Below, one piece after another: positions 1-64,000 of a DNA stretch of 64,000 nucleotides; the stretch's first letter is position 1; each line of letters begins with the position of its first letter. The stretch covers positions 440,185 through 504,184 of the forward strand of contig JBAZKL010000001.1 of assembly GCA_041650835.1 (NCBI GenBank), written 5' to 3'. This DNA is from Candidatus Omnitrophota bacterium. Lineage in GTDB: Bacteria > Omnitrophota > Gorgyraeia > Gygaellales > Profunditerraquicolaceae. Under the pieces are notes generated by a model that was given only the letters and a program-made list of their open reading frames with translations, was not told the origin of the DNA and made no database searches. The translations under genes were made by a program, and so were the position numbers.

Positions 1-221
1 GCCAATAATCCGGAAGTCTTGCCGACATCCTGAAAAACGATCGTGATCGTGCCTTTTTCACGGTCGTAATCAGAGATAGTCAAAGGCACGCGTTCGCCCT
101 TTTCGTGAAGCTTGACCATCACGAATTGGCCGGCACGAGCTTTTGCGGCGATAGACGGCACATCTACCACAATACTATAGATCTTCGGGCCGAGGTTGAA
201 TTTCTCTAAGATTACGGGCAT
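1..221 (-). CDS. N-terminal part of an FAD/NAD(P)-binding oxidoreductase subunit of the PyrK / NfnA (sulfide dehydrogenase / ferredoxin-NADP reductase small subunit) family; the gene continues beyond the window start
   Basis: The reverse-strand ORF starts at the ATG at 221 and translates MPVILEKFNLGPKIYSIVVDVPSIAAKARAGQFVMVKLHEKGERVPLTISDYDREKGTITIVFQDVGKTSGLL. This resembles the FAD-binding beta-barrel N-terminus of PyrK/NfnA-type subunits. It starts 2 nt after the rex stop. Confidence 0.55.
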   Translation of the reverse strand, partial: MPVILEKFNLGPKIYSIVVDVPSIAAKARAGQFVMVKLHEKGERVPLTISDYDREKGTITIVFQDVGKTSGLL

Positions 222-222
222 A

Positions 223-861
223 TTATGAAAATCCTCTTTTTAATTTATAAACCAGGCTCTCCAATTCAGAAGCCATATCAACATTCGAAACATAAATATC
301 GGCAGGCAGCACCAGGTTAACCGGAGAAAAGTTCAATATCGATTTAATACCGCATTTTACCAATTCGTCGCTCACCCTTTGAGCGGATGCCGCGGAGACC
401 GAAAGCATCGCGATCTTAATTGCTTTCTGGGCGATGATTTCCCTGATCCGCGCGATATGCTCTATCTTAATGCCTTCCCTGGTCTTACCGATCTTCGCGG
501 GATCGTTATCAAAAGCAACGGCGATCTGTAAATTAAATTCCCGGAACCCCTTGTAACCCAAAAGCGCGCTCCCCAACCTCCCGATGCCCACCAGCGCGAT
601 CTTCCAAACCACATCCGTCCCTAATATCTTCTCGATCTCGCCTTTAAGGATATCGACATCATAACCTACTCCCCGGCGGCCGAATTCCCCGAAATACGAC
701 AGGTCCTTCCTTAATTGGACGGAAGAGATATTCAAAAAACGGGTGATATCCGCGGATGAAGCGACAGCCACTTTTTCCTGGCCAAGCCTGCGGAGGCTGC
801 GCAGATATAAACTCAAACGCCTTGCCGTTTCCTGGGGGATATATTTTTTTACTTCATTCAT
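223..861 (-). CDS. rex: Redox-sensing transcriptional repressor Rex
   Basis: 212 aa with an N-terminal winged-helix region (YIPQETARRLSLYLRSL) and a C-terminal Rossmann NADH-binding fold (ALVGIGRLGSAL). A Rex-box-like palindrome lies upstream. Confidence 0.9.
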   Translation of the reverse strand: MNEVKKYIPQETARRLSLYLRSLRRLGQEKVAVASSADITRFLNISSVQLRKDLSYFGEFGRRGVGYDVDILKGEIEKILGTDVVWKIALVGIGRLGSALLGYKGFREFNLQIAVAFDNDPAKIGKTREGIKIEHIARIREIIAQKAIKIAMLSVSAASAQRVSDELVKCGIKSILNFSPVNLVLPADIYVSNVDMASELESLVYKLKRGFS

Positions 862-870
862 AGCGCCACT

Positions 871-888
871 TTGTTACGTTTTTCACAA
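871..888. promoter_or_regulatory. Rex operator-like inverted repeat TTGTTAcgttttTCACAA upstream of rex (putative autoregulation)
   Basis: The sequence ttgttacgtttttcacaa matches the Rex box consensus TTGTGAnnnnnnTCACAA with one mismatch. It sits 10-27 nt upstream of the rex start. Confidence 0.5.
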
Positions 889-957
889 ACCAATAAAATA
901 TACCACCAAAGCGCGATCTTGTCAAATCCGCGGGAATTCCCTGCTCCGACAACCGCT

Positions 958-1917
958 CTATGCCTTGAATTCGGAAAGCTGCTTAATACGCTTAAGCATA
1001 TTCGGATGGGTACTCAAAAGCTCCATGAGCTTATCGCCAAAACCTAAAGTGACCTGTTTATTGCGTAACTGCTCCAATTCATGGGTATCAATGGTCCCGC
1101 TTTTATCCAGATCAAGCTGTTTTAATTCTTTTATTTCAGTTAATGCCCGGGATGGATCATTGACAAAGAAAGCCTTCAACCCTTCAACCTCCTTCAAAGA
1201 TTCCTTGTCGATACGGGCAGACCCATAGACGAGCTTATATAAGCTCGAGGCAAGCGCGGCGGGTTTATTCCCCAAAAGCATCGAGCCGCGGTCGGCGAAA
1301 TATTCCCTGATACGCGAGGCATATAATACCAGTAAATTAGTAATAAAATAAAAGAGCATCGCCACGATCCCGATCAAAACGGTATTGCCTCCCCGCTCAT
1401 TCCTGCGGCGGCCGTAAAAAAGGAAATTCCAGGCAATGCGATACATGATCATCGGGATGACCGAAAGGAGCGTAATGGTCAAAACGTCCCTGTTCTTTAA
1501 ATGGCTCAATTCATGGCCGAGCACCGCCTTTAATTCATCGTCATTGAGCAGCTGCATAATGCCTTCGGTAACGCAGACCCTGCCGTCTTTTATCGACCTG
1601 CCGAACGCGAACGCGTTCGGGATGCTTATTTGAGCGATGCCCACCTTCGGCATCGGGATCCGGGCCTGGTTACTTAAGCTTTCTACCATCTGAAATAAAC
1701 GGGGATTATCCTGGCGTTTAATATAGCGTATGTGCATCGTCCATTCGATGATCTTAGGCCCGACCAAATACTGAATAAACATCACCCCCAGGGATATCAC
1801 CAGGTAAAAGTAAAAATTAGACACCCCCATATACGAACCAACCATCACGATGACCGCGTAAATAATCGCGAAGAGCGCGACGATCAATAAATTCATTCTT
1901 AACTGAAGCAACCACAT
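958..1917 (-). CDS. htpX: Zinc metalloprotease HtpX (M48 family)
   Basis: HELSHLKNRD contains the HExxH motif. There are multiple TM helices and M48/HtpX-like architecture. Confidence 0.85.
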   Translation of the reverse strand: MWLLQLRMNLLIVALFAIIYAVIVMVGSYMGVSNFYFYLVISLGVMFIQYLVGPKIIEWTMHIRYIKRQDNPRLFQMVESLSNQARIPMPKVGIAQISIPNAFAFGRSIKDGRVCVTEGIMQLLNDDELKAVLGHELSHLKNRDVLTITLLSVIPMIMYRIAWNFLFYGRRRNERGGNTVLIGIVAMLFYFITNLLVLYASRIREYFADRGSMLLGNKPAALASSLYKLVYGSARIDKESLKEVEGLKAFFVNDPSRALTEIKELKQLDLDKSGTIDTHELEQLRNKQVTLGFGDKLMELLSTHPNMLKRIKQLSEFKA

Positions 1918-1944
1918 AGGAACCCCCTTCTCTGATTTAACCTG

Positions 1945-2394
1945 TTACTCATTAGTTGAAGCTGCTGATCCTGTATCAAGCTTGGCGCCGAAAACATCGG
2001 CCTTAACTATAAATCTCATGACCGGATTTTGCGCGTCATCGGTGTCAACGTAGACAAACTGGCGGACCGGCCCGTGATACCCCTTTGAATTAAATTTCAC
2101 ATTAAGCCACGTAGACTCACCCTTCTGCAATACATTTCTTCTTACCTCTGAAACCGTACATCCGCAGGATGAAGAAACATCTTTGATCTGTAAAGGCGCG
2201 CGACTGTCATTTTTGATCGTAAAATCATGCTCCACGACCTTACCTGCCTCCACCATGCCGAAATCCCAGATATTCTGCTCTTGGGCTTGCGCCTTTTGGG
2301 CGGGAGTATCGGGATCACCCGCAGGCTCAGAAAAACAACCGGACAAAGGAACCAGCAAGAACAAACCCGCCAATATCAAATGCCGCGTATTCAT
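1945..2394 (-). CDS. DUF1573-domain lipoprotein
   Basis: Signal peptide plus lipobox (LSGC). DFGMVEAGKVVEHDFTIKNDSRAPLQIKDVSSSCGCT is typical of the DUF1573 beta-sandwich domain. Confidence 0.6.
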   Translation of the reverse strand: MNTRHLILAGLFLLVPLSGCFSEPAGDPDTPAQKAQAQEQNIWDFGMVEAGKVVEHDFTIKNDSRAPLQIKDVSSSCGCTVSEVRRNVLQKGESTWLNVKFNSKGYHGPVRQFVYVDTDDAQNPVMRFIVKADVFGAKLDTGSAASTNE

Positions 2395-3572
2395 TATGCC
2401 CTCCAGATCAAATAAACCCCCAGGCCCAGGAAAAGGGCCACCATCGCCATTTTAACCGCTAAAAAATGCTTTTTAAAGAACCGGGCGAATTGCTCTGAGG
2501 TTGCGCCAAAAAGCGCGATCAAGAAAATAATACCTAACGGAACAACAAACATCAAATTATACAGCACCAGGTAAGTCAACGCCTCAAGTTTCAACTGCGT
2601 GCTTTTCAGGATAAAGGTGATGGTCGGTAAATACACCTGCCCCGTACATACCGCTTCCAATATCGACACCAGAAATCCCGTAACAAAGGTATTGACGGCT
2701 AAAGAGGCGAGCTTTATTTTTTCCGGCCCTCTATCTTCGGTTTTTTGCTTACGGTAACGCGCGCCGATAGCGGCATGTATCTTATTTTTCAAGCGTTCCG
2801 GCAGCTTTAGCGCAAGGCCGTCGGTGCTCAGGGTCCTTTTGTATTTCAGGAAATCTGAAAAAGCGAATACCCCCAGGATAAGACACATGAGCCCGATAGC
2901 GTAATTAATGACCTTAGTGGCCAGCCAGAATCCTTTCAAACGATAAAGAAACCCGAAAAGCCCCAGCCCGATCAAAAAATACGCCAAATACACCGCGGCG
3001 ATAAAAACCAGGCCGATAACCGACAATTCTCTTTTCCTATACCCCTGGAGTGAAAGATACGATATAAAGAAAATGATCACCGCGAAAGCGCACGGATTGA
3101 TACCGTCGATCAACCCCGCGCTTATAACGGCCCAGGGAGTGAACGAAAGAAAAAGCGCGACCAGGTCCTGCAGCGAATATTTACTTTCGCCGACAGGCGA
3201 GGCGCTTAAAGAACGCTCAATAAACTCAATGATCCCCGAACAGACCTCTTTCTCTCCACTCAGGAGATTCCCGTTCAAATAAACGATCGGCAACCCCAGC
3301 GATTTGGTTATCTTAAGCCTGCTCTTAAGGCTTGCCAGAAGCTTATACGTCTCAATATCTCCCATATCACGGTAAACAACAGTAAGCCGCCCTTTGAATT
3401 TTTCTTCAATTCCCGGCATACATTCCGCTTTTGCTTTTACGCAGGAATGACAGCTCGGAGAATGAAAGAAAATGAGCTCCGGGACACTTCCCGCCGGTTC
3501 ACCGGCGATAGAGATAATCGGCATACCAAACATACAAATAATACCGATAAATATATTTTTAAGTTTTCCCAT
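2394..3572 (-). CDS. Thioredoxin-fold domain fused to a DsbD/CcdA-type transmembrane thiol:disulfide electron-transfer domain
   Basis: The N-terminus has a signal peptide and CxxC (SPSCHSC). The C-terminal polytopic region carries GINPCAFAVI, which is typical of the DsbD_2/CcdA family. Confidence 0.7.
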   Translation of the reverse strand: MGKLKNIFIGIICMFGMPIISIAGEPAGSVPELIFFHSPSCHSCVKAKAECMPGIEEKFKGRLTVVYRDMGDIETYKLLASLKSRLKITKSLGLPIVYLNGNLLSGEKEVCSGIIEFIERSLSASPVGESKYSLQDLVALFLSFTPWAVISAGLIDGINPCAFAVIIFFISYLSLQGYRKRELSVIGLVFIAAVYLAYFLIGLGLFGFLYRLKGFWLATKVINYAIGLMCLILGVFAFSDFLKYKRTLSTDGLALKLPERLKNKIHAAIGARYRKQKTEDRGPEKIKLASLAVNTFVTGFLVSILEAVCTGQVYLPTITFILKSTQLKLEALTYLVLYNLMFVVPLGIIFLIALFGATSEQFARFFKKHFLAVKMAMVALFLGLGVYLIWRA

Positions 3573-3610
3573 GCCTTCCTTACAGGAATTTTTTATCAGG
3601 GTTGGTTTAT

Positions 3611-4108
3611 TTATACGGGGGAGATGCTCTGCATTTCAAAATTTGAAATAATCTTTAATATCTCTTTCTTGGTCTTTACTTTCTTGAGGTATTCAACAGT
3701 GAACTTATCCTTCACCAGCCGTGATATCTGGGCAAGGATCTTCAAATGGTTCCCGACATCGACTTCAGGAGAAGCCAGCACAAAGAATAAAAATGTTTTT
3801 TCACCGTCTAAAGCGCCGAAATCGACCCCCTCATCCCGCCGCGCGAAGGCAAGGATAAAATCTTTGACTTCCGCAGACTTCGTATGAGGGATAGCCACAC
3901 CGTTCCCAATACCGGTCGACCCCAGCTTTTCCCGCTTATAAAGCGCGTTCAAAAACACCTTTTTATCTTTTAGCCTGCCCGATTGAGCGATCAATTCAAC
4001 CAATTCACTCAATAATTTCTTCTTATTTTCCTCTTTGAGGTCAAGTTTAATGTATTTTTCTTTAAGAATACGTGATAAGCTTAATTCGCTTCTTTTCTTA
4101 ACGCCCAT
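3611..4108 (-). CDS. ptsN: PTS EIIA(Ntr)-type nitrogen regulatory protein PtsN (fructose-type IIA domain)
   Basis: 165 aa carrying the PTS_EIIA_2 signature around the phosphorylatable His (GIGNGVAIPH). Confidence 0.75.
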   Translation of the reverse strand: MGVKKRSELSLSRILKEKYIKLDLKEENKKKLLSELVELIAQSGRLKDKKVFLNALYKREKLGSTGIGNGVAIPHTKSAEVKDFILAFARRDEGVDFGALDGEKTFLFFVLASPEVDVGNHLKILAQISRLVKDKFTVEYLKKVKTKKEILKIISNFEMQSISPV

Positions 4109-4169
4109 CTTGAAGAGCTCCCGATCATATTAATAAAACAAAGGATTTATCTCTTAAGTTATTGTATAT

Positions 4170-4197
4170 ATTATACTTAAACGGCATAGCTTGTCAA
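4170..4197 (-). promoter_or_regulatory. Near-consensus sigma70 promoter (TTGACA-16-TATAAT) reading into ptsN
   Basis: The minus strand reads cTTGACAagctatgccgtttaagTATAATat, about 60 nt upstream of the ptsN ATG. Confidence 0.45.
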
Positions 4198-4250
4198 GTG
4201 TTTTCAAGATTTGAGGTTGCCGGTTACCGGCTTTCGATGGCCGCGAACTG

Positions 4251-6287
4251 TTAACCGCCGAGCACTTTCTCAGCCGCAGCTATGACTTCTTCAACAGTTA
4301 TGGCCTTCAAACAGGCAAACCCCTTCTTACAATAATGGGCCAGGCATTCAAAACACCCTGCCTCTTTATGTAAAACCTGATCTTTAGGCCCGAGCGGCCC
4401 CCAGCGCTTCGGGCCTAACCCCGGTTGGTTCCTTCCATAAATAACCACGACCGGCGTCTTGAGCGCCGCGGCAACATGCACCGGGCCGGAATCATTAGAA
4501 ATAAAAAGCCGGCAGCGCTGCAATACGACTGCCAGTTGGGCAACAGAGGTTTTCCCCGCCAGGTTCAACGCTTTATGGCGCATCTTTTTCATCACAGCTT
4601 CAGCGATTGCAGCGTCTTTGGCCCCTGCGACTATCAAAACAACAACATTATATTTATCAATTAACCTATCAGCCACCTGCGCGAAGCGCTCAGGCATCCA
4701 AAACTTTGAAATACAACTGGCAGCAGGATGGATCGCTATAAGGCCGGCGTTTTCTTTAACTCCATTCTGAACGAATAATTTACTTACCCAAACCTCTGCC
4801 TCCGGAGTTAAAGGCACATACAATCCGCTATGCCGCGGCACAACGCCGAGATACCTGACCAGATCAAGGTTGTATTCCATTTCATGCTTTTGCCCTGATT
4901 GTTTTGTATGCTCCAGCCGGTCGGTAAGCAGGAACCCCATTTTACGGTTATAGCCGAGGCGCTTTGGTATCCCGCTCAAATATGCCACCAGATGCGCCCT
5001 ATTGCTGGGATGCAGCACCACTACCAGGTCAAAGCGCAGCTTGCTTAATTGCCGCGCGAATAAGATCGTGCCGCGCCAGCTTTTTTGCAAATTATCTTTA
5101 TCATAAACAATGACTTTATCCAAATACGGATTACCATCGATTATATCTTTCGCGTGCGGGGCGACCATCATCGCCAAATACGCAGAAGGGAAGCCGTTCC
5201 TTAAAGCCTCGATAACCGGAGTCGAGAGCACCACATCCCCGATCTTATCGGTACGCACGACCAAAATGCGTTTAAACTCCTTACGCCCGGGAATTTCCCG
5301 CCGTTGCGCGGGAGCCCCGGACAGCACTTCCCTTACCGCCCTTACCACATCCTGGACCTTGATCAATTCCATACATTCAACCGTTCCATATAAACACTGC
5401 GCCTTCTGGCAGGGGCGGCAGGTGACCTCTTTTTTAACCACACGGTATTTTTCCGACCAGGGGCCGTACTTTATATCATCGCTGGCCCCAAAAAGCGCGA
5501 CGATAGGCTTATTTAAATAACTTGCCAATTGCAATGTGCCGGTATCGGCGGTTATCATTAAAGAGGCCTGTGTTATCAAATATACTAATTGGCTTAACGT
5601 GGTTGATCCCGAAAGATCGACGATCTTCCCCTTTGCCGGTGAGGGGCCGCCCGGGAAGCCCAAAGCTTGTTTTTTACTTCCTATAATTACAACAACATAT
5701 TCATTACTTAAAACCCGGCAAAGGCCCGCAATTTTTTCCAGCGGCCATTTCCTGTTCGCCCCTCCGGTTTCAGGGCTTATCAGGACAATCTTATCCCCGG
5801 GGATTATATAATGCTGTTTTAAAAGCCCCTGAACAAGCGCTTTATCTTCATCACCGGTAAAAAGCATTCCGGGCTGCGGCAAGACAAGCGGGCCGGGCTG
5901 TTTTAAAGCCCGTTGTAAACGGTAAAGGTGGCGGTCTTTGGCGCGTATCAACTCACGCGGCATGACCAGAAAAGGCGAGGTTTTATAGCGCGCCGGCAGA
6001 AGCGCGCCATACAGGGTATTACGCAAATCGATAACAATGTCAAAGCGCTCTTTTTTAAGCGCAAAGAATAAAGCTAATTTTACGCTCCAGGAAGAATATT
6101 TATCATAAATAATGAGGTTATCGATAAACGGATTCTGAGCAAAGATCTCTTTGGGCCGCGGGCCGACCATGACCGTAAGGCGCGCCCCGGGAAAACGCTG
6201 CCGCAGATGATCCAAAACAGGCAAAGTCAAAACGACATCGCCGAAATTACTTAAAGTAATGACCAGTATTTTTTGAACAGTTTCCAT
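4251..6287 (-). CDS. Tandem-duplicated glycosyltransferase family 9 protein (two heptosyltransferase-like GT9 domains in one 678-aa polypeptide)
   Basis: Two N-terminal GT9 signatures are present: KILVITLSNFGDVVLTLPVLDHLRQRF and RILVVRTDKIGDVVLSTPVIEALRNGF. Each is followed by a GT-B C-terminal half. Confidence 0.8.
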   Translation of the reverse strand: METVQKILVITLSNFGDVVLTLPVLDHLRQRFPGARLTVMVGPRPKEIFAQNPFIDNLIIYDKYSSWSVKLALFFALKKERFDIVIDLRNTLYGALLPARYKTSPFLVMPRELIRAKDRHLYRLQRALKQPGPLVLPQPGMLFTGDEDKALVQGLLKQHYIIPGDKIVLISPETGGANRKWPLEKIAGLCRVLSNEYVVVIIGSKKQALGFPGGPSPAKGKIVDLSGSTTLSQLVYLITQASLMITADTGTLQLASYLNKPIVALFGASDDIKYGPWSEKYRVVKKEVTCRPCQKAQCLYGTVECMELIKVQDVVRAVREVLSGAPAQRREIPGRKEFKRILVVRTDKIGDVVLSTPVIEALRNGFPSAYLAMMVAPHAKDIIDGNPYLDKVIVYDKDNLQKSWRGTILFARQLSKLRFDLVVVLHPSNRAHLVAYLSGIPKRLGYNRKMGFLLTDRLEHTKQSGQKHEMEYNLDLVRYLGVVPRHSGLYVPLTPEAEVWVSKLFVQNGVKENAGLIAIHPAASCISKFWMPERFAQVADRLIDKYNVVVLIVAGAKDAAIAEAVMKKMRHKALNLAGKTSVAQLAVVLQRCRLFISNDSGPVHVAAALKTPVVVIYGRNQPGLGPKRWGPLGPKDQVLHKEAGCFECLAHYCKKGFACLKAITVEEVIAAAEKVLGG

Positions 6288-6307
6288 AAGGTCAAGCCGC
6301 GAAAGGA

Positions 6308-7345
6308 TTATGCTTCAGCTTTGAATAAGCGTATCTGAGCTAAAACATCTTCGGGTTTAATCGCGTCCATACAACGGTTATTGCCGCAATCAACGCAATA
6401 ACAGGGGATCTGGCAGCCTGTTTTCTTCTGTATGATGACCACGTTATCTTGAGGGAACGGCCCGGTGATCAATGGATGAGTCGGGCCGAAAAGCCCGATT
6501 ATTTTCTTCGTGCCGACCGCGTTGGCAATATGGAGCGGCCCGGTATCGGCGCTGATAAACACGTCAAAGCGCTTGCACAAAGCGGCAAATTCTTTCAGGT
6601 CAAGCGCCCCGCAGGCAAAAATAACCTTTGTTTTCATAAGCGCCTGTATCTCATGCGCCAAAGAGATATCATCGTGGCTTCCGGTAATAATAATTTTAGC
6701 GCCGAATTCACGCGCCAGCGCGTCAGCCAGCAGCGCGTAATGCTCTTTGCGCCAACGCTTAGGCCCCCAATTGCCGCCCGGATTGATGCCGGCCACAAAA
6801 TCATTTTCAGTTACGGCATTTTTCCGCAGGAAGCCGTCAATAACCTCATGAGAGTAGGCCGGCAGGAAAAACTGGGTAAACCGGTCTTTCACCTTTAACC
6901 CGGAGCGTTCGATCAAATTTAAATAATAATCGATCCGGTGCACGGTATCCTGGGGAGCAGGCATAATATTCTTAGTCAAGAACAAACTGCGTTTTTGCGA
7001 ATAATAACCGATTCGAACCGGGATACCGGCAAGCCAGGTGATCAAAGCCCGGGTTAACGAACGATGTAAAAGAAAAACCATGTCGAACTTCATGCTCCGC
7101 AGCAGGAAAATAAATTTCAGCTTCGAGATAAAACTTTGATGCTCCTTACCTTCATCAAAAATGACGATCTGATCGATATACGGATTCCCCTCTAAAACCG
7201 GATAACAACGGCTCGGGATGACACAAGCGATAAAACTATCCGGATAATTATACTTAATATTACGGATCGTCGCTGTTGAGAACAAAACATCCCCTACCCA
7301 ATTCACATTAAAAATAAGTATACGCTCACTCGCGGAAGCAGACAT
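6308..7345 (-). CDS. Glycosyltransferase family 9 (LPS heptosyltransferase-like)
   Basis: ILIFNVNWVGDVLFSTATIRNIK is a GT9 N-terminal motif. The 345-aa GT-B fold fits a heptosyltransferase. Confidence 0.8.
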   Translation of the reverse strand: MSASASERILIFNVNWVGDVLFSTATIRNIKYNYPDSFIACVIPSRCYPVLEGNPYIDQIVIFDEGKEHQSFISKLKFIFLLRSMKFDMVFLLHRSLTRALITWLAGIPVRIGYYSQKRSLFLTKNIMPAPQDTVHRIDYYLNLIERSGLKVKDRFTQFFLPAYSHEVIDGFLRKNAVTENDFVAGINPGGNWGPKRWRKEHYALLADALAREFGAKIIITGSHDDISLAHEIQALMKTKVIFACGALDLKEFAALCKRFDVFISADTGPLHIANAVGTKKIIGLFGPTHPLITGPFPQDNVVIIQKKTGCQIPCYCVDCGNNRCMDAIKPEDVLAQIRLFKAEA

Positions 7346-7466
7346 CGGTACTCCTGGTTAATGAGATAGTAGAATAGTGGACTATAGCCTATAGTCCACA
7401 GTCAACGGTCGATGGTCCATAGACTATGGACTGTTGACCATCGGCTATGGACAATTCTCAATACTC
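7346..7466. repeat. Intergenic palindrome-rich repeat (GGACTATAG / CTATAGTCCA / GTCGATGGTCCATAG module family)
   Basis: The sequence tggactatagcctatagtccacagtcaacggtcgatggtccatagactatggactgttgaccatcggctatggac contains nested short inverted repeats. Related TAGTCCATAG / GTCGATAGTC modules recur at ~39811-39870, 40141-40170, 42941-42975 and 49791-49850. Confidence 0.7.
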
Positions 7467-8276
7467 TTACTTACCTTTATTCTTACCTTTTTTCTTACCT
7501 TTACTCTCCCGCATCATATTATAATAGCCGCTTGATTCAACCCAGAAAACGAATAAATTCGCGGCATTTTCCGATATCCTCAGCCGCTTAAACGCGAAAA
7601 GATCGTCATCGGCAAAGTCCCTGCCCGGATTGGTGGCTAACGCCATTGAATATCCCGCGTCAATCACGGCCTGCCTTACACCCGGATTAAACCCGCCGGC
7701 GGGATAACAAAAAGCATTCACCGGCCGTCCCAATTTCTCTTCCAGGACTTTCCGGGAACCAATAAGTTCTTTTTTCAGTTCTTCCGCAGATGTAACGTCA
7801 ATTAAATAAGGATGATTGAGCGTATGGCTGCCAAAGGAGATCAAGCCGGAATCCCGCATAATGCTCACCTGTTCCCACGTAAGCATACCGGGCCGGCCGA
7901 TCTCGTTGACAATGAGAAAGACCGTCGCGGGGAGACCGTATTTCTTTAAAACAGGGAACGCGACGGAATAATTGTCGAGGTAGCCGTCATCGAACGTAAG
8001 GGCAACGGTGCGCTCAGGCACAGGCTGCTTATCCCTGATGAGGCGCACGATCTCATCCAAAGGCACCACGTTATAATGATTGCGTTTTAAGAACTCCATT
8101 TGCCGGTCAAATGCTGCCGACGAAACGATCAATCTGTTTCCCTGAGGGACTTGCGGCTTGACCGAATGATACATAAGCACCGGCACAACATAATGATGCC
8201 GCAGGTAATTCACCGCGAAAACCGCCGCCACGGCAATGACCGCTAAGATTACAGCTCTTTTTTTATTTCTAAACAT
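7467..8276 (-). CDS. Polysaccharide deacetylase (NodB homology domain, CE4)
   Basis: LTFDDGYLDNY and HTLNHPYL are NodB motifs, and there is an N-terminal TM anchor. The start is trimmed to MFRNKK at 8276, because the longer ORF start overlaps the upstream GT gene. Confidence 0.8.
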   Translation of the reverse strand: MFRNKKRAVILAVIAVAAVFAVNYLRHHYVVPVLMYHSVKPQVPQGNRLIVSSAAFDRQMEFLKRNHYNVVPLDEIVRLIRDKQPVPERTVALTFDDGYLDNYSVAFPVLKKYGLPATVFLIVNEIGRPGMLTWEQVSIMRDSGLISFGSHTLNHPYLIDVTSAEELKKELIGSRKVLEEKLGRPVNAFCYPAGGFNPGVRQAVIDAGYSMALATNPGRDFADDDLFAFKRLRISENAANLFVFWVESSGYYNMMRESKGKKKGKNKGK

Positions 8277-9358
8277 TCCGCGTAAACCTCTTGAGTTTGG
8301 GCCGCCATCCGGCGGTGCGAAAAATCCTTCCTGATAAAAGCCTGGGCGCGCCGGGAAAAAAGCTGCCGCTTCCCGGCATCCTGAAGCAACGTTATTATAG
8401 CACACGCCAGCCCTTGCGGGTCCGCCGGTTCAACCAAAATACCGTTATAATCGTTTTGGATCAAACTTTTAATGCCGCCGACGTTAGAGCCGATGACCGG
8501 ACACCCCAAAGCCATAGCTTCCATCAAACCCAAGCCCAGCCCTTCATGAAGCGACGGCATTACAAACACATCCATGACCGACAAGAACCGTACTGTTTCA
8601 GGGACATTAGGAAGGAAAATAACCTTATCGCTGATCGCCAGTGAATCGGATAAACTCATAAGGTCTTTTTTGATCTTCCCTTCACCGATGATCAATAACC
8701 GGGCAGATGAGATCTTCTCGCTCACCTGCTTCATCGCTTCTATCAAATAGCGGTGCCCTTTTACCTCGGAAAGCCGCGCGAGTATCCCCACGATCAAACT
8801 ATTTGCTACCCCAAGCTCTTTCCTGGTTTGAAGGCAGGTTTGCTCGTCAGAACGGCTAAAGCGCTCCAGGTCGATACCGTTATGGATAAGCCTGATACGT
8901 TCAGGGGCGAGTTTAAGATCACCCGCGAGGTGATCGCGAACCTGAGCGCTGATCGCGATACACAAACGCCCCCAACAGGGCATAAGCATACGAAAAAGCC
9001 TCTTCTTGAAAAAACCATGGCACGTCGATACATAGGGCCGGCGGCAGCTCCAGGCAAGCAGGCAGCCGACAACCTGCGTGACACGGGTCTGCGCGTGAAT
9101 AATATCAATATCGTATTCTTTAACTTTCCGCGCTAATATCAAAAAAGTCCTTAAAACCTGGAGGCTTATTTCCTGTTTTGTGTTGATCGGCACGGGTATA
9201 TACTTGATCCCCGCTTTCTGAAAGCGCGGAAGAAGGTCTCCGGGGCCGGCGGCAATATAAACAGCGTGCCCCTTTTCCTTCATCGCTGCGGACAAGGTCA
9301 AAAGGTAGCTCGAAATGCCTCCGGTATTTAAATGAGTCGTAATATAAAGGATGTTCAT
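8249..9358 (-). CDS. Glycosyltransferase family 4 (GT1 group) protein
   Basis: MNILYITTHLNTGGISSYLL at the N-terminus and a C-terminal EGLGLGLMEAMALGCPVIGSNVGG motif, which is the GT4 retaining glycosyltransferase signature. Confidence 0.8.
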   Translation of the reverse strand: MNILYITTHLNTGGISSYLLTLSAAMKEKGHAVYIAAGPGDLLPRFQKAGIKYIPVPINTKQEISLQVLRTFLILARKVKEYDIDIIHAQTRVTQVVGCLLAWSCRRPYVSTCHGFFKKRLFRMLMPCWGRLCIAISAQVRDHLAGDLKLAPERIRLIHNGIDLERFSRSDEQTCLQTRKELGVANSLIVGILARLSEVKGHRYLIEAMKQVSEKISSARLLIIGEGKIKKDLMSLSDSLAISDKVIFLPNVPETVRFLSVMDVFVMPSLHEGLGLGLMEAMALGCPVIGSNVGGIKSLIQNDYNGILVEPADPQGLACAIITLLQDAGKRQLFSRRAQAFIRKDFSHRRMAAQTQEVYAECLEIKKEL

Positions 9359-11478
9359 GCGGTTGTTTTTATGATCTGCATAAGCGCTTCTAAGACTTCT
9401 TCCGGCTTAATAAGCTCCATACACTTCAAGCTTTCGCACTTTGACCGGTAACAGGGGCTGCACGGCAGGTCTTTTCTTAAAACGGCCAGCCTTTTTGCCG
9501 GCGGGACATGGCGCCGGGGGTCCGTCGGGCCGAACAACGCGATGACAGGAGTATCAACGGCGGCGGCAATATGCAACGGAGCGGAATCAGCGGAAATATA
9601 AACATTGCACCGCTTCACCAGGCACGCCAATTGATTAACCGTCGTTTTACCGCAGCCGTTAATGAGCTTGGAATTCTTAACCGTATTCAAAAGCTTCTGA
9701 GCGAGGCCTGAGTCGGCTTCAGTTCCCGTGATCACCACGCGAATATCCCTGCGGCCGAGCTCTTCACACAATTTCACCAAATGATGGTATGGCCATGCCT
9801 TGGTTTCCCAGCGACGGCTGGCGCTCACATTGATCCCGACGACCTTCTGATGAGGGCTCATCCAATGAGAGGCAAAGAACTCCTCAATATATTTTTCATC
9901 CTGCTGAGACGGCCAAAGCTCTAAACCGCGGCCCTTAAGCTCAATGCCCAGCATCTTTAATATCCTGAACTGATGGGTCACCGGGTCCAAAGCCGGTTTT
10001 TCATCCTTAATACGGTGATTAAGCAAAAAACCGTATTTCTTGTTATCATAACCGTAGCGGTTCATCGCTAAGCTCAACCGGGAAAGAATATGGCTTTTAC
10101 GGTTATTCTGCAGGTCGATGACCACATCAAAATGCTTCTTCCTTAAGAAACGGGCGAGCCTCAGGAATCCGAAAAGCCCTTTATCCCTGTTCTTAAAATC
10201 ACACACGAGCAGCTCATCAATATAGGGGCATACCATCAAGAGCTCTTTTGACTCATCGCCTACCAGAAAACTAAGCTTGTGATTCCGGGTGAAGCCGCTC
10301 CCTGCATCACTGCTGAAGCTTTCCCGGACCGCTTTTATCGCGGCGCTCGACAGGATAATATCTCCTAAAGAACTGAATTTGATCATCAAGATCTTGAGGT
10401 CTTCCAGCGCTTCTTTATAAACACCCAGAGTATCTTCAACCATACGTTTTACGTCGTATTTTTCCTTCACTTTTTGATACGCCGCTTCCGAGAACTTATG
10501 AGCGAGCTCTTTATCGTTATATATCTTCAGGACTGCTTCAGCCATATGCACCGGGTCAGCCGGAGGCACCAGTAAGCCGGTTTTCCCGTCATCGATAATA
10601 TCAACAACGCCGCCGACGCTCGTCGCCACTACAGGCACGCCGCAGGCCTGCGCTTCGATAACCACCCTGCCGAAAGCCTCATGCGTTGTCGTCGATAAGA
10701 CCAGCAGGTCCAGGTGTTTTAAGATCTCAGGGATGTTTTTCTGGGTCCCCAGGAATTCGGTCGAATTCCAAAGCCCCGTTCTCTTGACTAACACCTGCAG
10801 CTGTTCTTTATACGCCGCCTTGGAAACAGGGGCATCGCCTACGATCCATACCTTAAGGTTCGGGACCGAGCGCATCACCCGGGCCATCGCTTTGATAAAA
10901 TACAAATGCCCTTTAAGAGGAGTGATCCTGCCGATGATCCCGACATTGAACTCCTTGTTCTTCTTTTTATCAAACGGGATAAATTTAAATTTCTCAAGGT
11001 CAACACTGCGCGGGATCAGGCGTATCCGGGAATGGGGGACGCCGAAGTCGTCGATCATATGGCGGCCGATCACGTTACTGGGGACAATGACCCTCTTTGC
11101 CCAACCCATCACATAGCTTAGCAGGTGCTTTTTATAATACCCGTGACAGGTAGTGATAAACACTTTACGGGTCTTTCGGCAGGCAAAATAAGCGATCCAG
11201 GCGGGGATACGGGAACGGGCATGGACGATATCCACCTTTTCCTTCTCGATGATCTCGACCAATCGGGGGACCATCTTAACCATTTGAAAGATCGATTTCT
11301 TGTGTACGGGAAGGCAATAATGGAGGGCACCCGCTGCCTCAAGGTCTTTTACCAATTCACCGCCGTTTGAAACCACCACGACTTTATGGCCCAGCTTAAC
11401 CGCGTATTTTGCCAGGTCCACGGTGCCGGTTTCAACCCCCCCTACCCTCAATTCAGGTAATATTTGCAGTATATTCAT
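9355..11478 (-). CDS. Bifunctional glycosyltransferase: N-terminal GT4 domain fused to a C-terminal GT9 heptosyltransferase-like domain
   Basis: Residues ~1-350 are GT4 (MNILQILPELRVGGVETGTVDL ... EAFGRVVIEAQACGVPVVATSVGG). Residues ~360-707 are GT9 (LKILMIKFSSLGDIILSSAAIKAVRESF ... SADSAPLHIAAAV). Confidence 0.8.
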   Translation of the reverse strand: MNILQILPELRVGGVETGTVDLAKYAVKLGHKVVVVSNGGELVKDLEAAGALHYCLPVHKKSIFQMVKMVPRLVEIIEKEKVDIVHARSRIPAWIAYFACRKTRKVFITTCHGYYKKHLLSYVMGWAKRVIVPSNVIGRHMIDDFGVPHSRIRLIPRSVDLEKFKFIPFDKKKNKEFNVGIIGRITPLKGHLYFIKAMARVMRSVPNLKVWIVGDAPVSKAAYKEQLQVLVKRTGLWNSTEFLGTQKNIPEILKHLDLLVLSTTTHEAFGRVVIEAQACGVPVVATSVGGVVDIIDDGKTGLLVPPADPVHMAEAVLKIYNDKELAHKFSEAAYQKVKEKYDVKRMVEDTLGVYKEALEDLKILMIKFSSLGDIILSSAAIKAVRESFSSDAGSGFTRNHKLSFLVGDESKELLMVCPYIDELLVCDFKNRDKGLFGFLRLARFLRKKHFDVVIDLQNNRKSHILSRLSLAMNRYGYDNKKYGFLLNHRIKDEKPALDPVTHQFRILKMLGIELKGRGLELWPSQQDEKYIEEFFASHWMSPHQKVVGINVSASRRWETKAWPYHHLVKLCEELGRRDIRVVITGTEADSGLAQKLLNTVKNSKLINGCGKTTVNQLACLVKRCNVYISADSAPLHIAAAVDTPVIALFGPTDPRRHVPPAKRLAVLRKDLPCSPCYRSKCESLKCMELIKPEEVLEALMQIIKTTA

Positions 11479-11590
11479 ATGGTCATCTAAAGTATTGCGG
11501 AACTATTAAACTGTTACAACTGCTCCGCCCTGTGAACGCCGGCGCAAGGATAATACTTTATTTTATATTAAAACTTGGTATAATAAAAAC

Positions 11591-11842
11591 ATGTCAAAAG
11601 AAAAAGACCTGCTCAACATTTTACTGTTTGTCGTTACGATCTTCATTATCGCGATACTTATTAATTACGCGATGTTTATTTTTGCCAGGCTCGGAAAAAC
11701 TCCTGAAAGCCGGCCCAAGCCGCACCTCATGAAGATCGAAGAAAAAAAAGCCTTTAAGGATGACCGGGATTACCGTAAAGTGATCGACAGCTCTAAAACC
11801 GATTATAAAGACTTCATGCAGCAAAAAATGATCTCACCGTAA
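11591..11842 (+). CDS. Small hypothetical membrane protein (one TM helix, charged C-terminal tail)
   Basis: 83 aa. A TATAAT-like box sits immediately upstream (ttggtataataaaaacATG). It is a plus-strand gene in a minus-strand block and shows no recognisable homology. Confidence 0.35.
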   Translation: MSKEKDLLNILLFVVTIFIIAILINYAMFIFARLGKTPESRPKPHLMKIEEKKAFKDDRDYRKVIDSSKTDYKDFMQQKMISP

Positions 11843-11856
11843 TACCGCTCCTTTCA

Positions 11857-13806
11857 TCACATAATACGGCGCAGCTTTTCCTCAATCACCCTTTTATTCT
11901 CCAGCCTTAAGACTGCCGGATCACCTTGAAACAACCGCTCGATAAGCCCGGAAAGCTCAACGGGATGACAAAGATGAATATATCCGTCTTGGGACATTTG
12001 TTTCAGGAATGCTCCGTGGCGGCGGCGTAACCCCGCCGCCTGGAAAACAATGACATGCTTACCGCTGCCGGCTGCTTCGGAGATCATAGAAATACTTTCA
12101 GGAGAAACAACGACCAAACGGCTCAACCCCAATATCCCGCCCACTGCTTCAGGGATATTACGTTCATTAGCGATCACTTGCAAGAGGCAGCGCGGTTCAT
12201 CGCGCAATTCGCTCTTGATAAGCGCTTCCACTGTTTTTGACGTCCGCCGGGATGTGGATACCAGGATAGAAAAACCTTTCCCGGCGGCAAGAGCTTTAAC
12301 CTGAGCGAATACCTCAGCCACGGCCTTCGGCTCTAAACAAAAATTTTTTGTGTCTCCGCCGATTAAAATCCCGATAGCAGGGCCCGGCGGGGTGGAAGAA
12401 GACGGCATCAGCCGCTTTAATGCTTGAGCCTGGCTTTCAATATATTCCCGGTCGATCAAATTAAGCGCCCCTGCTGTTACGGCGATATTCTTACCCCGCG
12501 GGGGATTATCATGGCGGGGCATCACGACCAGATCAAAACCTCCTAAATCCAGTATTGACGGCCGCATAACTACCAGAGATTTGGCGAGTGATTCCCGGGA
12601 AAGGACCCGGTTCACGGCCGCCCCTGAAGAACCGCATGAAATAATAATATCCGGGGTTTGGCTCTTGAGCTGCCGGTAACAGGAAGCCTCTAAAGAAACC
12701 TTCAGGCAGGATAAGCATCCCTGACAGACCCACCCCGCCGAAAAACAGCTGGCCAGCGTTAACGCCTGGCGTAAAAATACGCTTTTATATTTTAACCGCA
12801 CGCACCCGGTATTGACACGAATGCCTTTATCCGCCAGATACCCGCAGGTGATCTTGGCAAGTGATTCCGACTGGCGAAGATGTCCCGTTTTGCCGTCATC
12901 CAGGATCAGGAGAAAACGCTCCCGCGAATATTTCCAGATCTTATATATCCAAAGGTATTCCTGGGGATAACGGGTAATATATTTTTCGAAAACATGCGTC
13001 AGCGCCTGCACATTATCCCGGATATCGGCATCAAGGTCGCCGGTTTCCTTAAGCGCGAAAGCAGGCTCTATAAAGACCGTAATCACCGGCCCCGCTACGC
13101 GCGTAAAGAAAACGGGGACTATTGCTACACCGTATTTTAACGCCAGGCGGACCGCCCCGCTCGACATTGAAGCGCCTTTACCGAAGAAGCTCACTTCCAC
13201 GCCGGCCTTGCCTCCCTGGTCCAGCGTCATACCGACCGCCTGATTACGCTTCAGGATTTCTATCAGCTGCCGGATCTCATTCTTTCTCTGAAGAATTGAG
13301 CAGCCTTTTTGGCTGCGATATGAATTCAACAAACGGTTCAGGCGCGGCATTTTCTGGTCGTTGACAAACATATGGAACGGCACTCCTAAATTGGCGCTGA
13401 GTATATTGGAAAGCTCCCAACTGCCTTCATGAATGCCAAGGAAGATGAGCCCCTTGCCTTTTTGCAGGCTTTCCTGAATATGCCCCAACCCTTCAAAACG
13501 GATATACCGGTTAATGTACTTTCTATCGACCTGGGGAATAAAGAATATCTCAATGAGGTTCTGCCCAAAGCTGCGGTAGAAATCATGAGCAAGCCTGAAC
13601 AATTCTCCGGGGGAACGCTGAGCGCCGAAAGCCGACTTAAGATTCGCGTAAACGCGCTGGCGGTGCTTACCGTCACAATAAAAGACACACGTTCCCAACA
13701 GCCTCCCTAAAGCAAGGCTCACCCTTTTGGGCAGGCTTCGTAAAAGCGGGCCGCAGGATCTAAAAACTATACAGCCGAAGTAATCGATTAAGGAATCTTT
13801 GTTCAT
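11857..13806 (-). CDS. Lipid A biosynthesis LpxL/HtrB-like acyltransferase fused to a C-terminal ELM1/PF06258-like (predicted nucleoside-diphosphate-sugar-binding) domain
   Basis: The N-terminal half has the LPLAT HX4D-like motif (LGIHEGSWELSN) and LpxL-like length. The C-terminal half (DIIISCGSSGAAVNRVL...FDLVVMPRHDNPPRGKNIAVTAGALNLI) resembles bacterial ELM1-family proteins. The start is set at MNKDSL (13806); the longer ORF overlaps lpxK. Confidence 0.6.
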   Translation of the reverse strand: MNKDSLIDYFGCIVFRSCGPLLRSLPKRVSLALGRLLGTCVFYCDGKHRQRVYANLKSAFGAQRSPGELFRLAHDFYRSFGQNLIEIFFIPQVDRKYINRYIRFEGLGHIQESLQKGKGLIFLGIHEGSWELSNILSANLGVPFHMFVNDQKMPRLNRLLNSYRSQKGCSILQRKNEIRQLIEILKRNQAVGMTLDQGGKAGVEVSFFGKGASMSSGAVRLALKYGVAIVPVFFTRVAGPVITVFIEPAFALKETGDLDADIRDNVQALTHVFEKYITRYPQEYLWIYKIWKYSRERFLLILDDGKTGHLRQSESLAKITCGYLADKGIRVNTGCVRLKYKSVFLRQALTLASCFSAGWVCQGCLSCLKVSLEASCYRQLKSQTPDIIISCGSSGAAVNRVLSRESLAKSLVVMRPSILDLGGFDLVVMPRHDNPPRGKNIAVTAGALNLIDREYIESQAQALKRLMPSSSTPPGPAIGILIGGDTKNFCLEPKAVAEVFAQVKALAAGKGFSILVSTSRRTSKTVEALIKSELRDEPRCLLQVIANERNIPEAVGGILGLSRLVVVSPESISMISEAAGSGKHVIVFQAAGLRRRHGAFLKQMSQDGYIHLCHPVELSGLIERLFQGDPAVLRLENKRVIEEKLRRIM

Positions 13807-14845
13807 CTTTGACGATTTTAAGTTCAATGCGCAAAGCATAGAGCGCGCACAATGGATTTCTTTCGTATAAAGACAAAAAACGCGCCGCGTCCTTTTCCGT
13901 CGTAATAATAGCTTCGATATTCTTTTCTTTCGCGCGCGCGCACAGCAACTGCCAATCCCGGAGAGAATAACAATGATGGTCCTGATACCTGACCGATAAA
14001 GCGCTCTGTATCCCCAAAGTGCCGGTAAGCTTCTCAAAAGCATCAGGATTCCCGATGCCCGAGACCAAAACAGCCGTTTTTCCCTTGAAAAAAGACGGCG
14101 CTAACAGTTCAGCAGGGTTATCGATACGGTAAAAACCTGCCGCTTGGGGTAGCGCTTCCACGATCAACGCCCGGGGGTTAAGCTGCGCCAATGAATCGCG
14201 TAAAGCAGACGTCTCTGCGGTTATATGCGTGTTATTCAGGACAAAAATGTCCGCGCGTTTCAATGATACGAGAGGCTCACGCAGGATCCCCCGCGGGATC
14301 ATCTTTCGGTTCCCAAAGCAAACGGCAGCATCGATCACCACGATCTCTAAATCCTTGGCGATACGCCATTGCTGAAAGCCATCGTCGAAAATAACCGTAT
14401 CGGCTTTATGCTCGTTTATTGCCCGCAGGCTGCCGGCTACCCTGTCAGCCCCGACTATAACGGGAACGCCTTGAAGGTTCTGCGCGAGCATCTTTGCCTC
14501 ATCCCCCATGGACGCGTAACCGGGGAGGGAATTCTTTTTAAGCCTTTTATAACCCCTGGTTATTATCGCTACGGCAGAACCCCGCCCTTTTAAATACCGG
14601 GCGATATATTCCACGAGCGGTGTTTTTCCTGTCCCTCCGAGAGTAATATTCCCGACGCTGACCACTTTACAGGGCAAGCGGTACGGCCTGAGGGAGCACC
14701 ACCGGCTCAACACCCGTACAATCGCCCCGTAAAGAATGGATAAACCAAACAAGACAGCTTTGAAGATGCCGGCAGGAGCCCCTTGTTTTTTATCCGTTGC
14801 CAGCTCTAAAAGATATTCTTTTATCATACGCTTAAACACGCTCAA
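13760..14845 (-). CDS. lpxK: Tetraacyldisaccharide 4'-kinase LpxK
   Basis: The Walker A motif sits in the LpxK context (VSVGNITLGGTGKTPLVEYIARYL). The size is ~360 aa. Confidence 0.85.
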   Translation of the reverse strand: MSVFKRMIKEYLLELATDKKQGAPAGIFKAVLFGLSILYGAIVRVLSRWCSLRPYRLPCKVVSVGNITLGGTGKTPLVEYIARYLKGRGSAVAIITRGYKRLKKNSLPGYASMGDEAKMLAQNLQGVPVIVGADRVAGSLRAINEHKADTVIFDDGFQQWRIAKDLEIVVIDAAVCFGNRKMIPRGILREPLVSLKRADIFVLNNTHITAETSALRDSLAQLNPRALIVEALPQAAGFYRIDNPAELLAPSFFKGKTAVLVSGIGNPDAFEKLTGTLGIQSALSVRYQDHHCYSLRDWQLLCARAKEKNIEAIITTEKDAARFLSLYERNPLCALYALRIELKIVKDEQRFLNRLLRLYSF

Positions 14846-14893
14846 GTCGCGCGCGCTTTCATTATATCGCTAAAACCGCCGGTTCCCAAACCC

Positions 14894-15568
14894 TTAAAAA
14901 TCTATTTTCTCTCCCTTGATGATACCGGGTAAATTCTGGGCGTCAATACGCATACCGCCGTCATGTTCGATCTTTATCGTATAAAGTAACCCCGGGAGAA
15001 ACCTCGTTCCCGGAGCTTCTATCTGAGCATTTTTAACACCAGCCCTTTTTGATCGGCGGGGTTCAAAAGCGTATTGCCAGAATTTCCTCCAAAGTTTCTT
15101 TTCAAAACCATTCCTCCCCCCCGTTACCGCATAGCCGCCCGGGACCTCATTTACCCGGGTGATCTCGAACTCCTCCACTCCCGGGCCGGTAAACGCGAAA
15201 GCCTTGAGGAAAATATAGGCGCTCTTTCCCCTAAAGGGATCAGCCGACTTCACGTAAAGATCATCAAACCTGATAACCAAAGACTGGAACTGTATAATAT
15301 TCCCGGAAAAGGTAAAATAACGCGGGGAAAGCGGGTTATTGCGGGTATCATACTCTAAGAATTTAATGGTCGTAAACACTTTATTCAGCTTCTGATCGGG
15401 TTTTACCTCAGTAACCAGGACTTCGGCGATCCTGGTTTCCGCTGTCAGGCGTTCGATAACCTTAAGCAAGAGGGACCTTTCCCGCATATACCTGGCCACC
15501 AAAAAGACCACGAGGGAAAAAACGGCCAAAACAACGATAGCCTTAAATCTTTGCCCCGTCAAGCGCAT
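14894..15568 (-). CDS. Hypothetical membrane-anchored protein
   Basis: An N-terminal TM helix is followed by a ~190-aa soluble domain with no recognisable motif. Confidence 0.45.
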   Translation of the reverse strand: MRLTGQRFKAIVVLAVFSLVVFLVARYMRERSLLLKVIERLTAETRIAEVLVTEVKPDQKLNKVFTTIKFLEYDTRNNPLSPRYFTFSGNIIQFQSLVIRFDDLYVKSADPFRGKSAYIFLKAFAFTGPGVEEFEITRVNEVPGGYAVTGGRNGFEKKLWRKFWQYAFEPRRSKRAGVKNAQIEAPGTRFLPGLLYTIKIEHDGGMRIDAQNLPGIIKGEKIDF

Positions 15569-15589
15569 AGCATCCTTTTTTAACTTAAA

Positions 15590-16330
15590 TTACAGATGGA
15601 ACAGCCGTATCCTTGCCAAAGACAAAATATCCTGACGGCTGGTGACCTTTTGAATATCCGACACATACTTACCGATAGAAGGCTTCATCCCCAGGGTCTC
15701 CTGCGCGGCGATAAGCAGCGAATTTTCTCCCGGGGGGACAAAAGCGAAAAATAAGAATACCAGGATAAAATACATACCCTGAGAGACCAGGAACATCTTC
15801 AGGCTTTCCGCGAATTGCAGGCCGAATGCCCGCGCCTGCAGCCAAATATAAAAAACAACGGCAATAAACAAAATACCCACGGTAAGCTGCTGGCTGAAAA
15901 CACCCGCCAGGTCAGTCTGGAATTTAAAAACAAGCGCGTTCAACATTTCCCACAATCCCCGGGAAAGCAACAAGACGACAAACCAGCCGATATTCAGGTT
16001 CAGGAAAAAAGAAAGAAATTTCTTCCAATCCTGAGCCACGATCCTTACCGAGAAGAAAAACGCCAGCCACACGCACGCTAATGATACTAACAGGTCGATC
16101 ACGGACAAGACTACCGTATCCTGTAATTCGACAACAACAGGGCCTTCTTTTTTGTCAGGACCCGTATAATTAAGAAGCCATTGGTAAAAGCTTACCGCCT
16201 TCACCGGCGCCTCCGTTGCCGCAACTGCCGTCACCCGGCGGGTCGGCTCCTGTGCCCGCAGGCTCACCTGCCACAACAACCCTCCCAGCGCCATAAACAA
16301 AACTGGAACAAAGATCCATATCCGCTTCAT
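15590..16330 (-). CDS. Hypothetical polytopic membrane protein with signal peptide
   Basis: A signal peptide, then a ~60-aa soluble segment, then 5-6 TM helices. No known motif is recognisable. Confidence 0.45.
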   Translation of the reverse strand: MKRIWIFVPVLFMALGGLLWQVSLRAQEPTRRVTAVAATEAPVKAVSFYQWLLNYTGPDKKEGPVVVELQDTVVLSVIDLLVSLACVWLAFFFSVRIVAQDWKKFLSFFLNLNIGWFVVLLLSRGLWEMLNALVFKFQTDLAGVFSQQLTVGILFIAVVFYIWLQARAFGLQFAESLKMFLVSQGMYFILVFLFFAFVPPGENSLLIAAQETLGMKPSIGKYVSDIQKVTSRQDILSLARIRLFHL

Positions 16331-16468
16331 CGCAGCCTCCGGCTTTCTAAAACCCCCCTTAAAACCATGGGGTCTTCCATATACAAGATACTATTATATC
16401 TCATTTTTTATGATATGGAGAAAATCAAAACTTTATTGTTACGGCTCAATGATGAGTGGTGATACGCG

Positions 16469-19084
16469 TTACGTCAGATACACAAAAAGCGTATTTTCTT
16501 TTTTCCTGAGGCTTTCCTTGGTGATGATAAATTTACCCTGCGTAGGCTGAAGCTCTGTTTTCTCCAGTAAAACTTTCTGTATGGCGTATGTTCCGCTCTG
16601 ACGGCTTTCCCGCAAGAAAATGACCCGCACCGTTTTACCGTGAGCGGTAAAACTGACCTTGATCTGCCGGCTGCAAAAAGAAGTATCCAGCAGCTTCGGG
16701 TCGAGTAAAATATCGCCTAAAACAAACTTTATCCCTAAAACTTCTTCCATCAAGGTATAAATATACCAGCTGGCTGAACCGGTCAAATACAAATAGAGGC
16801 CGCGGCCGGCATTATCGAAATATTCGGGGACAAGCGGATAGATCCTGGCTTTGTCATCGGTTGCCATGGTGTAAATGGAGTTGATGACTTCAAATCCTTC
16901 TTTCACAAAACCGCGCCGATATAAAGCGTTTGCCAACATGACCACCATATGGTTGAAAAAAGCGCCGTTTTCCTTTTCCCCATACGCAAATCCAAACGCC
17001 CTGCCCAGCTCAAGCATACAAGAATTAAAATTCGTGTTTAAACGAAACCCGCCTAACCCGGCGTCATATAAGTATTTTTTCACGGAATGCCAGGCCTCAT
17101 CAACCTGCTGATCTGCCGCGCCGCCGCTCATGATCGCGAACACCTGAGAAGCAAGCATCATACGCGGGCCGCTGCCGCCAAGCCCTTCTACCGCCTTCCC
17201 CCGGTTGTCATAATAACCGTTAAAAAAGCCTTCCCGCAGCCATTCTTTTTCTTTAAGCCAGGAGAACAAATGAAGCGCTTTCCGCTCCAGATCACGGATC
17301 AAGTCATCGATCTTGATCGTAACTTTGCGTCCGCCAAACTCAATTGTTTTCCCGAAATATTCTTCAAGCCGCGCTTGTTTTGCTTTATAATTTTTATAAT
17401 TAACGGGAGCGCCCCCGAGCGTATCCAGGAGGATCTTTAATTCCTTAAATACGGCTACCGTTGCGGACTTTTGCTTCAAGGCTTCTAAGAAGCCGCACAT
17501 ATCCTTAAGATTGTGGGCGTACATAAAGCTGAAAGGGACACTTTCTCCCCTCTCTGCTGCCATATCCAAGCCGTCATTCCAATCCGCATTCTCCAGCCGG
17601 ATAATATTATGTTCCCCCACATTAAAAAACGGGACAAGATTCTGAACCAGGAGATGCTCTAAAATACTCCCCCGATACACGGTTTTTTCTTTCGTCCGTA
17701 AAAGATAATCCTTCTGCGAAAAAGCGGGATCGACTTCCCTGGCGCGTTTAAGCTGTTTGTCCCTGAAATACGTTGCCTCTTTTAATAAAAAGTTTATATC
17801 AGCGGTTTTATTTAAGTACAGCCGCAGCGTCAGGTACGGCCATACGCCGTGGTCCATCCAAACCCTGCTGATACGGTTCCTGTCCGAAACAAAACCGCCG
17901 TCTTGGGTTATGATCGTCGCGTTAGAACCGTCGATACGCACGCCCTGAAAGCTCTTAGAGATCATTTCCCCGGCTTTCTGCGGTTCAGTCAAAAGAAGGG
18001 CCAAAGCATCCTGCCAGAGGTCGCGCCACCCCCGGCCGCCTTTACCATAATCGAAATGCGGGAGGAACGAACAACCGAATAATTTACGTAATGTCGGCTG
18101 CAATTTTACCCACAACAGCCAGTTATTAAACTCTTTGTCCGCGAAATCAAAATCCAGGCGGGAAAGATAATCGCTCCAGTAGCGCTTGGTATCACCTAAG
18201 CTCTGCTTGACCTTTTGAGGGGTATTGAGCTTCCGGAAAACAGATTCGATCTTCCGGGCATCTTCGGCGATCCCCATGACCAGGAAATAATCCACTTCCT
18301 GGCCTTTACGCAAGGTCTTTTCTTTAAAACGCAGCGCCGCGCACGCTTCTTTGCCGTCGAATCGGCTGAGTTTTTTAGTCGCCGCGGGGACATTTTTAAA
18401 GACGGCATCGGGTGAAAAAATATCCGAATCACCGCAGAAATAATCCATGGCGGGGAATTGCCCCTCGGGAGGCAGCGTATCATCTTCGTAGCCTAAAACA
18501 AAATAAATAGATTCATTGAGACTGTGGCCTTTTTCATCAAAGATCATCGTCGGCTGCAAAAGGGTACCATAGGGATGAAGTTCGACGCGGTTAAGCAGCG
18601 CGCTGACATGGCGATGGTCTCTCAGATTCTTTTCCGATCTGCCGAACAAAGGGATAAAAGAAGTCGGCGTGAATTTTACCGGTTCACTTGCTTCATTACG
18701 CACTTTAACCCACATAACCTCGACATCGCGGTCATAGGGGATAAAATTCACAACCTCAACAGAGAGCTTACCGGTTTTTTTGACGACCTTATGATACAGA
18801 AGCCCCGCTTCCAGACTATCGTTATCGGTATAAGCCATACGCAGGATAGTCTTTCCCGTTTTAATAAAGAAATCCCTGCGGCAAAGAGGGTTATTTTTAA
18901 TGTCTTCAATACTGGCAGGAGGAGTGAGGAAATGATCGTTATCACGCTTAATATCGCCGGCTAAATGAGGGCTGATAGAACTCAAAAGCGTGCCGTTTTG
19001 ATTGGTAAGCGGGAAATAGAGGCCGCAATCAAGCGGCTTTTCTACGACAAATGTCCCTTTATCGTCAATAAATCGATACATCAT
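16469..19084 (-). CDS. GH94-like glycoside phosphorylase family protein (cellobiose/chitobiose phosphorylase-like (alpha/alpha)6-barrel catalytic domain)
   Basis: 871 aa. The ENADWNDGLD motif resembles the catalytic-acid region of GH94 phosphorylases. The overall length and the N-terminal beta-sandwich plus (alpha/alpha)6 layout fit the family. Confidence 0.6.
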   Translation of the reverse strand: MMYRFIDDKGTFVVEKPLDCGLYFPLTNQNGTLLSSISPHLAGDIKRDNDHFLTPPASIEDIKNNPLCRRDFFIKTGKTILRMAYTDNDSLEAGLLYHKVVKKTGKLSVEVVNFIPYDRDVEVMWVKVRNEASEPVKFTPTSFIPLFGRSEKNLRDHRHVSALLNRVELHPYGTLLQPTMIFDEKGHSLNESIYFVLGYEDDTLPPEGQFPAMDYFCGDSDIFSPDAVFKNVPAATKKLSRFDGKEACAALRFKEKTLRKGQEVDYFLVMGIAEDARKIESVFRKLNTPQKVKQSLGDTKRYWSDYLSRLDFDFADKEFNNWLLWVKLQPTLRKLFGCSFLPHFDYGKGGRGWRDLWQDALALLLTEPQKAGEMISKSFQGVRIDGSNATIITQDGGFVSDRNRISRVWMDHGVWPYLTLRLYLNKTADINFLLKEATYFRDKQLKRAREVDPAFSQKDYLLRTKEKTVYRGSILEHLLVQNLVPFFNVGEHNIIRLENADWNDGLDMAAERGESVPFSFMYAHNLKDMCGFLEALKQKSATVAVFKELKILLDTLGGAPVNYKNYKAKQARLEEYFGKTIEFGGRKVTIKIDDLIRDLERKALHLFSWLKEKEWLREGFFNGYYDNRGKAVEGLGGSGPRMMLASQVFAIMSGGAADQQVDEAWHSVKKYLYDAGLGGFRLNTNFNSCMLELGRAFGFAYGEKENGAFFNHMVVMLANALYRRGFVKEGFEVINSIYTMATDDKARIYPLVPEYFDNAGRGLYLYLTGSASWYIYTLMEEVLGIKFVLGDILLDPKLLDTSFCSRQIKVSFTAHGKTVRVIFLRESRQSGTYAIQKVLLEKTELQPTQGKFIITKESLRKKENTLFVYLT

Positions 19085-19178
19085 AGTTATAATAGGAACC
19101 CCGCTCTTTTTACGCGATCAAACTATTGGGAATCGTAAAAGGAGCGGGGTTATTCACAAAGTAAACGCCTGCAAATAC

Positions 19179-19859
19179 TTATTTCTTTCCCTTCATTTTT
19201 TCCACTAACTCAGCTGTAAATTTCCCGGCCAGGTCTTTGCAGCCTAAACCAAACGCCAACGCAAACCCCAGACCAAGCGAAGCTAATACGATACTGATGG
19301 TAAGCTCAATGATCTGCGCTTTAATGTTCAACTGCTCAAGGGTAACCAGGATAGCGAATACAATGACGACAATTTCAACGACCTGGGCCAATAACTTTGC
19401 CTGAGAGAGCCCCGTGTTATTAGCAGCAGTCAAAACGATATTACGTAAGATCGTGGCGACAAACATGCCAGATATCATAATAAAGATCGCGGCAATGATA
19501 TTAGGAACGTATAAAGCGACTTTATTCAATAATTCAGCGGCAATCGGCAGCCCTATAGAATTGATCGCGACCACAAACGTAACCAACAGTGCCAGCCAAT
19601 AGACAATAATACTGATCAATTCGGAAAGCGGATAGGTAATTCCGCCTTTTGCCAATAATTTATTCAATTCAATCTTATCAGAGAGTTCATCAAGCTTGAC
19701 TGTTTTCAAGAGTTTCGCGATAACCGTTTTGATGAATTTCGAGATGATCCAACCGATAATAAGGATGATGATCACCAAAAGCACGTTTACCAAGAATTGA
19801 CTTACCTGGGAAACAACTGTTTTTGCCGGCTCAACAAAGATTGCCTGCCATGTATTCAT
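19179..19859 (-). CDS. Conserved membrane protein with repeated TM-helix motifs (possible small mechanosensitive-channel-like / TM_helix repeat protein)
   Basis: 226 aa, entirely hydrophobic helices with a short KMKGKK tail. Confidence 0.45.
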   Translation of the reverse strand: MNTWQAIFVEPAKTVVSQVSQFLVNVLLVIIILIIGWIISKFIKTVIAKLLKTVKLDELSDKIELNKLLAKGGITYPLSELISIIVYWLALLVTFVVAINSIGLPIAAELLNKVALYVPNIIAAIFIMISGMFVATILRNIVLTAANNTGLSQAKLLAQVVEIVVIVFAILVTLEQLNIKAQIIELTISIVLASLGLGFALAFGLGCKDLAGKFTAELVEKMKGKK

Positions 19860-19984
19860 CGCTCCACCTCCTTACAAGGTTAACAAAACCATAAGAAAAA
19901 CCTTTCTTATGGGAAAAACCAAGCTGACTTCAAGCTTTAAACGGGTCATCAATATTTTTATAACTTTATCATAAATATCGAGTT

Positions 19985-20165
19985 ATGTCAATAGTTATCA
20001 TGCTCGGCTGCGCAGCACCCCAGCTTAATAGGAATGCTGGGTGCGCCCGTTCCGGGCAGCAAGCGCGCACCGGCGCAATTCCGCGGCAGAAAGCCGCGCA
20101 CCCGCCTCTCCAATAAGGCGGGGTGCCGATTAGCGCCGGGTGTAATCAGTTATCGTTGGGCAAAG
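19985..20165. repeat. GC-rich structured interspersed repeat, family B, copy 1 (GCACCCAGC...GCTGGGTGC / GCGCAATTCCGCGGCAGAAAGCCGCG / CAATAAGGCGGGGTG modules)
   Basis: It contains several perfect short stem-loops. The same ~150 nt element recurs at 23815-24044 (same orientation) and 40655-40828 (reverse complement). Confidence 0.8.
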
Positions 20166-20189
20166 TCATCGATAACCGACTATTACTTC

Positions 20190-20864
20190 CTATAGACACC
20201 TTGAATCGATGAATCCCGATATTTCTTTTAGCTCATTAAGCACCATATCAGCGCCGGACAAATACTCCCGGGATAAACTCGTAGTAAGCGCGATACAGAA
20301 CATATGAGCCCGTTTTGCCGATTCAATGCCCAAAGGCGCGTTTTCAATGACCACGCATTCCTTCGGCGCGACCTTCAAGGATCTCGCGGCTTTCAGATAA
20401 GGTTCGGGATGGGGCTTGCCCTCTTTTACCTGGTCGCCGGCGACAATATGATCGAACAAGCTCCTGATCGAAACAGGCAGAATCCGCTCGACTTCCCGCA
20501 GCGGAGTGCCGGTCACTAACCCTAAAAGATACCCCTTCCCTTTAAGGCAAGCCAGGAGTTCCATAACATCATTAAAAATAAACCGTTTAAAATATTTCTT
20601 AAATATCTTCTGGCGTAAAGAAAATATTTTTTTCAGTAACACCGGAGTAGGCAGGCAGCCGGAGCGGATCAAGAGATGGTTTAAGGTCTTATCCCAACGC
20701 TCTCCTTCTTTTAAATAAACATCAAAACAGCTCACCCGCACGCCAAACTGCCGCAATGATTCATACCAGGCGATAAAATGATACGGCATGGAATCAATAA
20801 TAACCCCATCCATATCGAAAATAATGGCTTTCGGCTGTGACTTAAGCTTATTTTTATTGGTCAT
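20190..20864 (-). CDS. HAD-superfamily hydrolase, beta-phosphoglucomutase-like subfamily
   Basis: HAD motif I (IIFDMDGVIIDS), motif II (GLVTGT) and a C-terminal motif with conserved Asp. Confidence 0.8.
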   Translation of the reverse strand: MTNKNKLKSQPKAIIFDMDGVIIDSMPYHFIAWYESLRQFGVRVSCFDVYLKEGERWDKTLNHLLIRSGCLPTPVLLKKIFSLRQKIFKKYFKRFIFNDVMELLACLKGKGYLLGLVTGTPLREVERILPVSIRSLFDHIVAGDQVKEGKPHPEPYLKAARSLKVAPKECVVIENAPLGIESAKRAHMFCIALTTSLSREYLSGADMVLNELKEISGFIDSRCL

Positions 20865-20904
20865 ATTTTAAGAAACAATAACTGAATTATCATTAACAGA
20901 TACT

Positions 20905-21075
20905 TATATAATGTTAATGATAAAGTCTAAAGTCTAAATAACAAAGGAAGATTAAAGGTTAAAGGTTAAAGGTTAAAGGTTAAAGGTTAAAGGTTAAAGG
21001 TTAAAATTTAATCTTTATTCTTTGAATTTCCTTTGTTATTTAAGCTTTAAACTTTAGACTTAACTTATTATATCT
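20905..21075. repeat. Hairpin interspersed repeat, family A copy, with an expanded (GGTTAAA)7 heptamer tract in the loop
   Basis: Arms gtctaaagtctaaataacaaaggaa ... ttcctttgttatttaagctttaaactttagact flank a 7x AGGTTAA tandem tract at 20953-21005. Confidence 0.85.
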
Positions 21076-21171
21076 GATTCCCGGATGTTCAGATCACCCG
21101 ATCTCCTAATCCCTGATTACCTGTTCTCCGGATAACCGACCGTCGACTATAGACCCGTTGCGACCTGTGCC

Positions 21172-22989
21172 TCAAGCCCTGCCTGTTTCGACTACCATAT
21201 GCTTTATCTTCTTACAGACGGGGTCATTGAGAAGTTCATCTAATGCCGCCGGAAGCGTTAAAGACCAGTTCAGAGGGCTTACCGTGCCGGGAGTATTGAT
21301 CCTATATTGATAGGCATCGCCTTTTAATAGATCGGTAATTCCTAACCAATCAATAAGCAACTGGATAGCGAATATCGAATTTGATTTAAGCGTCAAATGC
21401 AGTATTTTCGAGATGATCTGCACATCAGATTTTTCTCTCATGCACCCGGAAATACCCAGGTGTTTCCACAACTTCTCTTTTTCCCGATACGTGTTCGCGT
21501 ACATATCGACAAAATCCATAACTTCCTCTTTGCGCTTGTTTAAAACCGCCAACAGCTTGTCGACAGAATCGATACTATCAAGCCAGCGCAGCCTCCCGTG
21601 ACGGGAACGCTTATGGTCGAAAAGATCATCTTTAACGCTATGATAATCGATCCAGCGATCCTGGCATTTCCTCAAAAAAAGCGCTTCATCCACGGTCCCT
21701 GCCTCATTTTCCCACCAAGCCGCCCAATTCGTTGTATCATGCGTTGACAACATGGATACGGAAAATAACCGGTAATCCTGCGGCTCCAAGAAATCATGTT
21801 TGACATCCCAATCTTTAACCCAGCGCTGAACTTCATTACCGGGAATACCAAACTCTTTTAACGCCTCAGTACACACCCTTGGAACCACCCCCAGGTCTTC
21901 AGCGCACAAAAGCATCTCTGTATTCTCTAATATCACGGCTAATAGCTTCCTGCCCTGCTCTGCCCACTTACTTTCATCCCTCGGGTCGAAAAAACCATGC
22001 AACCCTTTATTTTCCTGAGGCTCCTGCGCCGGGATACTCCAGATCCGGAATAAACCCACCACATGGTCGATGCGTAAAATATCATAAAAATTCTGGGCGT
22101 AACGCAATTTCTCTTTTAAATACCGGTAACCATCGGCTTCGATCCGCTCCCAATTGTACGTCGGAGTCCCCCAACGCTGGCCTTTTTCACAATACATATC
22201 GGGCGGAGCTCCCGCGGTAAGTTCAAGATTGAAAAATTCAGGATGCGCCCAAACATCTGCGCTGTCCAACGAAACCAGGATAGGCAGATCGCCTTTCAGC
22301 AAAACATTCTTTTGCCGGGCATAAGCCTTGACCTCTTTAAACTGGCCGTATAAAAGCCACTGGGCCCATATTTCGAAGGCGATCTTCTCGGGATGATCTT
22401 TACCGAAACTTTCCAGGGCCGGGCTCTCGCGGTTTTTATATTTCTCTTCCCATTCATACCAGGGGCTACCGTGATGATATTCTTTGAGCGCCTTAAAAAA
22501 GGCGTAATCATACACCCAATAGGCATTCTCTTCCCTGAATTTATCAAAGCCCGCTAAATCATTCTCAGTCTCCAGATTAAAAAGTTCATTTAACAAGCCG
22601 GCCTTTTCGCCTTTTATTTTATAATCCAGATGCTTCTTCCCGCAGGGAAAGGCCTTGCGGATGGCTTTTATCTTTGACTGAAGCGGCTTTACGTCGCCCT
22701 CAGGCATCATCGCAAACGACACATACATCGATTCCAAGGCAAAAGAACTGACGGAGTCATACGGGCAAAACGTACTGCCGACCTCATTCATCGGTAAAAG
22801 CTGCAGGAGCGAATTACCGGTCTTATGGGCAAATTCAACAAGCAGCTTCATATCGCCGAAATCCCCTATCCCCAGGCTTTCTGAAGAATACGCGGAGAAC
22901 AACGGGACTAAGATACCGGCGCGCTTTTCAACACCGGTCTTTTTCCACTTCTCACCCGATAAAGTATTAAAAAAAACAGCTCTCTGCAT
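21172..22989 (-). CDS. malQ: 4-alpha-glucanotransferase (amylomaltase, GH77)
   Basis: The N-terminus reads RAGILVPLFSAYSSESLGIGDFGD. LRIDHVVGLFRIW is a GH77 signature. The start is trimmed to MQRAVFF (22989), because the longer ORF runs into the repeat. Confidence 0.85.
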   Translation of the reverse strand: MQRAVFFNTLSGEKWKKTGVEKRAGILVPLFSAYSSESLGIGDFGDMKLLVEFAHKTGNSLLQLLPMNEVGSTFCPYDSVSSFALESMYVSFAMMPEGDVKPLQSKIKAIRKAFPCGKKHLDYKIKGEKAGLLNELFNLETENDLAGFDKFREENAYWVYDYAFFKALKEYHHGSPWYEWEEKYKNRESPALESFGKDHPEKIAFEIWAQWLLYGQFKEVKAYARQKNVLLKGDLPILVSLDSADVWAHPEFFNLELTAGAPPDMYCEKGQRWGTPTYNWERIEADGYRYLKEKLRYAQNFYDILRIDHVVGLFRIWSIPAQEPQENKGLHGFFDPRDESKWAEQGRKLLAVILENTEMLLCAEDLGVVPRVCTEALKEFGIPGNEVQRWVKDWDVKHDFLEPQDYRLFSVSMLSTHDTTNWAAWWENEAGTVDEALFLRKCQDRWIDYHSVKDDLFDHKRSRHGRLRWLDSIDSVDKLLAVLNKRKEEVMDFVDMYANTYREKEKLWKHLGISGCMREKSDVQIISKILHLTLKSNSIFAIQLLIDWLGITDLLKGDAYQYRINTPGTVSPLNWSLTLPAALDELLNDPVCKKIKHMVVETGRA

Positions 22990-23418
22990 AACACCCCGTC
23001 TTGTTAAGATTATTGAAAAACAATACGTTAATTTTAAAGGATAAAGGTTAAATATCAAAGGAAGGTTCAAGGTTTAAGACTAAAGAATTAATCTTAAACT
23101 TTCCTGCCTGCCGGCAGGAACCTTTATTCTTTGAATTTCCTTTGTTATTTGAGCTTTGAATGAACCATGCCTCAGGCGCTTATGGTTCATTCATCCCGAG
23201 CTCTGTCGAGGGGTTAAACTTTGGACTTTTCCGTCACCCTGATATCCAGAATTTATGTAGTTGGGTTAGGGTTAAGATTTTAGTTTGGTTGTTAGGAATG
23301 GTTGTTAGGTTACTAAAAACCCAACTACTCAACCAAACTACCAAACTAACCGCTTAACCATGACCTAACTACTATTTAGGTCAAACCAAGGAATATACTC
23401 TATCACTTTTTCCTGAAA
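22990..23418. repeat. Composite repeat island: a family A hairpin copy (with CCTGCCTGCCGGCAGGAACC core), plus a GAACCATGCCTCAGGCGCTTATGGTTC...CCCGAGCTCTGTCGAGGGG module, plus GGTTGTTAGG / CCTAACTAC modules
   Basis: It lies between doxX and malQ. The second module recurs at 58491-58560 and, reverse-complemented, in CCCCTCGACAAGCTCGGGG at ~39785 and ~40115. Confidence 0.8.
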
Positions 23419-23814
23419 TTACAACTTTTTCGTGATACACAATTTATCAGGGCCGCTTAAGAGTAACGCCAGGCAGACACAAAGGATCACCAGGTTATAT
23501 TCAAAACCGCCCGACGACAAGAATAAACCCTTTGCCAGATGCACCTTAACGGTTGCCACTACCATCAACACAAATATCAAAGCAGACGATACCCTGACAC
23601 CTATCCCTAAAATCAAAAAAAGCCCTCCCAAGAGCTCCACATACGCGGCCACGTATGCCCAGAATGACGCGGGAGCAAACCCCATCCCGGCTAACATCTT
23701 TGCGAATCCCGGGATCCCCGGTCCTCCGAACAAACCAAAAGCTTTTTGCAACCCATGCCCCAAAAACACAACACCTAAGCCCAAGCGCAACGGTACACTC
23801 GCCCAGTCTTTCAT
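23419..23814 (-). CDS. DoxX-family membrane protein
   Basis: ~130 aa with four TM helices in a DoxX-like pattern (LRLGLGVVFLGHGLQK). The start is trimmed to MKDWASV, because the upstream extension lies in a repeat. Confidence 0.65.
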   Translation of the reverse strand: MKDWASVPLRLGLGVVFLGHGLQKAFGLFGGPGIPGFAKMLAGMGFAPASFWAYVAAYVELLGGLFLILGIGVRVSSALIFVLMVVATVKVHLAKGLFLSSGGFEYNLVILCVCLALLLSGPDKLCITKKL

Positions 23815-24044
23815 GCTTAACCTCCTGCCGCACAAAGCGGCACACCGGCGCAATCCCGATCTGCGCCGGGTGTAACTTGCATACACATACCAACGCAATT
23901 CCGCGGCAGAAAGCCGCGTACCGGCGCAATTTTGCCGCAGTAAGCGGCATACCCCGCCATTCCAATAAGGCGGGGTGCAATCTGCGCCGGGTGCTCGGCA
24001 TACCCAGCAATCTCATATGCTGGGGTGCTCTTAAGCGTTGGGCG
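23815..24044. repeat. GC-rich structured interspersed repeat, family B, copy 2 (longer, with internal partial duplication)
   Basis: It contains gcaattccgcggcagaaagccgcg, ccattccaataaggcggggtg and ctgcgccgggtg twice. It generates overlapping spurious ORFs on both strands. Confidence 0.8.
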
Positions 24045-25181
24045 TTACTTACTATTTTTCCCTTTTCCTATTAAAGCTTTAATGATCCCCCAGCGATTGC
24101 GCAGCCCATACGAACGAAAAACGCACATAAGAAAATGCAGCATCGTCGCCGCTAAGCCTTTGACCTTAACCCCCAGGACAATACCGCAAGACTGATTATT
24201 GGCCATCGGGATAATATACCCCAGGTCAACCGGCCTGTATTTCTTTAACGGCCTGCCATGGATAAGATTCAAGATATTATCAGCCGCGGCCTGCCCTTGC
24301 GTTATCGCGAATTGGACCGCCATGCGCAGCGCGTTATTCTGATAACTGAACGCTGCCGCGTCGCCGGCCACAAAACAGGCGTCCCGGAACATAAGATTAT
24401 CATCGACCAATATCCTGCCCTGCGGATTCTTTTTTATCGCCAAGTGCTGCGTAAAATCCACTCCCCGCACGCCTGCCGCCCAGATGAACATCGCGCGGCG
24501 AAAAACCTCACCGCTGGAAAGCGCGACAGCATCATCATCGATCTTCTCAACCGTCGCCGGACAGATCACCTCCACGCGTAAACGCTTAAGGTTATCCATA
24601 ACATACTGCCTCATCCATTGCGGAAGCGGCCCTAAGATCGCGGGGGCTCTTTCGACCACAACAACCCGGTTTGCTTTATTTTTCGCATCCAGCCACCTGC
24701 GCAAGGACGTCGCGATCTCAATACCGGTATAACCGCCGCCGCAGATAAGGTATGTTTCATATTCATTCCGCGCGAGTGAGCCGGTAAGCTTTATCGAATC
24801 CGCCGCGCTGTCTAAGGTAAAGGCGCGTTTTTGTATTTCCTGGTTCGCGTAAAAATTGGTTTCCGAGCCGCTGGCAATGACCAGATAATCAAAGGCGAGC
24901 CGCTGGCTCACCGTAATAACCTCTTTCTTCTCCAGATCTATTGAACTGACATTTTCCTGAACAAACCGGAAACGATAGCGCCGGGCGTATGTTGCGATAG
25001 GGCAGGCCAAATTCTCAGGGTCGATGCCCCTGCCCAAAGTATCCGGAAGCAAAGGAAGAAAACTTGACGCCGGCTGTTTATCGATCACTATTACTTCAAG
25101 CTGCTCTTTACCCCGCAAGAGCCGCTTCGCGGCTGACAACCCCGCGAAACCACCGCCGATAATGACGACCTTCTTCATCAA
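24045..25181 (-). CDS. FAD-dependent pyridine nucleotide-disulfide oxidoreductase, type II NADH dehydrogenase (NDH-2)-like
   Basis: N-terminal GxGxxG (KVVIIGGGFAGLSAAKRL), a second dinucleotide-binding motif (ICGGGYTGIE) and ~378 aa. Confidence 0.7.
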   Translation of the reverse strand: MMKKVVIIGGGFAGLSAAKRLLRGKEQLEVIVIDKQPASSFLPLLPDTLGRGIDPENLACPIATYARRYRFRFVQENVSSIDLEKKEVITVSQRLAFDYLVIASGSETNFYANQEIQKRAFTLDSAADSIKLTGSLARNEYETYLICGGGYTGIEIATSLRRWLDAKNKANRVVVVERAPAILGPLPQWMRQYVMDNLKRLRVEVICPATVEKIDDDAVALSSGEVFRRAMFIWAAGVRGVDFTQHLAIKKNPQGRILVDDNLMFRDACFVAGDAAAFSYQNNALRMAVQFAITQGQAAADNILNLIHGRPLKKYRPVDLGYIIPMANNQSCGIVLGVKVKGLAATMLHFLMCVFRSYGLRNRWGIIKALIGKGKNSK

Positions 25182-25190
25182 TTGACTCCT

Positions 25191-26114
25191 CTATCGTTTC
25201 AAGATAAGGTCCAGGACCACAACGATACTTACCAGAGCATGTACGGCTATCGTCAGCTGTGATGATTCCATTAATCGCAACTTATCTTTAACCGATCCCT
25301 TTAATATTCCAGCGGCTTTCACTGCCGGGATAAGCGCCGCAAAAGATGCCCACGCGAAAGCACCCAGGAACCCTCGCGCGATATTGATGCCGACGAAAAC
25401 CAAGGCCAGAACGATCAGCGCGCAGTAAACCCGGTAGGCATGTTCAGGCCCCGAAGCACTGACCCAGTTGTATTTTCCCACGGCTATATCAACCGGGTAA
25501 TCAGGCACTTCATTGGCGAATAAGATCGCGGCAGTCAGGAACCCAAACGGAAGAGATACCAGAAAACTCTTGAACGCCGGAAAGAGGCCTGACTGAATGA
25601 AATACCCGCCCATGACGCAAACCGGCCCAAAGAGCGTAAAGATCACTACCTCTCCCCATCTGCGATAGGAAAGCCTGGCCGGCCGCGCGGAATACCCCCA
25701 GGCCAGTAAAAGGACCACAGCAAACAACCAAAGTACCAGGATGCTTTTTAATACCGCCGCAAGGAAGAAAACACCGGCAGATGAAACAAGCGCGAAAGAA
25801 ACCGCAGCGTACAAGTAAAAGCGTTCTGAAAGGATATTCTCCTGAATAAGCTTGGAGCCGCCGAAAAACGAATAAAATGTTTTATCCTGCCAGTCATTGC
25901 CGCTCTTTGAATCGGCAAAATCATTCAAAAGATTAGCGCTGAGATGCGTGGAAATCACTATGACGAGACCCAAGAAAAACCCAAGGGCGTTAAACTGCGG
26001 TTTTGCCAAAAGAGAACCTGCCAGGTACGGAAAAAGGCTGGCGGTAATGAACGCGAGCCTCAAAGCTCTGATAAAATTCAATATGCCCATTTGAGAACAA
26101 GAGGATTTTACCAT
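25191..26114 (-). CDS. UbiA-family prenyltransferase (MenA-like 1,4-dihydroxy-2-naphthoate polyprenyltransferase candidate)
   Basis: 8-9 TM helices and an Asp-rich NDFADSKSGND motif. It is divergently paired with the polyprenyl synthase. Confidence 0.65.
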   Translation of the reverse strand: MVKSSCSQMGILNFIRALRLAFITASLFPYLAGSLLAKPQFNALGFFLGLVIVISTHLSANLLNDFADSKSGNDWQDKTFYSFFGGSKLIQENILSERFYLYAAVSFALVSSAGVFFLAAVLKSILVLWLFAVVLLLAWGYSARPARLSYRRWGEVVIFTLFGPVCVMGGYFIQSGLFPAFKSFLVSLPFGFLTAAILFANEVPDYPVDIAVGKYNWVSASGPEHAYRVYCALIVLALVFVGINIARGFLGAFAWASFAALIPAVKAAGILKGSVKDKLRLMESSQLTIAVHALVSIVVVLDLILKR

Positions 26115-26157
26115 ATAATTATTTGCAAATCATTTCCTTATATGATAACATAAAAAA

Positions 26158-27198
26158 ATGCTGAATAAAATCAAAATCGCCATTGACCGCGAATTACCGA
26201 TCTTCCTCGACCGTCTTAACAGGTCTTTTTCCCTTAGAAAACTTTCTCCTATCCTCTACGAATATATCCATGATTATGTGTTACGGCCCGGCAAGCGGGT
26301 ACGCCCCACGCTCCTGATCATGGGGTACCTCGGCTTCGCGCGCCGCAAAGCCCGCGGGCTCTATACCAGCGCGCTTTCCCTGGAACTCCTCCATGACTTC
26401 ATGCTCGTGCACGACGATATTATCGATAAATCGGATTTAAGGCGCGGCAAACCCGCCATGCACACCATGTTCCGGGCCTATCTGAACAGCGCTAAAGACA
26501 TCAAGTTTAACGGCGAAGACCTCGCGATCGTCGCCGGTGACATCATGTACGCGATGGGCTTGCACGCCTTCCAGGCGGTTCGCGTCGATCTGACAGACAA
26601 AGAAAAAGCGATGAAAAAGCTCATCGAAGCCGCTATCTATACCGGGTGCGGCGAGTTTATCGAACTTTTATACGGGACAAAGGATATCTCTGAAATAACC
26701 AAAGCCGACATCTATACTATTTACGACCTGAAAACAGCGCGCTATACCTTTTCTTACCCCCTGGCTATCGGAGCTACGCTTGCCGGAGCAAACGACAAAC
26801 AAATACAGGTACTTTTTGATTTTGGCGCGCGCCTCGGCAGGGCATTTCAGATCAAAGATGACGCCTTAGGGATATTCGGGACAGAAGAAGAGATCGGAAA
26901 ATCGATCCTGACAGACCTGCAGGAAGCAAAGAAAACGATCTTTATCTGGCATGCGTATAATCACGCAGACAGGAAAAACAAAGGAACGATCAAGAGAATT
27001 CTCCTGAAGGAAAAAATAACCGCGACAGACCTCAAAGCGATCAGGCAGATCATCTCCGCTTCAGGCGCCTTAGAATTTGTCAGAAAGGAGATCAAGGACT
27101 TGATCGGCGAGGCTCAAACGCTTTTGAGATCATCAAGCATAAAAAAACAATACCAGTCATTGCTGCTTTCCTATTCCCAGCAGATCCTCAGCGTATGA
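26158..27198 (+). CDS. Polyprenyl diphosphate synthase (trans-isoprenyl diphosphate synthase family)
   Basis: First DDxxD motif in LVHDDIIDKSDLRRGKPAMH and second in FQIKDDALGIFG. Confidence 0.85.
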   Translation: MLNKIKIAIDRELPIFLDRLNRSFSLRKLSPILYEYIHDYVLRPGKRVRPTLLIMGYLGFARRKARGLYTSALSLELLHDFMLVHDDIIDKSDLRRGKPAMHTMFRAYLNSAKDIKFNGEDLAIVAGDIMYAMGLHAFQAVRVDLTDKEKAMKKLIEAAIYTGCGEFIELLYGTKDISEITKADIYTIYDLKTARYTFSYPLAIGATLAGANDKQIQVLFDFGARLGRAFQIKDDALGIFGTEEEIGKSILTDLQEAKKTIFIWHAYNHADRKNKGTIKRILLKEKITATDLKAIRQIISASGALEFVRKEIKDLIGEAQTLLRSSSIKKQYQSLLLSYSQQILSV

Positions 27199-27249
27199 TC
27201 CGCTCCCCCCAAGCCTACCGGTAATTCAAGATGAATTTACTATTCGAAG

Positions 27250-28368
27250 TTAGAAATTAGACTGCAGCGTTTTATCTTCCAAAGCTTCAATTTCTTTTTT
27301 CAATACGTCAGGCAGGCCGAGAATATCGACATCCATAAAACCGCGGATGATTATCGACTGGGCCTGCTCCGCGGAAAAACCGCGCGAACACAGGTATTCG
27401 ATCTCTTCCTTGCTGATCTTTCCGATCGCGGCTTCATGGGACATATCTACGTCCCGGAAATCCGTCTCTAATTCAGGGATCGCGTGTATCGTGCCTCTCT
27501 CGGATAAAACCAACCCCCGGCATTCCAGATGGGCCTTCACATGATCGGCCTCGGCCTTAAGATGCCCGCGGGCAATGAATTTACCGCCTAAACTTACCGA
27601 ACGCGCGATTATCTCCGCCTGGGAATTCGGGGCGCGAAAGATAACCCGCGACCCGATATCCTGAAGGCTGCCGGGATGGGACATAACCAAAGAATTAAAA
27701 CTGGCGCGCGCGCCCTCTCCCTCCAGGACTGCCGTGGGGTACATCGTGATCTCCTTGACCGGCTTCAGGCATACATAATTAGAAATAAACGTCGCCCCCT
27801 CATCAACGACCGCGATACTCATGGGCTTGACTGAAACATCCTTCTGCCAGTTGTGGATCATGGTAAAATTCAAATACGCGCCCTTTTTCACAAAGAACTC
27901 CGAGATCCCCAGATGAAAGCCTTCATGCGCGGAAGCGGAAGCGGAGCATCCGGTTATCAAATATACTTTCGCGCCTTCTTCAACAATGATCAAATTATGC
28001 ACTTTTTGCTTGAAGCCCTGCGATTTTAAGAATAGGCAGGCCTGAACGGGCAACGCGACGGTTACCCCCTTTTTCACCCGGATAAAATAACCTCCGTCGG
28101 TATCCCGGGGGAATTCCCTGTTCAAATACCGGAAATTCCTGCCGTAATATTCTTTGGCTTCGGGAATAGTCTCCAAGGCTTCAGCGATACTGAGGGTATC
28201 GACACCCTCCAGGAAGCTGCGGGAAAACAAGTTAGTATTATCCTGCTGCATAAAACTGGCAGAGCGGGTCTTCTCCGACAAGTCCATCCCGGAAGAAGTG
28301 ATCCCCTCAAGGTCAGCGGGCTCTATATTCTTATTTAGCTCTTTTGCGGACATTCGCACACCTTGCAT
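27250..28368 (-). CDS. Fe-S cluster assembly scaffold protein SufB/SufD family
   Basis: The UPF0051 SufB/D C-terminal beta-helix region (e.g. GSRVIFRAPNSQAEI...GHLKAEADHVKAHLECRGLVL) lies immediately downstream of sufC. Confidence 0.8.
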   Translation of the reverse strand: MQGVRMSAKELNKNIEPADLEGITSSGMDLSEKTRSASFMQQDNTNLFSRSFLEGVDTLSIAEALETIPEAKEYYGRNFRYLNREFPRDTDGGYFIRVKKGVTVALPVQACLFLKSQGFKQKVHNLIIVEEGAKVYLITGCSASASAHEGFHLGISEFFVKKGAYLNFTMIHNWQKDVSVKPMSIAVVDEGATFISNYVCLKPVKEITMYPTAVLEGEGARASFNSLVMSHPGSLQDIGSRVIFRAPNSQAEIIARSVSLGGKFIARGHLKAEADHVKAHLECRGLVLSERGTIHAIPELETDFRDVDMSHEAAIGKISKEEIEYLCSRGFSAEQAQSIIIRGFMDVDILGLPDVLKKEIEALEDKTLQSNF

Positions 28369-29054
28369 TTTTCGTAGCCGGATTCCCGGATACTGTTAAA
28401 CATCTCTTTAGGTTCGCCGACGCACCAGAATTTCCCCCCCATCATAACACATCCGTTTTTCGCCTTGATATAATCAAGGATATAACCGGTATGCGTGATA
28501 ACCAGGGCGGATTTACCTTTTTGGCTCAAATATTTGTTCAATACGCTGCCCATGAGCGAAATATTCTCCAGGTCAACGCCTGATTCCGGTTCATCCAAAA
28601 GCAAAAGGTCGGGATCCTGCAGCATCAATTGAAATAATTCGGAGCGCTTCATCTCGCCTCCGGAAAAACCAAGATTAATATCCCGGTTCAAATGCTCTTG
28701 AAGCGACAGGTGCTCTGCCATTGATTTGATCTTTTCGGCATCGCTTGACAAAAAAGAAGCGATCTGCGCGAGCTTGACCCCCCTGATCTGGGGAGGATGC
28801 TGATACATGATACCCAGGCCGCCCCTTACGCGTTCTTCGGTAGGAAGGGTATCGATACGTTTATCCTTGAAAATAATCTCTCCCTTTATTACTTTAAAGC
28901 CGCCAAACCCCATAACGGCTTTAAGCAGCGTGCTCTTACCGCTGCCATTAGGGCCGAAAAGGATCATCGCTTCATCCTTCTTAATGTGCACATTCACATC
29001 TTTAAGAATGATCTTCCCGGCAACCTCAACTGATAGATCTTTAATATGCAGCAT
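28335..29054 (-). CDS. sufC: Fe-S cluster assembly ATPase SufC
   Basis: Walker A (GPNGSGKSTL), ABC signature (LSGGEMKR), Walker B (LLLLDEPESGVD) and ~240 aa. The start is at MLHIKDL. Confidence 0.9.
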   Translation of the reverse strand: MLHIKDLSVEVAGKIILKDVNVHIKKDEAMILFGPNGSGKSTLLKAVMGFGGFKVIKGEIIFKDKRIDTLPTEERVRGGLGIMYQHPPQIRGVKLAQIASFLSSDAEKIKSMAEHLSLQEHLNRDINLGFSGGEMKRSELFQLMLQDPDLLLLDEPESGVDLENISLMGSVLNKYLSQKGKSALVITHTGYILDYIKAKNGCVMMGGKFWCVGEPKEMFNSIRESGYEKCKVCECPQKS

Positions 29055-29823
29055 TGTTAGCCCCTCTGGCCGCAACGACCTGGTTCCTCAACCTTCCTAT
29101 ACCTTCTATCTCTATTTCTATTATATCACGATTCTTCATTTTGCCAACACCGGGTGGAGTCCCCGTAGAAATGATGTCCCCCGGCAGGAGCGTCATGACC
29201 CGGGAAATATACGAAACCAGAAACGGCACCGCGAAGATCAAATTGGAAGTTGAAGAAGCCTGTTTGACACGTCCGTTCAAATACGCTGTTATTAAAAGTT
29301 CCCGCGTTTGCAATTTTGTCTCCAGCCACGGGCCGAAAGGGCAAAAGGTGTCAAACGACTTTGCTCTCGTCCACTGGCCGTCTCTTTTCTGCAGATCACG
29401 GGCAGTAACATCATTGAGGCAGCCATACCCTAAGATATGATCGCAAGCGTCCTTTTCTTTAATGAACCTGCCTTCTTTCTTAATGACCAGCGCCAATTCA
29501 GCTTCATAATCCAACCGCTTGACCCCGCGCGGATATATGATATTCTCCCGATGGGCGATAAGGGCGCTCGGAGGTTTCAGGAAAATAACCGGCTCCCGGG
29601 GGACATCCATCTCTAATTCCCGGGCATGGTCGCGGTAATTAAGGCCGACGAGGATGATCTTGGAAGGGCAGGCGGGTGAGCATAACAGGACTTTCGATAA
29701 AGCGATCCTTTCACCCGTAAGCTCAAATCTTGCGAAAGGGTGGTTTTTCAGCACAGAGATATCGTTATTCTCTATAACACCCCAGGAGATCCGCCGTTTA
29801 TATAAAAATCGCGCAATACGCAT
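29041..29823 (-). CDS. Fumarylacetoacetate hydrolase (FAH) family protein
   Basis: 260 aa in which YEAELALVI and the GTPPGVG metal-binding fold are typical of FAH/HpcE-like hydratases/isomerases. Confidence 0.8.
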   Translation of the reverse strand: MRIARFLYKRRISWGVIENNDISVLKNHPFARFELTGERIALSKVLLCSPACPSKIILVGLNYRDHARELEMDVPREPVIFLKPPSALIAHRENIIYPRGVKRLDYEAELALVIKKEGRFIKEKDACDHILGYGCLNDVTARDLQKRDGQWTRAKSFDTFCPFGPWLETKLQTRELLITAYLNGRVKQASSTSNLIFAVPFLVSYISRVMTLLPGDIISTGTPPGVGKMKNRDIIEIEIEGIGRLRNQVVAARGANNAAY

Positions 29824-29836
29824 AGCAGCTTCTCAA

Positions 29837-30133
29837 TTAAGCGATGATCTTGAGGACTTCTTTAACAAGCTGGCCTTTTCTAATACCAAGCTTTGCCGCA
29901 GCGGGAGAACAGGAATGAACGCTCGCCTTTAAGGCATCATCGATAGTTTTTATTCCGGTGACCTTGACCGCAACTTCGCGGAACCTGCGGGCGGCATTTA
30001 AATTAAGGTAGCCGCACATAATATACCCTCGAGAGCCTTTCAAGAGAATAAGGTTCTTTTCCAATAAGGGGATCAAGAACGCTTCAATCATTCTTTTCCC
30101 GGCTTTGATCTGGCGATGTTGTATCATAACCAC
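29837..30133 (-). CDS. DUF1805 (YunC-like) family protein
   Basis: ~98 aa with RGYIMCG and a ...TIDDAL...SCSPAAAKLGIRKGQ pattern that matches Bacillus YunC-like proteins. Confidence 0.55.
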   Translation of the reverse strand: MVMIQHRQIKAGKRMIEAFLIPLLEKNLILLKGSRGYIMCGYLNLNAARRFREVAVKVTGIKTIDDALKASVHSCSPAAAKLGIRKGQLVKEVLKIIA

Positions 30134-30633
30134 CCGCAGAGCGCAAAAGCGCTGATCGTCTTGGCATCGGTGATCTCACCCGCCCGGAACAATTTTTCCA
30201 ATTCCTCCCGGGTAACCACAGCTGCGGCTATAATTTCATCCGCCTCAAGGCGCGCTTTTTGTTTTCTTAATCCCTGCGCCTTGAATATCGTGATCTTTTC
30301 CGTTGAGTAACCCGGCACCGGATAGATCACGCCTAACCTGGTGAACCGGGCTGCGGCGTAGCCGGTTTCTTCGATGACCTCCCGCTTGGCGCAGGCTAAG
30401 GGAGATTCACCCCTGTTAAGCGTTCCCGCGGGCAACTCGTATAAATACGCGTTGATGACCGGCCGGAACTGTTTTAACAAAACCACTTTATTCTCACTCA
30501 CCAAAGGGATAACCAGGGCCGCTCCCGGATGACGGATCGTATCCAAATGAACAAGCCTGCCGTTTGGCAGCAACGTCTTTTTCGTCATTAAACTGATAAG
30601 CCTGCCCTTAAACCTGACGCCATTGTTACCCAT
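30124..30633 (-). CDS. NUDIX hydrolase (ADP-ribose pyrophosphatase-like)
   Basis: Nudix box GESPLACAKREVIEETGY. Confidence 0.8.
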   Translation of the reverse strand: MGNNGVRFKGRLISLMTKKTLLPNGRLVHLDTIRHPGAALVIPLVSENKVVLLKQFRPVINAYLYELPAGTLNRGESPLACAKREVIEETGYAAARFTRLGVIYPVPGYSTEKITIFKAQGLRKQKARLEADEIIAAAVVTREELEKLFRAGEITDAKTISAFALCGWL

Positions 30634-30648
30634 AAAACAAAGCCTTTC

Positions 30649-31371
30649 CTAATCGTTAGAACAGCTCAACGGAAGGTTACGCTCGACGAACTCGAGGATC
30701 TTCTTCTGCGTCTGGTTGTCTAATTTGTAGAACTCCAGGCCCATTCCCGGATAAAGCTGCGGTTGCAGCTCTTTCTGCACCAGCCAGGACACCTTGCAGT
30801 CAAGTTCAATGAGCCCGGGGCTGGGCAGAAGCGTAAGTTTAACGCGCAGCAATTCTCCCAACGGATAATTCTTATCGGCAAAAACGAGCAGCCCAACGGC
30901 GCTTAAATTAAAGACTTTACCGCGGATAAAATCTTTTTCGCGCGTTTTTGACCTAAGCTCTATATGAATATCCAGCGGCAGGCGTTTAAACCGGCGGCGC
31001 AGCTTCTTTTTCTGGATCTCGAGCATAGAACGCTCTCCCTCAAAGCTTTTCAGGGCTTCCTCAAGGCTGTCGTAAACATCCAGCACCCGGTCAAGATAAA
31101 CCAGGCACAAAATTTTTTTCAGGTGCGCGGAAATATTACAAAGCTTCATGTGCGCCTGATGGTTAAGCACATTCTTGTAGGCGATCGTCAACACGGTCAA
31201 ACCGGGGTAATCGATCATACTGACATCCTGAAAATCACAGACGATATTCTTAAAACCGTTATCCAGGCACCAGCCGATCCTTTCGATAAAATTAGCGGCA
31301 TCGATATCGATAGTCCCGGACAGCTCAAGGACCATACCCGACTTTTCCTTGCGTAATCTGATCTCTAACAT
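30649..31371 (-). CDS. STAS (anti-sigma-factor-antagonist-like) domain fused to a C-terminal PilZ (c-di-GMP-binding) domain
   Basis: The N-terminal ~110 aa form a STAS fold (MVLELSGTIDIDAANFIERI...MIDYPGLTVL). The C-terminal ~110 aa form a PilZ beta-barrel with an RxxxR-like segment (KKLRRRFKR) and D/SxSxGG-like FNLSAVGLLV. Confidence 0.6.
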   Translation of the reverse strand: MLEIRLRKEKSGMVLELSGTIDIDAANFIERIGWCLDNGFKNIVCDFQDVSMIDYPGLTVLTIAYKNVLNHQAHMKLCNISAHLKKILCLVYLDRVLDVYDSLEEALKSFEGERSMLEIQKKKLRRRFKRLPLDIHIELRSKTREKDFIRGKVFNLSAVGLLVFADKNYPLGELLRVKLTLLPSPGLIELDCKVSWLVQKELQPQLYPGMGLEFYKLDNQTQKKILEFVERNLPLSCSND

Positions 31372-32639
31372 AAGATTTCCTTAATTGAACTTAATATTGC
31401 GGCAGTCGCGCCTCGCTGCTTTGTAATGAGCTCTTGAGCGCGCCGTCCGAGCTTCATTAATTGCTCGGGATCATTTAATAAGCGAGTTATGCTTTCTTCC
31501 AGCCCCCCTATGTCCCTGACGGAGATCGCGGCCTGGTTTGACAAGAAGAGATCCGTAATATCGCGGAAGTTGAACATATGCGGGCCGAAAACAACCGCCT
31601 TTCCCAGCACTGCCGGCTCCAATATATTATGCCCGCCCCGGGGAATGAGGCTTCCGCCGACAAAAACGATATCCGCGGCGCGGTAAACCGATACCAGGTC
31701 CCCGATAGTATCCAGTATCACGACCGTTTGAGCGTTGAAGGAAGGCTGTTTATCCGCCAACCGGGAAAAACGAGCAGGTAAAAGCCCAAAACCTGCGATA
31801 ATTTTCTCTATTTCCGCTGCCCTGTCGGGATGGCGCGGAGCCAGGAGCAGGCGCAATCCCGGGAACATAGGCCTCAGATGCGTATAAACCCGCAATAATC
31901 CCTCTTCTTCGCCGGGATGCGTGGAACCGGCGACTAAAAACTTTTCCCGGGGGCTCAACCCCAAACGCAGACGGTAATCCCGGCCTTTCTTCTCCAAGGG
32001 CGCAGGAGGCGCCTCTACGTCAAACTTCATATTCCCCGCGACTTTAATTTTTGCACTCCTTACCCCGATGTCAGCGAATCGCTCGGCATCACGCCGGCTC
32101 TGGACACAAAACAACATAACCTTATTCAAGAATGGCGCGAGCAGGAATTTAATTGAACGATATCCCTTATAAGAAGCGTCCGAGATCCTCCCATTGACCA
32201 CGATCACCGGGACCTTTTTCCGGTACAGGCAGCTGATCAGGTTCGGCCAAAGTTCGGTCTCCACAATGATAAAAAGCCGGGGATTGATCCGCGTAATGAC
32301 TTTGTTGACGATAAAGCTAAAATCAAGCGGCAGGTACAAGACCTTGTCCCCATCCCGGGAAATATTCCGGGCGATAGTATTGCCGGTAGGTGTCACCGTA
32401 GAAATGACGAATTTGACGCCGGGGATTCCTTCGCGTAAAGCTTCAACCAAATTCTTCACCGCCATCGCCTCGCCGACACTCACCGCGTGGATCCAAACCG
32501 GACGTTCCTTGAATACGTCTGTCCCCGGCAGGAAGCCAAAACGCATCAGGAATCCCGGATGAAACTTATTCTTAAGAATATACCTCGGCAAATAAACGAG
32601 TGTCACAAAAAAAGCGATAATATCATAAATGATAAACAT
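31365..32639 (-). CDS. waaA: 3-deoxy-D-manno-octulosonic acid (Kdo) transferase WaaA/KdtA
   Basis: N-terminal TM anchor, VWIHAVSVGEAMAV (KdtA N-domain signature), GT-B fold, 424 aa. Confidence 0.85.
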   Translation of the reverse strand: MFIIYDIIAFFVTLVYLPRYILKNKFHPGFLMRFGFLPGTDVFKERPVWIHAVSVGEAMAVKNLVEALREGIPGVKFVISTVTPTGNTIARNISRDGDKVLYLPLDFSFIVNKVITRINPRLFIIVETELWPNLISCLYRKKVPVIVVNGRISDASYKGYRSIKFLLAPFLNKVMLFCVQSRRDAERFADIGVRSAKIKVAGNMKFDVEAPPAPLEKKGRDYRLRLGLSPREKFLVAGSTHPGEEEGLLRVYTHLRPMFPGLRLLLAPRHPDRAAEIEKIIAGFGLLPARFSRLADKQPSFNAQTVVILDTIGDLVSVYRAADIVFVGGSLIPRGGHNILEPAVLGKAVVFGPHMFNFRDITDLFLSNQAAISVRDIGGLEESITRLLNDPEQLMKLGRRAQELITKQRGATAAILSSIKEILC

Positions 32640-32647
32640 GCGATCCT

Positions 32648-33511
32648 TTAAGCCCGGGGATGAGCTTTATCATATACGCTCTTAAGCCGGTCAGTGGTCA
32701 GGTGCGTGTAGATCTGCGTCGTTGAAAGGTTCACGTGCCCCAGGAGCTCCTGCACGCTGCGCAGGTCCGCCCCGCGGTTTAAAAGGTGCGTGGCGAATGA
32801 ATGGCGCAGCGTATGCGCCGATACCCCCTGCTTTATCCCGCACATGCGTATATATTTCTTGACTATATTGCGCACGCCCCGGTCGCTGATACGGCTATTG
32901 TTTTTATTCAGGAACAAGACATCCGTCTGTTTCTTCCTGTTCTCAAGATACGCCCTGAGCGCCGCGAGCGCCGTATCGCCGACAGGGACGATCCGTTCCC
33001 TTCTTCCTTTACCCATCACCTTAACGACACAGCTGAAGAAATCGACATCGGGAATGCTTAACCCGACGAGCTCGCCGATACGCATCCCGGTACTGTAAAA
33101 CATCTCCAGGATCGCCCGGTCGCGGTGCCCCCGCTCATCATCAGTCGCCGCCGCGTCTATCAGCCTGCTTACCTCTTCTTCTGTCAAGAAAGAGGGAAGA
33201 TGCTTATCCTGCTTGGGGCTTGATATCGCCAGAATCGGGTTATTCTTCAAAAAGCCTTCCCGGACCAGGAATTTAAAGAATGAACGCAGCGAAGAAAGCC
33301 GGCGGGAGACCGTCCGGGCAACCAACTTTCTTTCTTTTAATGTCGCCAGATATTTACGCAGGGTGAGATAGTCGACTTTTTCCAGATCAGACTCACCCAA
33401 AAAAAGCCGGAAAGCCTCAAGGTCCAAATGATAATTCAGGATGGTATACTTAGAATAATTCTTTTCGATCTCTAAATACCTGATAAACTTCTCGATGTAT
33501 TTATCAGTCAT
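32648..33511 (-). CDS. Tyrosine site-specific recombinase XerC/XerD
   Basis: Catalytic R..HxxR..Y signature (HTLRHSFATHLL ... LLGHVNLSTTQIYTHL) and an N-terminal SAM-like core-binding domain. Confidence 0.9.
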   Translation of the reverse strand: MTDKYIEKFIRYLEIEKNYSKYTILNYHLDLEAFRLFLGESDLEKVDYLTLRKYLATLKERKLVARTVSRRLSSLRSFFKFLVREGFLKNNPILAISSPKQDKHLPSFLTEEEVSRLIDAAATDDERGHRDRAILEMFYSTGMRIGELVGLSIPDVDFFSCVVKVMGKGRRERIVPVGDTALAALRAYLENRKKQTDVLFLNKNNSRISDRGVRNIVKKYIRMCGIKQGVSAHTLRHSFATHLLNRGADLRSVQELLGHVNLSTTQIYTHLTTDRLKSVYDKAHPRA

Positions 33512-35497
33512 TTAAGCTTGGGTTTCCGGCAATGCCTTTGAGGTATAGGTGCATTGCGGATATTTTGAACAGCCGTAAAAATACCCGCGGATCGAGCGGC
33601 GTTCGATCAATTCCCCGTCACAGCCGGGAGAAGGGCACTTTACCCCGCTGGTTATGGATTTAGAGCTCTTGCATTCCGGATATCCGGAACAGCTCAGGAA
33701 TTTGCCTTTTCTGCCCCACTTCAAGATCATCGGCTTGCCGCAAAGCTGACAGACCTCATCCGTGGTTATCACTTCCTTCTGGATATTCTGCTGGGCGAAA
33801 TCAACGCTCGTTTTAAACGGCCCGTAGAATTCAGATAATATTTTTATTTTATCGGCATTGCCTTGCTCGACCTCATCAAGCATTTCTTCCATATTCGCGG
33901 TAAACTTAACATCCATGACCTTAGGAAAATACTCGACCAGGAGGTCGCAGACTTTAAAGCCCAGTTCCGACGGATGAAAATACCCTTTGATCCTGCGTAT
34001 ATAATCCCGCAGGATAAGGGTAGCGATGATCGGCGCGTAGGTCGAAGGCCTGCCGATGCCCTCCTCTTCCAACGCCTTGACCAGGGAGCTGTCGGAAAAT
34101 CGAGGCGGCGGCTTGGTAAAATGCTGGGAGGGCAGAAGCTGCAGCAGCTTCAATATTTCATCTTTCTCCAAAGCCGGGATCTCGTTCTTCGCTTTAGGCT
34201 TCTCCTCTTCTTCTTCATTTGTTTTGCTATAGACTTTCATAAAACCTTCAAAGATAAGGGAACTGCCGCTTGCCGCTAAGCCGTATTTTCCCGCTCCGAT
34301 AGCCACCGAAGTAACCGCGTAACGCGCGGGCATCATTTGACTGGAAACAAAACGGTTATAGATCAACTCATACAGCCTGAATTGTTCGGCGCTCAAGAAT
34401 TGCCTGATACTTTCAGGATGACGGCTCACGTCGGAGGGCCTGATCGCCTCATGCGCCTCCTGGGCGAATTTCTTGACCTTATAAACAGGCGGCGCCTCCG
34501 GAAGATACTCCTGCCCGAAACTCTTTTGGATATATTCGCGGACATAAGCTACCGCTTCCTTGGATACCGCGGTAGAATCCGTACGCATATACGTGATCAG
34601 CCCCACGGGGCCGTCCTCCCCGATATCGATACCTTCATAGAGTTGCTGCGCGACGATCATAGTCTTCGTCGCGTTAAATTTCAATTTATTAAACGATTCC
34701 TGCTGCAGGGTACTGGTAATGAACGGAGGGTCCGGGTTACGTTTTTTTTCGCTCTTTTTGACGTCAAGCACGACAAACTGCTCTCCCTGCAATTCCCGGA
34801 TGATCGCGTCTGTTTCCTCTTTACTCTTAATTTCAATTTTTTTATCTTCACGTTTATCGAGCTTCGCGGTAAAAACCCCCGCATTTTCAACCGAGGGCTT
34901 AGAAAGCTCCGCTTCTACCTCCCAGTACTCCTGAGGGATGAAAGCATTGATCTGGCGTTCCCGGTCCACGATCAGGCGCAGTGCCACCGACTGGACCCTG
35001 CCGGCGCTTAAGCCCCGGACGATCTTCTTCCATAATAACGGGCTCAAGAAATATCCGACGAGCCTGTCCAGGATCCTCCTGCCGATCTGCGCTTCAACCA
35101 TATGCATCTTAAATTCACGCGGATGCTCAAATGCGCTTTTAACCGCGGAAGCCGTGATCTCGTGGAACTCAACGCGGTGAACCTCTTTATCTTTAAAAAG
35201 CCTGTTCTTCAAATGCCAGCCGATAGCCTCTCCTTCCCGGTCAGGGTCGGTAGCGATATAGATCACGTCTTTGTTCTTGGCCTCTTTCTTCAGGTCAGCA
35301 AGCATCTTCTTCCTGCCGAAAATAACGACGTAATGAGGCTCGAAATTATGCTCAATATCGATCCCCAGGTCTTTCTTGGGAAGATCGATCAAATGCCCCA
35401 TGGAAGAAACAACCGAATATCCGCTGCCGATTATCTTGCCGATCGTTTTAGCTTTGGTGGGAGATTCAACTATAACTAAGCTTTTTTTCTTCATCAT
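33512..35497 (-). CDS. topA: DNA topoisomerase I with C-terminal zinc-ribbon domains
   Basis: Toprim N-terminus (SLVIVESPTKAKTI), active-site Tyr region (GLITYMRTDS) and C-terminal CxxC zinc ribbons. Confidence 0.9.
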   Translation of the reverse strand: MMKKKSLVIVESPTKAKTIGKIIGSGYSVVSSMGHLIDLPKKDLGIDIEHNFEPHYVVIFGRKKMLADLKKEAKNKDVIYIATDPDREGEAIGWHLKNRLFKDKEVHRVEFHEITASAVKSAFEHPREFKMHMVEAQIGRRILDRLVGYFLSPLLWKKIVRGLSAGRVQSVALRLIVDRERQINAFIPQEYWEVEAELSKPSVENAGVFTAKLDKREDKKIEIKSKEETDAIIRELQGEQFVVLDVKKSEKKRNPDPPFITSTLQQESFNKLKFNATKTMIVAQQLYEGIDIGEDGPVGLITYMRTDSTAVSKEAVAYVREYIQKSFGQEYLPEAPPVYKVKKFAQEAHEAIRPSDVSRHPESIRQFLSAEQFRLYELIYNRFVSSQMMPARYAVTSVAIGAGKYGLAASGSSLIFEGFMKVYSKTNEEEEEKPKAKNEIPALEKDEILKLLQLLPSQHFTKPPPRFSDSSLVKALEEEGIGRPSTYAPIIATLILRDYIRRIKGYFHPSELGFKVCDLLVEYFPKVMDVKFTANMEEMLDEVEQGNADKIKILSEFYGPFKTSVDFAQQNIQKEVITTDEVCQLCGKPMILKWGRKGKFLSCSGYPECKSSKSITSGVKCPSPGCDGELIERRSIRGYFYGCSKYPQCTYTSKALPETQA

Positions 35498-36605
35498 GAT
35501 CCCTTATAAATTGTTTGCCCGGAAGTTGTTTAATTAATTTCTGGACCTGTAGCCGTAAGAGTGCCCCCAGCACAAAAGCAGTATCCAGATTCACCCGTCC
35601 TGCTATCTCATCCAAAGAAACAGGATAATTCGATATAAGGCCATACACCATCATCTCCTCAGGGGACAAAGAAAGAGGCTCATTGCTCCCCATATCGCGC
35701 CGGGCCGGCCGCAGGGTTGAGCGTTGATCCAAGTTTTGCGCAAAGGCAAACTCTTCAATAATCTCCTCGGCGCAAGAAACTAATTTCGCCCCTTGCTTGA
35801 TCAATTCATGCGTCCCGTAGGAATTGCGCGCGCCCAGATTTGCCGGTAACGCGAAGACTTCCCGCCCCTGCTCTAACGCGAAATCAACCGTGATCAATGC
35901 TCCGCTGTTCCGGGCTGCTTCAACTACCAGAACGCCTTGCGATAACCCGCTGATAACGCGATTGCGGCGGGGAAAGTTTTGCCTCCACGGCCCGGTCTCC
36001 ATGGAGAATTCAGAAACAACTACTCCGGATTGAATGATCTTTTCCAACAACGCGCGGTTCTCGGGAGGATAGATATGGTTAAACCCGCTGCCCATGACCG
36101 CGATGGTCCGGCCTCCCCGCGTTAACGCGGCCGTGTGAGCGGCCGTATCGATACCCCGCGCCATCCCGGAAACAATAGTGAAGCCCCGTTCAGATAACTC
36201 GCCGGCGAACTTTTGCGCGTAGGTTATCCCATAATAAGATGCCTGGCGGGACCCTACTAAAGCCAGGCTCCGTTTATCTTCCGGGACAAACTCACCGCGC
36301 ACGTACAAAACGATCGGCGGATCAGGTATGCACGATAAATTCCCGGGATACCCGCGCTCTCCCAGCGTCAAAAGTTTGATCCCTGATCTTCTGATCAGCC
36401 GGAATTCCCGTTGTAGATCTCCCGCTTTTAACGAGCCTATACGGCCGGCGATATTGGCGCCTATTCCACAGACGGATATGATCTTCTCCCGGGGCGCCTT
36501 TAAAATATTCTCCGGCTTTCCGAAGGCATCGAGCAGCTTCTTTAAACGGATGCTGCCGACGTCACAAACCATATTTAATCCTACCAAAGCTTCTAAATCA
36601 TTCAT
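35466..36605 (-). CDS. dprA: DNA-processing protein DprA (Smf)
   Basis: Rossmann-like DprA core (ALVGSRQASYYG...TIVSGMARGIDTAAH) and a C-terminal winged helix. Confidence 0.85.
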   Translation of the reverse strand: MNDLEALVGLNMVCDVGSIRLKKLLDAFGKPENILKAPREKIISVCGIGANIAGRIGSLKAGDLQREFRLIRRSGIKLLTLGERGYPGNLSCIPDPPIVLYVRGEFVPEDKRSLALVGSRQASYYGITYAQKFAGELSERGFTIVSGMARGIDTAAHTAALTRGGRTIAVMGSGFNHIYPPENRALLEKIIQSGVVVSEFSMETGPWRQNFPRRNRVISGLSQGVLVVEAARNSGALITVDFALEQGREVFALPANLGARNSYGTHELIKQGAKLVSCAEEIIEEFAFAQNLDQRSTLRPARRDMGSNEPLSLSPEEMMVYGLISNYPVSLDEIAGRVNLDTAFVLGALLRLQVQKLIKQLPGKQFIRDHDEEKKLSYS

Positions 36606-37107
36606 GATCTGCGGTGGCCAGGGAGATCTTCTCTGCTGCCTCCTGAATGGATACGCCTGAAGTATCGATACTCACATCCGCTAACGCGTACGCGGCAGCC
36701 CGGATTTTCAACAAAGATTCGATTTTCGCCTTTGGGTCGGGGACATTCAATAAAGGACGATGGGCAAACCTCCTCGTCCTCTCAATGATCACTTCCGCGG
36801 AAGCAGTCAAACAAACAAGGATACCTGCTTTTTTCATGATCTCGATATTCTCCGGATCGGTCACGATGCCTCCGCCGCAGGCGATCACGCAGGAGCTTTC
36901 TAAAACAGCTTCGCGTAAAGCCTGTTTTTCCAGCTGCCGGAAATACGGCTCTCCGTCGCGGGCGAAGATATCGGCGATCTTTCTTTTCTCACTTGCTTCG
37001 ATACGATCGTCAAGATCGACAAACCGCCAGCGCTTCTTCCGGGCAAGCGCCTTGCCCACGGAAGTCTTGCCTGTCCCCATAAATCCTACGAGAAAAATAT
37101 TCTTCAT
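36598..37107 (-). CDS. aroK: Shikimate kinase
   Basis: IFLVGFMGTGKTSVGKALA Walker A motif, ~170 aa. The start is trimmed to MKNIFL (37107), because the longer ORF overlaps spoVG. Confidence 0.8.
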   Translation of the reverse strand: MKNIFLVGFMGTGKTSVGKALARKKRWRFVDLDDRIEASEKRKIADIFARDGEPYFRQLEKQALREAVLESSCVIACGGGIVTDPENIEIMKKAGILVCLTASAEVIIERTRRFAHRPLLNVPDPKAKIESLLKIRAAAYALADVSIDTSGVSIQEAAEKISLATADHE

Positions 37108-37159
37108 TCTGCGTTCGATAAAAGCTCTAAAGCGAAAGCCGCTTAAAGCCGTAACGGGA

Positions 37160-37417
37160 TCATTCCTGGTACGCGGACAAAACCACCCCGGTAAGTTCAA
37201 CAAGCGCTTGCTTGGTCGCGGGATAAAAAACATTATACCATTTCCCGTCCTTAGACTTTTCCTGGGGCATCCCCAGAAACAAGCCGTTTTTTCCTTTCAC
37301 CACGCGCAAGCCTTTAACGATAAAATCGCCGAAAGACACATCGACAAAAGCCTTTAAACTGGAATCGCCTTCCAAACGGAACAACCGCACTACCGTAACA
37401 CCTGTTTCCCCGGACAT
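37160..37417 (-). CDS. spoVG: Septation/regulatory protein SpoVG
   Basis: FVDVSFGDFIVKGLRVVKGKNGLFLGMPQEKSKDGKWYNVFYPATKQALVEL closely follows the SpoVG consensus (...IRVIEGKNGLFVAMPS.KT.DG.F.DIAHPI...). Confidence 0.8.
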   Translation of the reverse strand: MSGETGVTVVRLFRLEGDSSLKAFVDVSFGDFIVKGLRVVKGKNGLFLGMPQEKSKDGKWYNVFYPATKQALVELTGVVLSAYQE

Positions 37418-37570
37418 ATCGTTCCTCCTTTTAAAGCGCCTTTTGAGCAAAAGGCACGTCTTTTAGTAAGGCATTAAGCTTAAGCGCACCCTCTTGGCGC
37501 CATACTATGCCCTCACTAACAATAGACGTTTGAGGAACGATTTTCTAACAAAAATATTTTTAATATCCCG

Positions 37571-37876
37571 CTAAAGCGACTGTAATTTCGTCAGGATCTC
37601 AGTGACACCGACATACTGCGCGCCTTCTTCACGCACGACTAATTTGTAGAACTCGCAGACCATGCAATTGCCCACTTTCGCGGCGAATGCCCCCTGGACC
37701 TTGCCGCCGCAAAGCGTTCCCGATACCGCCCAACAGGCACGGCCGGCATTCTTGCCGCTATTGATCTTATCCACCCGTATCTCAAGAGCTACGGGGCACG
37801 CCCCTAATTCAGAGACTTTAATGCCTCCCGGCTCCCGGCCGCATTTCTTGAACTCCCAGCAGTTTTGTTTTGCCAT
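37571..37876 (-). CDS. Small cysteine-rich protein with two Cys-Trp motifs (two-CW-like domain)
   Basis: 101 aa reading MAKQNCWEFKKCGRE...GRACWAVSGTLCGG...CMVCEF, i.e. seven Cys and two CW motifs. It resembles N-terminal two-CW sensor domains (inference). Confidence 0.45.
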   Translation of the reverse strand: MAKQNCWEFKKCGREPGGIKVSELGACPVALEIRVDKINSGKNAGRACWAVSGTLCGGKVQGAFAAKVGNCMVCEFYKLVVREEGAQYVGVTEILTKLQSL

Positions 37877-37933
37877 AAAATCTTCTCCTTTTAGAGCATT
37901 TCTGACCCGGCAAAGAACGGCACTTTACCAAAC

Positions 37934-38980
37934 TTACGCTTTCTTGAGCCTTAATAAATACGCTTTATAGGCGCTCTTAATATCCACAAGGTTATCCTCG
38001 CCGAACTTCTCTAAAAACGCGCGAGATATCTCGAAAGCAGCCGCGCTTTCCGCGACAACGCCGGCAGCCTCCACGACGCAAGTATCCGAACGCTCGACCG
38101 CCGCTTTGGAAGCTTTCTTCGAAATGATATTCACCGAATCCAACGGGTCCATGAGCGTGCAAATAGGCTTCATACACCCCCGCAGGATAATATCTTCTCC
38201 GTTGGATATCCCGCCTTCTATGCCACCGGCATTATTCGTATTACGGTAATATCCTTTTCCACGGGAATAATAGATCGCGTCGTGCGTCTGTGAACCCCGC
38301 TTTCCGGCATAACCAAAACCTAAGCCGATCTCAACCGCTTTAATACCGGGTATTGCCATGACAGCCTGAGCCAGGCGGCCGTCAAGCCTGCGGTCAGGAT
38401 GAGCATAGCTGCCTAAGCCGACAGGAATACCGGTGATCCCGATTTCGAAGATCCCCCCCAAAGTATCTTTTGCTTCCTGCGCCTGAATGATCTTAGCAAT
38501 GATCCCTTCCTTACTACTTTCCCCCCCCACTGATATGACACTACTGGAAATAGAAATATTGAACTCCCGTAAGAATATCTTACAAAGAGCGCCTATCCCA
38601 ACGGTAGCAACTGTGCTGCGCGCGGAAGCCCGCTCCAAAACTTCCCTGATATCGCTTAACCCGTATTTTAATATACCCGGCAGGTCCGCGTGCCCGGGAC
38701 GGGGACAAACTACTTTCGCTAATCTCTCGATACTGGAATCTTTATTTAAGACCAAAAGCGAGACCGGACTGCCCAGGGTTACCCCGTTCTTTAAACCGGA
38801 AATGACCTGAGCGCTATCCTGTTCGATTTGCATGCGTTTTCCCCGGCCAAATCCCTGTTGACGGCGCTTTAATTCCTTATTAATCGCTTCAACATTTATT
38901 TTTAAACCTGCCGGCATCCCTTCCAGAATAACCACATTACCCTTCCCATGCGATTCACCGGCAGTTAAATAACGTAACAT
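37934..38980 (-). CDS. aroC: Chorismate synthase
   Basis: MLRYLTAGESHGKG N-terminus and GRSSARETAMRVAAG-like internal signatures, 348 aa. Confidence 0.9.
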   Translation of the reverse strand: MLRYLTAGESHGKGNVVILEGMPAGLKINVEAINKELKRRQQGFGRGKRMQIEQDSAQVISGLKNGVTLGSPVSLLVLNKDSSIERLAKVVCPRPGHADLPGILKYGLSDIREVLERASARSTVATVGIGALCKIFLREFNISISSSVISVGGESSKEGIIAKIIQAQEAKDTLGGIFEIGITGIPVGLGSYAHPDRRLDGRLAQAVMAIPGIKAVEIGLGFGYAGKRGSQTHDAIYYSRGKGYYRNTNNAGGIEGGISNGEDIILRGCMKPICTLMDPLDSVNIISKKASKAAVERSDTCVVEAAGVVAESAAAFEISRAFLEKFGEDNLVDIKSAYKAYLLRLKKA

Positions 38981-39101
38981 AATAAGGCCTCCTCTTCTTT
39001 CACTTTTTCACTTACTGCGGATATAATTGTTAATTATTACATAGCAATATATTACATGAACATCTAAACACTGTAAAGAAACTTTTACTTGTATCGCGAT
39101 C

Positions 39102-39665
39102 CTATTGCCAAAGGCCGCGCTTATTTTCGCGCGCGTCCTGGTATAATTTCAGGAATAGATCAGCATATTTCACGTTTGGAGGATATGTCATTAAAGAAGC
39201 ATACCCCTGTTTTACGATCTCGGCATTTATAAAGGTACCATCCGGTAAATAAGCATACCCCAAGAGCCTTCCGTATTTATCCTTTTTTTCCACGTCAAAT
39301 TCCAATTTGACGCGCTTTCCTTCCACCAGGCCCCGGGTAAATTGATACGAGCGCTTCCCCAATTTCTTAATGGTTTCAACGTTCTGGCTCATCCGCTGGC
39401 TATCCCGGTATAACTTTTTAGACTCATGCATCTCAGGAGTATCGATGCCGATAAGCCTAACCCGTTGCCCGCCTTCTAGTACCAGAGTATCGCCATCAAC
39501 CACTCTATCTACAAGTATATCATAATACTTATCTTCAGCGCCAATTGGCGCGTTCGCCTTATTACTGCTTTGATTACCTATCCAACCTGCCTGCTCACAA
39601 GCAGCAAGGCAAAGCGAAAGAAAGATCGCGGATAAAAGTAACCCTTTCTTAAACATCTTTTTCAT
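39102..39665 (-). CDS. Secreted thermonuclease (SNase/micrococcal nuclease-like) lipoprotein
   Basis: Signal peptide with lipobox (LAAC). VVDGDTLVLEGGQRVRLIGIDTPE, YGRLLGYAY and LMTYPP are SNase-fold signatures. Confidence 0.8.
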   Translation of the reverse strand: MKKMFKKGLLLSAIFLSLCLAACEQAGWIGNQSSNKANAPIGAEDKYYDILVDRVVDGDTLVLEGGQRVRLIGIDTPEMHESKKLYRDSQRMSQNVETIKKLGKRSYQFTRGLVEGKRVKLEFDVEKKDKYGRLLGYAYLPDGTFINAEIVKQGYASLMTYPPNVKYADLFLKLYQDARENKRGLWQ

Positions 39666-40170
39666 TCTTAACTCCTTTATTACACTATATTTACTTAGAA
39701 ATAATTATTGGTGATCCGCTTATCCGGGTACCCCAGTCGCCAGAGCCCCAGTCACAAGTCGCAAGACACAGGTCACATGACACCCCTCGACAAGCTCGGG
39801 GCAAGCAAGTAGTCGATAGTCTATAGTCAATGGTCGATAGTCCATAGTTATAGGTTATGGTTAAGGTTAAGATGTTAGTTTAGTTGTTAGGTTAAGGAGT
39901 TGGGTTATTTAACGTTAATGATAAAGTTTAAAGCTCAAATAACAAAGGAAATCCAAAGAATAAAGTATAAAGTTTAAAATTTCCTGCCTGCCGACAAACA
40001 GAAAACTTTAAACTTTAACCTTCCTTTGTTATTTAGCCTTTACCATTTAGACTTAACTTGTCATATACCTAACTACCAATAATAAAGTCACAAGACACAG
40101 GTCGCAAGACACCCCTCGACAAGCTCGGGGCAAGCAAGTAGTCGATAGTCCACAGTCCATAGACGGGAGA
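39666..40170. repeat. Composite repeat island upstream of the helicase locus: CCCCAGTCGCCAGAGCCCCAGTCACAAGTC module, TAGTCCATAG modules, GTTAGGTTAAGG module, a family A hairpin copy (39901-40060), then a ~95 bp segment (40061-40166) that reappears as a direct repeat at 42881-42975
   Basis: Direct sequence comparison of 39901-40166 with 42717-42975. Confidence 0.8.
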
Positions 40171-40436
40171 AACTTTACGGTTTTTGCTTTAAGCGCACAT
40201 TTGAAAACTTTTGCCAAAAGTCTGCGAGGAATTACGAATCGCCGTAGCACTCGCGACCACGAAAGTCAACTGGCGAAGGCGATGAGTAAACCGAAGCAGA
40301 CGGCAAAATGTTTTTTGTGCGCGTAAGCAAAAAGCGTAAAATTTCCCGGCTACTACCGACTAGTTGCAACATGCGACTGTTCAAGTTTCTCAATATTCAC
40401 TTGCACGCTCACTTGGCACTATTCTATTCTTTTTTA

Positions 40437-40466
40437 TTAGATAAATCAATGGTTTTGGACTATAAT
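40437..40466 (+). promoter_or_regulatory. Candidate sigma70-like promoter (TTAGAT-18-TATAAT) upstream of a small ORF and the helicase
   Basis: The sequence is ttagataaatcaatggttttggactataat, followed by GGAG and an ATG at 40497. Confidence 0.3.
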
Positions 40467-40654
40467 AGTGATGCCACAACTTATGGAGCGAATGAAATGA
40501 GCGAACATAAGTTGTTTGACCGAACTATCCTGCCGAGTACGTCAAAATTATGGAACAGAATTTTGACGTATCTTACGAGGCAGGATGCATATTCGGTTAT
40601 CGGAGGCTCGGTTATCGCTAACCGAGAACCAAGACCCGAGAACCAATAAGCAAA

Positions 40655-40828
40655 AACTGACAACACCCGGCGCAGATCGCACCCCGCCTTATTGGAATGG
40701 CGGGGTATGCCGCTTACTGCGGCAAAATTGCGCCGGTGCGCGCTTCCTGCCCAGCAAGGACGCACCCAGCATTCCTATTAAGCTGGGGTGCTGCGCAGCC
40801 GAACACCAAGAACCGAGCACCGATAACC
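40655..40828. repeat. GC-rich structured interspersed repeat, family B, copy 3 (reverse-complement orientation), abutting the helicase start
   Basis: The reverse complement aligns with 19990-20150. Confidence 0.8.
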
Positions 40829-42703
40829 GTGATATACGACCGCTTTCAAGAAGAAGCCATAAACTACATTAACCAGGGATACTCGGTAATTGTATCAGCT
40901 CCTACCGGCGCCGGAAAAACTGCGATCGCCGAGCATATTATTGAGAATGCCTTACGGCTTAAGCAGGGAGTCATCTATACCGCTCCCATCAAAGCCCTTT
41001 CCAATCAGAAATTCCGTGATTTCCAGCATCAATACCGGGAAGATATCGGCATTTTAACCGGCGACGTATCGTTGAACGCCCATGCCCCGGTACTGATCAT
41101 GACCACAGAAATATTCCGCAACAAGATCCTCGATGAACCCGAGAGCCTGAAAAAATATTCGTGGGCGATCTTTGACGAGATCCATTATATTGACAACTAT
41201 GAACGCGGGACTGTCTGGGAAGAATCCCTGATATTCCTGCCGAAACACATCAATCTGCTGGGTCTTTCGGCGACCATACCGAATATCAAGGAATTCGCCC
41301 AATGGATCGAATCGATCCATGAAAAACCGATCAAGATCGTCATTGAAGACAAGCGCCCGGTGCCCTTGCATTTTTTCTTCCAGTGCCAGAACCAGGTGGT
41401 CGATAAGATCGAAGCGCTCAGGAGAATCCGCTTCAGCAAATTCAACAAGCTCGTCTCCCTGGTCAATTATATCCAAAGAAATAACGGGCTTCCCTGCATC
41501 TATTTTGTCTTCGGCAGGAGAAAAGCGGAAGACCTCGCTTATGAATTATACAGCTATAATTTTCTCACCCCCGAGGAACAGGCGAAGATCACTTTACTCT
41601 TTGATTCTCTCTGCGAACGCTTTGATTTAAAGAACGAAAAAAGCGCTGTTGCCATGTACCCGCTGGTCAAACACGGCATTGCCTTCCATCACGCGGGCAT
41701 GCTTCCGACATTAAAAGAAGTGATCGAACGGCTTTTTACCAGCAAATTGCTGAAAGTGATCTTTACCACGGAGACCTTTGCCCTGGGCATTAACATGCCC
41801 AGCCGCAGCGTCGTATTCGATGAACTGCGTAAATTCTACGGCCGCTACGTGCGCAACCTCAAAACCCGGGATTTTTACCAGATGGCCGGCCGCGCGGGAA
41901 GGCGCGGCATGGATAAAGAAGGTTTCGTCTATGTCCGGGTGAATTTGAACAGGATCAAGCATGAAGAAGTAAGGAATATCCTTTACGGCAAACCCGAAGA
42001 GGTCAAAAGCCAGCTTAACAATTCCTACGCGACGATCCTTAACCTCTACCAGCGCTATAAAGACGAACTGTACCGGATATACTCCTTCTCATTCCATTAT
42101 TTCCAGACCAAAAAATACCAGCAAAAAGAAGCCCTCAGGTTAATGCAGGCAAAGCTGTCGCTGTTGAAGGATTCAGGATATATTGCCGACGAAGCCTTGA
42201 CCGCCAAGGGGCAATTTGCCAAGAATGTTTACGGCTACGAGCTGCTTTTATCCGAACTCTTCGCGCGCAACTGTTTTGAAGAGCTCGACGAATTCGGGCT
42301 GGGGATACTGGCGGCGGCAATCGTTTTTGAACCGAGGAAAAACCAGCAGGCCCATCAACTTCCAAAGGCAGCGCGGGGGATACAGGAACTCTGTGAAGAC
42401 GCCTTTGAAAAAATATACCACAAAGAATCGAAGTATAAGATTTACCCCATCAGCAAAGCGCCGTTTTTCCACCTGGCAAAACCAATGGAATGCTGGCTGC
42501 AGGGTATGCAATTCAGCAAGATACTACAATACAGCGATACTGATGAAGGTGAAGTCGTGCGCTATTTCAGGATGAGCATCCAAATACTGCGGGAAATCAA
42601 CAAAACCCCCATCTCCCCTGCCTTAAAAGAAAAGATCAAAGAAACGATCCGTGTTATCAACCGGGGCATCATCGACGCGGAAAAACAGCTCAGAGAAAGC
42701 TAA
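40829..42703 (+). CDS. Ski2-like superfamily II DEAD/DEAH-box helicase (HelY/Mtr4-like core)
   Basis: Q-motif (FQEEAI), motif I (SAPTGAGKTAIAE), Ski2-type motifs (YTAPIKALSNQKFRDF, ILTGD, FDEIHYI, LSATIPN) and RecA2 motifs (HHAGMLP, MAGRAGRRG). The six-frame ORF begins at 40697 inside a repeat and no in-frame ATG precedes the Q-motif. A GTG at 40829 is proposed as the start (uncertain). Confidence 0.7.
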   Translation: MIYDRFQEEAINYINQGYSVIVSAPTGAGKTAIAEHIIENALRLKQGVIYTAPIKALSNQKFRDFQHQYREDIGILTGDVSLNAHAPVLIMTTEIFRNKILDEPESLKKYSWAIFDEIHYIDNYERGTVWEESLIFLPKHINLLGLSATIPNIKEFAQWIESIHEKPIKIVIEDKRPVPLHFFFQCQNQVVDKIEALRRIRFSKFNKLVSLVNYIQRNNGLPCIYFVFGRRKAEDLAYELYSYNFLTPEEQAKITLLFDSLCERFDLKNEKSAVAMYPLVKHGIAFHHAGMLPTLKEVIERLFTSKLLKVIFTTETFALGINMPSRSVVFDELRKFYGRYVRNLKTRDFYQMAGRAGRRGMDKEGFVYVRVNLNRIKHEEVRNILYGKPEEVKSQLNNSYATILNLYQRYKDELYRIYSFSFHYFQTKKYQQKEALRLMQAKLSLLKDSGYIADEALTAKGQFAKNVYGYELLLSELFARNCFEELDEFGLGILAAAIVFEPRKNQQAHQLPKAARGIQELCEDAFEKIYHKESKYKIYPISKAPFFHLAKPMECWLQGMQFSKILQYSDTDEGEVVRYFRMSIQILREINKTPISPALKEKIKETIRVINRGIIDAEKQLRES

Positions 42704-43333
42704 AAGTCCAGCCATAGGTTAAAGTTTGGGTTATTCAACGTTAATGATAAAGGTTAAAGTCTAAAGAACAAAGGAAATTCAAAGAATAAAGGTTAAATTT
42801 TAAAATTACCTGCCTGCAGGAACCTTAAACCTTTAAACTTTAATCTTCCTTTGTTATTTATCCTTTAGACTTTAGACTTAACTTGTCATATACCTAACTA
42901 CCAATAATAAAGTCACAAGACACAGGTCGCATGACACAAGTAGTCGATAGTCCACAGTCCATAGTTATAGGTTAAAGAGTGGGGTTATTTAACGTTAATT
43001 TAAAAGTCTAAAGTTTAAAAAACAAAGGAAATCCAAAGAATAAAGTATAAATTTTAAAATTACCTGCCTGCAGGAACCTTTAAACTTTAACCTTTAATCT
43101 TCCTTTGTTATTTATCCTTTAGACTTTAGACTTATCTTACTATTTATTATTTTAAACCAAACTCCTTTACCCAACTACTAAACAAACTTCTTTACCCTTA
43201 CCTAACTACCAATATTAAAGTAGCATGACACAAAACACAGGTAATCGATAACGATAAATTTAGGTTTGCGACTTGAAACATGTGACTTGAGACTGGGACG
43301 ATGGGACTCTGGAGACTGGGGCACCCGTGACTT
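42704..43333. repeat. 630 bp non-coding repeat island with two family A hairpin copies (42717-42890, 42967-43140), a direct repeat of 40061-40166, and a reverse-complement copy of the CCCCAGTCGCCAG...GTCACAAGTC module (43240-43330)
   Basis: Direct comparison. It lies between the helicase stop and the Macro-NUDIX stop. Confidence 0.85.
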
Positions 43334-44275
43334 TTATCTTTTGATTTTTTTTGATCTTATATAATCGAGGATGATCTTCTTGTGGTCGAAGGCAAAGGAT
43401 AACGCGTTGATCTTACGCAGCGGAACGACTTTGACTGCCGCGGCGTCATCACCCGCGCGGGGAACACCCGAGGCTCTGGCTGTGAAAACCGTGCCTATGG
43501 TGTGAAAGCGGGGGTCACGGCCGGGATCGGAATAAGTATGGAACTGTTTTACATCGAACAGGTCCAATCCGGTTTCTTCTTTAGCTTCACGCACGGCCGC
43601 TTTTTCTAAACTCTCTCCATAATCGACAAACCCCCCTGGCAATGCCCAGCCAAACGGAGGGTTGCTTCTTTTTATTATCACGATACCTTCTTTTAACTCG
43701 ATGATCGCGTCCACGGTAACAAAAGGGCTTTTGAGCTTATTGACAATATAATCCAGGTAGCCGAACATATTGCGCTCAAAAGCATCAAAGGTTTCTTTAT
43801 CCGGCAGGCAAAAAATTATTTCTTTTAAAGAAGGCTGCGGCTCTTGCCGTATATACCGATAGACTTCCTGGGCCATGATCTTTGCGCAGGCAAGCGGGCT
43901 TACCCCTTTTAAACCATCCCCTAAAGAAGGGAAAGCAATAGAGATCATTTTTAACTGCTGCGCCAGGCGCAAACAATTACCGGCAGCACTTCTTATTTTC
44001 ATTTCATCGCTCCGAAGCGCCCCATTCGCCGTCACCGCATGTATCACCGCCCGGGCTTTCAAACTCCCGCTATCCGTCAAACAAACCTCTCCCGCGGGAA
44101 ACGGGCTCATCTTGATCGCCTGATCTTCTATGATCCTGCCGCCTTTTCTTTTTATTGACGCCGCAATGCCGCGGTTCATCATAAGGCTCTTATCGGCAAC
44201 AGACACAAGCGCGTCCGCGGCACAAGCGGTAATATCACCCTGTATCACAGAAATATTAATATTATTGATCTTCAT
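43334..44275 (-). CDS. Macro domain (ADP-ribose-1''-phosphate/O-acetyl-ADP-ribose processing) fused to a C-terminal NUDIX hydrolase domain
   Basis: The N-terminal ~170 aa form a macro fold (VIQGDITACAADALV...NAANSSL-like...AFPSLGDGLKG). The C-terminus has a Nudix box (GGFVDYGESLEKAAVREAKEETGL). Confidence 0.75.
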   Translation of the reverse strand: MKINNINISVIQGDITACAADALVSVADKSLMMNRGIAASIKRKGGRIIEDQAIKMSPFPAGEVCLTDSGSLKARAVIHAVTANGALRSDEMKIRSAAGNCLRLAQQLKMISIAFPSLGDGLKGVSPLACAKIMAQEVYRYIRQEPQPSLKEIIFCLPDKETFDAFERNMFGYLDYIVNKLKSPFVTVDAIIELKEGIVIIKRSNPPFGWALPGGFVDYGESLEKAAVREAKEETGLDLFDVKQFHTYSDPGRDPRFHTIGTVFTARASGVPRAGDDAAAVKVVPLRKINALSFAFDHKKIILDYIRSKKIKR

Positions 44276-44450
44276 GGGGATTGTTTAAATAAAAATTCAA
44301 AGGCTAAAGATTAAATAACAAAGGAATTTAAAAGGTTTAAGGTTAAATTTTAAAATTTCCTACCTGCCGGTAAGCAGGAACCTTTAGCCTTAAACCTTCC
44401 TTTGTTATTTAGACTTTATCCTTTAACATTATCGTATTATAACAGACTTT
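44276..44450. repeat. Family A hairpin repeat copy
   Basis: aaataacaaaggaa ... cctacctgccggtaagcaggaacc ... ttcctttgttatttagactt. Confidence 0.8.
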
Positions 44451-44472
44451 GTGACACCGGTGAGCATCATTT

Positions 44473-45039
44473 TTATTGCTTCAAATACCCTTTTTCCTCT
44501 AATTTCTTGCGCAGTTGTTCAAAAGCGACCCCTACTTCCTTAAATTCGTCATATTTCCGGAAATGGAACGGCGGGGTGTTTTTCCCCTCACTGAGCAAAT
44601 TTAAATGCTTCTCAAGCCGGTACAAAGGCCCGGCGATGCGATGAGAATACAAAAGCGCTAAGATCCCTACGCACATCAAGACTACCGGCAAAACAGTCAA
44701 CAATATCACCTTCGTATTGATCCAATCCAGGAGGTCCTTGTAATGTTTCATCTCCAGGGTATGCTGCAGGATAAAAAGTTCCCGCTTCATCACTTCTATC
44801 TTATCGCTCAAGGTCACCCCCAAATCGGGATTCTCAAGTTTTTTCAGCGTCATATGGAGCGAAGCCGTTTCCTGCGCGAGTTTAAGCTTCTCATTATTCA
44901 TCAGGTTTTCGCCGCTTTTAAAGAGAAGAAAAATACTAAAAATACTCATGATCAACGCCGGGATGATCGTCATAGCGATATACTTGACCTGGCTTGACGG
45001 GTGGACAAAATAAGCGCCTCTCTTACCTTTTTTCTTCAT
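44473..45039 (-). CDS. Small membrane protein with two TM helices and a HAMP-like linker
   Basis: TM1, a ~100-aa periplasmic segment, TM2, then RIAGPLYRLEKHLNLLSEGK...EFKEVGVAFEQL (HAMP-like amphipathic helices). There is no output domain. Confidence 0.45.
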   Translation of the reverse strand: MKKKGKRGAYFVHPSSQVKYIAMTIIPALIMSIFSIFLLFKSGENLMNNEKLKLAQETASLHMTLKKLENPDLGVTLSDKIEVMKRELFILQHTLEMKHYKDLLDWINTKVILLTVLPVVLMCVGILALLYSHRIAGPLYRLEKHLNLLSEGKNTPPFHFRKYDEFKEVGVAFEQLRKKLEEKGYLKQ

Positions 45040-45089
45040 AAACGCCCTCTCCTGTTTTAAAATATTCTCCTAAAGCTTTTAACCGGTAA

Positions 45090-46055
45090 TTAATAAGAAA
45101 GTGTCACGATAAAATCCTGAAAATCCTTATCACCGCCGCTCCTGGTATCTTCGCAGCCTATGGTGATCTTACGCAAAGAGGTATTCATATAAATCTTCAT
45201 GTGGTCTGAATTATCAGAATTACTGTTTGTTTCGGAATAATAGGTATACCCGGGTCCTTGAGGGGTCGTCATATAAAACCCCACAATTTCACCGCTCTCG
45301 GTGGGAAACGATGCCTTGGCACCTGTTGTATCAGCGCCTTTAAAAAGCTGATGCAGCACTTTATTGCCTGTTGCCGGGTCGATGGTATAATAACCGAACT
45401 TGATCTGAGGGGCCCATCCGGCGTATTCTCCGGTTATTTCCGCGTTTAAAGTCCCGTCAAAAGAGCTGAATTTCTCAATAGAGGTATCCGTACCGGAGAG
45501 CTTCGGTTCACCGGAAGACTGCGGAAGGATGACCGCGCAGCCTCCGACTAATTTTTTCCCGTCTGCTAAAGTAATAAGGTTCTTACTGCTGAGTTGATTA
45601 ATAAAGTCCATAGTGATATCTTTTCTGGACATTCCCAACAGCGCAAGGATAGCGTCATCAATGATCTGTGTCCCGTTAAAATCGCCGGTCAAGGGGTCAT
45701 AAACATAAAAATTACCCGCAGGGCTTTGGTATAACACACTGCTGAGCTTTCTCCACTCGCCGTCAATTACCCCGGGAGCAGCCAGCACATTGATAAAAAA
45801 AGCGTTCGAGGCGGAAGCATACGCGGTTGAAGCAGAATCCAGGATCGCCGGGTACAAAGGAACCCTGCGGTTTATGGTTGATTTAACATAATACGCGTTG
45901 ATCCCCACGCGCGTGCTGGCAATAGCCTGCTTTTCCGCGGCAAGTTGCGCTTCCTGGCGCAAACTCACGATCTTAGGGACGGAAATACTCCCCAAGATCC
46001 CCAGGGAAAGAATAACGATCACTACTTCCAGAAGCGTAAAGCCTTTGTTTTTCAT
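45090..46055 (-). CDS. Prepilin-type N-terminal cleavage/methylation domain protein (type IV pilin/pseudopilin-like with large C-terminal domain)
   Basis: MKNKGFTLLEVVIVILSLGIL is the class III signal peptide / N-methylation motif (G|FTLLE). Confidence 0.7.
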   Translation of the reverse strand: MKNKGFTLLEVVIVILSLGILGSISVPKIVSLRQEAQLAAEKQAIASTRVGINAYYVKSTINRRVPLYPAILDSASTAYASASNAFFINVLAAPGVIDGEWRKLSSVLYQSPAGNFYVYDPLTGDFNGTQIIDDAILALLGMSRKDITMDFINQLSSKNLITLADGKKLVGGCAVILPQSSGEPKLSGTDTSIEKFSSFDGTLNAEITGEYAGWAPQIKFGYYTIDPATGNKVLHQLFKGADTTGAKASFPTESGEIVGFYMTTPQGPGYTYYSETNSNSDNSDHMKIYMNTSLRKITIGCEDTRSGGDKDFQDFIVTLSY

Positions 46056-46171
46056 ACTTTAAGTATAACACAACCAACGACTATTTCCCACACCAGTAGC
46101 GGTATTCGGTGTTCGGTTATCGGCCGGCATGGTCACCGAAAACCGAACACCGATAACCTATAACCGAAAAA
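46056..46171. repeat. Intergenic inverted-repeat element (GGTGTTCGGTTATCGG ... CCGAACACCGATAACC)
   Basis: Related CGAACACCGATAACC / GAACCAAGACCCGAGAACC motifs occur at 40600-40640 and 40795-40828. Confidence 0.6.
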
Positions 46172-46588
46172 TTACTCCCCTATTATCTTGACCAATACCC
46201 GCTTTTGCCTCTGTCCGTCAAATTCACCGTAAAAAACCTGTTCCCACGGCCCAAAGTCAAGCTTCCCCCTGGTTATCGCGGCCACTATTTCTCTTCCCAT
46301 GACCGTTCTTTTCAAATGAGCGTCCCCATTATCCTCGCCTGTCCGGTTATGCTGATACGCGCCTTTACCGTAGGGAGCTAACTTTTCCAGCCAAGCGCTG
46401 AAATCTTTATGCAATCCGCTTTCATCATCATTGATGAAAACGCTCGCGGTAATATGCATGGCATTGACCAGACAAAGGCCTTCTTGCACGCCCGATTTTG
46501 TAACGGCATCATCAATTAAAGCGGTAATATTAATAAATGCCTGGCGGGTTTTTGTATTAAAATTCAAATACTGAGTATAGGATCTCAT
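46172..46588 (-). CDS. YjbQ/UPF0047 family protein (secondary thiamine-phosphate synthase-like)
   Basis: 138 aa with the conserved YjbQ pattern ([14 protein letters not shown] ... HLKRTVMG...). Confidence 0.75.
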
Positions 46589-46590
46589 CT

Positions 46591-47334
46591 CTATCGCGAT
46601 TTCTCCAGTATCAATTTCTTATTAGCGGCATCGATCTTAAAACTGAAATTTTTCAAAAAAGACATCCCCAAAAGCCCGTCTTTCAGGTTGGATTCCATCG
46701 TGGAATCCATAAGCACGGCAACATCGACATTGCGGGCAGACATCCCCTGAACGCTGATACTCTCAACGACAAAATGCCGCGCCTGGATCTTGCGGCCGTC
46801 AGCCACGATCGTTTCCAGGATATCATTCTTATTAACGGCTTTTTGGTCGATTTCCAAGCCAAGCTGGAGAGCGATACTGCGCGAGAGCATGACCAGGGAC
46901 GCGCCCGTATCTAAAATAAGGGAGGCCTGCACTTTATTATTCAACAAGGCCTTGACCACTAACTGTCCGCCGTTACCTTGAAAAACCTCGACATGTTTCG
47001 GGGAAGACTCTTCCTGCAGCCGTAAAGCCTCTGCCCGCCGGGCTGATTCCTCTTTCTGCCTGCCCCAATGCTCATGGATATCAAACGTCTCTTCCGCAGT
47101 AGATCGATAGATCCGCTCTATCTCCTTGCGGTTAAATCCCACGACGCCAAAACCTATCTCCAATTCGACCCGGTCATCATTTTCGCTTTTGATCACTCCC
47201 TCAACCGAGCGGCCGTTTTTAAGATATATCGTATCGGCGCTCGCCTGACGAATAAAACAAAACAGGGCAGCCGACAAGAACACCGCCTCAACGAATAACC
47301 GCACATAGGCGTTTTTCTTTTCCATAAAGATCAT
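46591..47334 (-). CDS. Retropepsin-like (clan AA, TIGR02281-type) aspartic protease, membrane/secreted
   Basis: Signal/TM N-terminus and the D-T/S-G-A active-site motif in [13 protein letters not shown]. Confidence 0.65.
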
Positions 47335-47612
47335 TTAAAATTATAATGCTTCTTCACTACTTCTTTAATATCCCAGACGCACGACAAACCCCGGGGAAAG
47401 CTCACGAAATCGCCCTTTCCAAAACTCACCTTTTCCCCATCGGAAGTTTCCACAACCGCTCTCCCCGAGAGGATATAACACTCCTCAATGCTGTCATAGT
47501 GCCACTTAAACCGGGAAGCCTCTTTTTCCCATACCGGCCAGCTCAAAACTCCGCGCTCATTTAACTCATCCTGCGTCAATTTTTGCACTTTGATTTCCAT
47601 AGGCACCTCCAC
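47331..47612 (-). CDS. Cupin-domain protein
   Basis: 93 aa small-barrel cupin_2-like motif pattern (G..V.W..K...W.Y...E.CYIL.G...V). Confidence 0.55.
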   Translation of the reverse strand: MEVPMEIKVQKLTQDELNERGVLSWPVWEKEASRFKWHYDSIEECYILSGRAVVETSDGEKVSFGKGDFVSFPRGLSCVWDIKEVVKKHYNFK

Positions 47613-47614
47613 GC

Positions 47615-48130
47615 TTAAACCTTATTCTGATAGATCCCCTGATAACCATGCGATGTTTCATTGATGCCCTGAAAAATAAGCTGCACCAGGCGCGCGTTCT
47701 GTTTGATCCTCGCCCCGCGGGTATTTTCAACGACTAACACAAACTCGCTTCTCCCGCTAAAACCCGCGTCCCAAACTCCGGTATGCGTCAAGATCCCCAT
47801 CCGTAAAAGCGAACTCCGGGGAAAAGAAACAGCCAGGATATCTTTAGGCAAAGTTACGGTCTCATTGGTCGTTATTTTATAAATGCCTTTTTTTAAATGC
47901 CACCAGCCGAATTCGTCCCGCTTATTCTTTTTACGGGGAATAACCTCTTTACACGCGGGGAGCTTTCGCTCCTTATTGGAAAAATCAAGGCTTCCAGCCG
48001 AAGAAAACGAATGGATACAGGCGGCAGTCAGGTCGAATCCATTAGGAGTAAGCTGGGTGTTTAAATCGATATACCCGGCAACCAGGCGCTTTTCTTTGAT
48101 CAATTTCCCGATTTCCTGACGATTAAGCAT
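47615..48130 (-). CDS. dCTP deaminase / dUTPase-fold (Dcd family) protein
   Basis: PRSSLLRMGI and VWDAGFSGRSEFVLVVEN...ARLVQLIF match Dcd trimeric dUTPase-fold motifs, 171 aa. Confidence 0.6.
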   Translation of the reverse strand: MLNRQEIGKLIKEKRLVAGYIDLNTQLTPNGFDLTAACIHSFSSAGSLDFSNKERKLPACKEVIPRKKNKRDEFGWWHLKKGIYKITTNETVTLPKDILAVSFPRSSLLRMGILTHTGVWDAGFSGRSEFVLVVENTRGARIKQNARLVQLIFQGINETSHGYQGIYQNKV

Positions 48131-48131
48131 C

Positions 48132-48530
48132 TTATACCCCTTTGATCTGCTGAAGCGCTAATTTCATCCTGACCTCATCCGGTATCGGGCTCGGCTTAAA
48201 GGCCTTATCGATACAAACCAGGAGCGTCCTGGCTTTGGCGATCAGCTGGTTATTCTGATTACGGAGCTCGTTCTCAAACCACATCTTAACACCGGTTATC
48301 TCGGAGACCGAGGTTTTTACCTCCAATATATCCCCGTAAACCGCCGGCAGCTTATAATCGATCTCCTGCCGAGCCACGACAAACAAGATCCCTTGAGCCT
48401 CCAGGTCCTTAATAAACAAGCCTCGCTCCTCAAAATATCCGGTCCGCGCCTCTTCAAGGAACTTCAAATAGTTAGCGTAATAAACAACGCCTCCGCAATC
48501 AGTGTGATGGTAGAAAATCTTTACTTTCAT
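48132..48530 (-). CDS. Acyl-CoA thioesterase, 4HBT/YbgC family (hotdog fold)
   Basis: MKVKIFYHHTDCGGVVYYANYLKFLEEARTGYFEERG carries the YbgC-type catalytic Asp/His context. Confidence 0.75.
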   Translation of the reverse strand: MKVKIFYHHTDCGGVVYYANYLKFLEEARTGYFEERGLFIKDLEAQGILFVVARQEIDYKLPAVYGDILEVKTSVSEITGVKMWFENELRNQNNQLIAKARTLLVCIDKAFKPSPIPDEVRMKLALQQIKGV

Positions 48531-48546
48531 CGTATCAACTCCTTTT

Positions 48547-49695
48547 TTACCCCGATATTCTTTTCATGATAGCGCTGCGCTGTGAATAAGAGATCTTCAT
48601 TTTCTGAACGATGCGCGCAAAAAACTGGATAGTTGAATCATAGGTCTTCAGGTCAACCGGATACGGTGTCGCGTCTTTTCCTCCGTGAGCGAAGGAATAC
48701 CGGGCAGGGTCTTCATGCGAAGCAGGAGCGCCGTAGATCACTTCAGACACCAGCGCCAATGCCCGCATCGTCTTAGGGCCGACCCCTTCAAGCGATAAAA
48801 GTTTCTCGTAATTCTCCGGCTTTCGTTCGCAAACCTTTAAGAGGATCTTCTCCAGATACGCGCTCTTTGAAAAATCTTCCGCTACGACCGGATGCCGGCG
48901 AAATTCCGTATTTTCAAGATTCAGCAACGTTGTCGTAGCGCCCTCTCCGGCAACCGACACCATTTGTGACAGATTCGAAGTATGCTTTCTGATGATCCGG
49001 ATATCTTTCATCAACCCCTGATAACTGCCCTGCACCAGTTCAGTGCTCATCGCGCGGGTCTTCTGGCTGTCTTTAGCGGTAAGGTCCAGAACAGGCACAC
49101 GCACCTGGCTGATAATGCCGGAATGCGGCTCACACACCAGATCAGTGATCTTATTGGAATACCAATGATACCGCCGGGCAGTCTGATTCCCGGTATTCAT
49201 CCCCTGCTGGACAACAGACCAGGTCCCGCCCCGGGAAAAGAAGAAACTATGATGATAGATCTGAAAGCCGTCCTGAACAAGCGCGCTATCTACCTTTGCC
49301 GCCATTTTTGAATTATACACCAGATTATCGACTTTGGGCGTCTGCAGGCTCAGGATATTTCCCCAGTTTTTTATTTCATCGGGGGTCTTACGGGAAGTCT
49401 TTCCTTTACCGCCGCAGATAAAAATACCCAATGTCCTTTCATTACCGCGTATCGCCTCTTTTAAAGCCGCGGTCAGTATCGTCGTTAAACCGGAGGCATT
49501 CCAGTCAAATGCCAGGACCGTCCCCAAAGATTGGAACCAAACAGGATCTGCGATCCTGCGGATGAATTCATCAGGCCCGTATTCCTCGATGATCACTCCC
49601 ATCATCTGCCGCCCCAATGAAACCATCCGCTCAAAAAGCCAGCGGGGGCATTTACCGCTATCTAACGTGAAAGTCGCTATTCCTCGGTGGATCAT
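48547..49695 (-). CDS. Conserved hypothetical protein, DUF763-like
   Basis: 382 aa with an N-terminal ...GKCPRWLFERM... pattern recalled for DUF763-family proteins. No catalytic motif is assignable. Confidence 0.4.
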   Translation of the reverse strand: MIHRGIATFTLDSGKCPRWLFERMVSLGRQMMGVIIEEYGPDEFIRRIADPVWFQSLGTVLAFDWNASGLTTILTAALKEAIRGNERTLGIFICGGKGKTSRKTPDEIKNWGNILSLQTPKVDNLVYNSKMAAKVDSALVQDGFQIYHHSFFFSRGGTWSVVQQGMNTGNQTARRYHWYSNKITDLVCEPHSGIISQVRVPVLDLTAKDSQKTRAMSTELVQGSYQGLMKDIRIIRKHTSNLSQMVSVAGEGATTTLLNLENTEFRRHPVVAEDFSKSAYLEKILLKVCERKPENYEKLLSLEGVGPKTMRALALVSEVIYGAPASHEDPARYSFAHGGKDATPYPVDLKTYDSTIQFFARIVQKMKISYSQRSAIMKRISG

Positions 49696-49898
49696 GGATA
49701 TGAAGTTTAGTGTTACAAAAAAATTTATAAATTACGGGTGCCCCAGCCTCCAGTCGCCAGCGTCCCAGTCACAAGTCTCATGCCTCATATCGCAAATCTA
49801 TAGCTATTTATTGCTATGGACCATGGACCGTAGACTATCGACTACGCGTGTCATGTGACTTGTGTCTTGTGACCTATTTCCCCGGACTTGTCGAAAGC
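49696..49898. repeat. Composite repeat: CCCCAGCCTCCAGTCGCCAGCGTCCCAGTCACAAGTC module plus CTATGGACCATGGACCGTAGACTATCGACTA module plus GTCATGTGACTTGTGTCTTGTGAC
   Basis: It shares modules with 39731-39800 and 43240-43330. It generates the spurious N-terminus (MSCDLCLVT) of the antisense ORF at 49848. Confidence 0.75.
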
Positions 49899-50930
49899 TT
49901 ACTTCTTACTTTTACTTTCTTTTTGTATATATTTCTCCGTGAACGCGATGACCTGGTTCATCATCTCGACTGCCTGCACGGGGTAACGGCCGACCGCGGT
50001 CTCAGCGGAAAGCATCACATAATCCGAGCCGTCGAAAATAGCATTGGCGACATCGCTCACCTCCGCCCTTGTCGGACGGAGATTTTCAACCATGCTTTCA
50101 AGCATCTGAGTGGCGGTTATGACGAATTTACCGGCGCGGTTACATTTTTGAATGAGCTCTTTCTGCCGTACCGGGACCTCATATATCGGCAGCGAAACCC
50201 CCAGGTCGCCGCGGGCGACCATGATCCCGTCGGAAACCTCCAGGATCCCGTCAATATTCTGAATGCCCATGCGGTTCTCGATCTTAGCGATAAGCTTGAT
50301 GCCTTCGCCCGCGCTTCCAGACATGTCCCGCACCCGCGCCATATCAAGCTTCGTGCGCACGAATGACTGCGCGATAAAATCAACCCGGTTTTGCACGCAC
50401 CAAGCGATATTCTCCTTATCTTTCTGCGTAACGCCGGAAAATTCCAGGTTTGCCTCCGGGATATTAACCCCTTTATGGTTCTTAAGCGTGCCTCCCACGA
50501 CAACCTTTGTCTTTAAATATTTACCGCGGCAACTTTGCGCCTGTAAAGCGATAGTCCCGTCATCAATGTATATCGATTGCCCCGGACGGATAACTTTTAG
50601 ATCGCCTTCATAATCAAAAGGAACAGTAAGGGATTCTCCGGTAATTTTTTCTTGAGTCAATAAAACAGTCTGGCCTTTTTTGACCGGCAGGGGCATTTTC
50701 AAGTTACCAAGCCTGATACGATACCCCTCGAGGTCTCCGAGGATCAACAAACGCCTGCGGTATTTCTTATTGATCTCTCTAATTAAAGCAATAAGGCCAT
50801 TTACTTCAGGGATCTTTGCGTGCGAAAAATTCAAACGCAGAACATCCAAGCCAGCAAGCATCATCTGCCTGATAATTTTTCTATTAGCCGAAGCAGGCCC
50901 AAGAGTAGCTATAATTTTAGTTTTTACCAT
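49899..50930 (-). CDS. pyk: Pyruvate kinase, short form lacking the C-terminal regulatory domain
   Basis: [19 protein letters not shown], the K+/Mg2+ site, the [11 protein letters not shown]-like GDLGVSLP motif and EAE...RAE are all present. The protein ends at ~343 aa just after the A-domain, and a stop codon is read directly. Confidence 0.8.
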
Positions 50931-51029
50931 TTTAACCCCTTTTCACGTATAAAGTTATACTATCACGCCCTTAGAGCAGAGGCAATATATTTCAATTTCT
51001 CACACACTATCTAAAACGGAATCGGAGGA

Positions 51030-51165
51030 ACAAGTTAATAACAAAGTCTAAAGGATAAATAACAAAGGAAGCTTAAAGGTTTAATTTTAAAATTTGACCT
51101 TTAAAATTAAACCTTTTTTTGTTATTTAAACTTTTACCTTTAGAATTAGCTTGTCACTCTTATAT
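51030..51165. repeat. Family A hairpin repeat copy (degenerate right arm)
   Basis: aaataacaaaggaagcttaaaggtttaattttaaaatttgacctttaaaattaaacctttttttgttattta. Confidence 0.7.
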
Positions 51166-51214
51166 TTTTATTACGGGGGTAAATCTTCCGAGCAGGGGGA
51201 GGAACTGACATTCA

Positions 51215-51703
51215 CTACATCTCAGAAACCAAGAATGTTTCTTCAATATAAAATTCCAATCCATTGCTAAAATCGACTGTGGGACTTACTTCTTCAAGGA
51301 CATTCAATTCCTCCAACAATGCTTTATCAAACCGCTCGGAGCTGTTTTTCCGATGGAATTGGACGGAAAACGCCATGATCAAGACTAACAGGGAAACTGC
51401 AGGGACAAAAACAAGAGATTTCACGCGGGAGGCGCCCCAAAACCCCGGTTTATACGCAGGCACCAATACTTCATTAAGTTTATCATCAAGCTCGCCTTGA
51501 AATTTCCGCCAAAATTCTTCAGTAGGATGCGGGACACGCTTGCTCCGGGCGATATCCACGACATTCTTGATTTTCATGAGATTATTCCTGCATCCCGAAC
51601 AAATATCCAAATGTTCTTTGATCTGAGCGTGTTCTACCTCTGAAAGGCTGTTATCAAAATAGTCATATAACTTTCTTTTAATCAATAGGCATCTGATCAT
51701 CAT
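51215..51703 (-). CDS. Putative zinc-finger (zf-HC2) anti-sigma factor, single-pass membrane
   Basis: The N-terminal HxxxCxxC motif (EHAQIKEHLDICSGC), a central TM helix and its position directly downstream of an ECF sigma factor. Confidence 0.6.
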   Translation of the reverse strand: MMIRCLLIKRKLYDYFDNSLSEVEHAQIKEHLDICSGCRNNLMKIKNVVDIARSKRVPHPTEEFWRKFQGELDDKLNEVLVPAYKPGFWGASRVKSLVFVPAVSLLVLIMAFSVQFHRKNSSERFDKALLEELNVLEEVSPTVDFSNGLEFYIEETFLVSEM

Positions 51704-51715
51704 ACACCTCGCTTG

Positions 51716-52297
51716 TTAAGCCGAATGAACGGATAATTTACCCTGCAACGCTCTCACCGCCCTGAAAAGATGCACTTTTACCGTTGACAAACTGCATCCT
51801 ATTGTTTGGGAGATTTCCTGGTTTGACAGGCAATTTTGATGCTTTAAAATAAAACACACTCTCTGTTTTTCAGGTAATTCCCCGATACGCAGGTCTAAAT
51901 GACGAACGAATTCCTGTCCGGACAATACACGGGCCGGTTCATTACGCGTATCGGCGATATCCTGCTCTTGCCCCTCTTCATCAAGCAAGGGCCCCGTAAA
52001 ATGCTTATTCAAGACTTTTTTCTTCCTTAAGAAATCGAGGGAACAATTAGTCAGGATACGGTAAAACCAAGTCGCGAAAGCGGAATCTTCCCTGAAATTC
52101 TTAATATTCCGGTAGACCTTTATAAAAGCATCCTGCAAAACATCCTGGGCGTCTTCAGGATTCCCGACAAGATTATAACAAATAGCAAAACCCTGCTGGC
52201 GGTAGCGTTTGACTAAAACATCAAAAGCAGAGCGTTCGCCCTGCTTGAGACGTAGAATGAGCAGCTTTTCTTCCTGCTTATCCGACTCAGTAAGCAT
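51716..52297 (-). CDS. ECF (sigma-24 type) RNA polymerase sigma factor
   Basis: Sigma70 region 2 (AFDVLVKRYRQQGFAICYNLVGN...DAFIKVY) and a region 4 HTH (LSNQEISQTIGCSLSTVKVHLFRA). Confidence 0.85.
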   Translation of the reverse strand: MLTESDKQEEKLLILRLKQGERSAFDVLVKRYRQQGFAICYNLVGNPEDAQDVLQDAFIKVYRNIKNFREDSAFATWFYRILTNCSLDFLRKKKVLNKHFTGPLLDEEGQEQDIADTRNEPARVLSGQEFVRHLDLRIGELPEKQRVCFILKHQNCLSNQEISQTIGCSLSTVKVHLFRAVRALQGKLSVHSA

Positions 52298-52302
52298 ACC
52301 TT

Positions 52303-53220
52303 TTAAAGGGCCCCTTTCTTATCTTCAGCGCGGCCTTTACCCGCGGCTCCGGGAATCTCACCCCTGTTCTGCCTCATCTTTTCACGCCGCCCGGTCATTT
52401 TCTCTTTCAGCTCAGGATGATCATTCATATATTGCTGAAATTTTTCCGGTTCTTCCCGGCGTAACTGACGCAGCTTCTGCAGCTCTTCCTTCTTTTTCAT
52501 GACCTGCTGATATTTCTCAGGATCCTCGGTTTTCAGCTTTTCCAGGCGGTCCTGCATCTGTTTCTGCCGGGTCTCCATGAGCTTTTTATATTCTTCAGAG
52601 TTTTCTTTTTTCAACATTTCTATTCTTTCTTTGCCTTCCTCTAAACGCTGTTTCAATTGCGGGTGTTCATTTAAGTATTGCTTAAACTTTTCAGGATCTT
52701 TCTGCTGTAATTGGCGTAATTTCCTAACCTCTTCCTGCCTTTTCATGATCTGTTGATATTTCTCAGGATCCTCGGTTTTCAGCTTTTCCAGGCGATCCTG
52801 CATCTGTTTCTGCCGGTTATCCATCAATTCTTTGAATTTCTCCGGGTTTTCTTTCTTAAGCTGTTCTAACCGTTGTAAGCGCCTTTCCCGCATTTCCCGC
52901 ATGACTTTCCTATATCTTTCAGGTTCTTTTTGTTTTAAATCTTCCAGACGTTCTTTGATCTGCTTTTGACGCTCTGACACTACTTGCTTAAACTTCTCCG
53001 GATTTTCCTGTTTTAACTTTAACAACTCCTCTTTATTCATCCCTTTATGCTTACCTTTATCCCATCCTTTATGTAGCCCCTTATCAGCAGAACCCTCATT
53101 TGCTTTTACCGCCGCGGAATTCGCCTCATCTGCATAAGACAAAGCCGGCAACATACACAAAGCCATAATTACCACGCCGAGCGCAACACCGTTTAATTTA
53201 GTATTCATCGTATCCTCCAT
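52303..53220 (-). CDS. Secreted low-complexity K/E/Q-rich coiled-coil repeat protein (possible periplasmic stress protein, first gene of an ECF sigma operon)
   Basis: Signal peptide, then repeated units such as (QKQMQDRLEKLKTEDPEKYQQ[IV]MK..EE..KLRQL...PEKFKQY(L/M)N(E/D)HP(Q/E)LK). An underlying ~240 bp tandem DNA duplication is visible at ~52440-52560 versus ~52680-52800. Confidence 0.5.
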   Translation of the reverse strand: MEDTMNTKLNGVALGVVIMALCMLPALSYADEANSAAVKANEGSADKGLHKGWDKGKHKGMNKEELLKLKQENPEKFKQVVSERQKQIKERLEDLKQKEPERYRKVMREMRERRLQRLEQLKKENPEKFKELMDNRQKQMQDRLEKLKTEDPEKYQQIMKRQEEVRKLRQLQQKDPEKFKQYLNEHPQLKQRLEEGKERIEMLKKENSEEYKKLMETRQKQMQDRLEKLKTEDPEKYQQVMKKKEELQKLRQLRREEPEKFQQYMNDHPELKEKMTGRREKMRQNRGEIPGAAGKGRAEDKKGAL

Positions 53221-53289
53221 TTTTGCCCCTCACCTATATTAGACGATTGAACGGTTAGAAAGGTTTACTGAGCTGCCTCGCATATAAAA

Positions 53290-53435
53290 ACACGGTGTTA
53301 ATTTTAAAGGACAAAGGTTAAAGAACAAAGGAATTCTAAAGGCTTAAGGTTGAAATTTTAAAATTTAACCTTAGAACTTAAACCTTCCTTTGTTATTTAG
53401 ACTTTGGACTTTAAACTTTGTTATCAGCTCACTCT
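53290..53435. repeat. Family A hairpin repeat copy
   Basis: aaagaacaaaggaattctaaaggcttaaggttgaaattttaaaatttaaccttagaacttaaaccttcctttgttatttagactttggacttt. Confidence 0.8.
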
Positions 53436-53534
53436 TTCCTTTTCCTAAATTTCTTAATTAATTATCCTATCACAGCATAAATAGGTAAACAACTATTTTC
53501 AAGGTTGCATTCAGAATCGAATTAGTCTATACTA

Positions 53535-54563
53535 ATGGGTATGAAAAAACCTATTCTTAATATTCTTTTGACCGGCATCATCGGTACCTGCCTTATTGCC
53601 GGCGGCGCGTATTATTACACGCTCAGCAACCCCCGGCATTCTTTCTACCAGGTCGCAAAAGCGCTCAAAACCCATGATATCGAACTATTCAATAAGTATG
53701 TCGATGTTGACGCGGTTATCGATGAATGGGTGCTCTGGGGAAGTGAAAAAGCGAAATCAGACCTCAAACAGATAAAGGGCTCGCACGCCAACCCCATAGA
53801 AGACGGCTTTGTGGAACTGCTTATGCCCAATATGCGTTTAAAGCTTAAAGAAGAATTCAAGAAAACGATCGCTGAAAATATCAGGAATTCAAAAGACGGC
53901 TCGATAGCTTCCGGGATGCCTATCATGAGCATGGTCTTCCTCCCGATAAAAACTGTCAGTGTTCAAGGGACTACAGCGGCAATTTCAGTCGATCACCCCA
54001 GGAGTAACGATGAAATCATCTTCAAAATGCGCCGTGTGCGCCGGCACTTCTGGAGAATATTCAGCATCCAAATACCTTCTTTAATGGAAAGAGAGAGAAA
54101 ATTACCCTTACCCCCGGCGCGTAAAGAAACGGCAGAGGCAGAGCCCGAGGCGCCTAACATCCCCGACACCCCGATCGCCCCGGGGATCACCCTCAACAAA
54201 GAAGCTATGGAAATAACCGTCCATCCCCAAGAAACCTCAAAAGTCGCCCAGGAGCGGGAAGATATCCTGACGAAAACCATACTTTACACCGAATATGCTC
54301 AGGCAATAAAGGATAAAGTCACTCAAACAGTCGCTCAGAATTATAAAGGCGCGGAAACCGGCAAAGTCGCCCTGGAGCTGGTCATTCTATCAAATGGGAA
54401 ATTTAAAGAAGTAAAAATAGTGGAAGAGAAATCAGAGGCAAGCCAGAAATTAAAAGATACAGCACTCAGGTCGGCAAAAAATGCCGCCCCTTACCCGGCG
54501 TTCCCCGAAGCATTGCACTCCAGCGAATTAGGCTTTAGTATCCTCATTGCTTTTGAAAAATAA
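53535..54563 (+). CDS. TonB-like protein (N-terminal TM anchor, Pro/Glu-rich linker, C-terminal TonB_C domain)
   Basis: N-terminal TM helix, a linker (LPLPPARKETAEAEPEAPNIPDTPIAPG) and a C-terminus (GKVALELVILSNGKFKEVKIVEEKS...LGFSILIAF) matching the TonB C-terminal fold. Confidence 0.55.
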   Translation: MGMKKPILNILLTGIIGTCLIAGGAYYYTLSNPRHSFYQVAKALKTHDIELFNKYVDVDAVIDEWVLWGSEKAKSDLKQIKGSHANPIEDGFVELLMPNMRLKLKEEFKKTIAENIRNSKDGSIASGMPIMSMVFLPIKTVSVQGTTAAISVDHPRSNDEIIFKMRRVRRHFWRIFSIQIPSLMERERKLPLPPARKETAEAEPEAPNIPDTPIAPGITLNKEAMEITVHPQETSKVAQEREDILTKTILYTEYAQAIKDKVTQTVAQNYKGAETGKVALELVILSNGKFKEVKIVEEKSEASQKLKDTALRSAKNAAPYPAFPEALHSSELGFSILIAFEK

Positions 54564-54569
54564 CTTTCT

Positions 54570-55220
54570 TTAACGCTGCCGGCTGACTCCCGCTTTCCGG
54601 CAGCTGCGGGCGGCAAGACAACGGCTGCAAAACGGGGACACCGGCACGCAAATGTTCTGCCCGAAAGCAACCAGCAACGTATTAAGCTCGATCCAATATT
54701 TCCGCGGCACTATTTTTTTCAATGCTTCTTCAGTCTCATCCGGATGGCTCGTCTTGACCCAGCCGAGCCGGTTGGAGATCCTGTGCACATGGGTATCGAC
54801 GCAGATAGCGGGGATATGAAACCCTAACCCCAAGACTAAATTCGCGGTCTTTCGGCCTACGCCTTTAAAAGCAAGCAGCTCTTCCAGGCGGGAAGGAACA
54901 GACCCGCCATACTCATTAACGACCTTTCTGCTGGCCTCAAGGATAACTTTCGATTTATTACGATAAAACCCGACCGGATAGATCAATTTCTGCAAGACAG
55001 GCAAATCAAGTTTCAACATATCTTTCGGATTATCCGCGGCCGCGAACAAGCGCTTACTGGCATCAAGAGTCGTCTTGTCTTTGGTTCGCAGGCTCAAGAT
55101 ACAAGAGATCAAAACCAGATAGGGATCATTATGGAAAGACACTTCGGTGACAGAAGGCACCGCGACGCCCTTAATTTGTTTTCGTATCAACCGGATCACG
55201 TTTACAACAGGACTACTCAT
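54570..55220 (-). CDS. nth: Endonuclease III (DNA glycosylase/AP lyase, HhH-GPD with [4Fe-4S] cluster)
   Basis: HhH-GPD motif (LLAFKGVGRKTANLVL ... catalytic K/D) and a C-terminal C-x6-C-x2-C-x5-C (CVPVSPFCSRCLAARSC). Confidence 0.85.
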   Translation of the reverse strand: MSSPVVNVIRLIRKQIKGVAVPSVTEVSFHNDPYLVLISCILSLRTKDKTTLDASKRLFAAADNPKDMLKLDLPVLQKLIYPVGFYRNKSKVILEASRKVVNEYGGSVPSRLEELLAFKGVGRKTANLVLGLGFHIPAICVDTHVHRISNRLGWVKTSHPDETEEALKKIVPRKYWIELNTLLVAFGQNICVPVSPFCSRCLAARSCRKAGVSRQR

Positions 55221-55278
55221 AGGTATTCAAAAGCAGGACAGTGCTTATTCACTCGCACTGTCCTGCTTTGCCCCGATT

Positions 55279-56580
55279 TTAATCTCGTTTAAACAACCTT
55301 TTGACCAGGCCTTTTCCAACCAAAACCGCCACAATAAGGCACACGCCTCCAATAAGGACCATGATCGTATTGGGGAGAGCCTCGACGATAAACTTAAGCG
55401 TTTTTATGGCCGAACGCAGAATACGCTCTTTAAGCTCCTGCCGCATTTCTTTCAAAAGCTTCCCTGAAACTTCAGCCTCACGGAAACGAAGTTCGATAGT
55501 AGTAAATGAAACGGCGTTATGAAGGGATTCCAGTCTGTTCTTGATGCCATTGATCCTTGCCAGCACCGGGGACAACTGCGATTCCAACCTTACGGCTTCG
55601 GGAATGGTCACCTGTCTTTTCTGTAATGTTTCAAGCATTTTGTTATAGACGACCATAGCCGCATCGAGCTGCGATTTAAGATTGGCGTATTCCTGCCGGA
55701 CATCCTGGCTGGAAGTAGAGCTGTTTTGAACTTTGCCCAAAAGGGAGAACTTATCAAGTGCGGCGAGGAATTTATCCCGGGGAATACGCATCGAGATGAC
55801 ACCGGCGTCCCTGCCTTGCTCATCCTTATAGAATTGAGATGAAGCAATATAACCTCCAAGAGAATTACAGAGAGCTATCGCCTCTTTATACGAACGACCG
55901 CCGTCCTCCACTTCCAATTGTATTTGAGCGGTACGGATGATCATATCTCCCTCACCTGTAGCCGGCAAGGCAGGCTGCACCACGATCACCGCTGAATTAG
56001 AATAATCCCCTACTCCCGCCTGTTCAACAGAGCGTTCATTCCACCCCTCTTCGGTCTGACTGCTGGAACGGGTAGGAACGGCCGAATGTAACGGCATTGC
56101 TTTTCCCGGGGAAAGCCTGTCGGAGCGCGTGTAATAGGGTTCATACTCTACAGGCTTGTTCTTTCCTTCATCAAACGCGAACCTTTGTAGACCGGATTGA
56201 TCCCCGACATCATCAGCGGCCTGCCTGAGCCGCCCCTGCAAGCCTCTGTGTGTATACATCTGGCCAAAGAACATAACGATCAAGAGCGTTACCGCCACAC
56301 CCGAAGGAACTAAAATTGATAAAGCGTGCTTCTTCATTTTCACTGCGCCCCTTTCAGTTTCCCGGCGCACAGCTTCTTTGATCACCGCGTTCTGGAAATC
56401 AGCATCAAGGTCAGGGACATGCCAACTTTTGAGCTTTTCGGAAAGCGCCTGCAAACGCGCCAATTCCCTTCCGCACAAAGCGCATTCTTTAAGATGTTTT
56501 TCAATAACCTCTTTTTCTGCGCCTCTTAATTCATTATCCACATACCTGCTGATCTCTTCAAACATAAAGCATTTATTCAT
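55279..56580 (-). CDS. Anti-sigma factor with N-terminal zf-HC2 motif, TM helix and C-terminal DUF4349 domain
   Basis: HLKECALCGRELARL (zf-HC2), a central TM helix, a C-terminal DUF4349-like region and a terminal TM helix. It overlaps the upstream ECF sigma gene by 8 nt. Confidence 0.6.
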   Translation of the reverse strand: MNKCFMFEEISRYVDNELRGAEKEVIEKHLKECALCGRELARLQALSEKLKSWHVPDLDADFQNAVIKEAVRRETERGAVKMKKHALSILVPSGVAVTLLIVMFFGQMYTHRGLQGRLRQAADDVGDQSGLQRFAFDEGKNKPVEYEPYYTRSDRLSPGKAMPLHSAVPTRSSSQTEEGWNERSVEQAGVGDYSNSAVIVVQPALPATGEGDMIIRTAQIQLEVEDGGRSYKEAIALCNSLGGYIASSQFYKDEQGRDAGVISMRIPRDKFLAALDKFSLLGKVQNSSTSSQDVRQEYANLKSQLDAAMVVYNKMLETLQKRQVTIPEAVRLESQLSPVLARINGIKNRLESLHNAVSFTTIELRFREAEVSGKLLKEMRQELKERILRSAIKTLKFIVEALPNTIMVLIGGVCLIVAVLVGKGLVKRLFKRD

Positions 56581-57226
56581 AGGAACCTCCCTTGGATTCC
56601 GCTACATAGGGAAGAAGTTTTATCTTCAAGCTCTGCCGCGCGCGGTAAATAAGTGTTTTCACTGTGCCCAGGGATCGATTTAATATTTTTGATATCTCCT
56701 GGTAATCAAGATTTTGATACTCCCGTAAGATCAAAGCTTCTCTTTGGAGAAAGGGAAGGCTTTGTATGGAGCGCTGCACCAGAGCGGAAAAGTCGCGCTT
56801 TTCAGCCGCAGCGCAAGGAGTTGGATCCGGGCTGGGGAATTCAACGCATTCTTCAGGGCAATCATGTTTTCGCGGCCACAAAACAAACCATTTCTGTTTA
56901 CGCACTCTGCTGATATACACATTATGCGCGATGCAGAACAGCCACGTGCAAAACTTAGCGAGAGGTTTATAATCATCCTTGTGTTGATGTACCCGCAAAA
57001 AAACCTCCTGCGTTATATCCTGAGCTTCAGCGGTGTTCAGGCAAAGCCGGTAGCTAAAATGGTAGACTGGATTTTTATATCGACGCAACAACTCATCCAT
57101 CGCCCCCGGCTCTCCTTTCTGATAACTCAAGATCAATTGCTCATCTGTTAAATGCTGCATATCCCTTGCCTTTGTAGATGTTCGCCCAAACCCTTTCTCC
57201 ATCTTATTAAACGCGCGAGAAAGCAA
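56573..57226 (-). CDS. ECF-type RNA polymerase sigma factor
   Basis: Region 2 (DITQEVFLRVHQH...) and a region 4 HTH (LDYQEISKILNRSLGTVKTLIYRA). The true start may be the internal MQHLTDEQL. Confidence 0.85.
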   Translation of the reverse strand: MLSRAFNKMEKGFGRTSTKARDMQHLTDEQLILSYQKGEPGAMDELLRRYKNPVYHFSYRLCLNTAEAQDITQEVFLRVHQHKDDYKPLAKFCTWLFCIAHNVYISRVRKQKWFVLWPRKHDCPEECVEFPSPDPTPCAAAEKRDFSALVQRSIQSLPFLQREALILREYQNLDYQEISKILNRSLGTVKTLIYRARQSLKIKLLPYVAESKGGSYE

Positions 57227-57260
57227 AAAGTTTCATAATTTTTCTTCATTACATAAAAAG

Positions 57261-57776
57261 CTATGCGCCGGCAAGCAAATTCTTAAGGGGTTTTCTTGAA
57301 CCGGGGCGTATCTGTTCATCAGGATACCCCAACGCTACCACCGCCATAACTTCCAGATCAGCATCAAGTTTAAGGAAGCCGGCGACTTCCTGTTTTTTAT
57401 TTAATATCTCCCCTAACCAGCATGCGCCTAAACCTAAAGAACAGGCGGCAAGCAGCATATTCTGAATACATGCCCCCATAGCCATCAGGTCTTTATCCCG
57501 GTTATATAAAACCGTGTTATCCATACACACGACGATCACGCAAGGCGCCGATTGGATGATCGCCGCGTACTTGGTAAAACCCAACAAGCCGTCTTTCTGT
57601 TCTTGTCCCTTAATGACTAAAAACCGCCAGGGTTGATTATTTAACCCCGACGGCGCCCAGCGGCCGGCTTCCAGGATCTCAGCGATATCCGCATCCTGCG
57701 GCAGGGAAGCCGTAAATTTCCTTACCGAGCGCCTTTTTTTAATACAATCCCTGGTTTCCATTACTTCGTTTTCCAT
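57261..57776 (-). CDS. Nitroreductase-family protein
   Basis: RRSVRKF...APSGLNNQPWRFLVI is the classic FMN nitroreductase N-terminal signature. Confidence 0.8.
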   Translation of the reverse strand: MENEVMETRDCIKKRRSVRKFTASLPQDADIAEILEAGRWAPSGLNNQPWRFLVIKGQEQKDGLLGFTKYAAIIQSAPCVIVVCMDNTVLYNRDKDLMAMGACIQNMLLAACSLGLGACWLGEILNKKQEVAGFLKLDADLEVMAVVALGYPDEQIRPGSRKPLKNLLAGA

Positions 57777-58342
57777 TGCGATTGGCCTGCCGCATTAACG
57801 GTCTCAAGAGGAGTACCTGCCGGCGCATCTGCCTGCAGGCGCTGCGCGTATATCTTTTGCACCTCCTCAACCGAAGTATTATTCTTCCTGGCAAGGGCCT
57901 GATATATGACCGCCCGGTCGCTGTTTTCTTCGCTCACCAACGCGCTGACACCCTCATCCGCCTGCGCAATGGCGCGTATTTCAACCAATCCCGATCTATT
58001 CTCGCCAATAACCCCTTTTCCTTCCCACTCACTCAACGCAGCACGCCTGTCCCGCCGGCTTATTGCCGCTTTCTCAACTTCAGGAGAAAGCGATTCCTGC
58101 GCGTACGCCGCCCCCACGCGAAGATCAAGCAAGCTCCTGCCGTTGGTTTTTATATCTTTTTGAGAAGCCCCGCCTGTCACTAAATTCTCGATATCATCGA
58201 TATCTTTAGCGACGTGCTGATAAATATCCAGGCGCATGGAGATATCGACTTTAATCGGCTCGCGAGGAGCTTCAACCCGCACCCGGGCACATCCCAGCAT
58301 CACGACAAATATCACTACGGTTAAAACAAGCTGTCTTTGCAT
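57761..58342 (-). CDS. Lipoprotein fusing a YnbE-like (DUF1375) N-terminal module to a YdbL-like (DUF1318) C-terminal module
   Basis: Lipobox (MLGCA). GCARVRVEAPREPIKVDISMRLDIYQHVAKDIDDIENLV parallels E. coli YnbE. The later SRRDRRAALSEWEGKGVIGENRSGLVEI parallels the YdbL consensus (...GwvGEn.dG.l). Confidence 0.55.
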   Translation of the reverse strand: MQRQLVLTVVIFVVMLGCARVRVEAPREPIKVDISMRLDIYQHVAKDIDDIENLVTGGASQKDIKTNGRSLLDLRVGAAYAQESLSPEVEKAAISRRDRRAALSEWEGKGVIGENRSGLVEIRAIAQADEGVSALVSEENSDRAVIYQALARKNNTSVEEVQKIYAQRLQADAPAGTPLETVNAAGQSQWKTK

Positions 58343-58370
58343 GGTTCCTCCTTTTTGTGTATGTTAAACT

Positions 58371-58570
58371 AAACACTGTTAACGTTAATGATAAAGTCTA
58401 AAGGTTAAATATCAAAGGAAGGCTAAAGTTTCAAGGCTAAATCTTAAAATTTAAACTTCAGACTTTGAATTTCCTTTGTTCTTTAAACTTGAATGGGGCA
58501 TGCCTCTGGCGCTTATGCCTCATTCACCCCGAGCTTGTCGAGGGGTTACCCTTTAGACTTAATCTTTTAT
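58371..58570. repeat. Family A hairpin repeat copy followed by the CATGCCTCTGGCGCTTATGCCTCATTCACCCCGAGCTTGTCGAGGGG module
   Basis: It lies between the YdbH-like and YnbE-YdbL genes. The second module is shared with 23161-23215. Confidence 0.8.
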
Positions 58571-59713
58571 CTAGCGGGTGAGCAAGTCCTGCAAAGAGAA
58601 ATCCCTCAGTGCCACCGTAAAATCGCGTTTACCTTTTGCTCCGTTCAAAGAGACCTGGGAGATAAGGTCGGCGCCTTCGAGGGATATACGCATCCCGCCG
58701 GTATTAAACAGATAATCTTTAAAAGCGTCGCTGACAAATCCCACTGATTGCTTTGAATTCTGCGCGATATGCTCAAGGAAACGGGTATCTTTAATAGTCA
58801 AAGTTCCGCCGGGAGTTACAACAGAGAAATCGCCCCGCACAGATTGAAAGACCGCGTTCTCCCCCGAGCAGCTCATGCCGCCCTCCACAAACCCGCTCAT
58901 CTGCACTTTATCCGAAAGCTCAAGATCACGGATGAGCCGCGCCAGGTCGACTGAAACAACATTAATACGCATTTCGTAGCTGAAGGCTTTCTCAAAATTC
59001 AAGTTTATATCGGCAAATATCTTTCCTCCCAAACAATCCGCGGACAAAGACGTAAAAGAAAGAGCTTGATTTTCATAGAGCAGTTTTCCCGTAAGCCCTG
59101 AAAGGGTTAATTTCTGATAACCGGCGCTTCTCAACGTAATTTCTCCCGCGCGAGCCCCTTTGGCAAGGCTGCATAAAACCCCGTCAATCCGTACCCCTTT
59201 ACTTTCAAGGGAATCAAGCTCAAATCGAAAAGAGGAAAAAGATTTCCGGGGGACATCGGCCTCACAAGAAAAACGGGCAGCGCAAACTAAATCTTTCGTC
59301 CGAATATCAATGCCGGCGGAAGAAACCACTGCCTCACCCACAAAAACCCCTTTACCGGGGCTCAAGCGGATATGCTTTTTTAGATCGGCGATCTCCTGAG
59401 CGGGGGCATGGATAGAAAGGTACGGGCCATCGAAAGAGACGCGGTTAATTTTCGCCTTCAAAAGGCAATTGAGATCATACTCAACGGTAAGCCGCTTGAT
59501 CCGGAAGTCGAAAGCCGAAGGATTAATGATGCGGATATCGGAAAAAGCCAACCGGTGCAACACATCCAGCGAACATCCGCCGATAGAGACCTGCGCGCCC
59601 GGGAAGAACAACACAAGCCGTTTTTTTACGTACGATACGATACCGGGAACGCTCAAGTAATAAACACCAAGGATAAAGAGCAAAACGAATACTACTCTGA
59701 TATGCCGCTTCAT
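58571..59713 (-). CDS. Membrane-anchored beta-rich protein, candidate short YdbH/AsmA-like partner of the YnbE-YdbL lipoprotein
   Basis: N-terminal TM helix and a long beta-strand-rich repetitive domain. It lies immediately upstream (same strand) of the YnbE-YdbL fusion, mirroring the E. coli ydbH-ynbE-ydbL order. This is an inference from context. Confidence 0.35.
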   Translation of the reverse strand: MKRHIRVVFVLLFILGVYYLSVPGIVSYVKKRLVLFFPGAQVSIGGCSLDVLHRLAFSDIRIINPSAFDFRIKRLTVEYDLNCLLKAKINRVSFDGPYLSIHAPAQEIADLKKHIRLSPGKGVFVGEAVVSSAGIDIRTKDLVCAARFSCEADVPRKSFSSFRFELDSLESKGVRIDGVLCSLAKGARAGEITLRSAGYQKLTLSGLTGKLLYENQALSFTSLSADCLGGKIFADINLNFEKAFSYEMRINVVSVDLARLIRDLELSDKVQMSGFVEGGMSCSGENAVFQSVRGDFSVVTPGGTLTIKDTRFLEHIAQNSKQSVGFVSDAFKDYLFNTGGMRISLEGADLISQVSLNGAKGKRDFTVALRDFSLQDLLTR

Positions 59714-59722
59714 ACGTAGGCC

Positions 59723-60250
59723 CTAACCCCTGACCTGCTCAATCATCTTGGCTACAAAAACTTCTTTTTTCTGATAGATGAACCGTATCTCTTTAATCAG
59801 CATAAAGATAAAATAGCACCCCAAGATAATGATAGAAAAACCGAAACACCCCAGGATCAGGTCGATAAAATCCCTTTTCTGAACAAATATTCCTATTTTA
59901 ACCAGGATAGCGCCGAAACAGGCAAGCATGGCCGAGCTGAAGAAGCCGCACCACAAGAACACCGCCATGAAGGTGAATTGCCGGACGGCCCATTTTCTCA
60001 ATACTAAACTGTCTGCCGTATCAACGGCAGGCTTTACCTTCACGATCACTTTATCGGCGGCTTCTTTCAAGCTGAAGGCTATGATAATAACCAGCCCCGT
60101 CGATAAGCCGATGACCAACAAGACGGAGAACGCGGATAAAACAAACAGCTTATATACGACAAAAACAGCCACGCACGCCAGAAAGAGCACAACCGAGAGC
60201 GCGACGGCCTGAAACCTCGTTAACTTCGGCCTAAGATTTATTTTTCTCAT
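59723..60250 (-). CDS. Hypothetical polytopic membrane protein
   Basis: 175 aa with 4-5 TM helices and no recognisable motif. Confidence 0.4.
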   Translation of the reverse strand: MRKINLRPKLTRFQAVALSVVLFLACVAVFVVYKLFVLSAFSVLLVIGLSTGLVIIIAFSLKEAADKVIVKVKPAVDTADSLVLRKWAVRQFTFMAVFLWCGFFSSAMLACFGAILVKIGIFVQKRDFIDLILGCFGFSIIILGCYFIFMLIKEIRFIYQKKEVFVAKMIEQVRG

Positions 60251-60283
60251 TTTCCGAAAGAACTAAAGAGCGGTTTTCCGGGA

Positions 60284-60922
60284 TCATTCCCCGTCGACCT
60301 TCTTGATCATTTTTTTCGTCTTATCCAGGATCTCCCTGATCGTCATAAAATCAAAAATGATGAAAAAATGCCCCGACAAATTCCTGCGTTTATCGTCAAA
60401 AACGGCTTTGATCAAAATAGTGTCTTTATCAGCTTTATCGTGCAATCCCGCGAAAGCAAGGTTCACCAGGGAACCGGCGGCACCATTGGTCAAAGTGACC
60501 GTCGAAGGGAATGCCGGGATCCCGGTAAAGGTCGTCAAAACGGACAAATACGCTGAAATAAGGATATTGCCCATTTCTTTCAAAGAAGACATCCCGATTT
60601 CAGTCAAGCTGCTGGGTGAAGCATCGCTGGGCCCGAGCAGAAGATCGACGATCTTAAAGGCGTCCTTGGTCGGCAGGACCAAAAGCGCGTTCCCCCGGGC
60701 CCCTCCCAGGATCTGCATATGGATGCCGATAACAACTTCATCGTCGTAAGAAGCAAGGTAACGGGGAAGCTCTTTAATATTAACGATGTCAAGGGAAGGC
60801 AGGTTCAAATTGATCTTTTTACCGACCATCTGCACCAACGCGGTCGTGGCGTTACCCGCGCAGATAGAACCGACTTCCGTAAGAATATCCTTCTCCAATG
60901 CGGTCAATCTTTCCTTGCTCAT
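60284..60922 (-). CDS. CheC-like chemotaxis phosphatase-family protein (CheC/CheX/FliY fold)
   Basis: LTEVGSICAGNATTALVQMVGKK and a second pseudo-repeat (EMGNILISAYLSVL) match the duplicated CheC-domain pattern. Confidence 0.6.
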   Translation of the reverse strand: MSKERLTALEKDILTEVGSICAGNATTALVQMVGKKINLNLPSLDIVNIKELPRYLASYDDEVVIGIHMQILGGARGNALLVLPTKDAFKIVDLLLGPSDASPSSLTEIGMSSLKEMGNILISAYLSVLTTFTGIPAFPSTVTLTNGAAGSLVNLAFAGLHDKADKDTILIKAVFDDKRRNLSGHFFIIFDFMTIREILDKTKKMIKKVDGE

Positions 60923-60950
60923 GCAGCCTCCTCTTATAAATAAAAACGGT

Positions 60951-62456
60951 TCATCCTTTTACTAATGCTTTCGAATGTTTTACAAGTGCTGCCGCGGCGC
61001 GCAAGGCTTCTTCTCTGGTCTTGATCTTACCGATCGCCTGCAGCTCCTGTAACTCACTCAGTACACTGCCGATCAAAGGAGAAGCCTCTAAAGTAAAACG
61101 GCGCATAATATCATTGCCGTCAACCAGCCGTAGGGCGGGAGCGGTATCTTTTTTCGCGCAATATACCCGGATCAATCTTTGCACCAGCCGCTCATGATTC
61201 AGGCGAGACTGCGCGGTCGCTTGCGGCCCGCTCGTCGCGCGCTGGTCAGCCAAAGAAATAAGTAAAACACTCAACGCTTCAGAAGCGGTATCCCGGAAGA
61301 AACGAAAACGCGCGCGCTCACTCGGTGAGCTATCAGCCAAATATCCCGGCCGCAAATGCGCGAATATGATTTGTTTCAAACGGCGCGTTTCATCATTGGA
61401 AAGCTTCAAACGCACAGAGATATCTTCCGCCATGAACGCGCCGACGCGCTCATGGCCATGGAACATTATCTTACTATCCCTGACCCGCAGCGTCCGGGGC
61501 TTGCCCACATCATGCAATAACGCGGCCAAAATCATTAACGCGTACCTGCGGCGGCCGGAAGAGATCTCTTCGTTCAAGAAGCCATGGATCCGCGCGCGCC
61601 GGCGGAATTCCTGAAAAATCAATTCCAGATGCTTAACCGTTTCCAAGGTATGCCCCAACACGTCAAGATGATGATACTGCCCCTGATCAAGCTTCTGCAG
61701 AGGCTTTATTTCCGGAACGATCAATTCCAGCAATTTGTTCTTTTCCAGGCTCACCAGAGACTCATACGCCCGATGGCTGGAAAACACCTTAAAAAGCTCA
61801 TCGCGCACCCGCTCGGGAGAAACCGCGGATAATTTCTTACGCTTTACGATCGCCCGACGCAGCGTTTCTTTATCGATCGCGAACTCAAATATCGCCGACA
61901 GGCTGAAAGCGCGCAAGATCCGTAAAGGGTCCTCATCGTAGCCCCTCTTATTCACCAGCCTGATCACCCTCGCCCGCAGGTCTTCGATCCCATGATACGG
62001 ATCAAGCAGCATCGCGGCAAAAGCTTTCCCGGAAAGCCTGCGCTTCTCCATCCGGGACAAAAGCGCCCCCAGCTCAAGGGCCAAGCTGTTAATAGTGAAA
62101 TCCCGGTGTAATAGATCTTCCTCCAGGGTCTTTCCGCGAAAATCCGTGAAATCAAGCGTACAGATCCCTCCGGCACCGTCCGGGCGCCGGTATTTATATA
62201 CGACGCGGGCGCAGCCGTGTATCCTGTCCAAAACGACAAAACCCGACTTTAATTCACTGGCCGCCAAACGCCCGAAATTGATCGCTCCCTTACGAAGGCA
62301 AAAATCAATGTCAGGATTGTCTTTTTTCCTGCCCAGCAATGCATCACGCAGTACCCCGCCGACAAGATAAAGCTTTATATTCTTATTTTCGGCAAGAGCG
62401 CTTATTTTCTTGAATATTTCTTTATGATCATTAAATACGGCAAAAAAAGAGTCCAT
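60951..62456 (-). CDS. tRNA nucleotidyltransferase (CCA-adding enzyme)/poly(A) polymerase-family protein with C-terminal HD domain
   Basis: PolA head domain (LYLVGGVLRDALLGRKKDNPDIDF...) and an HD motif (ALLHDVGK...HGHERVGAFMA). Confidence 0.8.
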   Translation of the reverse strand: MDSFFAVFNDHKEIFKKISALAENKNIKLYLVGGVLRDALLGRKKDNPDIDFCLRKGAINFGRLAASELKSGFVVLDRIHGCARVVYKYRRPDGAGGICTLDFTDFRGKTLEEDLLHRDFTINSLALELGALLSRMEKRRLSGKAFAAMLLDPYHGIEDLRARVIRLVNKRGYDEDPLRILRAFSLSAIFEFAIDKETLRRAIVKRKKLSAVSPERVRDELFKVFSSHRAYESLVSLEKNKLLELIVPEIKPLQKLDQGQYHHLDVLGHTLETVKHLELIFQEFRRRARIHGFLNEEISSGRRRYALMILAALLHDVGKPRTLRVRDSKIMFHGHERVGAFMAEDISVRLKLSNDETRRLKQIIFAHLRPGYLADSSPSERARFRFFRDTASEALSVLLISLADQRATSGPQATAQSRLNHERLVQRLIRVYCAKKDTAPALRLVDGNDIMRRFTLEASPLIGSVLSELQELQAIGKIKTREEALRAAAALVKHSKALVKG

Positions 62457-62464
62457 AGGAAAGG

Positions 62465-62938
62465 TTAAATCTTGAAAAGCTCTGCTCGTAACGCAGGCAG
62501 TTCAACAATAGAAACGGTAGATTCTCCGGTAAGCCAGCCGCCGCATTCTCCGGGATTAATGACCGTCACCTCAGGCTGAATGATGATTTCCGGCTTATGC
62601 GTATGGCCGCAGACCACCAGCCGCGAGCCTTCCCGCTTGAGGTCAAGCTGTTTAAGGTCATGGACGAGCGTTATCGCGATCCCGCCGAGTTTGAGGCGCA
62701 AAGGAGCTTCAGTGATCTTACCCTGCGATACGCCGGTGAGCCCCGTACGTTCCCCGTCATTATTACCGAATACGCCCCTCCAATCGCAGTGAAGCGTTTT
62801 TAACCGCAGGACGCTAAAAGGCGCGACGAAATCTCCGGCATGAAGGACAAAATCCACTTTCTGCCGGTTAAAAAATAGTACCGCTTTATCAATATGAGGC
62901 AGGTTATCGTGCGTATCAGAAAGAAGTCCGATCTTCAT
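62465..62938 (-). CDS. Metallophosphoesterase, YfcE/MJ0936 family
   Basis: MKIGLLSDTHDN ... FVLHAGDF ... VCGHTHKP metal-ligand motifs, 157 aa. Confidence 0.8.
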   Translation of the reverse strand: MKIGLLSDTHDNLPHIDKAVLFFNRQKVDFVLHAGDFVAPFSVLRLKTLHCDWRGVFGNNDGERTGLTGVSQGKITEAPLRLKLGGIAITLVHDLKQLDLKREGSRLVVCGHTHKPEIIIQPEVTVINPGECGGWLTGESTVSIVELPALRAELFKI

Positions 62939-62949
62939 GCTTTCACTAT

Positions 62950-63360
62950 TTATTGTCCTTGATTAAACACCTGGGACTGCTCGACGATCGCGTCTTCCAC
63001 AAATATCGGGACATGCGCCCTGACCGCCAAAGCGATGCTGTCCGAAGGGCGGGCATCAATAACTTTGATCTCGCCTTTTCCTGATTTAATGAACAGCTTG
63101 GCGTGAAAGGTATTTTCTTCAAGTTTATCGATGATCACTTTTTCCACGCTCGCTTCAAGACTCTCGATCGCCGCCTGCAGCAGGTCGTGCGTCAAAGGAC
63201 GCGGGGGCACAAAACCGCTGAGCTTTAATTTGATCGCGGAAGCTTCATGCAGCCCGATCACGATAGGCAGAAGCCTGCTGCCTCCTTTTTCCTTAAGCAC
63301 GATCAGCTGATCATGGCGTTTTTCATCAATAACTATCTTATTAAGCTCCATCTCTATCAT
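62950..63360 (-). CDS. Bifunctional nuclease family protein (DUF151/BFN domain)
   Basis: LLPIVIGLHEASAI...LTHDLL pattern of the BFN domain, 136 aa. Confidence 0.65.
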   Translation of the reverse strand: MIEMELNKIVIDEKRHDQLIVLKEKGGSRLLPIVIGLHEASAIKLKLSGFVPPRPLTHDLLQAAIESLEASVEKVIIDKLEENTFHAKLFIKSGKGEIKVIDARPSDSIALAVRAHVPIFVEDAIVEQSQVFNQGQ

Positions 63361-63405
63361 TGCATACTCTCCTCAAAAGAAAACATTTGTTTACGAGGGG
63401 CTGTT

Positions 63406-63894
63406 TTAATGGCCATGGCCGCGCTTCTTGCTCTTGCGCGGGCCCTGGTTAAGCATATACTTCAACTCCGCCATAAATTGGCCGACATCCTTAAATTGAC
63501 GGTAAACCGAAGCAAAACGGACATAGGCGACATCATCAAGGGTTTTGAGCTTCTCCATGACCAGCTCCCCGATCTTGGCAGCCTGAACTTCCCGGTCAGA
63601 CTTCTTCTGGATCGCGTGTTCAACCTGTGTTACCAGCTCTTCCATCTTATCGATGCTGATCGGCCTTTTCTCGCAGGCTTTGACGATCCCGGAAAGGATA
63701 CGCTTGCGGTCAAACGGCTGGCGCCTGCCGTCTTTTTTAATTACCATAAGCGGGACGTCCTCGACATATTCATAGGTGGTAAAGCGCTTAGCGCATCCTA
63801 AACATTCGCGCCGGCGCCTGATCGCGGTTCCATGCTGGGTAGTGCGGGAATCCACGACCTTATCTTCCTTGTAATTACAAAAGGGGCATTTCAT
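63406..63894 (-). CDS. nrdR: Transcriptional repressor NrdR
   Basis: [17 protein letters not shown] zinc ribbon followed by an ATP-cone domain. Confidence 0.9.
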
Positions 63895-64000
63895 CGGTTG
63901 TTACTCCTTACCATAAGCTTCTCAAAGGCTCCCCCGGCGCTTATTTATGAAGCGTCCGTAATTTAATTTTTGCCTGTTTCAAGAAATCCATTGCCATCTT

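Follow-up and report, generated by a model that had tools for sequence, protein, structure and literature searches.

Three gene fusions in a conserved lipid A/inner-core lipopolysaccharide operon of Omnitrophota

Three long genes clustered in an Omnitrophota genome each encode two enzyme domains in a single reading frame: an LpxL-type acyltransferase joined to an ELM1-type glycosyltransferase, a GT4 joined to a GT9 glycosyltransferase, and two GT9 domains in tandem. From the comparison of related genomes we conclude that these fused genes are real and that they belong to a lipid A/inner-core operon kept nearly unchanged across Omnitrophota. The operon probably directs, by way of three bifunctional enzymes, the late lipid A and inner-core LPS pathway proposed below, an interpretation which, taken as a whole, we favor with some reserve. 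What is new here is the architecture, i.e. the fusions: every domain comes from a known family, the system is not of a new kind, and the proteins are already public under automatic annotation names.

Gene content of the locus

The window, i.e. the whole stretch of 64,000 nt that was analysed, is part of an 868-kb contig from a metagenome-assembled genome (MAG) of Omnitrophota. The locus lies on its minus strand, between 4251 and 14845, and is transcribed in the order lpxK, LpxL::ELM1, GT4::GT9, GT4, NodB deacetylase, GT9, GT9::GT9. Its features, together with the more distant waaA, are as follows.

13760..14845, minus strand: lpxK, tetraacyldisaccharide 4'-kinase, at the head of the conserved block (Pfam LpxK, E 9e-78)
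13760..13806, minus strand: 47-nt overlap between the end of lpxK and the start of lpxL::ELM1; out-of-frame and dual-coding, with lpxL in the +1 frame
12919..13806, minus strand: late acyltransferase domain of the LpxL/HtrB type, aa 1-296 of the 649-aa fusion (Lip_A_acyltrans, E 6e-49)
11857..12918, minus strand: ELM1/GtrOC1/KdoT-family GT-B domain, aa 297-649 plus stop (Mito_fiss_Elm1, PF06258, E 2e-50)
11591..11842, plus strand: small membrane-protein ORF of 83 aa, between LpxL::ELM1 and GT4::GT9
10414..11478, minus strand: GT4a domain, aa 1-355 of the 707-aa GT4::GT9 protein (Glycos_transf_1, E 2e-41; Glyco_transf_4, E 1e-33)
9355..10413, minus strand: GT9a domain, aa 356-707 plus stop of GT4::GT9 (PF01075, E 3e-39)
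8249..9358, minus strand: GT4b, stand-alone GT4 glycosyltransferase (Glycos_transf_1, E 9e-39)
7467..8276, minus strand: NodB-type polysaccharide deacetylase of 269 aa with an N-terminal signal-anchor helix (Polysacc_deac_1, E 2e-29)
6308..7345, minus strand: GT9b, stand-alone GT9 of 345 aa, heptosyltransferase II-like (PF01075, E 6e-33)
5283..6287, minus strand: GT9c domain, aa 1-335 of the 678-aa GT9::GT9 protein, the most divergent GT9 domain
4251..5282, minus strand: GT9d domain, aa 336-678 plus stop of GT9::GT9 (whole 678-aa ORF: Glyco_transf_9 in two stretches, E 3e-67)
31365..32639, minus strand: canonical waaA, Kdo transferase, about 16.5 kb upstream of the block (Glycos_transf_N, E 6e-60)

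Searches with Pfam and NCBIfam profiles confirmed every domain assignment made in the original prediction, and the domain content bears out its reading of the region as an LPS core/lipid A locus; the Pfam scores of all domains are well clear of their respective cut-offs. LpxK scores 177 bits against TIGR00682 (cut-off 92), and its gene lies immediately 5' of LpxL::ELM1 in 81 related loci. The longest ORF of lpxL::ELM1 extends to 14043; NCBI and all orthologues start at 13806, and from that start the lpxK overlap, predicted to be of about 47 nt, is exactly 47 nt. The same length recurs in each of the 64 loci that allowed a measurement, with conservation seen in both reading frames. The waaA gene is functionally linked to the block: 51 of 83 related loci contain it, up to 10 kb upstream of lpxL::ELM1 being covered in each, and in one relative (L001) it lies just two small genes away from lpxK. 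WaaA itself scores 366 bits against NF004388, under the 438-bit cut-off of that model.

The 83-aa ORF is an insertion limited to the sub-lineage of the window. It occurs at the same place in L005 and L004 (86-87% identity), L007 (48%) and L065 (36%), and has gene calls in two public assemblies; a Pfam search with it gave no match. In the 378-nt gap a search for promoters and terminators revealed no signal above chance, and an Rfam scan of the whole window gave zero matches.

Conservation of the fusions

A genome scan identified a relative in 473 species-level genomes. The best 80 of the 473 all encode a full-length LpxL::ELM1; they are Omnitrophota, or MAGs labelled just Planctomycetales, Deltaproteobacteria or 'bacterium'. 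The gene order lpxK-LpxL::ELM1-GT4a::GT9a-GT4b-Pda-GT9b-GT9c::GT9d recurs in about 80 species-level Omnitrophota genomes (again the best 80 of 473), at 45-70% identity. LpxL and ELM1 share a single reading frame in each of the 83 loci; GT4a and GT9a are joined in all 75 loci with both domains, and GT9c and GT9d in 50 of the 53 that extend that far. For each fusion there are more than 100 full-length homologues, and all the source names given are Omnitrophota or Omnitrophica.

The window comes from a metagenome assembly, and a single in-frame TAG codon interrupts the gene in each of two related MAGs (L055 and L018), so that one may ask whether the long ORFs are neighboring genes merged by a frameshift or an assembly error. 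The comparative data refute this explanation, to which we give practically no credit. The DNA is identical to that of an independent Logan assembly over a 3,950-nt stretch containing lpxL::ELM1, and the exact GT9::GT9 protein is present on three contigs. Neither here nor in the independent assembly is any of the three ORFs split by a frameshift or a stop. The fusions recur, with conserved junctions, in 50 to 83 loci from different samples at the identity levels given above, their full-length homologues are numerous, and the structure models are confident, with contiguous two-domain structures. The three predicted fusions thus stand, and the same fusions in the same order were indeed found when related genomes were surveyed. 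Their description as unusual holds relative to model proteobacteria but not within the lineage, where, judging from the same 80 or so genomes, they are the norm. The in-frame stop of L055, which lies near the Cys motif, does not denote selenocysteine: it is a TAG codon, and it replaces Ala/Ser rather than Cys.

Domains of the fused and stand-alone enzymes

The 649-aa LpxL::ELM1 protein is 100% identical to an NCBI entry named 'ELM1/GtrOC1 family putative glycosyltransferase'. Its LpxL domain (167 bits against PF03279) carries the HX4E dyad, H126/E131 in HEGSWE (13414-13431), both residues being invariant in the orthologue alignment. It is under every NCBIfam equivalog cut-off, the best score being that for NF006270 (136.5 versus 248 bits; TIGR02207, 81.6 versus 297.8), and it differs from E. 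coli LpxL/LpxM and A. baumannii LpxM (5KN7/5KNK) by these sub-equivalog scores and by its fusion to a glycosyltransferase. No more than about 6 residues connect it to the ELM1 domain, which has the two-Rossmann GT-B fold. The match of this C-terminal half to PF06258, on which the original prediction had staked the fusion, was obtained with 172 bits (cut-off 27). The motifs of the domain are DGKTGH (aa 304-309), CQGCLSC (12706-12726), H432-D433 and SRRT (aa 519-522, 12241-12252). Among 49 orthologues S519, R520 and R521 never vary, while the conservation of T522 is at least 90%; D304, H309, H432, D433, C361, C364 and C367 are invariant as well. A search of PDB sequences with the ELM1 domain found no homologue (best E 0.89).

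In the 707-aa protein the GT4 match covers aa 12-335 and the GT9 match aa 439-683, and the two domains abut without a linker. GT4a is the best-conserved domain of the operon (median identity 71%), with an invariant EX7E motif (E267/E275). It is 28% identical to GT4b, whose position is also conserved among relatives.

All four GT9 domains match PF01075 and are full-length by pairwise BLAST, at 24-29% identity to one another. The GT9 motifs GD, KxW and D..H are kept across them, save for the His of the DTGxxH motif of GT9c, which is Gln in this genome; we take these catalytic and donor motif residues to correspond to D13, K192 and D261 of E. coli HepI. The invariant residues are G372-D373, K560/W562, D631, H636 and C673/676/681/686 for GT9a, G16-D17, W181, D248 and C290/293/298/305 for GT9c, and G350-D351, W530, D599, H604 and C645/648/653/659 for GT9d; the motifs of GT9b are VGDV, KRW and ADTGPLH. 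Against the HepII model TIGR02195 (cut-off 134.6) the hierarchy is GT9b (165.6 bits), GT9d (156.6), GT9a (128.5) and GT9c (117.3), the strong match of GT9c coming from its C-terminal half only. None of the four reaches the cut-offs of the HepI (185.3) and HepIII (170.2) models. Of all the domains GT9c shows the lowest conservation (median identity 43.5%), and two lineages are devoid of it. GT9d matches the PDB entries 3TOV (E 3e-37) and 1PSW, i.e. WaaF (E 1e-21). The GT9::GT9 model (pLDDT 86.4, pTM 0.83) contains two complete GT-B folds, with about 10-20 disordered linker residues between them (pLDDT below 50 for residues 327-334). A recent tandem duplication is ruled out as the origin of this protein, the two domains being 28% identical and forming separate orthologue sets.

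The Omnitrophota GT9 domains are thus old paralogues. They share with WaaC/WaaF/WaaQ (HepI-III; 1PSW, 2H1H, 3TOV) PF01075 membership, the Asp of GD, KxW, D(T/S)GxxH and the GT-B fold, and differ from them by the invariant four-Cys motif that closes the domain. WaaC, WaaF and WaaQ are encoded by separate genes in model organisms, whereas here GT9 is fused to GT9 and to GT4. Another tandem enzyme, KpsC, is a capsule/LPS-type glycosyltransferase with dual beta-Kdo transferase domains. It is like the present fusions in having two glycosyltransferase modules, for successive additions, in one polypeptide, and unlike them in its glycosyltransferase families, its acceptors and its lack of a fused acyltransferase. 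No heptose-pathway gene is present in the 64-kb window. In relative L001 a heptose-7-phosphate kinase gene (TIGR02198, 373 bits, cut-off 345) lies downstream of the operon, at a distance of no more than 2 kb, and the gene after it matches CTP_transf_3, the Pfam family of KdsB.

The deacetylase ORF spans 7467-8405; its probable start is the ATG at 8276, which is supported by the lengths of the orthologues and by the public gene call. It has partial matches to PgaB/IcaB-like profiles and was found in 54 related loci.

A proposed pathway and its alternatives

From family membership and gene order we infer a pathway of five steps. Lipid IVA would be made by LpxK (step 1) and Kdo added by the canonical WaaA (step 2). 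The membrane-associated LpxL::ELM1 would then act twice on the resulting Kdo-lipid IVA (step 3): the N-terminal domain, of the LpxL/LpxM fold, would use its HX4E dyad to add a secondary acyl chain, and the C-terminal ELM1/GtrOC1/KdoT domain, with its SRRT motif, an inner-core sugar. The six other GT-B domains (GT4a::GT9a, GT4b, GT9b, GT9c::GT9d), whose catalytic motifs are all intact, would extend the core with sugars of the hexose and heptose types (step 4), and the apparently exported NodB-type enzyme would de-N-acetylate an amino sugar (step 5). The fusions might favor the hand-over of substrates, or a fixed 1:1 stoichiometry, at the membrane, and it is plausible that they fix the order of sugar additions.

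The sugar added by the ELM1 domain is most likely a further Kdo, taken from CMP-Kdo, if A. baumannii KdoT is a guide. The original prediction described PF06258 proteins as being of unknown function, which is outdated: the ELM1-like KdoT is in vitro a CMP-Kdo transferase that adds a third Kdo to Kdo2-lipid IVA and is catalytically active on its own (PMC12856342). It prefers the tetra-acylated substrate to the hexa-acylated one and does not accept lipid IVA (PMC12856342, PMC10936431). Its activity requires R180 of the SRRT motif, found in every homologue of the supplement alignment, and the arginine is proposed to hold the Kdo carboxylate (PMC12856342). KdoT (A1S_2903) is probably GtrOC1, judging from gene order and Pfam assignment. 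The relatedness of KdoT to the present domain, judged by PF06258 membership, SRRT and motif spacing rather than by direct alignment, extends to the GT-B fold and to the coexistence with a canonical WaaA. The motif residues are compatibly spaced: D8/H13, H109/D110 and R179/R180 in KdoT versus D304/H309, H432/D433 and R520/R521. The KdoT neighborhood also comprises GT4 enzymes (GnaT/LpsB) and a polysaccharide deacetylase (Pda, in the OC locus). There are differences. KdoT, of about 35 kDa, stands alone, whereas the ELM1 domain is fused, almost linkerless, to an LpxL-type acyltransferase and, unlike KdoT, features a conserved CxxCxxC...C insert; the Acinetobacter core has no heptose, whereas the Omnitrophota operon has four GT9 domains. 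The ELM1 domain is not a substitute for WaaA, since a canonical waaA is present and KdoT is unable to use lipid IVA. Our search of the literature on fused or bifunctional heptosyltransferases and on PF06258 (DUF1022, COG3660) returned the Acinetobacter papers only, and we found none that discusses the present fusions.

The LpxL fusion, the lpxK overlap and the presence of waaA lend indirect support to CMP-Kdo as donor and Kdo2-lipid IVA as acceptor. That LpxL::ELM1 is truly bifunctional, coupling secondary acylation to the addition of one more Kdo, with a single Kdo2-lipid IVA molecule receiving both, is a reading that we put forward tentatively. PF06258 also includes the outer-core paralogues GtrOC14, 19a/b and 22, whose donors are probably different, so that membership does not imply Kdo specificity; the ELM1 domain could be an active inner-core glycosyltransferase with another donor, adding for instance a hexose, a hexuronic acid or an amino sugar onto Kdo, in which case the fusion would couple acylation to the first non-Kdo step of the core. 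This seems to us rather unlikely, as the only biochemically characterised member of the family uses CMP-Kdo and works precisely on Kdo2-lipid IVA, which LpxL also takes as substrate, and as the SRRT arginine is invariant here.

Two further alternatives carry much less weight. One or more of the fused domains (ELM1 or GT9c) might be catalytically dead and serve as a scaffold or acceptor-binding module. The low conservation of GT9c, its sub-threshold and partial HepII match, its His to Gln change and its absence from two lineages would fit, and a non-catalytic role was weighed for the ELM1-like protein in a 2024 mBio paper (PMC10936431). We nevertheless hold this to be improbable: GT9c retains its catalytic Asp (D17), W181, D248 and its four-Cys motif without exception, the SRRT, DGKxGH and HD motifs of the ELM1 domain are likewise invariant, and KdoT alone is active. 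It is more improbable still that the GT4 and GT9 genes glycosylate a non-LPS acceptor, as in TibC/Aah-type protein heptosylation or PelF-type exopolysaccharide synthesis. GT4a does exceed the NCBIfam PelF cut-off (NF038011, 118 versus 100) and some orthologues are named PelF, but the match is confined to the generic C-terminal half of the profile (positions 275-484 of 489), and the window holds no other pel or pga genes, near GT4a or elsewhere; the TibC/Aah model gives 27 bits for a cut-off of 200. The deacetylase is PgaB/IcaB-like and apparently exported, and in the sub-lineage of the window the opposite-strand gene parts the glycosyltransferase genes from lpxK-lpxL. In most relatives, however, these genes abut or overlap LpxL::ELM1 and are co-directional with lpxK, and the 51 loci with waaA have it in the same block.

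To return to the pathway with a further Kdo, the role of bacterial ELM1-like proteins was unknown before 2024-2025, and what is known rests on one organism. The phylum-wide fusion of ELM1 to LpxL, with the lpxK overlap and the usual waaA neighbor, adds an independent line of genomic evidence, of the 'Rosetta stone' type: it suggests that Kdo2-lipid IVA is the stage at which the family acts, and that the KdoT-type variant of the pathway extends beyond Proteobacteria. If LpxL::ELM1 is bifunctional in the way described, the 'split Kdo pathway' of WaaA plus KdoT (2025) would be ancient and would reach the mostly uncultured Omnitrophota, and the CxxCxxC...C insert of ELM1 and the four-Cys motifs of the GT9 domains would be metal sites that are new with respect to the model enzymes. 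We know of no structure for an Omnitrophota LPS. The operon provides a compact and well-defined set of bifunctional enzymes from which its core chemistry may be learned, and these enzymes are suited to asking whether the fusion of consecutive core glycosyltransferases enforces the order or the stoichiometry of their reactions; if LpxL::ELM1 is indeed bifunctional, the entire core would be built by fused two-module enzymes.

Gene content and boundaries

The region from 4251 to 14845 had been read, from the bare sequence, as an LPS core/lipid A locus with domain fusions. In the first 20 kb of the window, all genes are on the (-) strand, save an 83-aa ORF.

Features of the block and nearby ORFs (window coordinates; families by Pfam)
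2394-3572, (-): 392-aa ORF between the PTS-EIIA and DUF1573 genes; no Pfam match
4251-6287, (-): GT9c::GT9d, 678 aa; two GT9 stretches
6308-7345, (-): GT9b, 345 aa; GT9
7467-8405, (-): NodB deacetylase; longest ORF 312 aa
8249-9358, (-): GT4b, 369 aa; GT4
9355-11478, (-): GT4a::GT9a, 707 aa; GT4, then GT9
11591-11842, (+): 83-aa ORF; one predicted TM helix, no Pfam family
11857-13806, (-): LpxL::ELM1, 649 aa; Lip_A_acyltrans, then Mito_fiss_Elm1
13760-14845, (-): LpxK, 361 aa
14894-15568, (-): 224-aa ORF; no Pfam or NCBIfam match
15590-16330, (-): 246-aa ORF with a multi-pass membrane look; no Pfam or NCBIfam match

Every domain assignment between 4251 and 14845 was backed by Pfam, with E-values from 1e-29 to 1e-78. 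The original prediction was borne out for the paired GT9 domains of the 678-aa protein, the GT4-GT9 order of the 707-aa protein, the stand-alone GT9, GT4 and NodB deacetylase, and the joining of an LpxL/HtrB-type acyltransferase to an ELM1-like domain, the latter matching PF06258 far above the cut-off (172 bits versus 27). The longest ORF of LpxL::ELM1 reaches 14043, but the NCBI protein (100% identical) and all orthologues start at the ATG of 13806. For the deacetylase, the ATG at 8276 is the most likely start; the resulting 269-aa protein matches the orthologues and the public gene call.

The start at 13806 gives an lpxK/lpxL overlap of exactly 47 nt (13760-13806, (-)), where about 47 nt had been anticipated. 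The lpxL frame is +1 relative to that of lpxK, and the dual-coding stretch is conserved in both products, as the C-terminus of LpxK and as the N-terminus of LpxL. The same 47 nt were found in all 64 related loci where the overlap could be measured, the proteins being only ~50% identical. The simplest reading of these sequences is a tight translational coupling of the two genes; no signs of programmed frameshifting were found at the overlap. An overlap of this kind could vary in steps of 3 nt, which makes its fixed length unusually strict.

Between lpxL::ELM1 and GT4::GT9 is a gap of 378 nt that holds the 83-aa ORF in opposite orientation; in this sub-lineage only, the block is thereby divided into two transcription units. 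The ORF occupies the same place in four of the loci fetched from related genomes: L005 and L004 (86-87% identity), L007 (48%) and L065 (36%). Most relatives are without it, and there the two flanking genes abut or overlap. The 392-aa ORF was likened, by size and place, to a family-less 394-aa gene lying between PTS-EIIA and DUF1573 in related locus L002. GT4a (10414-11478, (-)) passes the NCBIfam PelF cut-off (118 bits versus 100), hence the name 'GT4 family glycosyltransferase PelF' given to some orthologues in NCBI; since only the C-terminal half of the profile is matched and the context is that of LPS, this is apparently an over-annotation.

Authenticity and distribution of the fusions

The window comes from an 868-kb Candidatus Omnitrophota MAG contig (ENA ERZ27247363), and the possibility that its long ORFs are frameshift artefacts was examined, as had been proposed, in an alternative assembly and in related genomes. 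The independent Logan assembly of run SRR8542065 is identical in DNA across 3,950 nt containing lpxL::ELM1, and the exact GT9::GT9 protein was found on three contigs. Full-length homologues with the same Pfam combination number over 100 for each fusion protein, and all names given by their sources are Omnitrophota or Omnitrophica. When one genome per GTDB species was scanned, 473 genomes had a relative, and the best 80 all encode full-length LpxL::ELM1; a few of these 80 MAGs have generic Planctomycetales or Deltaproteobacteria labels. With domains assigned from best hits across the 83 loci fetched (80 distinct sequences), LpxL and ELM1 shared one frame in 83/83, GT4a::GT9a was fused in 75/75, and GT9c::GT9d in 50 of the 53 loci extending that far; the order lpxK - LpxL::ELM1 - GT4a::GT9a - GT4b - deacetylase - GT9b - GT9c::GT9d was nearly constant. 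The independent assembly, the homologues and the 83-locus comparison together refute the artefact explanation, and we are highly confident that the fusions are real and part of lipid A/core assembly. Recent duplication as their origin is also ruled out: the four GT9 domains are pairwise 24-29% identical and the two GT4 domains 28%, so that old paralogues were joined.

In the three GT9c::GT9d exceptions one GT9 domain is missing altogether. GT9c is absent from L032 and L040, where GT9d stands alone; L062 has GT9c but lacks GT9d and the deacetylase. The GT9 domains thus behave as separable modules.

A few oddities were revealed. A single in-frame TAG lies inside lpxL::ELM1 in two loci: in L055 (3380-5299) it takes the place of an Ala/Ser ahead of the CxxC motif, in L018 (30-1967) that of residue 33, a Leu. 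Sequencing error, a pseudogene or read-through may account for these codons. Omnitrophota-type fusion genes also occur in MAGs titled 'uncultured Planctomycetales bacterium', 'Planctomycetales bacterium' or 'Deltaproteobacteria bacterium' (L004, L019, L041, L051, L053, L059, L062, L063, L068, L071, L072, L080 and L081). The identity is 45-83%, and the same downstream genes are there wherever the contig extends far enough; the labels of these MAGs are probably placeholders or wrong taxonomy.

Domain anatomy and cysteine motifs

The catalytic signature of every domain is invariant among the 42-49 orthologues aligned: HX4E in LpxL (H126/E131), DGKxGH (D304/H309), H432-D433 and S519-R520-R521 in ELM1, EX7E in GT4a (E267/E275), and GD (D17, D351, D373), KxW and D(T/S)GxxH in the GT9 domains. 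Conservation among related loci, taken as median identity to the window, is highest for GT4a (71%) and lowest for ELM1 (46%) and GT9c (43.5%). The junctions differ: about six residues separate the conserved YLWxYKxWKY of LpxL from the first ELM1 strand, ILILSDGKTGH; GT4a and GT9a have no linker; GT9c and GT9d are joined by a variable linker of ~10-20 residues, disordered in the predicted model. The structure models are of good confidence, with pLDDT 89.5 and pTM 0.85 for LpxL::ELM1, and pLDDT 86.4 and pTM 0.83 for GT9c::GT9d.

An invariant CxxCxxC (12706-12726, (-); aa 361-367) lies inside an insert of the ELM1 N-subdomain, where model confidence is locally lower (~70), and is completed by a nearly invariant fourth cysteine, C391. 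Some stand-alone ELM1 relatives have the motif and others are without it; the four cysteines may form a metal or Fe-S site. Four invariant cysteines, spaced Cx2Cx4Cx5-6C, close each of the three fused GT9 domains (678-aa protein, aa 290-305 and 645-659; 707-aa protein, aa 673-686), and the GT9b of this genome has a comparable Cys-rich segment, CQIPCYCVDCGNNRC. Both Cys loops of the GT9c::GT9d model fall below pLDDT 50, as would be expected of metal-dependent loops. In alignment with these GT9 domains, the Veillonella GT9 structure 3TOV lacks the four cysteines.

A putative late lipid A and inner-core pathway

PF06258 had been described as of unknown function, a view outdated by two papers from the Trent laboratory (PMC10936431, PMC12856342). 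In A. baumannii, the Kdo2 core remains after deletion of the ELM1-like protein (PMC10936431). This Kdo transferase, KdoT, prefers tetra-acylated over hexa-acylated substrate, cannot use lipid IVA and requires R180 of an SRRT motif found in all homologues aligned with it, including one from Rickettsia (PMC12856342). GtrOC1 of the A. baumannii OC locus, also a PF06258 member (PMC10327509), heads a gene cluster with GT4 enzymes and a polysaccharide deacetylase (PMC10327509, PMC10936431); the family further holds probable outer-core transferases using other donors (PMC10327509).

The Omnitrophota ELM1 domain shares family, fold and SRRT motif with KdoT, and its stand-alone relatives (32-40% identity) all have SRRT. 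At motif level, using published residue positions rather than a sequence-to-sequence alignment, D304/H309, H432/D433 and R520/R521 are, but for two inserts, spaced like D8/H13, H109/D110 and R179/R180 of KdoT. The window also contains a canonical waaA (31365-32639), so the domain would supplement WaaA, not replace it. By analogy with KdoT, CMP-Kdo is put forward tentatively as the sugar donor, given the other donors represented in the family. That both domains of LpxL::ELM1 act on Kdo-lipid A intermediates is quite probable.

In the pathway that we propose, LpxK would yield lipid IVA and WaaA Kdo-lipid IVA, to which LpxL::ELM1 would attach a secondary acyl chain plus a further inner-core sugar, most likely Kdo. 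Hexose-type and heptose-type residues would come from GT4a::GT9a, GT4b, GT9b and GT9c::GT9d, before action of the deacetylase, probably on the periplasmic side. A substrate common to both halves of LpxL::ELM1 would make the fusion mechanistically sensible and fit the preference of KdoT for under-acylated substrates. Use of heptose is suggested by the HepII-level scores of GT9b and GT9d and, in L001, by a heptose-7-phosphate kinase less than 2 kb downstream of the block; no heptose-pathway genes were found within the 64-kb window. The deacetylase (7467-8276, (-)) has MFRNKKR at its N-terminus, then a hydrophobic helix (a signal anchor), and ends in a Lys-rich tail, KGKKKGKNKGK. By the positive-inside rule this suggests an N-in protein with its catalytic domain outside the cytoplasm, in which case de-N-acetylation would follow flipping of the lipid.

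Gene order in the operon is that of the proposed steps, waaA excepted. Here waaA lies ~16.5 kb upstream of lpxK (14846-31364), with GH94, GH77, MscS-like, HAD, DoxX, UbiA, polyprenyl synthase, SufBD/SufC, FAA hydrolase and NUDIX genes between them. In L001 just two genes, STAS-PilZ and GDT1, intervene, and L002 shares the GH94/MscS-like upstream context of the window, which indicates at least two arrangements in the phylum. Within the fetched flank, which reached no more than 10 kb upstream of lpxL::ELM1, waaA was present in 51 of 83 related loci.

All of the domains come from known families. As a system, the nearest counterpart is the WaaA, KdoT, GnaT and Pda pathway of A. baumannii, combined with a WaaC/WaaF/WaaQ-like heptosyltransferase set; the Omnitrophota operon differs by its acyltransferase::core glycosyltransferase, GT4::GT9 and GT9::GT9 fusions, by the Cys-rich ELM1 insert and by the four-Cys motif of its fused GT9 domains. 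Automatic pipelines already name these proteins (JGI lists LpxL::ELM1 under both halves), and literature searches found no paper treating the fusions. The novelty is in the architecture of the fusions, not in the domain families, and in the sequences compared this architecture is stable across the whole phylum Omnitrophota. The conserved block of lpxK, LpxL::ELM1 and GT4/GT9 genes supports the initial assignment to LPS core/lipid A. As a whole, it is best explained, with somewhat better than even confidence, as a late lipid A/inner-core operon with a bifunctional LpxL::ELM1 and fused glycosyltransferases; the domain-loss variants suggest that the core structure it would build is variable within the phylum.

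Follow-up and report, generated by a model that had tools for sequence, protein, structure and literature searches.

Mirrored stacks of degenerate heptanucleotide arrays in intergenic regions of a Candidatus Omnitrophota bacterium

STRR sequences in the strict sense belong to (heterocystous) cyanobacterial hosts and are built from the units CCCCAGT, TTGGTCA or CAACAGT. Very small dispersed repeats (SDR) of Nostoc/Anabaena were reportedly described by Elhai et al. in 2008. In filamentous cyanobacteria, 7-bp STRR hairpins are known (PMC2670836). The P6b hairpin of the Nostoc tRNA-Leu intron is formed by pairing of degenerate heptanucleotide repeats, which differ in copy number and through indels of elements outside the heptamer motif (PMC3488679). 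Heptanucleotide repeats are in excess in many bacteria, and this has been ascribed to polymerase slippage, as Mrazek 2007 is cited in later papers (PMC4692102, PMC4679880), and a binding protein of the cold-shock-domain or S1-domain type has been proposed for TAACTGA repeats (PMC4679880). REP units, in turn, are imperfect palindromes of ~35-40 nt with a GTAG (or CGTC) tag at one end (PMC3733652).

We analyzed a 64,000-nucleotide stretch of DNA (the window) from a Candidatus Omnitrophota bacterium, in which a first-pass annotation had noted short palindromic modules shared by seven intergenic regions. All of these were found where it had placed them, and, compared with shuffles of the window, they recur far more often than chance would allow, across several intergenic regions and in either orientation. 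Their basic unit, however, is a degenerate tandem heptamer rather than a palindromic module: some copies do form palindromes, but the common denominator is a 7-nt period, the modules being runs of 3-8 units. Autocorrelation gave a lag-7 self-match of 0.383 in intergenic DNA against a background of ~0.26, and period 3 only in coding DNA. There are 21 period-7 segments in the window (989 nt in total; mean of block shuffles, 0.34), whereas lags 5, 6 and 8-12 yielded just 0-5 segments each, and TRF also reports period-7 or period-14 arrays. All 21 segments lie in intergenic gaps, dispersed over many loci, with those at 40614 and 40802 situated 5' of where other assemblies place the helicase start.

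The heptamers fall into six families, A (CCCCAGT), B (CACAAGT), D (CGATAGT), E (CGGTTAT), F (TAAGGTT) and G (TAAAGTC), the A unit being what we take to be STRR1 of Mazel et al. 1990. An array consists of ~3-8 units of one family, with neighbouring units differing by 1-2 bases. Allowing up to 3 mismatches and using dinucleotide-preserving shuffles of the window as the expectation, we found 17 matches to the D pattern AGTCGATAGTCYAYRGTC, which is the TAGTC/GTCGAT module (7386-7446, 21138, 39811-39849, 40140-40164, 42942-42966 and 49819-49843; 0.07 expected). Pattern B, GTCACAAGACACAGGTC, had 5 matches (0.04 expected), A, CCCCAGTCGCCAGNGYCCCAGTCACAAGTC, had 2 (39731 and 49748; 0.00 expected) plus a degenerate reverse copy at 43296-43328, and E, CGAACACCGATAACC, had 7 (1.4 expected). 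An assembly artefact was ruled out as the source of the arrays, which are the same in three independent assemblies: over them, those from ENA and Logan match the window at 100% or 99.97% identity; ENA contigs change partner at 39881-39892, within an F array. No unit-number variants were seen, since all assemblies compared are of the same strain and identical across the arrays. A CRISPR array, in which identical repeats of 24-48 nt alternate with unique spacers of similar length, was likewise rejected, because the 7-mers here follow one another directly, without intervening spacers. The window yielded no tRNA or tmRNA, and a search of the entire window against Rfam 15 gave no match at gathering threshold; two sub-threshold miRNA-precursor matches within 39600-43400 (22.6 and 22.4 bits; gathering 107 and 95) were taken as spurious.

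Table 1. Heptamer arrays and associated hairpins in the window (a prime marks the reverse orientation).
Feature	Position	Strand	Context
D-D' hairpin, RGTCNAY heptamers	7378..7455	.	Begins ~12 nt past stop codon of polysaccharide deacetylase (7467..8405), transcribed (-) strand
Small E-E' pair (CAGTTATCG...CGATAACCG)	20140..20189	.	Borders GC-rich multi-hairpin repeat
Reverse heptamer run E', D', B'-like (GATAACC GACCGTC GACTATA GACC..GCGACCTGTG)	21075..21171	-	3' of G palindrome, centre near 21010
C-type hairpin variant CCCGAGCTCTGTCGAGGGG	23195..23213	-	This and a 36-nt hairpin (23158-23193) both inserted in 3' arm of G palindrome
F-F' palindrome, stand-alone (GGTTAGG/GGTTAAG-type, then CCTAACT-type units)	23257..23385	.	
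A array (GGGTA CCCCAGT CGCCAGA GCCCCAGT CACAAGT)	39726..39760	+	Outermost layer; SNase start codon 61 nt downstream
B array (CACAAGT CGCAAGA CACAGGT CACATGA)	39752..39784	+	
C hairpin, 19-mer + CAAGC	39783..39806	+	23-nt block, present at 39783 and 40112, missing at otherwise matching junction 42936
D array (AGTCGAT AGTCTAT AGTCAAT GGTCGAT AGTCCAT)	39806..39849	+	
F array (TATAGGT TATGGT TAAGGT TAAGATGT TAGTT...)	39850..39905	+	
G palindrome (TAAAGNN / AACAAAGGAA units)	39906..40059	.	Centre near 39990; inner core of stacked modules
F' (GTCATATACCTAACTACCAATAATAAA)	40060..40086	-	Short reverse arm
Second B-C-D block	40087..40164	+	B 40087-40112, C 40112-40135, D 40136-40164; without inverted partner
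E-E' pair (CGGTTAT ... AACCGAG)	40590..40650	.	5' of GC-rich multi-hairpin repeat
E' array (CGAACAC CAAGAAC CGAGCAC CGATAAC)	40800..40828	-	Directly 5' of helicase start as called in ENA and JGI assemblies
D/F remnant	42704..42735	+	Right after helicase stop codon; leads into G palindrome 42736-42884
F', then B, D and F	42885..42990	.	F' 42885-42910 reverse; forward B 42911-42936, D 42937-42966, F 42963-42990; no C where B meets D
Largest composite, reverse arm	43140..43328	-	F' 43140-43220, mixed 43221-43269, B' 43270-43295, A' 43296-43328; ends 5 nt from Macro-NUDIX stop codon
E-E' hairpin, 68-nt block	46104..46171	.	Fits exactly between YjbQ stop codon and spacer conserved in relative L246
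Composite without F and G	49737..49880	.	A 49737-49779, B 49767-49793, degenerate centre, D' 49814-49846, B' 49848-49875
C, exact reverse-complement copy	58527..58545	-	Beside 36-nt hairpin 58491-58526, 3' arm of G palindrome

Families that occur together keep one order, from the outside to the centre A, B, D, F, G and then, mirrored, G', F', D', B', A', with GC-rich outer layers and AT-rich inner ones around AT-rich palindrome centres. Arrays 5' of a centre are always forward and those 3' of it reverse, so that either strand gives a forward arm, a loop and a reverse arm. Order and polarity hold at every centre (~7424, 21010, 23322, 39990, 42814, 43068, 46129 and 49808), all nine G palindromes run + and then -, and the layers D, E and F also stand alone as hairpins at 7378, 46104 and 23257, respectively. 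As to this strict polarity, slippage alone gives no account of arm direction. The modules are not freely mixed and matched in different orders and orientations, as had been proposed; going inward the layers always run A, B, (C), D, F, G, going outward they mirror this series, and the side of the centre sets the orientation. The B-C-D order was found again in the relative L246, and a B-like to D order in both a Ratteibacteria MAG and another Omnitrophota genome, where it runs on into F-like units. Random slippage would not predict such a fixed order or its recurrence beyond this genome, which suggests either that a composite ancestor was copied or that some constraint acts.

The idea of a limited set of modules holds, in that a few short families do recur. 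C (CCCCTCGACAAGCTCGGGG), by contrast, stands outside the heptamer system: it is an independent hairpin of 19 nt that sits within the arrays as an insertion, between B and D where these layers include it. It and a 36-nt hairpin are the non-heptamer hairpins nested within the arrays. Three exact copies of C (39783, 40112 and 58527(-)) compare with 0.02 expected, the element is present in >120 metagenome contigs, and its hairpin combines a conserved 11-nt loop with a covarying 4-bp stem. A reverse-complement module placed by the annotation at 23200 and 58530 is exact at the latter site (58527(-)), but the copy near 23200, at 23195-23213, is set apart from the consensus by an indel. C could not be assigned a target duplication or terminal inverted repeats.

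Comparison with relatives of the same gene order bears on how the arrays arose. Against 21 period-7 segments in the window, there is 1 in L246 and none in L247 or L248, whose amino acid identities to the window are 92%, 80% and 77%, respectively. These genomes differ from the window by entire arrays, not by unit number, and the presence/absence boundaries against L246 are clean; the composite at 49737..49880, for example, is missing there, and the PK-DUF763 spacer is 6 nt. Absence at the same sites in relatives of 77-92% identity argues for recent spread, and absence in such close relatives indicates that the arrays are dispensable. In behaviour they would thus be closer to selfish or neutral DNA than to conserved regulators. 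Long near-identical composites stand at different loci: a duplicated unit of ~255 bp accounts for part of the sharing between 39731-40170 and 42911-43333, and an alignment of 39888-40112 with the ENA copy of 42715-42937 (L001, which is 99.97% identical to the window) shows 88.5% identity over 227 nt. TRF also finds a perfect run, (AAGGTTA)x8.3, at 20948-21005, which looks like recent slippage.

We consider these modules to be, with somewhat better than even confidence, STRR-like or long-simple-sequence-repeat degenerate heptanucleotide arrays that have grown by slippage, inverted duplication and inter-locus copying. Slipped-strand mispairing of the 7-nt unit would lengthen or shorten arrays, inverted duplication would give rise to the arms, and composites of ~50-255 bp would be copied whole among intergenic regions, whether by recombination, gene conversion or a transposition-like insertion without regular target duplication. 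This proliferation would be recent and limited to this lineage.

Alternatively, the composites may be non-autonomous mobile elements (MITE-like or like cyanobacterial very small dispersed repeats) that inserted as units, the heptamer period being merely a feature of their arms, a reading to which we give about one chance in four. It fits the near-identity of 30-255-nt composites at separate loci, the clean boundaries against L246, a terminus GGGTRCCCCAG common to three copies, the layer order shared by other Omnitrophota, and the finding of C, and of the 36-nt hairpin and C as a pair, each in two unrelated contexts. Transposition is hinted at by one G-palindrome insertion with GTTCCTCC on each side, a possible 8-nt duplication, but the E hairpin insertion at 46104..46171 relative to L246 came without target duplication. 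Moreover, termini and length are inconsistent, from single-layer hairpins of 68-78 nt up to >400 nt, terminal inverted repeats distinct from the arrays are not present, and the perfect 8-unit run speaks for growth at the site itself. Neither a transposase nor a RAYT or reverse transcriptase turned up in the 64-kb window, and flanking loci likewise yielded no transposase. A MITE with defined length and terminal inverted repeats was rejected, as the copies vary in length between 68 and >400 nt and lack two-sided common termini.

The arrays had also been likened to BIMEs, and they are indeed intergenic, partly palindromic and combinatorial-looking, with GTAG preceding D arrays at 39809, 40138, 42940 and 49844 (minus strand). 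This GTAG, however, simply belongs to the ATAGTC repeat itself. A REP-like unit of ~35 nt is missing, as are Y and Z units that alternate in orientation between defined linkers, and neither the window nor ~18 kb of extra flanks contained a RAYT gene. A period-7 tandem structure is not known as a BIME property, and we consider BIME/REP-type mosaic elements a highly improbable explanation.

A further feature of the arrays is their position relative to genes. D-type arrays occur in many phyla; an inverted copy, where there was one, lay downstream in 45 of 45 cases, and 39 of the 53 arrays that have a co-oriented upstream gene start -25 to +15 nt from its stop codon. Unpaired arrays after a stop codon are sense in 24 cases and antisense in 5. 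Within the window, arrays begin 0-12 nt past the stop codons at 7467, 42703, 43334 and 46172, and ~25 nt downstream of that at 49899. Forward arrays close at least two reading frames in 102 of 120 cases, whereas read in reverse they leave every frame open in 62 of 120. Stems of the cross-phylum D hairpins are stable (median 33 pairs, -42 kcal/mol), and in the window folding was much better than that of shuffles at 7378..7455 (-33.7 kcal/mol, z -4.2), 46104..46171 (-38.9 kcal/mol, z -5.0) and 42704-43333 (z -5.9), with z -1.9 at 49737..49880; the array without a partner at 39726-39860 folded no better than shuffles (z 0.0).

Stop-codon adjacency, sense bias, inverted partners, frame closure and stem stability would all be expected if the paired arrays were selected cis-elements at transcript ends, acting in both directions as stem-loops that lack U-tails and halt or stabilise transcripts, and with a stop-codon-rich 5' arm that would prevent ribosomes from melting the stem. 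We regard this as possible but rather doubtful. The A and B families have few stop codons, 16 of the 45 hairpins adjoin no called stop codon and keep the same polarity, and the arrays are missing at orthologous gene ends of relatives and are therefore not required. A terminator role had been suggested earlier, but a consensus scan of the window lends it no support (18 sites versus 14.7 expected, none coinciding with A-F arrays), and the A-B-C-D block at 39726-39849 lies in the divergent promoter region 39666-40828, not at a gene end. A U-tract (at least 6 T in a 12-nt tail) follows just 3 of 45 cross-phylum D hairpins; with this and the unenriched scan, intrinsic (Rho-independent) terminators were ruled out. 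Under the preferred reading, that of heptamer arrays spread by slippage and copying, the arrays may be tolerated chiefly just 3' of stop codons, where two-armed arrays would give the transcript end a long, stable stem-loop without a U-tail that could shield 3' ends or insulate adjacent genes. These are the weakest steps of the scheme, and a role of the hairpins at transcript 3' ends, at the RNA level, is a conjecture from sequence.

The regular 7-nt spacing, the conserved cores (RGTC in D, AAAG in G) and the strict polarity relative to the centre could also reflect iteron-like sites at which a protein with a 7-nt footprint binds DNA or RNA, such as a cold-shock-domain or S1-domain protein. Six families would, however, require several specificities or one very loose one, no candidate protein was identified, and the arrays are dispensable in relatives, which makes such sites improbable.

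Among known systems, enterobacterial BIME/REP elements are similarly intergenic, palindromic, combinatorial in look and often located after genes, but the unit here is 7 nt and the grammar a nested mirror instead of alternating orientation. C resembles SDR/MITE elements as a ~19-23 nt block in unrelated contexts, including heptamer arrays and other repeats, yet differs from them as a hairpin with a conserved loop and covarying stem that is widespread in metagenomes. The GGGAATC (Xanthomonas) and GGGGAYT (Nostoc) repeats are also intergenic heptamer arrays with some inverted pairs, and differ widely in length and sequence at the same sites of closely related species (PMC4692102); they are G-rich, quadruplex-capable and of a single motif per genome, in contrast to the A-F arrays, which have no run of four G-tracts. 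The repeats of Mrazek et al. 2007, as represented in PMC4692102 and PMC4679880, share the excess of 7-nt tandem repeats in intergenic DNA, the patchy phylogeny and the proposed slippage, but those surveys count perfect or near-perfect single-motif runs, whereas the runs here are degenerate, come in several families, and are inverted and nested. The TAACTGA direct repeats known from Beggiatoaceae, cyanobacteria and Bacteroidetes (PMC4679880) are likewise intergenic heptamers in unrelated phyla, oriented relative to genes, with stop codons in the forward orientation and an open reverse, and their reverse complement CAGTTAT resembles the E units CAGTTAT/CGGTTAT at 20147, 40595 and in L209. They lie mostly just 5' of start codons, however, and are hardly ever inverted (1 of 170 sets indirect), while the arrays in the window are found mainly behind stop codons, and inversion is frequent among them.

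With cyanobacterial STRRs the arrays share tandem degenerate 7-nt units in non-coding DNA and arms that pair into hairpins (PMC2670836, PMC3488679), and the insertions of C and the 36-nt hairpin parallel the non-heptamer indels of the Nostoc intron (PMC3488679). Strict arm polarity and stop-codon adjacency were not found described for STRRs in the limited literature searched. The arrays are not STRRs in the strict sense, as the host belongs to the Omnitrophota, the heptamers are mostly different and CCCCAGT units occur in the A family only. Unlike cyanobacterial STRRs, they comprise six families layered around AT-rich palindromes in one unvarying order from the outside to the centre, and they represent an elaborate new instance of a kind of repeat known chiefly from cyanobacteria.

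All seven intergenic regions in which the first-pass annotation had placed palindromic modules were inspected together with every intergenic gap of the window, and the modules were present there. With up to 3 mismatches allowed, and with dinucleotide-preserving shuffles of the window as the control, all five were over-represented in the window: 17 matches versus 0.07 expected for the D pattern AGTCGATAGTCYAYRGTC, 5 versus 0.04 for the B module GTCACAAGACACAGGTC, 2 versus 0 for the A 30-mer, 7 versus 1.4 for the E 15-mer, and 3 exact copies versus 0.02 for the 19-mer of C, a separate hairpin. The C copy annotated at 23200 exists, but as a one-indel variant (23195-23213).

The actual repeat unit is a heptamer. 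TRF detected many arrays of period 7 and period 14 in the window, exclusively in intergenic DNA. Intergenic self-identity at lags 7, 14 and 21 was 0.383, 0.344 and 0.313, on a background of ~0.26, and the coding DNA of the window displayed period 3 alone. A sliding test found 21 period-7 segments in the window, amounting to 989 nt or about one fifth of its intergenic DNA. The mean was 0.34 segments in the locally shuffled window, and the other lags from 5 to 12 gave 0-5 segments each. The feature is genuine; its structure is clear and does not reflect chance. We rejected a universal "RGT" anchor, which would have united all heptamer families with the short tandemly repeated repetitive heptamers (STRRs) of cyanobacteria and the TAACTGA repeats, since an unbiased scan of all arrays ranked AA/AAG first and GT sixth of ten strand-symmetric dinucleotide classes (0.43); it survives just as a remark on families A, B, D, E and F. 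The window's best candidate for a variable-number locus is a perfect (AAGGTTA)x8.3 run (20948-21005, 98% matches) in the 5' arm of a G palindrome.

The modules had been described as combining in free order and orientation. We mapped every A-D, F and G match and then checked each against the sequence. Orders and orientations are not free, since forward copies in the window invariably lie 5' of a palindrome centre and reverse copies 3' of it, with the layers A, B, (C), D, F, G mirrored as G', F', D', B', A'. The layers grade from GC-rich on the outside to AT-rich on the inside. G palindromes follow the + then - order in nine cases out of nine, and one B-C-D block (40087-40164) is partnerless. 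A basis for this polarity in a purine-rich or G/C-skewed 5' arm was considered and is contradicted by families A and E. The sharing of modules between regions is genuine, but part of it is plain duplication of a ~255-bp composite (B, D, F, G palindrome, F'), present as 88.5% identical copies at 39888-40112 and 42715-42937. These direct copies bracket the helicase gene (40829-42703) and could favour its deletion or duplication.

Heptamer families, layers around palindrome centres, and hairpins in the window (+, forward copies; -, reverse copies)
Feature	Units or sequence	Positions or forward arm (nt)	Reverse arm (nt)
A in register	CCCCAGT CGCCAGA GCCCCAGT		
B in register	CACAAGT CGCAAGA CACAGGT CACATGA		
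D in register	CGATAGT CTATAGT CAATGGT CGATAGT CCATAGT		
E in register	TTCGGTG TTCGGTT ATCGG		
F in register	TATAGGT TATGGT TAAGGT TAAG...		
G in register	TAAAGTC, TTAAAGG and AACAAAGGAA units; inner AT-rich palindrome		
C, 19-nt element	CCCCTCGACAAGCTCGGGG	39783-39801, 40112-40130, 58527-58545, 23195-23213	
Centre ~39990		A+ 39731, B+ 39758, C+ 39783, D+ 39811, F+ 39879, G+ 39941	G- 40020, F- 40067
Centre ~43068		B+ 42912, D+ 42942, F+ 42963, G+ 43021	G- 43099, F- 43169/43200, B- 43270, A- 43296
Centre ~49808	without F or G	A+ 49748, B+ 49767	D- 49819, B- 49857
Centre ~21010		G+	G-, D- 21138, B- 21155
Single-layer hairpin	D	7378-7455	
Single-layer hairpin	E	46104-46171	
Single-layer hairpin	F	23257-23385	
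36-nt hairpin	GAATGAACCATGCC..GGTTCATTCA	23158-23193	
36-nt hairpin	GAATGGGGCATGCC..GCCTCATTCA	58491-58526	
GC-rich multi-hairpin repeat	GCACCCCGCC..GGCGGGGTG, GCGGCAGAAAGCCGC, ...	19990-20150, 23899-24044, 40655-40805	

We lean towards an STRR-like origin by slippage plus copying. The arrays would grow by slippage, their arms would form by inverted duplication and the composites would then be copied between loci, while the hairpins may have some role at transcript ends. Inverted pairs fold far better than shuffled sequence at 7370-7462 (z -4.2), 46090-46171 (z -5.0) and 42704-43333 (z -5.9); the decayed pair 49740-49885 folds weakly (z -1.9) and the one-directional array 39726-39860 has no structure (z 0.0). 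Arrays begin 0-12 nt past the stop codons at 7467, 42703, 43334 and 46172 in the window and ~25 nt downstream of the one at 49899, and the large block 39726-40164 sits between divergent genes. These folds and positions bear on the proposal that the arrays are an element selected for at transcript ends, as does the finding that no folded array in the window has the intrinsic-terminator form of a stem with a U-tract. We regard this proposal as doubtful; it overlaps the STRR-like reading and does not exclude it. Classic intrinsic terminators find no support in either the terminator scan of the window or the tails of D hairpins from other phyla.

Three open reading frames of the window deserve comment. 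The 3' end of the deacetylase gene consists of a 12-nt tandem repeat (CTTACCTTTATT x3.2, 7470-7507) encoding a Lys/Gly-rich tail (..RESKGKKKGKNKGK, then the stop), which suggests that repeat DNA was absorbed into the coding end. A 113-aa frame in the long helicase-SNase spacer (40308-40649) has no Pfam match, is uncalled in the same strain's ENA assembly and has no comparable call in the shorter helicase-SNase spacers of relatives; it is probably not a gene. The helicase frame of 668 aa starts too far 5', running through E arrays, and the gene is called as 624 aa elsewhere.

The C element forms a 23-nt block at the B/D junctions 39783 and 40112, is missing from the otherwise matching junction 42936, and lies reversed in the 3' arm of two G palindromes, beside a 36-nt hairpin (23158-23213, 58491-58545). 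The exact 19-mer had more than 120 matches in JGI metagenome contigs, in highly varied contexts and with unconserved flanks among the matches listed. A loose core, GAGCNNGNCGA, was swamped by high-GC coding matches, and the tighter core GAGCNTGTCGA was the informative query for flank pairing. Among its 42 non-seed copies, four flanking positions were paired in 79-88%, shuffled controls averaging 46-65%; CG, GC, TA and AT pairs all occurred, and the fifth position was conspicuously unpaired (17%). Because the flanks pair this often and with several pair types, C is a small hairpin whose 4-bp stem covaries and whose 11-nt loop is conserved (consensus GAGCYTGTCGA). The family is cosmopolitan. We found no Rfam family for C, and a motif-string search of the literature returned no report of it.

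In the metagenome contigs that carry C (L126-L245), it is found in some cases as inverted pairs flanked by TGACA and apparently also lies in frame within IleRS and LeuRS genes (L214, L225). The two copies of the 36-nt hairpin that accompanies reversed C differ on both stem sides in ways that preserve pairing. Another repeat, GC-rich and made of consecutive short hairpins, is edged by E-type heptamer arrays in the window and is also found in the related genome L246 (1363-1430, 6400-6600). The C-bearing contigs, 628 kb of diverse metagenomic DNA picked solely for C, contain 55 period-7 arrays with many other heptamers, where the shuffle rate of the window predicts ~3; they include TAACTGA-type (L178) and CAGTTAT-type (L209) arrays and inverted pairs (L143, L222, L132). 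Heptamer arrays and small GC-rich hairpins seem to co-occur in repeat-rich environmental genomes.

The arrays are reproduced base for base in the ENA assembly ERZ27247363 and in a Logan assembly, and with three assemblies concordant an assembly artefact is a negligible concern. The ENA assembly places 1-39892 and 39881-64000 of the window on separate contigs (868 kb and 354 kb; L123 and L001), switching inside an F array. We rejected a chimeric window at 39833-39892 because synteny in relatives supports its helicase-SNase junction. The local order is kept in four relatives, with the two genes adjacent in three and one extra small gene between them in L248, and therefore the junction in the window represents the ancestral order. 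It follows that the ENA contigs are the odd ones, and they look mis-joined or rearranged at the F-array repeat (39881-39892), an example of the breaks and false joins that heptamer repeats cause in metagenome assemblies.

Gene order is conserved in the related genomes L246 (92% amino acid identity for DUF763), L247 (80%) and L248 (77%), but the repeats are not. Compared with the 21 period-7 segments in the 64 kb window, 21 kb of L246 contains 1, and L247 and L248 have none; the gain is recent and lineage-specific. The spacer between PK and DUF763 measures 203 nt in the window versus 6 nt in L246. The E hairpin makes up a cleanly delimited block of 68 nt between the YjbQ stop codon and the spacer conserved in L246, and comparison of the window with L246 revealed no target duplication there. 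The G palindrome at 50931-51214, missing from the orthologous L246 spacer (8839-8971), is bounded on both sides by GTTCCTCC, a possible 8-nt target duplication. Such clean gains and the possible duplication speak for a MITE-like mobile element; the E boundary without a duplication speaks against one, as does the absence of any transposase, RAYT or reverse transcriptase gene from the window and its nearby flanks. We consider such an element unlikely, and it too overlaps the STRR-like reading without excluding it. The likeness to BIMEs drawn in the first-pass annotation does not hold, the chance that these are BIME/REP sequences being negligible. The genes of the window are ordinary housekeeping genes, and no Rfam family, tRNA or tmRNA was found in it. 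Its DUF763 protein has an identical NCBI counterpart labelled "MAG: Candidatus Omnitrophota bacterium".

In L246, B, C and D follow the helicase stop codon directly and in the same order, and the junction that carries C in the window has a C-like hairpin there too. D is also preceded by B-like units in the Omnitrophota MAG PPR_0478 (L004), where F-like units come next, and in a Ratteibacteria MAG. This shared order makes the composite older than this species, but its proliferation here is recent.

Arrays of D extend across phyla. The exact pattern is found in at least 120 stretches of GTDB genomes, a raw count that we set aside as weak evidence because ~139 chance matches to the D 18-mer are expected in 596 Gb, so that array context alone counts. 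Among the 120 matches listed, 90 lie in arrays with 4 or more units, and the number is 99 when matches with an inverted partner are counted as well. Their hosts include many Bacteroidota (Cytophagales, Chitinophagaceae, Mucilaginibacter, Pedobacter, Saprospiraceae), Omnitrophota, Planctomycetota, Acidobacteriota, Verrucomicrobiota, Chlamydiota and others. Carriage of the arrays by phages was dismissed, as only 2 IMG/VR contigs had the D pattern.

The polarity recurs in these listed matches: an inverted copy within 200 nt lay downstream in 45 cases and upstream in 0, including 16 hairpins, likewise downstream, that do not adjoin any called stop codon. Genes in other phyla were identified by our own crude ORF calls, so the cross-phylum counts are approximate. 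The array started within -25 to +15 nt of the stop codon in 39 of the 53 listed matches with a co-oriented upstream gene, and 19 arrays began before the end of the stop codon and thus overlap or contain it. Unpaired arrays after a stop codon were sense in 24 cases versus antisense in 5. The listed hairpins have a median of 33 pairs and -42 kcal/mol, without U-tails. Read forward, 102 of the 120 arrays shut at least 2 frames; read in reverse, 62 of the 120 shut none.

Strict polarity is the sole feature for which none of the simple models accounts. Part of it could plausibly be explained by a selective filter, whereby only the stop-rich orientation could abut or overlap a gene end, and stops ahead of the stem would bar ribosomes from it. 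A further, improbable reading is that RGTCNAY-type arrays are a cross-phylum, polarity-constrained gene-end module, beyond mere slippage debris. The stop-rich forward arm could begin at the stop codon or even supply it, and a paired forward arm could always precede the reverse arm, giving a long stem-loop without a U-tail that is the same from both strands. Such a module could be made by a dedicated process (e.g., unit addition at 3' ends) or be selected as a ribosome-proof transcript end or insulator. If this were true, no known form of it would be more elaborate than the multilayer A-B-D-F-G composites of Omnitrophota. The arrays would gain interest should the cross-phylum rule of polarity and stop-codon adjacency reflect function or a dedicated generating mechanism. 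Polarity and stop adjacency of D arrays, common to Bacteroidota, Planctomycetota, Acidobacteriota, Omnitrophota and others, already provide testable rules.

Heptanucleotide arrays have been known from cyanobacteria since ~1990, and in known systems their origin and function are still open. In filamentous cyanobacteria, 7-bp STRRs are common and able to form hairpins; their function is unknown, and proposals include transcript stability or translational coupling (PMC2670836). In the Nostoc tRNA-Leu intron, the P6b hairpin consists of degenerate heptanucleotide repeats and varies both in copy number and through indels of elements other than the heptamers (PMC3488679). Heptanucleotides are cited as the most abundant class of long SSRs in many bacteria, possibly through polymerase slippage (Mrazek 2007, as cited in PMC4692102 and PMC4679880). 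Xanthomonas GGGAATC repeats form inverted pairs and vary between species (PMC4692102), TAACTGA repeats occur in Beggiatoaceae, cyanobacteria and Bacteroidetes (PMC4679880), and Geobacter metallireducens has several heptamer families (PMC2700814). We found no published report of heptamer arrays in Omnitrophota and, in the accessible literature on heptamer repeats, no description of layer order, arm polarity or stop-codon adjacency. To these systems the present locus adds the Omnitrophota, a fixed layer order with strict polarity, and clean gain and loss between congeneric genomes. The arrays of the window thus belong to the same class as the known intergenic heptanucleotide arrays, but the phylum is new and their grammar is unusually explicit.

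Follow-up and report, generated by a model that had tools for sequence, protein, structure and literature searches.

What are the GC-rich, hairpin-forming sequences that recur between genes in this Omnitrophota genome, and what has placed them there? Within the window, i.e., the whole 64-kb stretch of DNA that was analyzed, three intergenic loci have a GC-rich multi-hairpin element in common, at positions 20001-20151, 23815-24044 and 40655-40805. They are probably clusters of a proliferating palindromic repeat of the REP/BIME kind, which is co-transcribed with its neighbors and is found Omnitrophota-wide. An initial annotation had reported three GC-rich copies at roughly these coordinates, and they are recovered by a repeat search as well as by covariance models. 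In the repeat search of the window, the first and third locus form inverted arms of 151 nt that are 79% complementary (20001-20151 and 40655-40805; repeat I1), and a further pair of inverted arms (23915-23993 and 40664-40742) reaches 97% over 79 nt. A covariance model of a 75-nt junction, R1, was trained on copies from other genomes and its matches in the window are restricted to the three loci. A unit-level covariance model, R2, with which the window was searched with filters off, finds 7 units per 64 kb, every one within these loci. The predicted folds are more stable than those of dinucleotide shuffles, with z-scores of -2.9, -4.7 and -3.6 for copies 1, 2 and 3, respectively. The GC-rich repeats are indeed a distinct structured family that is unrelated to the AT-rich family, as the annotation had proposed.

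The basic unit is approximately 46 nt long and consists of a 9-bp GC-rich bulged hairpin, directly followed by a clamp hairpin of 5-6 bp. On the strand of the neighboring gene, the main hairpin has a conserved bulged C (CAC-C-N5-6 ... N5-6-GUG) and a conserved loop of 11 nt, UAAUNGGAAUU, and the clamp hairpin has the form U-N5-loop-N5-A. Bulge and 11-nt loop alike are kept across MAGs. The stem-loops had been described as perfect; they are hairpins, but the main ones carry the conserved one-base bulge (GCACCCCAGC / GCTGGGTGC). With a length of 28-30 nt, the bulged hairpins are within the range of GC-rich extragenic palindromes of 20-40 bp. Their ends, CAC(C).../...GUG, are base-paired, and the flanking bases are mostly A on the 5′ side and U on the 3′ side. 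Units occur singly, in head-to-tail arrays (five units in L047), occasionally inverted, or nested in the loop of another unit, in which case the nesting point in the host loop lies between ..GG and AAUU. The 75-nt three-way junction that is common to the three window copies is this nested form. The clamp hairpins of some copies have pyrimidine loops (UUUCU, CUCCU) that could pair with the Shine–Dalgarno (SD) sequence, a possibility that is inconsistent across the family.

Copy 1 (20001-20151, sense on the minus strand) is located between the stop codon of a HAD-phosphatase gene (20190) and the -35 promoter box of the following gene. Its three-way junction of 75 nt (20068-20142, minus strand; R1 78.6 bits, E 1.5e-15) contains a nested unit (20083-20125, minus strand; R2 44.4 bits), composed of a bulged hairpin and the clamp hairpin CGCGGC-UUUCU-GCCGCG and enclosed by the outer hairpin CACCCGGCGC/GCGCCGGUG. 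Next to it, R2 (37.2 bits on the plus strand) and a hairpin scan identify an inverted unit at 20016-20059, CACCCCAGC-TTAATAGGAAT-GCTGGGTG followed by GCCCG-TTC-CGGGC. A promoter-like site directly downstream of the copy (TTGACA-17-TAAAGT, 19963-19991, minus strand), which is conserved in the relative L139, indicates that copy 1 belongs to the 3′ region of the HAD gene. Copy 3 (40655-40805, plus strand) is built similarly, with a three-way junction at 40664-40738 (plus strand; R1 66.9 bits, E 8e-13), a nested unit at 40680-40723 (plus strand; R2 47.4 bits) and an inverted unit at 40746-40790 (R2 28.9 bits on the minus strand; hairpin scan). Here, the promoter-like site TAGATA-17-TATAAT (40438-40466, plus strand), conserved in L057, places the copy inside the 5′ UTR of the helicase gene. 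The hairpin that the annotation named first (20016-20043 on the plus strand, 40763-40790 on the minus strand) corresponds to the unit that is inverted relative to its cluster.

Copy 2 (23815-24044, minus strand) occupies the entire spacer from the NDH-2 stop codon (24045) to the DoxX start (ATG 23814-23812). It had been taken for one copy with a partial duplication, but it is a three-level nest accompanied by two more units. The outermost hairpin has its 5′ arm, CGCCCAACGC, at 24035-24044 (minus strand) and its 3′ arm, GCGUUGGUA, at 23888-23896; the corresponding arms in L137/L138 are CACCCAACGC/GCGTTGGTA, and L139 has a compensatory variant. The second level is a three-way junction (23919-23993, minus strand; R1 61.4 bits, E 1.6e-11; repeat I3) with 97% identity to copy 3, and the third is a nested unit (23934-23977, minus strand; R2 47.4 bits). 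The two additional units, both on the minus strand, are a degenerate hairpin at 24001-24028, CACCCCAGC-AUAUGAGAUU-GCUGGGUA, recognized from sequence, fold and a weak R2 match (23983-24027), and a single un-nested unit at 23827-23872 (R2 54.7 bits), directly 5′ of the DoxX Shine–Dalgarno sequence GGAGG (23821-25).

The repeat fabricates spurious ORFs on both strands, as had been suspected. The ORFs 23546-24016 (minus strand) and 23655-24074 (plus strand) are situated on the repeat, where they overlap one another or DoxX, and the ORFs 20034-20195 (plus), 40481-40765 (minus) and 40585-40872 (plus) are likewise located on it. The peptide ..RRNFAAVSGIPRHSNKAGC[ND]LRRVL.. that is shared by 23655-24074 and 40481-40765 is due only to the DNA repeat. 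Among the copies from different MAGs, no conserved reading frame runs through the units and the stems vary freely. The helicase start at 40697 had to be corrected: alignments with 80 relatives begin at residue 1 of a coding sequence that begins with GTG at 40829 (40829-42703, plus strand), and the extension 40697-40828 is an artefact of the repeat. One copy does lie just upstream of the helicase start, its element ending approximately 25 nt before the GTG.

The covariation analysis that the annotation had suggested as a check is strongly positive, as the stems keep their pairing via two-sided changes. In 28 copies, 96.5% of the cells are paired, compared to 28-47% with slid partners; all 15 inner pairs vary, 14 of them with changes on both sides. 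A MAFFT-only alignment was structurally poor and a covariance-model alignment, which leans towards the structure of the model, was used instead; the same structure is backed by the slid-partner control, by single-sequence folds and by model-independent copies (L137, L139, L073 and L106). The outer stem, P1, is invariant among the 28 copies, but the search pattern demanded it, so these copies provide no covariation evidence for this stem and its compensatory variants come solely from L073, L106, L137 and L139. Substitutions are nearly all from Watson–Crick to Watson–Crick pairs. With 5 G·U (0.8%) and 12 C·A among 662 cells, 10 of the latter at a single junction-closing pair, a wobble-pair test is uninformative on the folding strand. 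As G·U pairs are almost absent, covariation is unable to separate a role as RNA from a role as DNA, and the Watson–Crick-only changes fit DNA-level palindromes equally well. Of the two suggestions made earlier, a structured RNA or a recombination element, the RNA gene is not supported by covariation and the recombination element is closer to the evidence. The window yields no Rfam 15 match at gathering score, and what appears over copy 3 at a permissive threshold is noise (E above 2).

When one genome per species was scanned for the exact pattern, approximately 30 structured matches emerged in 14 MAGs of 41-49% GC, 13 of which are labeled Omnitrophota; the remaining matches are unstructured chance matches in GC-rich genomes. 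The architecture recurs in the independent assemblies of these 14 MAGs as well as in JGI contigs, at E-values as low as 1e-19. A phage origin was rejected, the sole match on a viral contig being an unstructured chance match within a coding sequence. For the inner part of the element, the median identity of copies is 0.83 if they share a MAG and 0.60 if they do not, and pairs of copies at unrelated loci of one genome reach 0.98. The window and 845 kb of DNA from relatives differ approximately 7-fold in unit density, as 810-845 kb of the latter contain 2 junction matches and 14 unit matches. Full-text literature searches naming Omnitrophota or Omnitrophica found no account of such a repeat.

The units are non-coding, are oriented as the adjacent genes and typically extend from an upstream stop codon to the next Shine–Dalgarno sequence or to the 5′ end of a tRNA. 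Of the 28 copies, 17 have the SD at +15 to +17, with the start codon coming at +25 to +31; an upstream stop codon is 0-10 nt away in 10. Copies are present at L22-S3, at GroES-GroEL, within tRNA-Leu/tRNA-Gly and directly 5′ of tRNA-Gly (twice) and tRNA-Pro. The downstream genes, i.e., those for M48 peptidase, S6, a response regulator, GroEL, aspartate kinase, CarB, ACP, LysRS, S3, DoxX, the helicase and tRNAs, are functionally unrelated housekeeping genes, which is not what is expected of a riboswitch or gene-specific leader. Orientation in the window tracks the gene strand rather than the replichore, as the inverted copy, copy 3, belongs to a gene on the plus strand; the GC skew has a single sign throughout the window. 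An insulator that keeps the SD open was considered and rejected, since the element does not increase the predicted probability of an unpaired SD, which tends, if anything, to be lower (median 0.22 at 18 element-bearing starts vs. 0.41 at 47 controls from the same loci; one-sided Mann–Whitney p = 0.95).

Units are gained and lost among close relatives. Copy 3 is missing at the same site in L057, of which the helicase is 97% identical, and copy 1 is missing from the orthologous spacer of L139; both empty sites are without visible replacement. In L070 and L080, a unit is located between SNase and aroC, a site that lacks one in the window. Heptad repeats, in which the junctions partly lie, make the junction of copy 3 ambiguous. 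At the NDH-2/DoxX site, the two genes overlap without a spacer in P0003 (NDH-2 82% identical), and the orthologous spacers of L137/L138 (111 nt) and L139 (approximately 100 nt) contain a simpler element. The window has the L137/L138 element with added blocks of approximately 80 and 45 nt, the latter being the un-nested unit 23827-23872 that is missing from L137 and L139. Judged from this alignment, copy 2 is a nested expansion of the simpler orthologous element. The hairpins P1, P2 and P4 in this spacer show in-place compensatory changes between relatives, which suggests selection on structure there. In the alignments of filled and empty sites, neither a target-site duplication nor a terminal inverted repeat (TIR) beyond the hairpin arms is seen, unlike what is expected of a MITE. 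A tblastn search with approximate queries in 986 kb of Omnitrophota DNA revealed two Y1_Tnp genes (L070 and L102; Pfam PF01797, E 1.8e-16), but both are bordered by unrelated TIRs of 19 and 27 nt and not by units, which gives a RAYT/IS200 link no support here; no transposase could be tied to the units in this DNA.

On the preferred explanation, the units would multiply as DNA in the fashion of REPs and BIMEs, whole 46-nt units being inserted into AT-rich spacers and into the loops of other units. An inserting enzyme would read the bulged hairpin together with its loop. Once co-transcribed, the units may fold within the mRNA and act as passive structural punctuation, which could mean that they block exonucleases, confer stability on segments of the mRNA or modulate translation of the downstream gene.

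A possible, though clearly less probable, alternative is that the element is in the first place a cis-acting RNA module of the host, i.e., a genome-wide operon punctuation signal of which the spread by duplication is secondary. A dedicated RNA-binding protein or ribonuclease would then read the junction and the clamp hairpin in the transcript, and would separate or stabilize cistrons, release tRNAs or set downstream translation. The orientation of the copies along their genes, irrespective of replichore, the position of the clamp hairpin against the SD or the tRNA 5′ end and the conservation of bulge and loop across MAGs are consistent with this, as are the in-place hairpin compensation in the NDH-2/DoxX spacer and the tolerance of copies within groESL and at the L22-S3 junction. 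However, orthologous sites are empty in near-identical relatives, density differs strongly between the window and its relatives and inverted units exist. Moreover, G·U pairs are rare, predicted SD accessibility is not raised and no Rfam family matches.

Somewhat more doubtful still is a reading that goes beyond known systems, in which the units are a new type of hairpin element, a domesticated punctuation signal, or both; we consider this reading as a whole unlikely. As a homing element, it would be mobilized by a novel enzyme and inserted into the single-stranded loops of units, between GG and AAUU, as well as immediately 5′ of SDs and of tRNA 5′ ends. As a domesticated signal, it would be read genome-wide as operon punctuation by a dedicated RNA-binding protein or nuclease, with a logic analogous to that of plastid intercistronic expression elements or of tRNA punctuation.

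It is improbable that the palindromes are DNA-level protein-binding or cruciform sites, used by gyrase, a nucleoid protein, uptake or recombination, which are located in spacers incidentally. They are Watson–Crick-only and symmetric on both strands, the arm CACCCGGCGC/GCGCCGGTG is conserved across MAGs (though demanded by the search pattern), and gyrase and IHF are known to bind BIMEs (PMC3184786). Yet the inner stems change freely provided that pairing persists, and the outer arms vary by compensation in the pattern-independent copies L073, L106, L137 and L139. Binding to a duplex would, in addition, need neither a strand-specific bulge nor a fixed gene polarity. A role as transcription terminators or attenuators between genes is very unlikely. 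Hairpin clusters have been proposed as terminators (PMC8355165), and copy 1 has a stop codon on one side and the next promoter on the other, but a terminator scan found no terminator-like site or U-tract at any of the three copies, and copies are found inside obligate operons (L22-S3, groES-groEL and tRNA-Leu/tRNA-Gly) and in a 5′ UTR. Finally, that the overlapping ORFs are real genes, as frames of 53-156 aa readable across copies might suggest, or that the similarity stems from chance or assembly is extremely improbable, given the overlap of these frames with each other on both strands and with the conserved DoxX gene, the helicase start and the recurrence in independent assemblies.

The Omnitrophota are an uncultivated but widespread phylum, and in the annotation of their MAGs this repeat yields false ORFs and false N-terminal extensions, which a covariance model is now able to recognize as repeat. 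It is an unusually clean example of a self-nesting palindromic repeat, inserted within its own loop, and its position ahead of ribosome-binding sites and tRNAs, including those in groESL and the S10 ribosomal-protein operon, is regular to the single nucleotide. If mRNA stability or translation is affected, the units would be a source of rapid expression differences between close strains; if their targeting is enzymatic, it would represent a hairpin-specific insertion mechanism of a new kind.

Several known systems resemble the element in part. Integron attC sites do not, as the arms CACCC.../...GGTG differ from the R''/R' cores (RYYYAAC ... GTTRRRY) and the neighbors of the units are housekeeping genes in conserved synteny instead of integron cassettes. 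The pneumococcal BOX elements are likewise modular, highly structured, transcribed and intergenic; their internal modules vary in number, and no mobilizing enzyme is known for them (PMC3049150). They differ by the arrangement of boxA-boxBn-boxC in one long stem, without loop nesting or a fixed SD spacing. The Correia and REP2 repeats of Neisseria are small, non-autonomous and co-transcribed repeats near gene starts, of which the presence or absence in strains alters gene 5′ regions, REP2 even supplying the ribosome-binding site (PMC2649163; PMC3184786). The 26-nt terminal inverted repeats, TA duplication, IHF site, promoter-forming ends and RNase III substrate of Correia elements are not seen here. 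MIRUs, the mycobacterial interspersed repetitive units described by Supply et al. (1997; summarized in PMC3184786), are operon-spacer repeats of 40-100 bp with GC-rich internal inverted repeats that occur in polycistronic mRNA and are missing from homologous sites in a related species. MIRUs carry small ORFs of which the ends overlap the flanking genes, and tetranucleotide direct repeats at filled sites, neither of which is found at the Omnitrophota units, and they are not known to nest. At the latter units, the upstream gene ends ahead of the element and the downstream gene has its own SD and start codon behind it.

The closest resemblance is with REPs and BIMEs. REPs, first reported as an intercistronic element of operons and known from Enterobacteria and Pseudomonas as GTAG- and CGTC-tagged super-families, are short (approximately 30 nt), GC-rich imperfect palindromes in AT-richer genomes, and are extragenic and transcribed (PMC3733652; PMC3184786). 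Some stand alone and others form mosaic clusters, inverted pairs among them, and their copies differ between related genomes. Their sub-families have alternative complementary stems (PMC3733652), which in both systems are 6-9 bp long and sometimes bulged. BIMEs are clusters in which the units alternate in orientation and are set apart by conserved linkers. Clusters are present here as well, and copies 1 and 3 have one inverted unit each, but most units are head-to-tail or nested. The Omnitrophota unit has no unpaired GTAG (GTRG) or CGTC tag, G·T pairs are frequent in REPs and almost absent from it, and approximate queries found no cognate RAYT in 986 kb. Its hairpin is coupled to a small clamp hairpin and nests in its own loop, giving rise to three-way junctions. 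REPs adjoin the upstream ORF at a variable distance to the downstream one (PMC3733652), whereas the Omnitrophota unit is fixed to the downstream SD or tRNA start and is strictly polar with transcription. This fixed distance and strict co-orientation, unlike those of REPs, point to either a host function or a very specific targeting.

The GC-rich, multi-hairpin clusters of the window belong to a self-nesting, REP/BIME-like palindromic-unit family of Omnitrophota that was previously undescribed. Three copies are present, at 20001–20151 (−, copy 1), 23815–24044 (−, copy 2) and 40655–40805 (+, copy 3), as the initial annotation had reported at approximately these positions and as is confirmed by a repeat search of the window and the gene map. 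In the repeat search, 20001–20151 and 40655–40805 form inverted arms (151 nt, 79%), as do 23915–23993 and 40664–40742 (79 nt, 97%), while short direct matches also link 20069–20145 with 23847–23978. All copies are intergenic. Copy 1 is located between genes for a HAD phosphatase (20190–20864, −) and an MS-channel-like protein (19179–19859, −), copy 2 between those for a type-II NADH dehydrogenase (NDH-2; 24045–25181, −) and DoxX (real start ATG 23814), and copy 3 upstream of a helicase gene. The NDH-2 sequence is identical to that of a protein labelled Candidatus Omnitrophota bacterium at NCBI. The real start of the helicase gene is GTG 40829, with 80/80 relatives found aligning from its residue 1. 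The peptide strings said to be shared by the ORFs 23546–24016, 23655–24074, 40481–40765 and codons 1–44 of the 40697 ORF are indeed present, solely because the DNA repeat underlies these ORFs. Both a coding reading and an artefact reading of the repeat are excluded. Predicted folding surpasses that of dinucleotide shuffles at each region (z = −2.9, −4.7 and −3.6 for copies 1, 2 and 3), and all seven units that a unit-level covariance model, applied without filters, detects in the 64-kb window fall within the three loci.

In the orientation of the adjacent gene, used here for the sequences (copies 1 and 2 on −, copy 3 on +), the core common to the copies is a three-way junction of 75 nt. The arms of its outer hairpin, CACCCGGCGC ... 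GCGCCGGUG, enclose successively the linker UAAUCGG, a further hairpin of this type (CACCCCGCC-UUAUUGGAAUG-GGCGGGGU), a small hairpin (UGCCGC-UUACU-GCGGCA) and AAUU. The two-part module is also found un-nested: a bulged 9-bp hairpin, whose loop is 11 nt long, precedes a 5–6-bp clamp hairpin of which the first base is U and the last is A. One example, immediately 5′ of the Shine–Dalgarno (SD) motif of doxX, is 23827–23872: CACCCGGCGC-AGAUCGGGAUU-GCGCCGGUG UGCCGC-UUUGU-GCGGCA GGAGG. Together, the junction linkers UAAUCGG and AAUU constitute the 11-nt loop of the un-nested hairpin (UAAUCGGAAUU), and the junction is therefore one ~46-nt unit within the loop of another. In copy 2 the nesting has three levels, with arms CGCCCAACGC/GCGUUGGUA, CACCCGGCGC/GCGCCGGUA and CACCCCGCC/GGCGGGGUA, and two more units are present. 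The hairpin listed first by the initial annotation (20016–20043 +, 40763–40790 −) is an oppositely oriented unit. Locus L047 contains five units in a head-to-tail array (4850–5120), which terminates at an SD motif and a 31-codon ORF; beyond it, at 5170–5270, a 25-nt repeat (TAGCCCAACAGGGCATCCTGGTGGA) occurs four times in tandem.

To describe the distribution, one genome per species was scanned for the outer arms, CACCGGCGCAAT-N30-60-GCGCCGGGTG, with any content of 30–60 nt in between. Of 55 matching loci, approximately 30 have the same inner architecture, and these come from 14 MAGs with 41–49% GC, 13 labelled Omnitrophota/Omnitrophica and one Planctomycetales. The remaining matches, in genomes of 51–74% GC, are unstructured chance matches. 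Three loci of the 'uncultured Planctomycetales' MAG (CAZPNW01; L005, L022 and L045) carry the element sub-family of the window, set in the same heptad repeats, and this MAG may belong to Omnitrophota under a wrong label or be a near relative of the window's organism. Covariation was assessed in 28 full copies, aligned by and thus fitted to a covariance model of the junction; folding the copies singly recovers this junction for almost all of them. Standard pairs occupy 96.5% of cells, versus 28–47% after shifting the 3′ partners by 1–3 columns. In the inner two helices, 15/15 pairs are variable and 14/15 show changes on both sides, and the observed covariation score was reached by 0/500 shuffles. 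The outer helix is invariant in this set by design of the search pattern. Copies found by other routes do show compensatory variants of it: CACCCGGCC/GGCCGGUG (L073), CACCCGGCCC/GGGCCGGUG (L106), CACCCAACGC/GCGUUGGUA (L137) and CAUCUCGCGC/GCGCGGGUA (L139). Substitutions are nearly all from one Watson–Crick pair to another; of 662 cells, 5 are G·U and 12 are C·A. The inner stems thus covary, as the initial annotation had proposed to examine, but such almost pure Watson–Crick exchange does not identify RNA as the folded molecule. The reading of the repeat by the initial annotation, as a distinct structured RNA or recombination element, is supported in part. No match to an Rfam family was found.

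Orthologous sites illustrate gain and loss. The 80 metagenomic loci with helicase relatives (47–97% identical) hold just two junction matches over 810 kb, and 845 kb of relatives yield 14 unit matches. In L057 (helicase 97% identical), the promoter region and heptad-repeat leader of the window are present, but the GC-rich element is missing. Around copy 2, the gene order UbiA-NDH2-DoxX-GH77-HAD-MS channel is conserved, and the NDH-2/DoxX spacer measures 230 nt in the window, 111 nt in L137/L138 (NDH-2 89% identical; a single junction with the same outer arms) and ~100 nt in L139 (79%; a junction with every stem different by compensation). It is absent in a fourth relative (82%), where, judging from the gene calls, the genes overlap by 4 nt. 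In the spacer alignment, the window carries two added blocks of ~80 and 45 nt, and the orthologous hairpins P1 (the outer stem), P2 and P4 show compensatory changes in place. In the HAD/MS-channel spacer of L139 the conserved promoter directly follows the stop codon, the window being ~195 nt longer, copy 1 included. The reverse case is found in L070 and L080, with one unit between the SNase stop codon and the aroC SD motif, where the window spacer is AT-rich and lacks a unit. Median identity of the non-selected part is 0.83 between unrelated loci of the same MAG versus 0.60 between MAGs, and several same-MAG pairs at unrelated loci reach 0.98. Given these gains and losses among close relatives, within-genome copying bursts, arrays, inverted and nested units and a patchy distribution, the family has the traits expected of a palindromic repeat that proliferates. 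In 986 kb of Omnitrophota DNA, tblastn with approximate IS200 TnpA and E. coli RAYT queries revealed two Y1 transposase genes of the IS200/RAYT type in relatives (L070 6135–6863, −; L102 4939–5550, −), confirmed as Pfam PF01797 (E 1.8e-16). They are flanked by terminal inverted repeats of 19 nt (TAGTAGACGCTTTATCTAA) and 27 nt, unrelated to the hairpin units. The L070 gene sits in the helicase/NUDIX spacer, whose counterpart in the window carries AT-rich repeats of the separate family A. Alignments of filled versus empty orthologous sites show no visible target-site duplication.

In the 28 copies, polarity relative to genes is strict and spacing regular. In 17/28, an SD motif starts 15–17 nt past the outer hairpin, right after the clamp hairpin, with the start codon at +25 to +31, and in 10/28 an upstream ORF on the same strand has its stop codon 0–10 nt ahead of the element. 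Elements occupy the L22/S3 and GroES/GroEL gaps, and other downstream genes encode S6, ACP, LysRS, CarB, aspartate kinase, a response regulator and an M48 peptidase. As these genes are functionally unrelated, a riboswitch-like leader is excluded. Three copies end 0–13 nt ahead of a tRNA gene (tRNA-Gly in L010 and L012, tRNA-Pro in L021), one of them in a tRNA-Leu/tRNA-Gly gap, and their clamp hairpin touches or overlaps the tRNA 5′ end. The clamp 3′ arm (L012 2379–2392, L010 6113–6128, L021 683–698) overlaps the first 2–5 nt of the acceptor stem, so that leader hairpin and acceptor stem would compete for those bases. Of the window's own copies, copy 2 takes up the NDH-2/DoxX spacer as far as the SD motif. 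Copy 3 is part of the helicase 5′ UTR, and a TAGATA-17-TATAAT site, conserved in one relative, precedes it. Copy 1 lies between the HAD stop codon and a conserved TTGACA-17-TAAAGT site, and so belongs to a 3′ region and not to a 5′ UTR. Between this site and the MS-channel-like gene start, a terminator-like hairpin with U-tract (19889–19912, −; CCATAAGAAAGGTTTTTCTTATGG TTTTG), conserved in L139, may be a leader attenuator. Copy 3 and its gene are both inverted versus copies 1 and 2 and GC skew is single-signed across the window; in this small sample of three, element orientation tracks the gene and not the replichore.

This strict co-orientation, the abutment on SD motifs or tRNA 5′ ends, the conserved bulge and loop, and the in-place compensation at one orthologous site would also fit a host RNA function, in processing or punctuation or in control of downstream translation. 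We regard this as possible though rather doubtful; its simple version, with the element holding the SD motif single-stranded, fails, as predicted SD accessibility is no higher than for control genes. A role as terminator is unlikely, since U-tracts are absent after copies 1, 2 and 3 and elements occur within obligate operons. A binding site on duplex DNA is likewise improbable, as stem sequences are free to vary and the bulge is strand-specific.

Other repeats are found nearby. In the helicase 5′ UTR (40585–40660, 40800–40828), heptads (CGGTNNN)n and, after them, their complement (NNNACCG)n make up a long imperfect palindrome, unbroken in L057 (405–480) and holding the GC-rich element inside its 3′ half in the window. 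Similar CGGTTATCG...CGATAAC motifs lie beside copy 1 (20150–20185) and the L022 and L045 copies. Immediately ahead of the element, the 5′ flanks are AACYGAYNA, which may be a preferred insertion context. A second leader block of ~110 nt (40473–40582), also missing from L057, consists of two hairpins, ACAACTTATG...CATAAGTTGT and CCTGCCGAGTACGTCAAAATT...AATTTTGACGTATCTTACGAGGCAGG, and represents a further palindromic insertion prone to indels; its sequence is unrelated to that of the GC-rich family. Family A is a large family of its own, with AAGGTTAAAGG... / CCTTTGTTATTT around a CCTGCCTGCAGG core, direct and inverted, in spacers (20900–21070, 23016–23160, 39900–40060, 42728–43140, 44278–44440, 51023–51150, 53286–53420 and 58373–58510). 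A third family, with motifs AAGTCACAAGACACAGGTCGCA and TAGTCGATAGTCCATAG (39733–39857, 40062–40172, 42887–42974, 7378–7432 and 49750–49794), is partly similar to sequence adjoining the terminal inverted repeat of the L070 transposase gene. Lastly, 52402–52868 contains two 221-nt direct repeats (78% identity, 246 nt start to start).

The GC-rich family is non-coding and located in DNA that is presumably transcribed; folding of the RNA in the cell, an influence on gene expression and the way in which the units spread are likewise what we infer. Full-text literature searches on Omnitrophota/Omnitrophica gave no description of a repeat of this kind for the phylum. Most similar among known systems are REPs or palindromic units and BIMEs (PMC3733652, PMC3184786); in position or modularity, MIRUs, Correia/REP2 and BOX elements are analogous (PMC3184786, PMC2649163, PMC3049150). 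Membership in the GTAG or CGTC REP super-families is rejected on four grounds, as the Omnitrophota units have no unpaired tag, carry a clamp hairpin each, nest, and keep a fixed spacing to the downstream gene. REPs are found near the upstream ORF, at variable distance to the next one (PMC3733652). Moreover, G·T pairs are frequent in REPs, whereas they are nearly missing here. What is unusual about the Omnitrophota element is the nesting in its own loop and the single-nucleotide regularity ahead of ribosome-binding sites and tRNAs.
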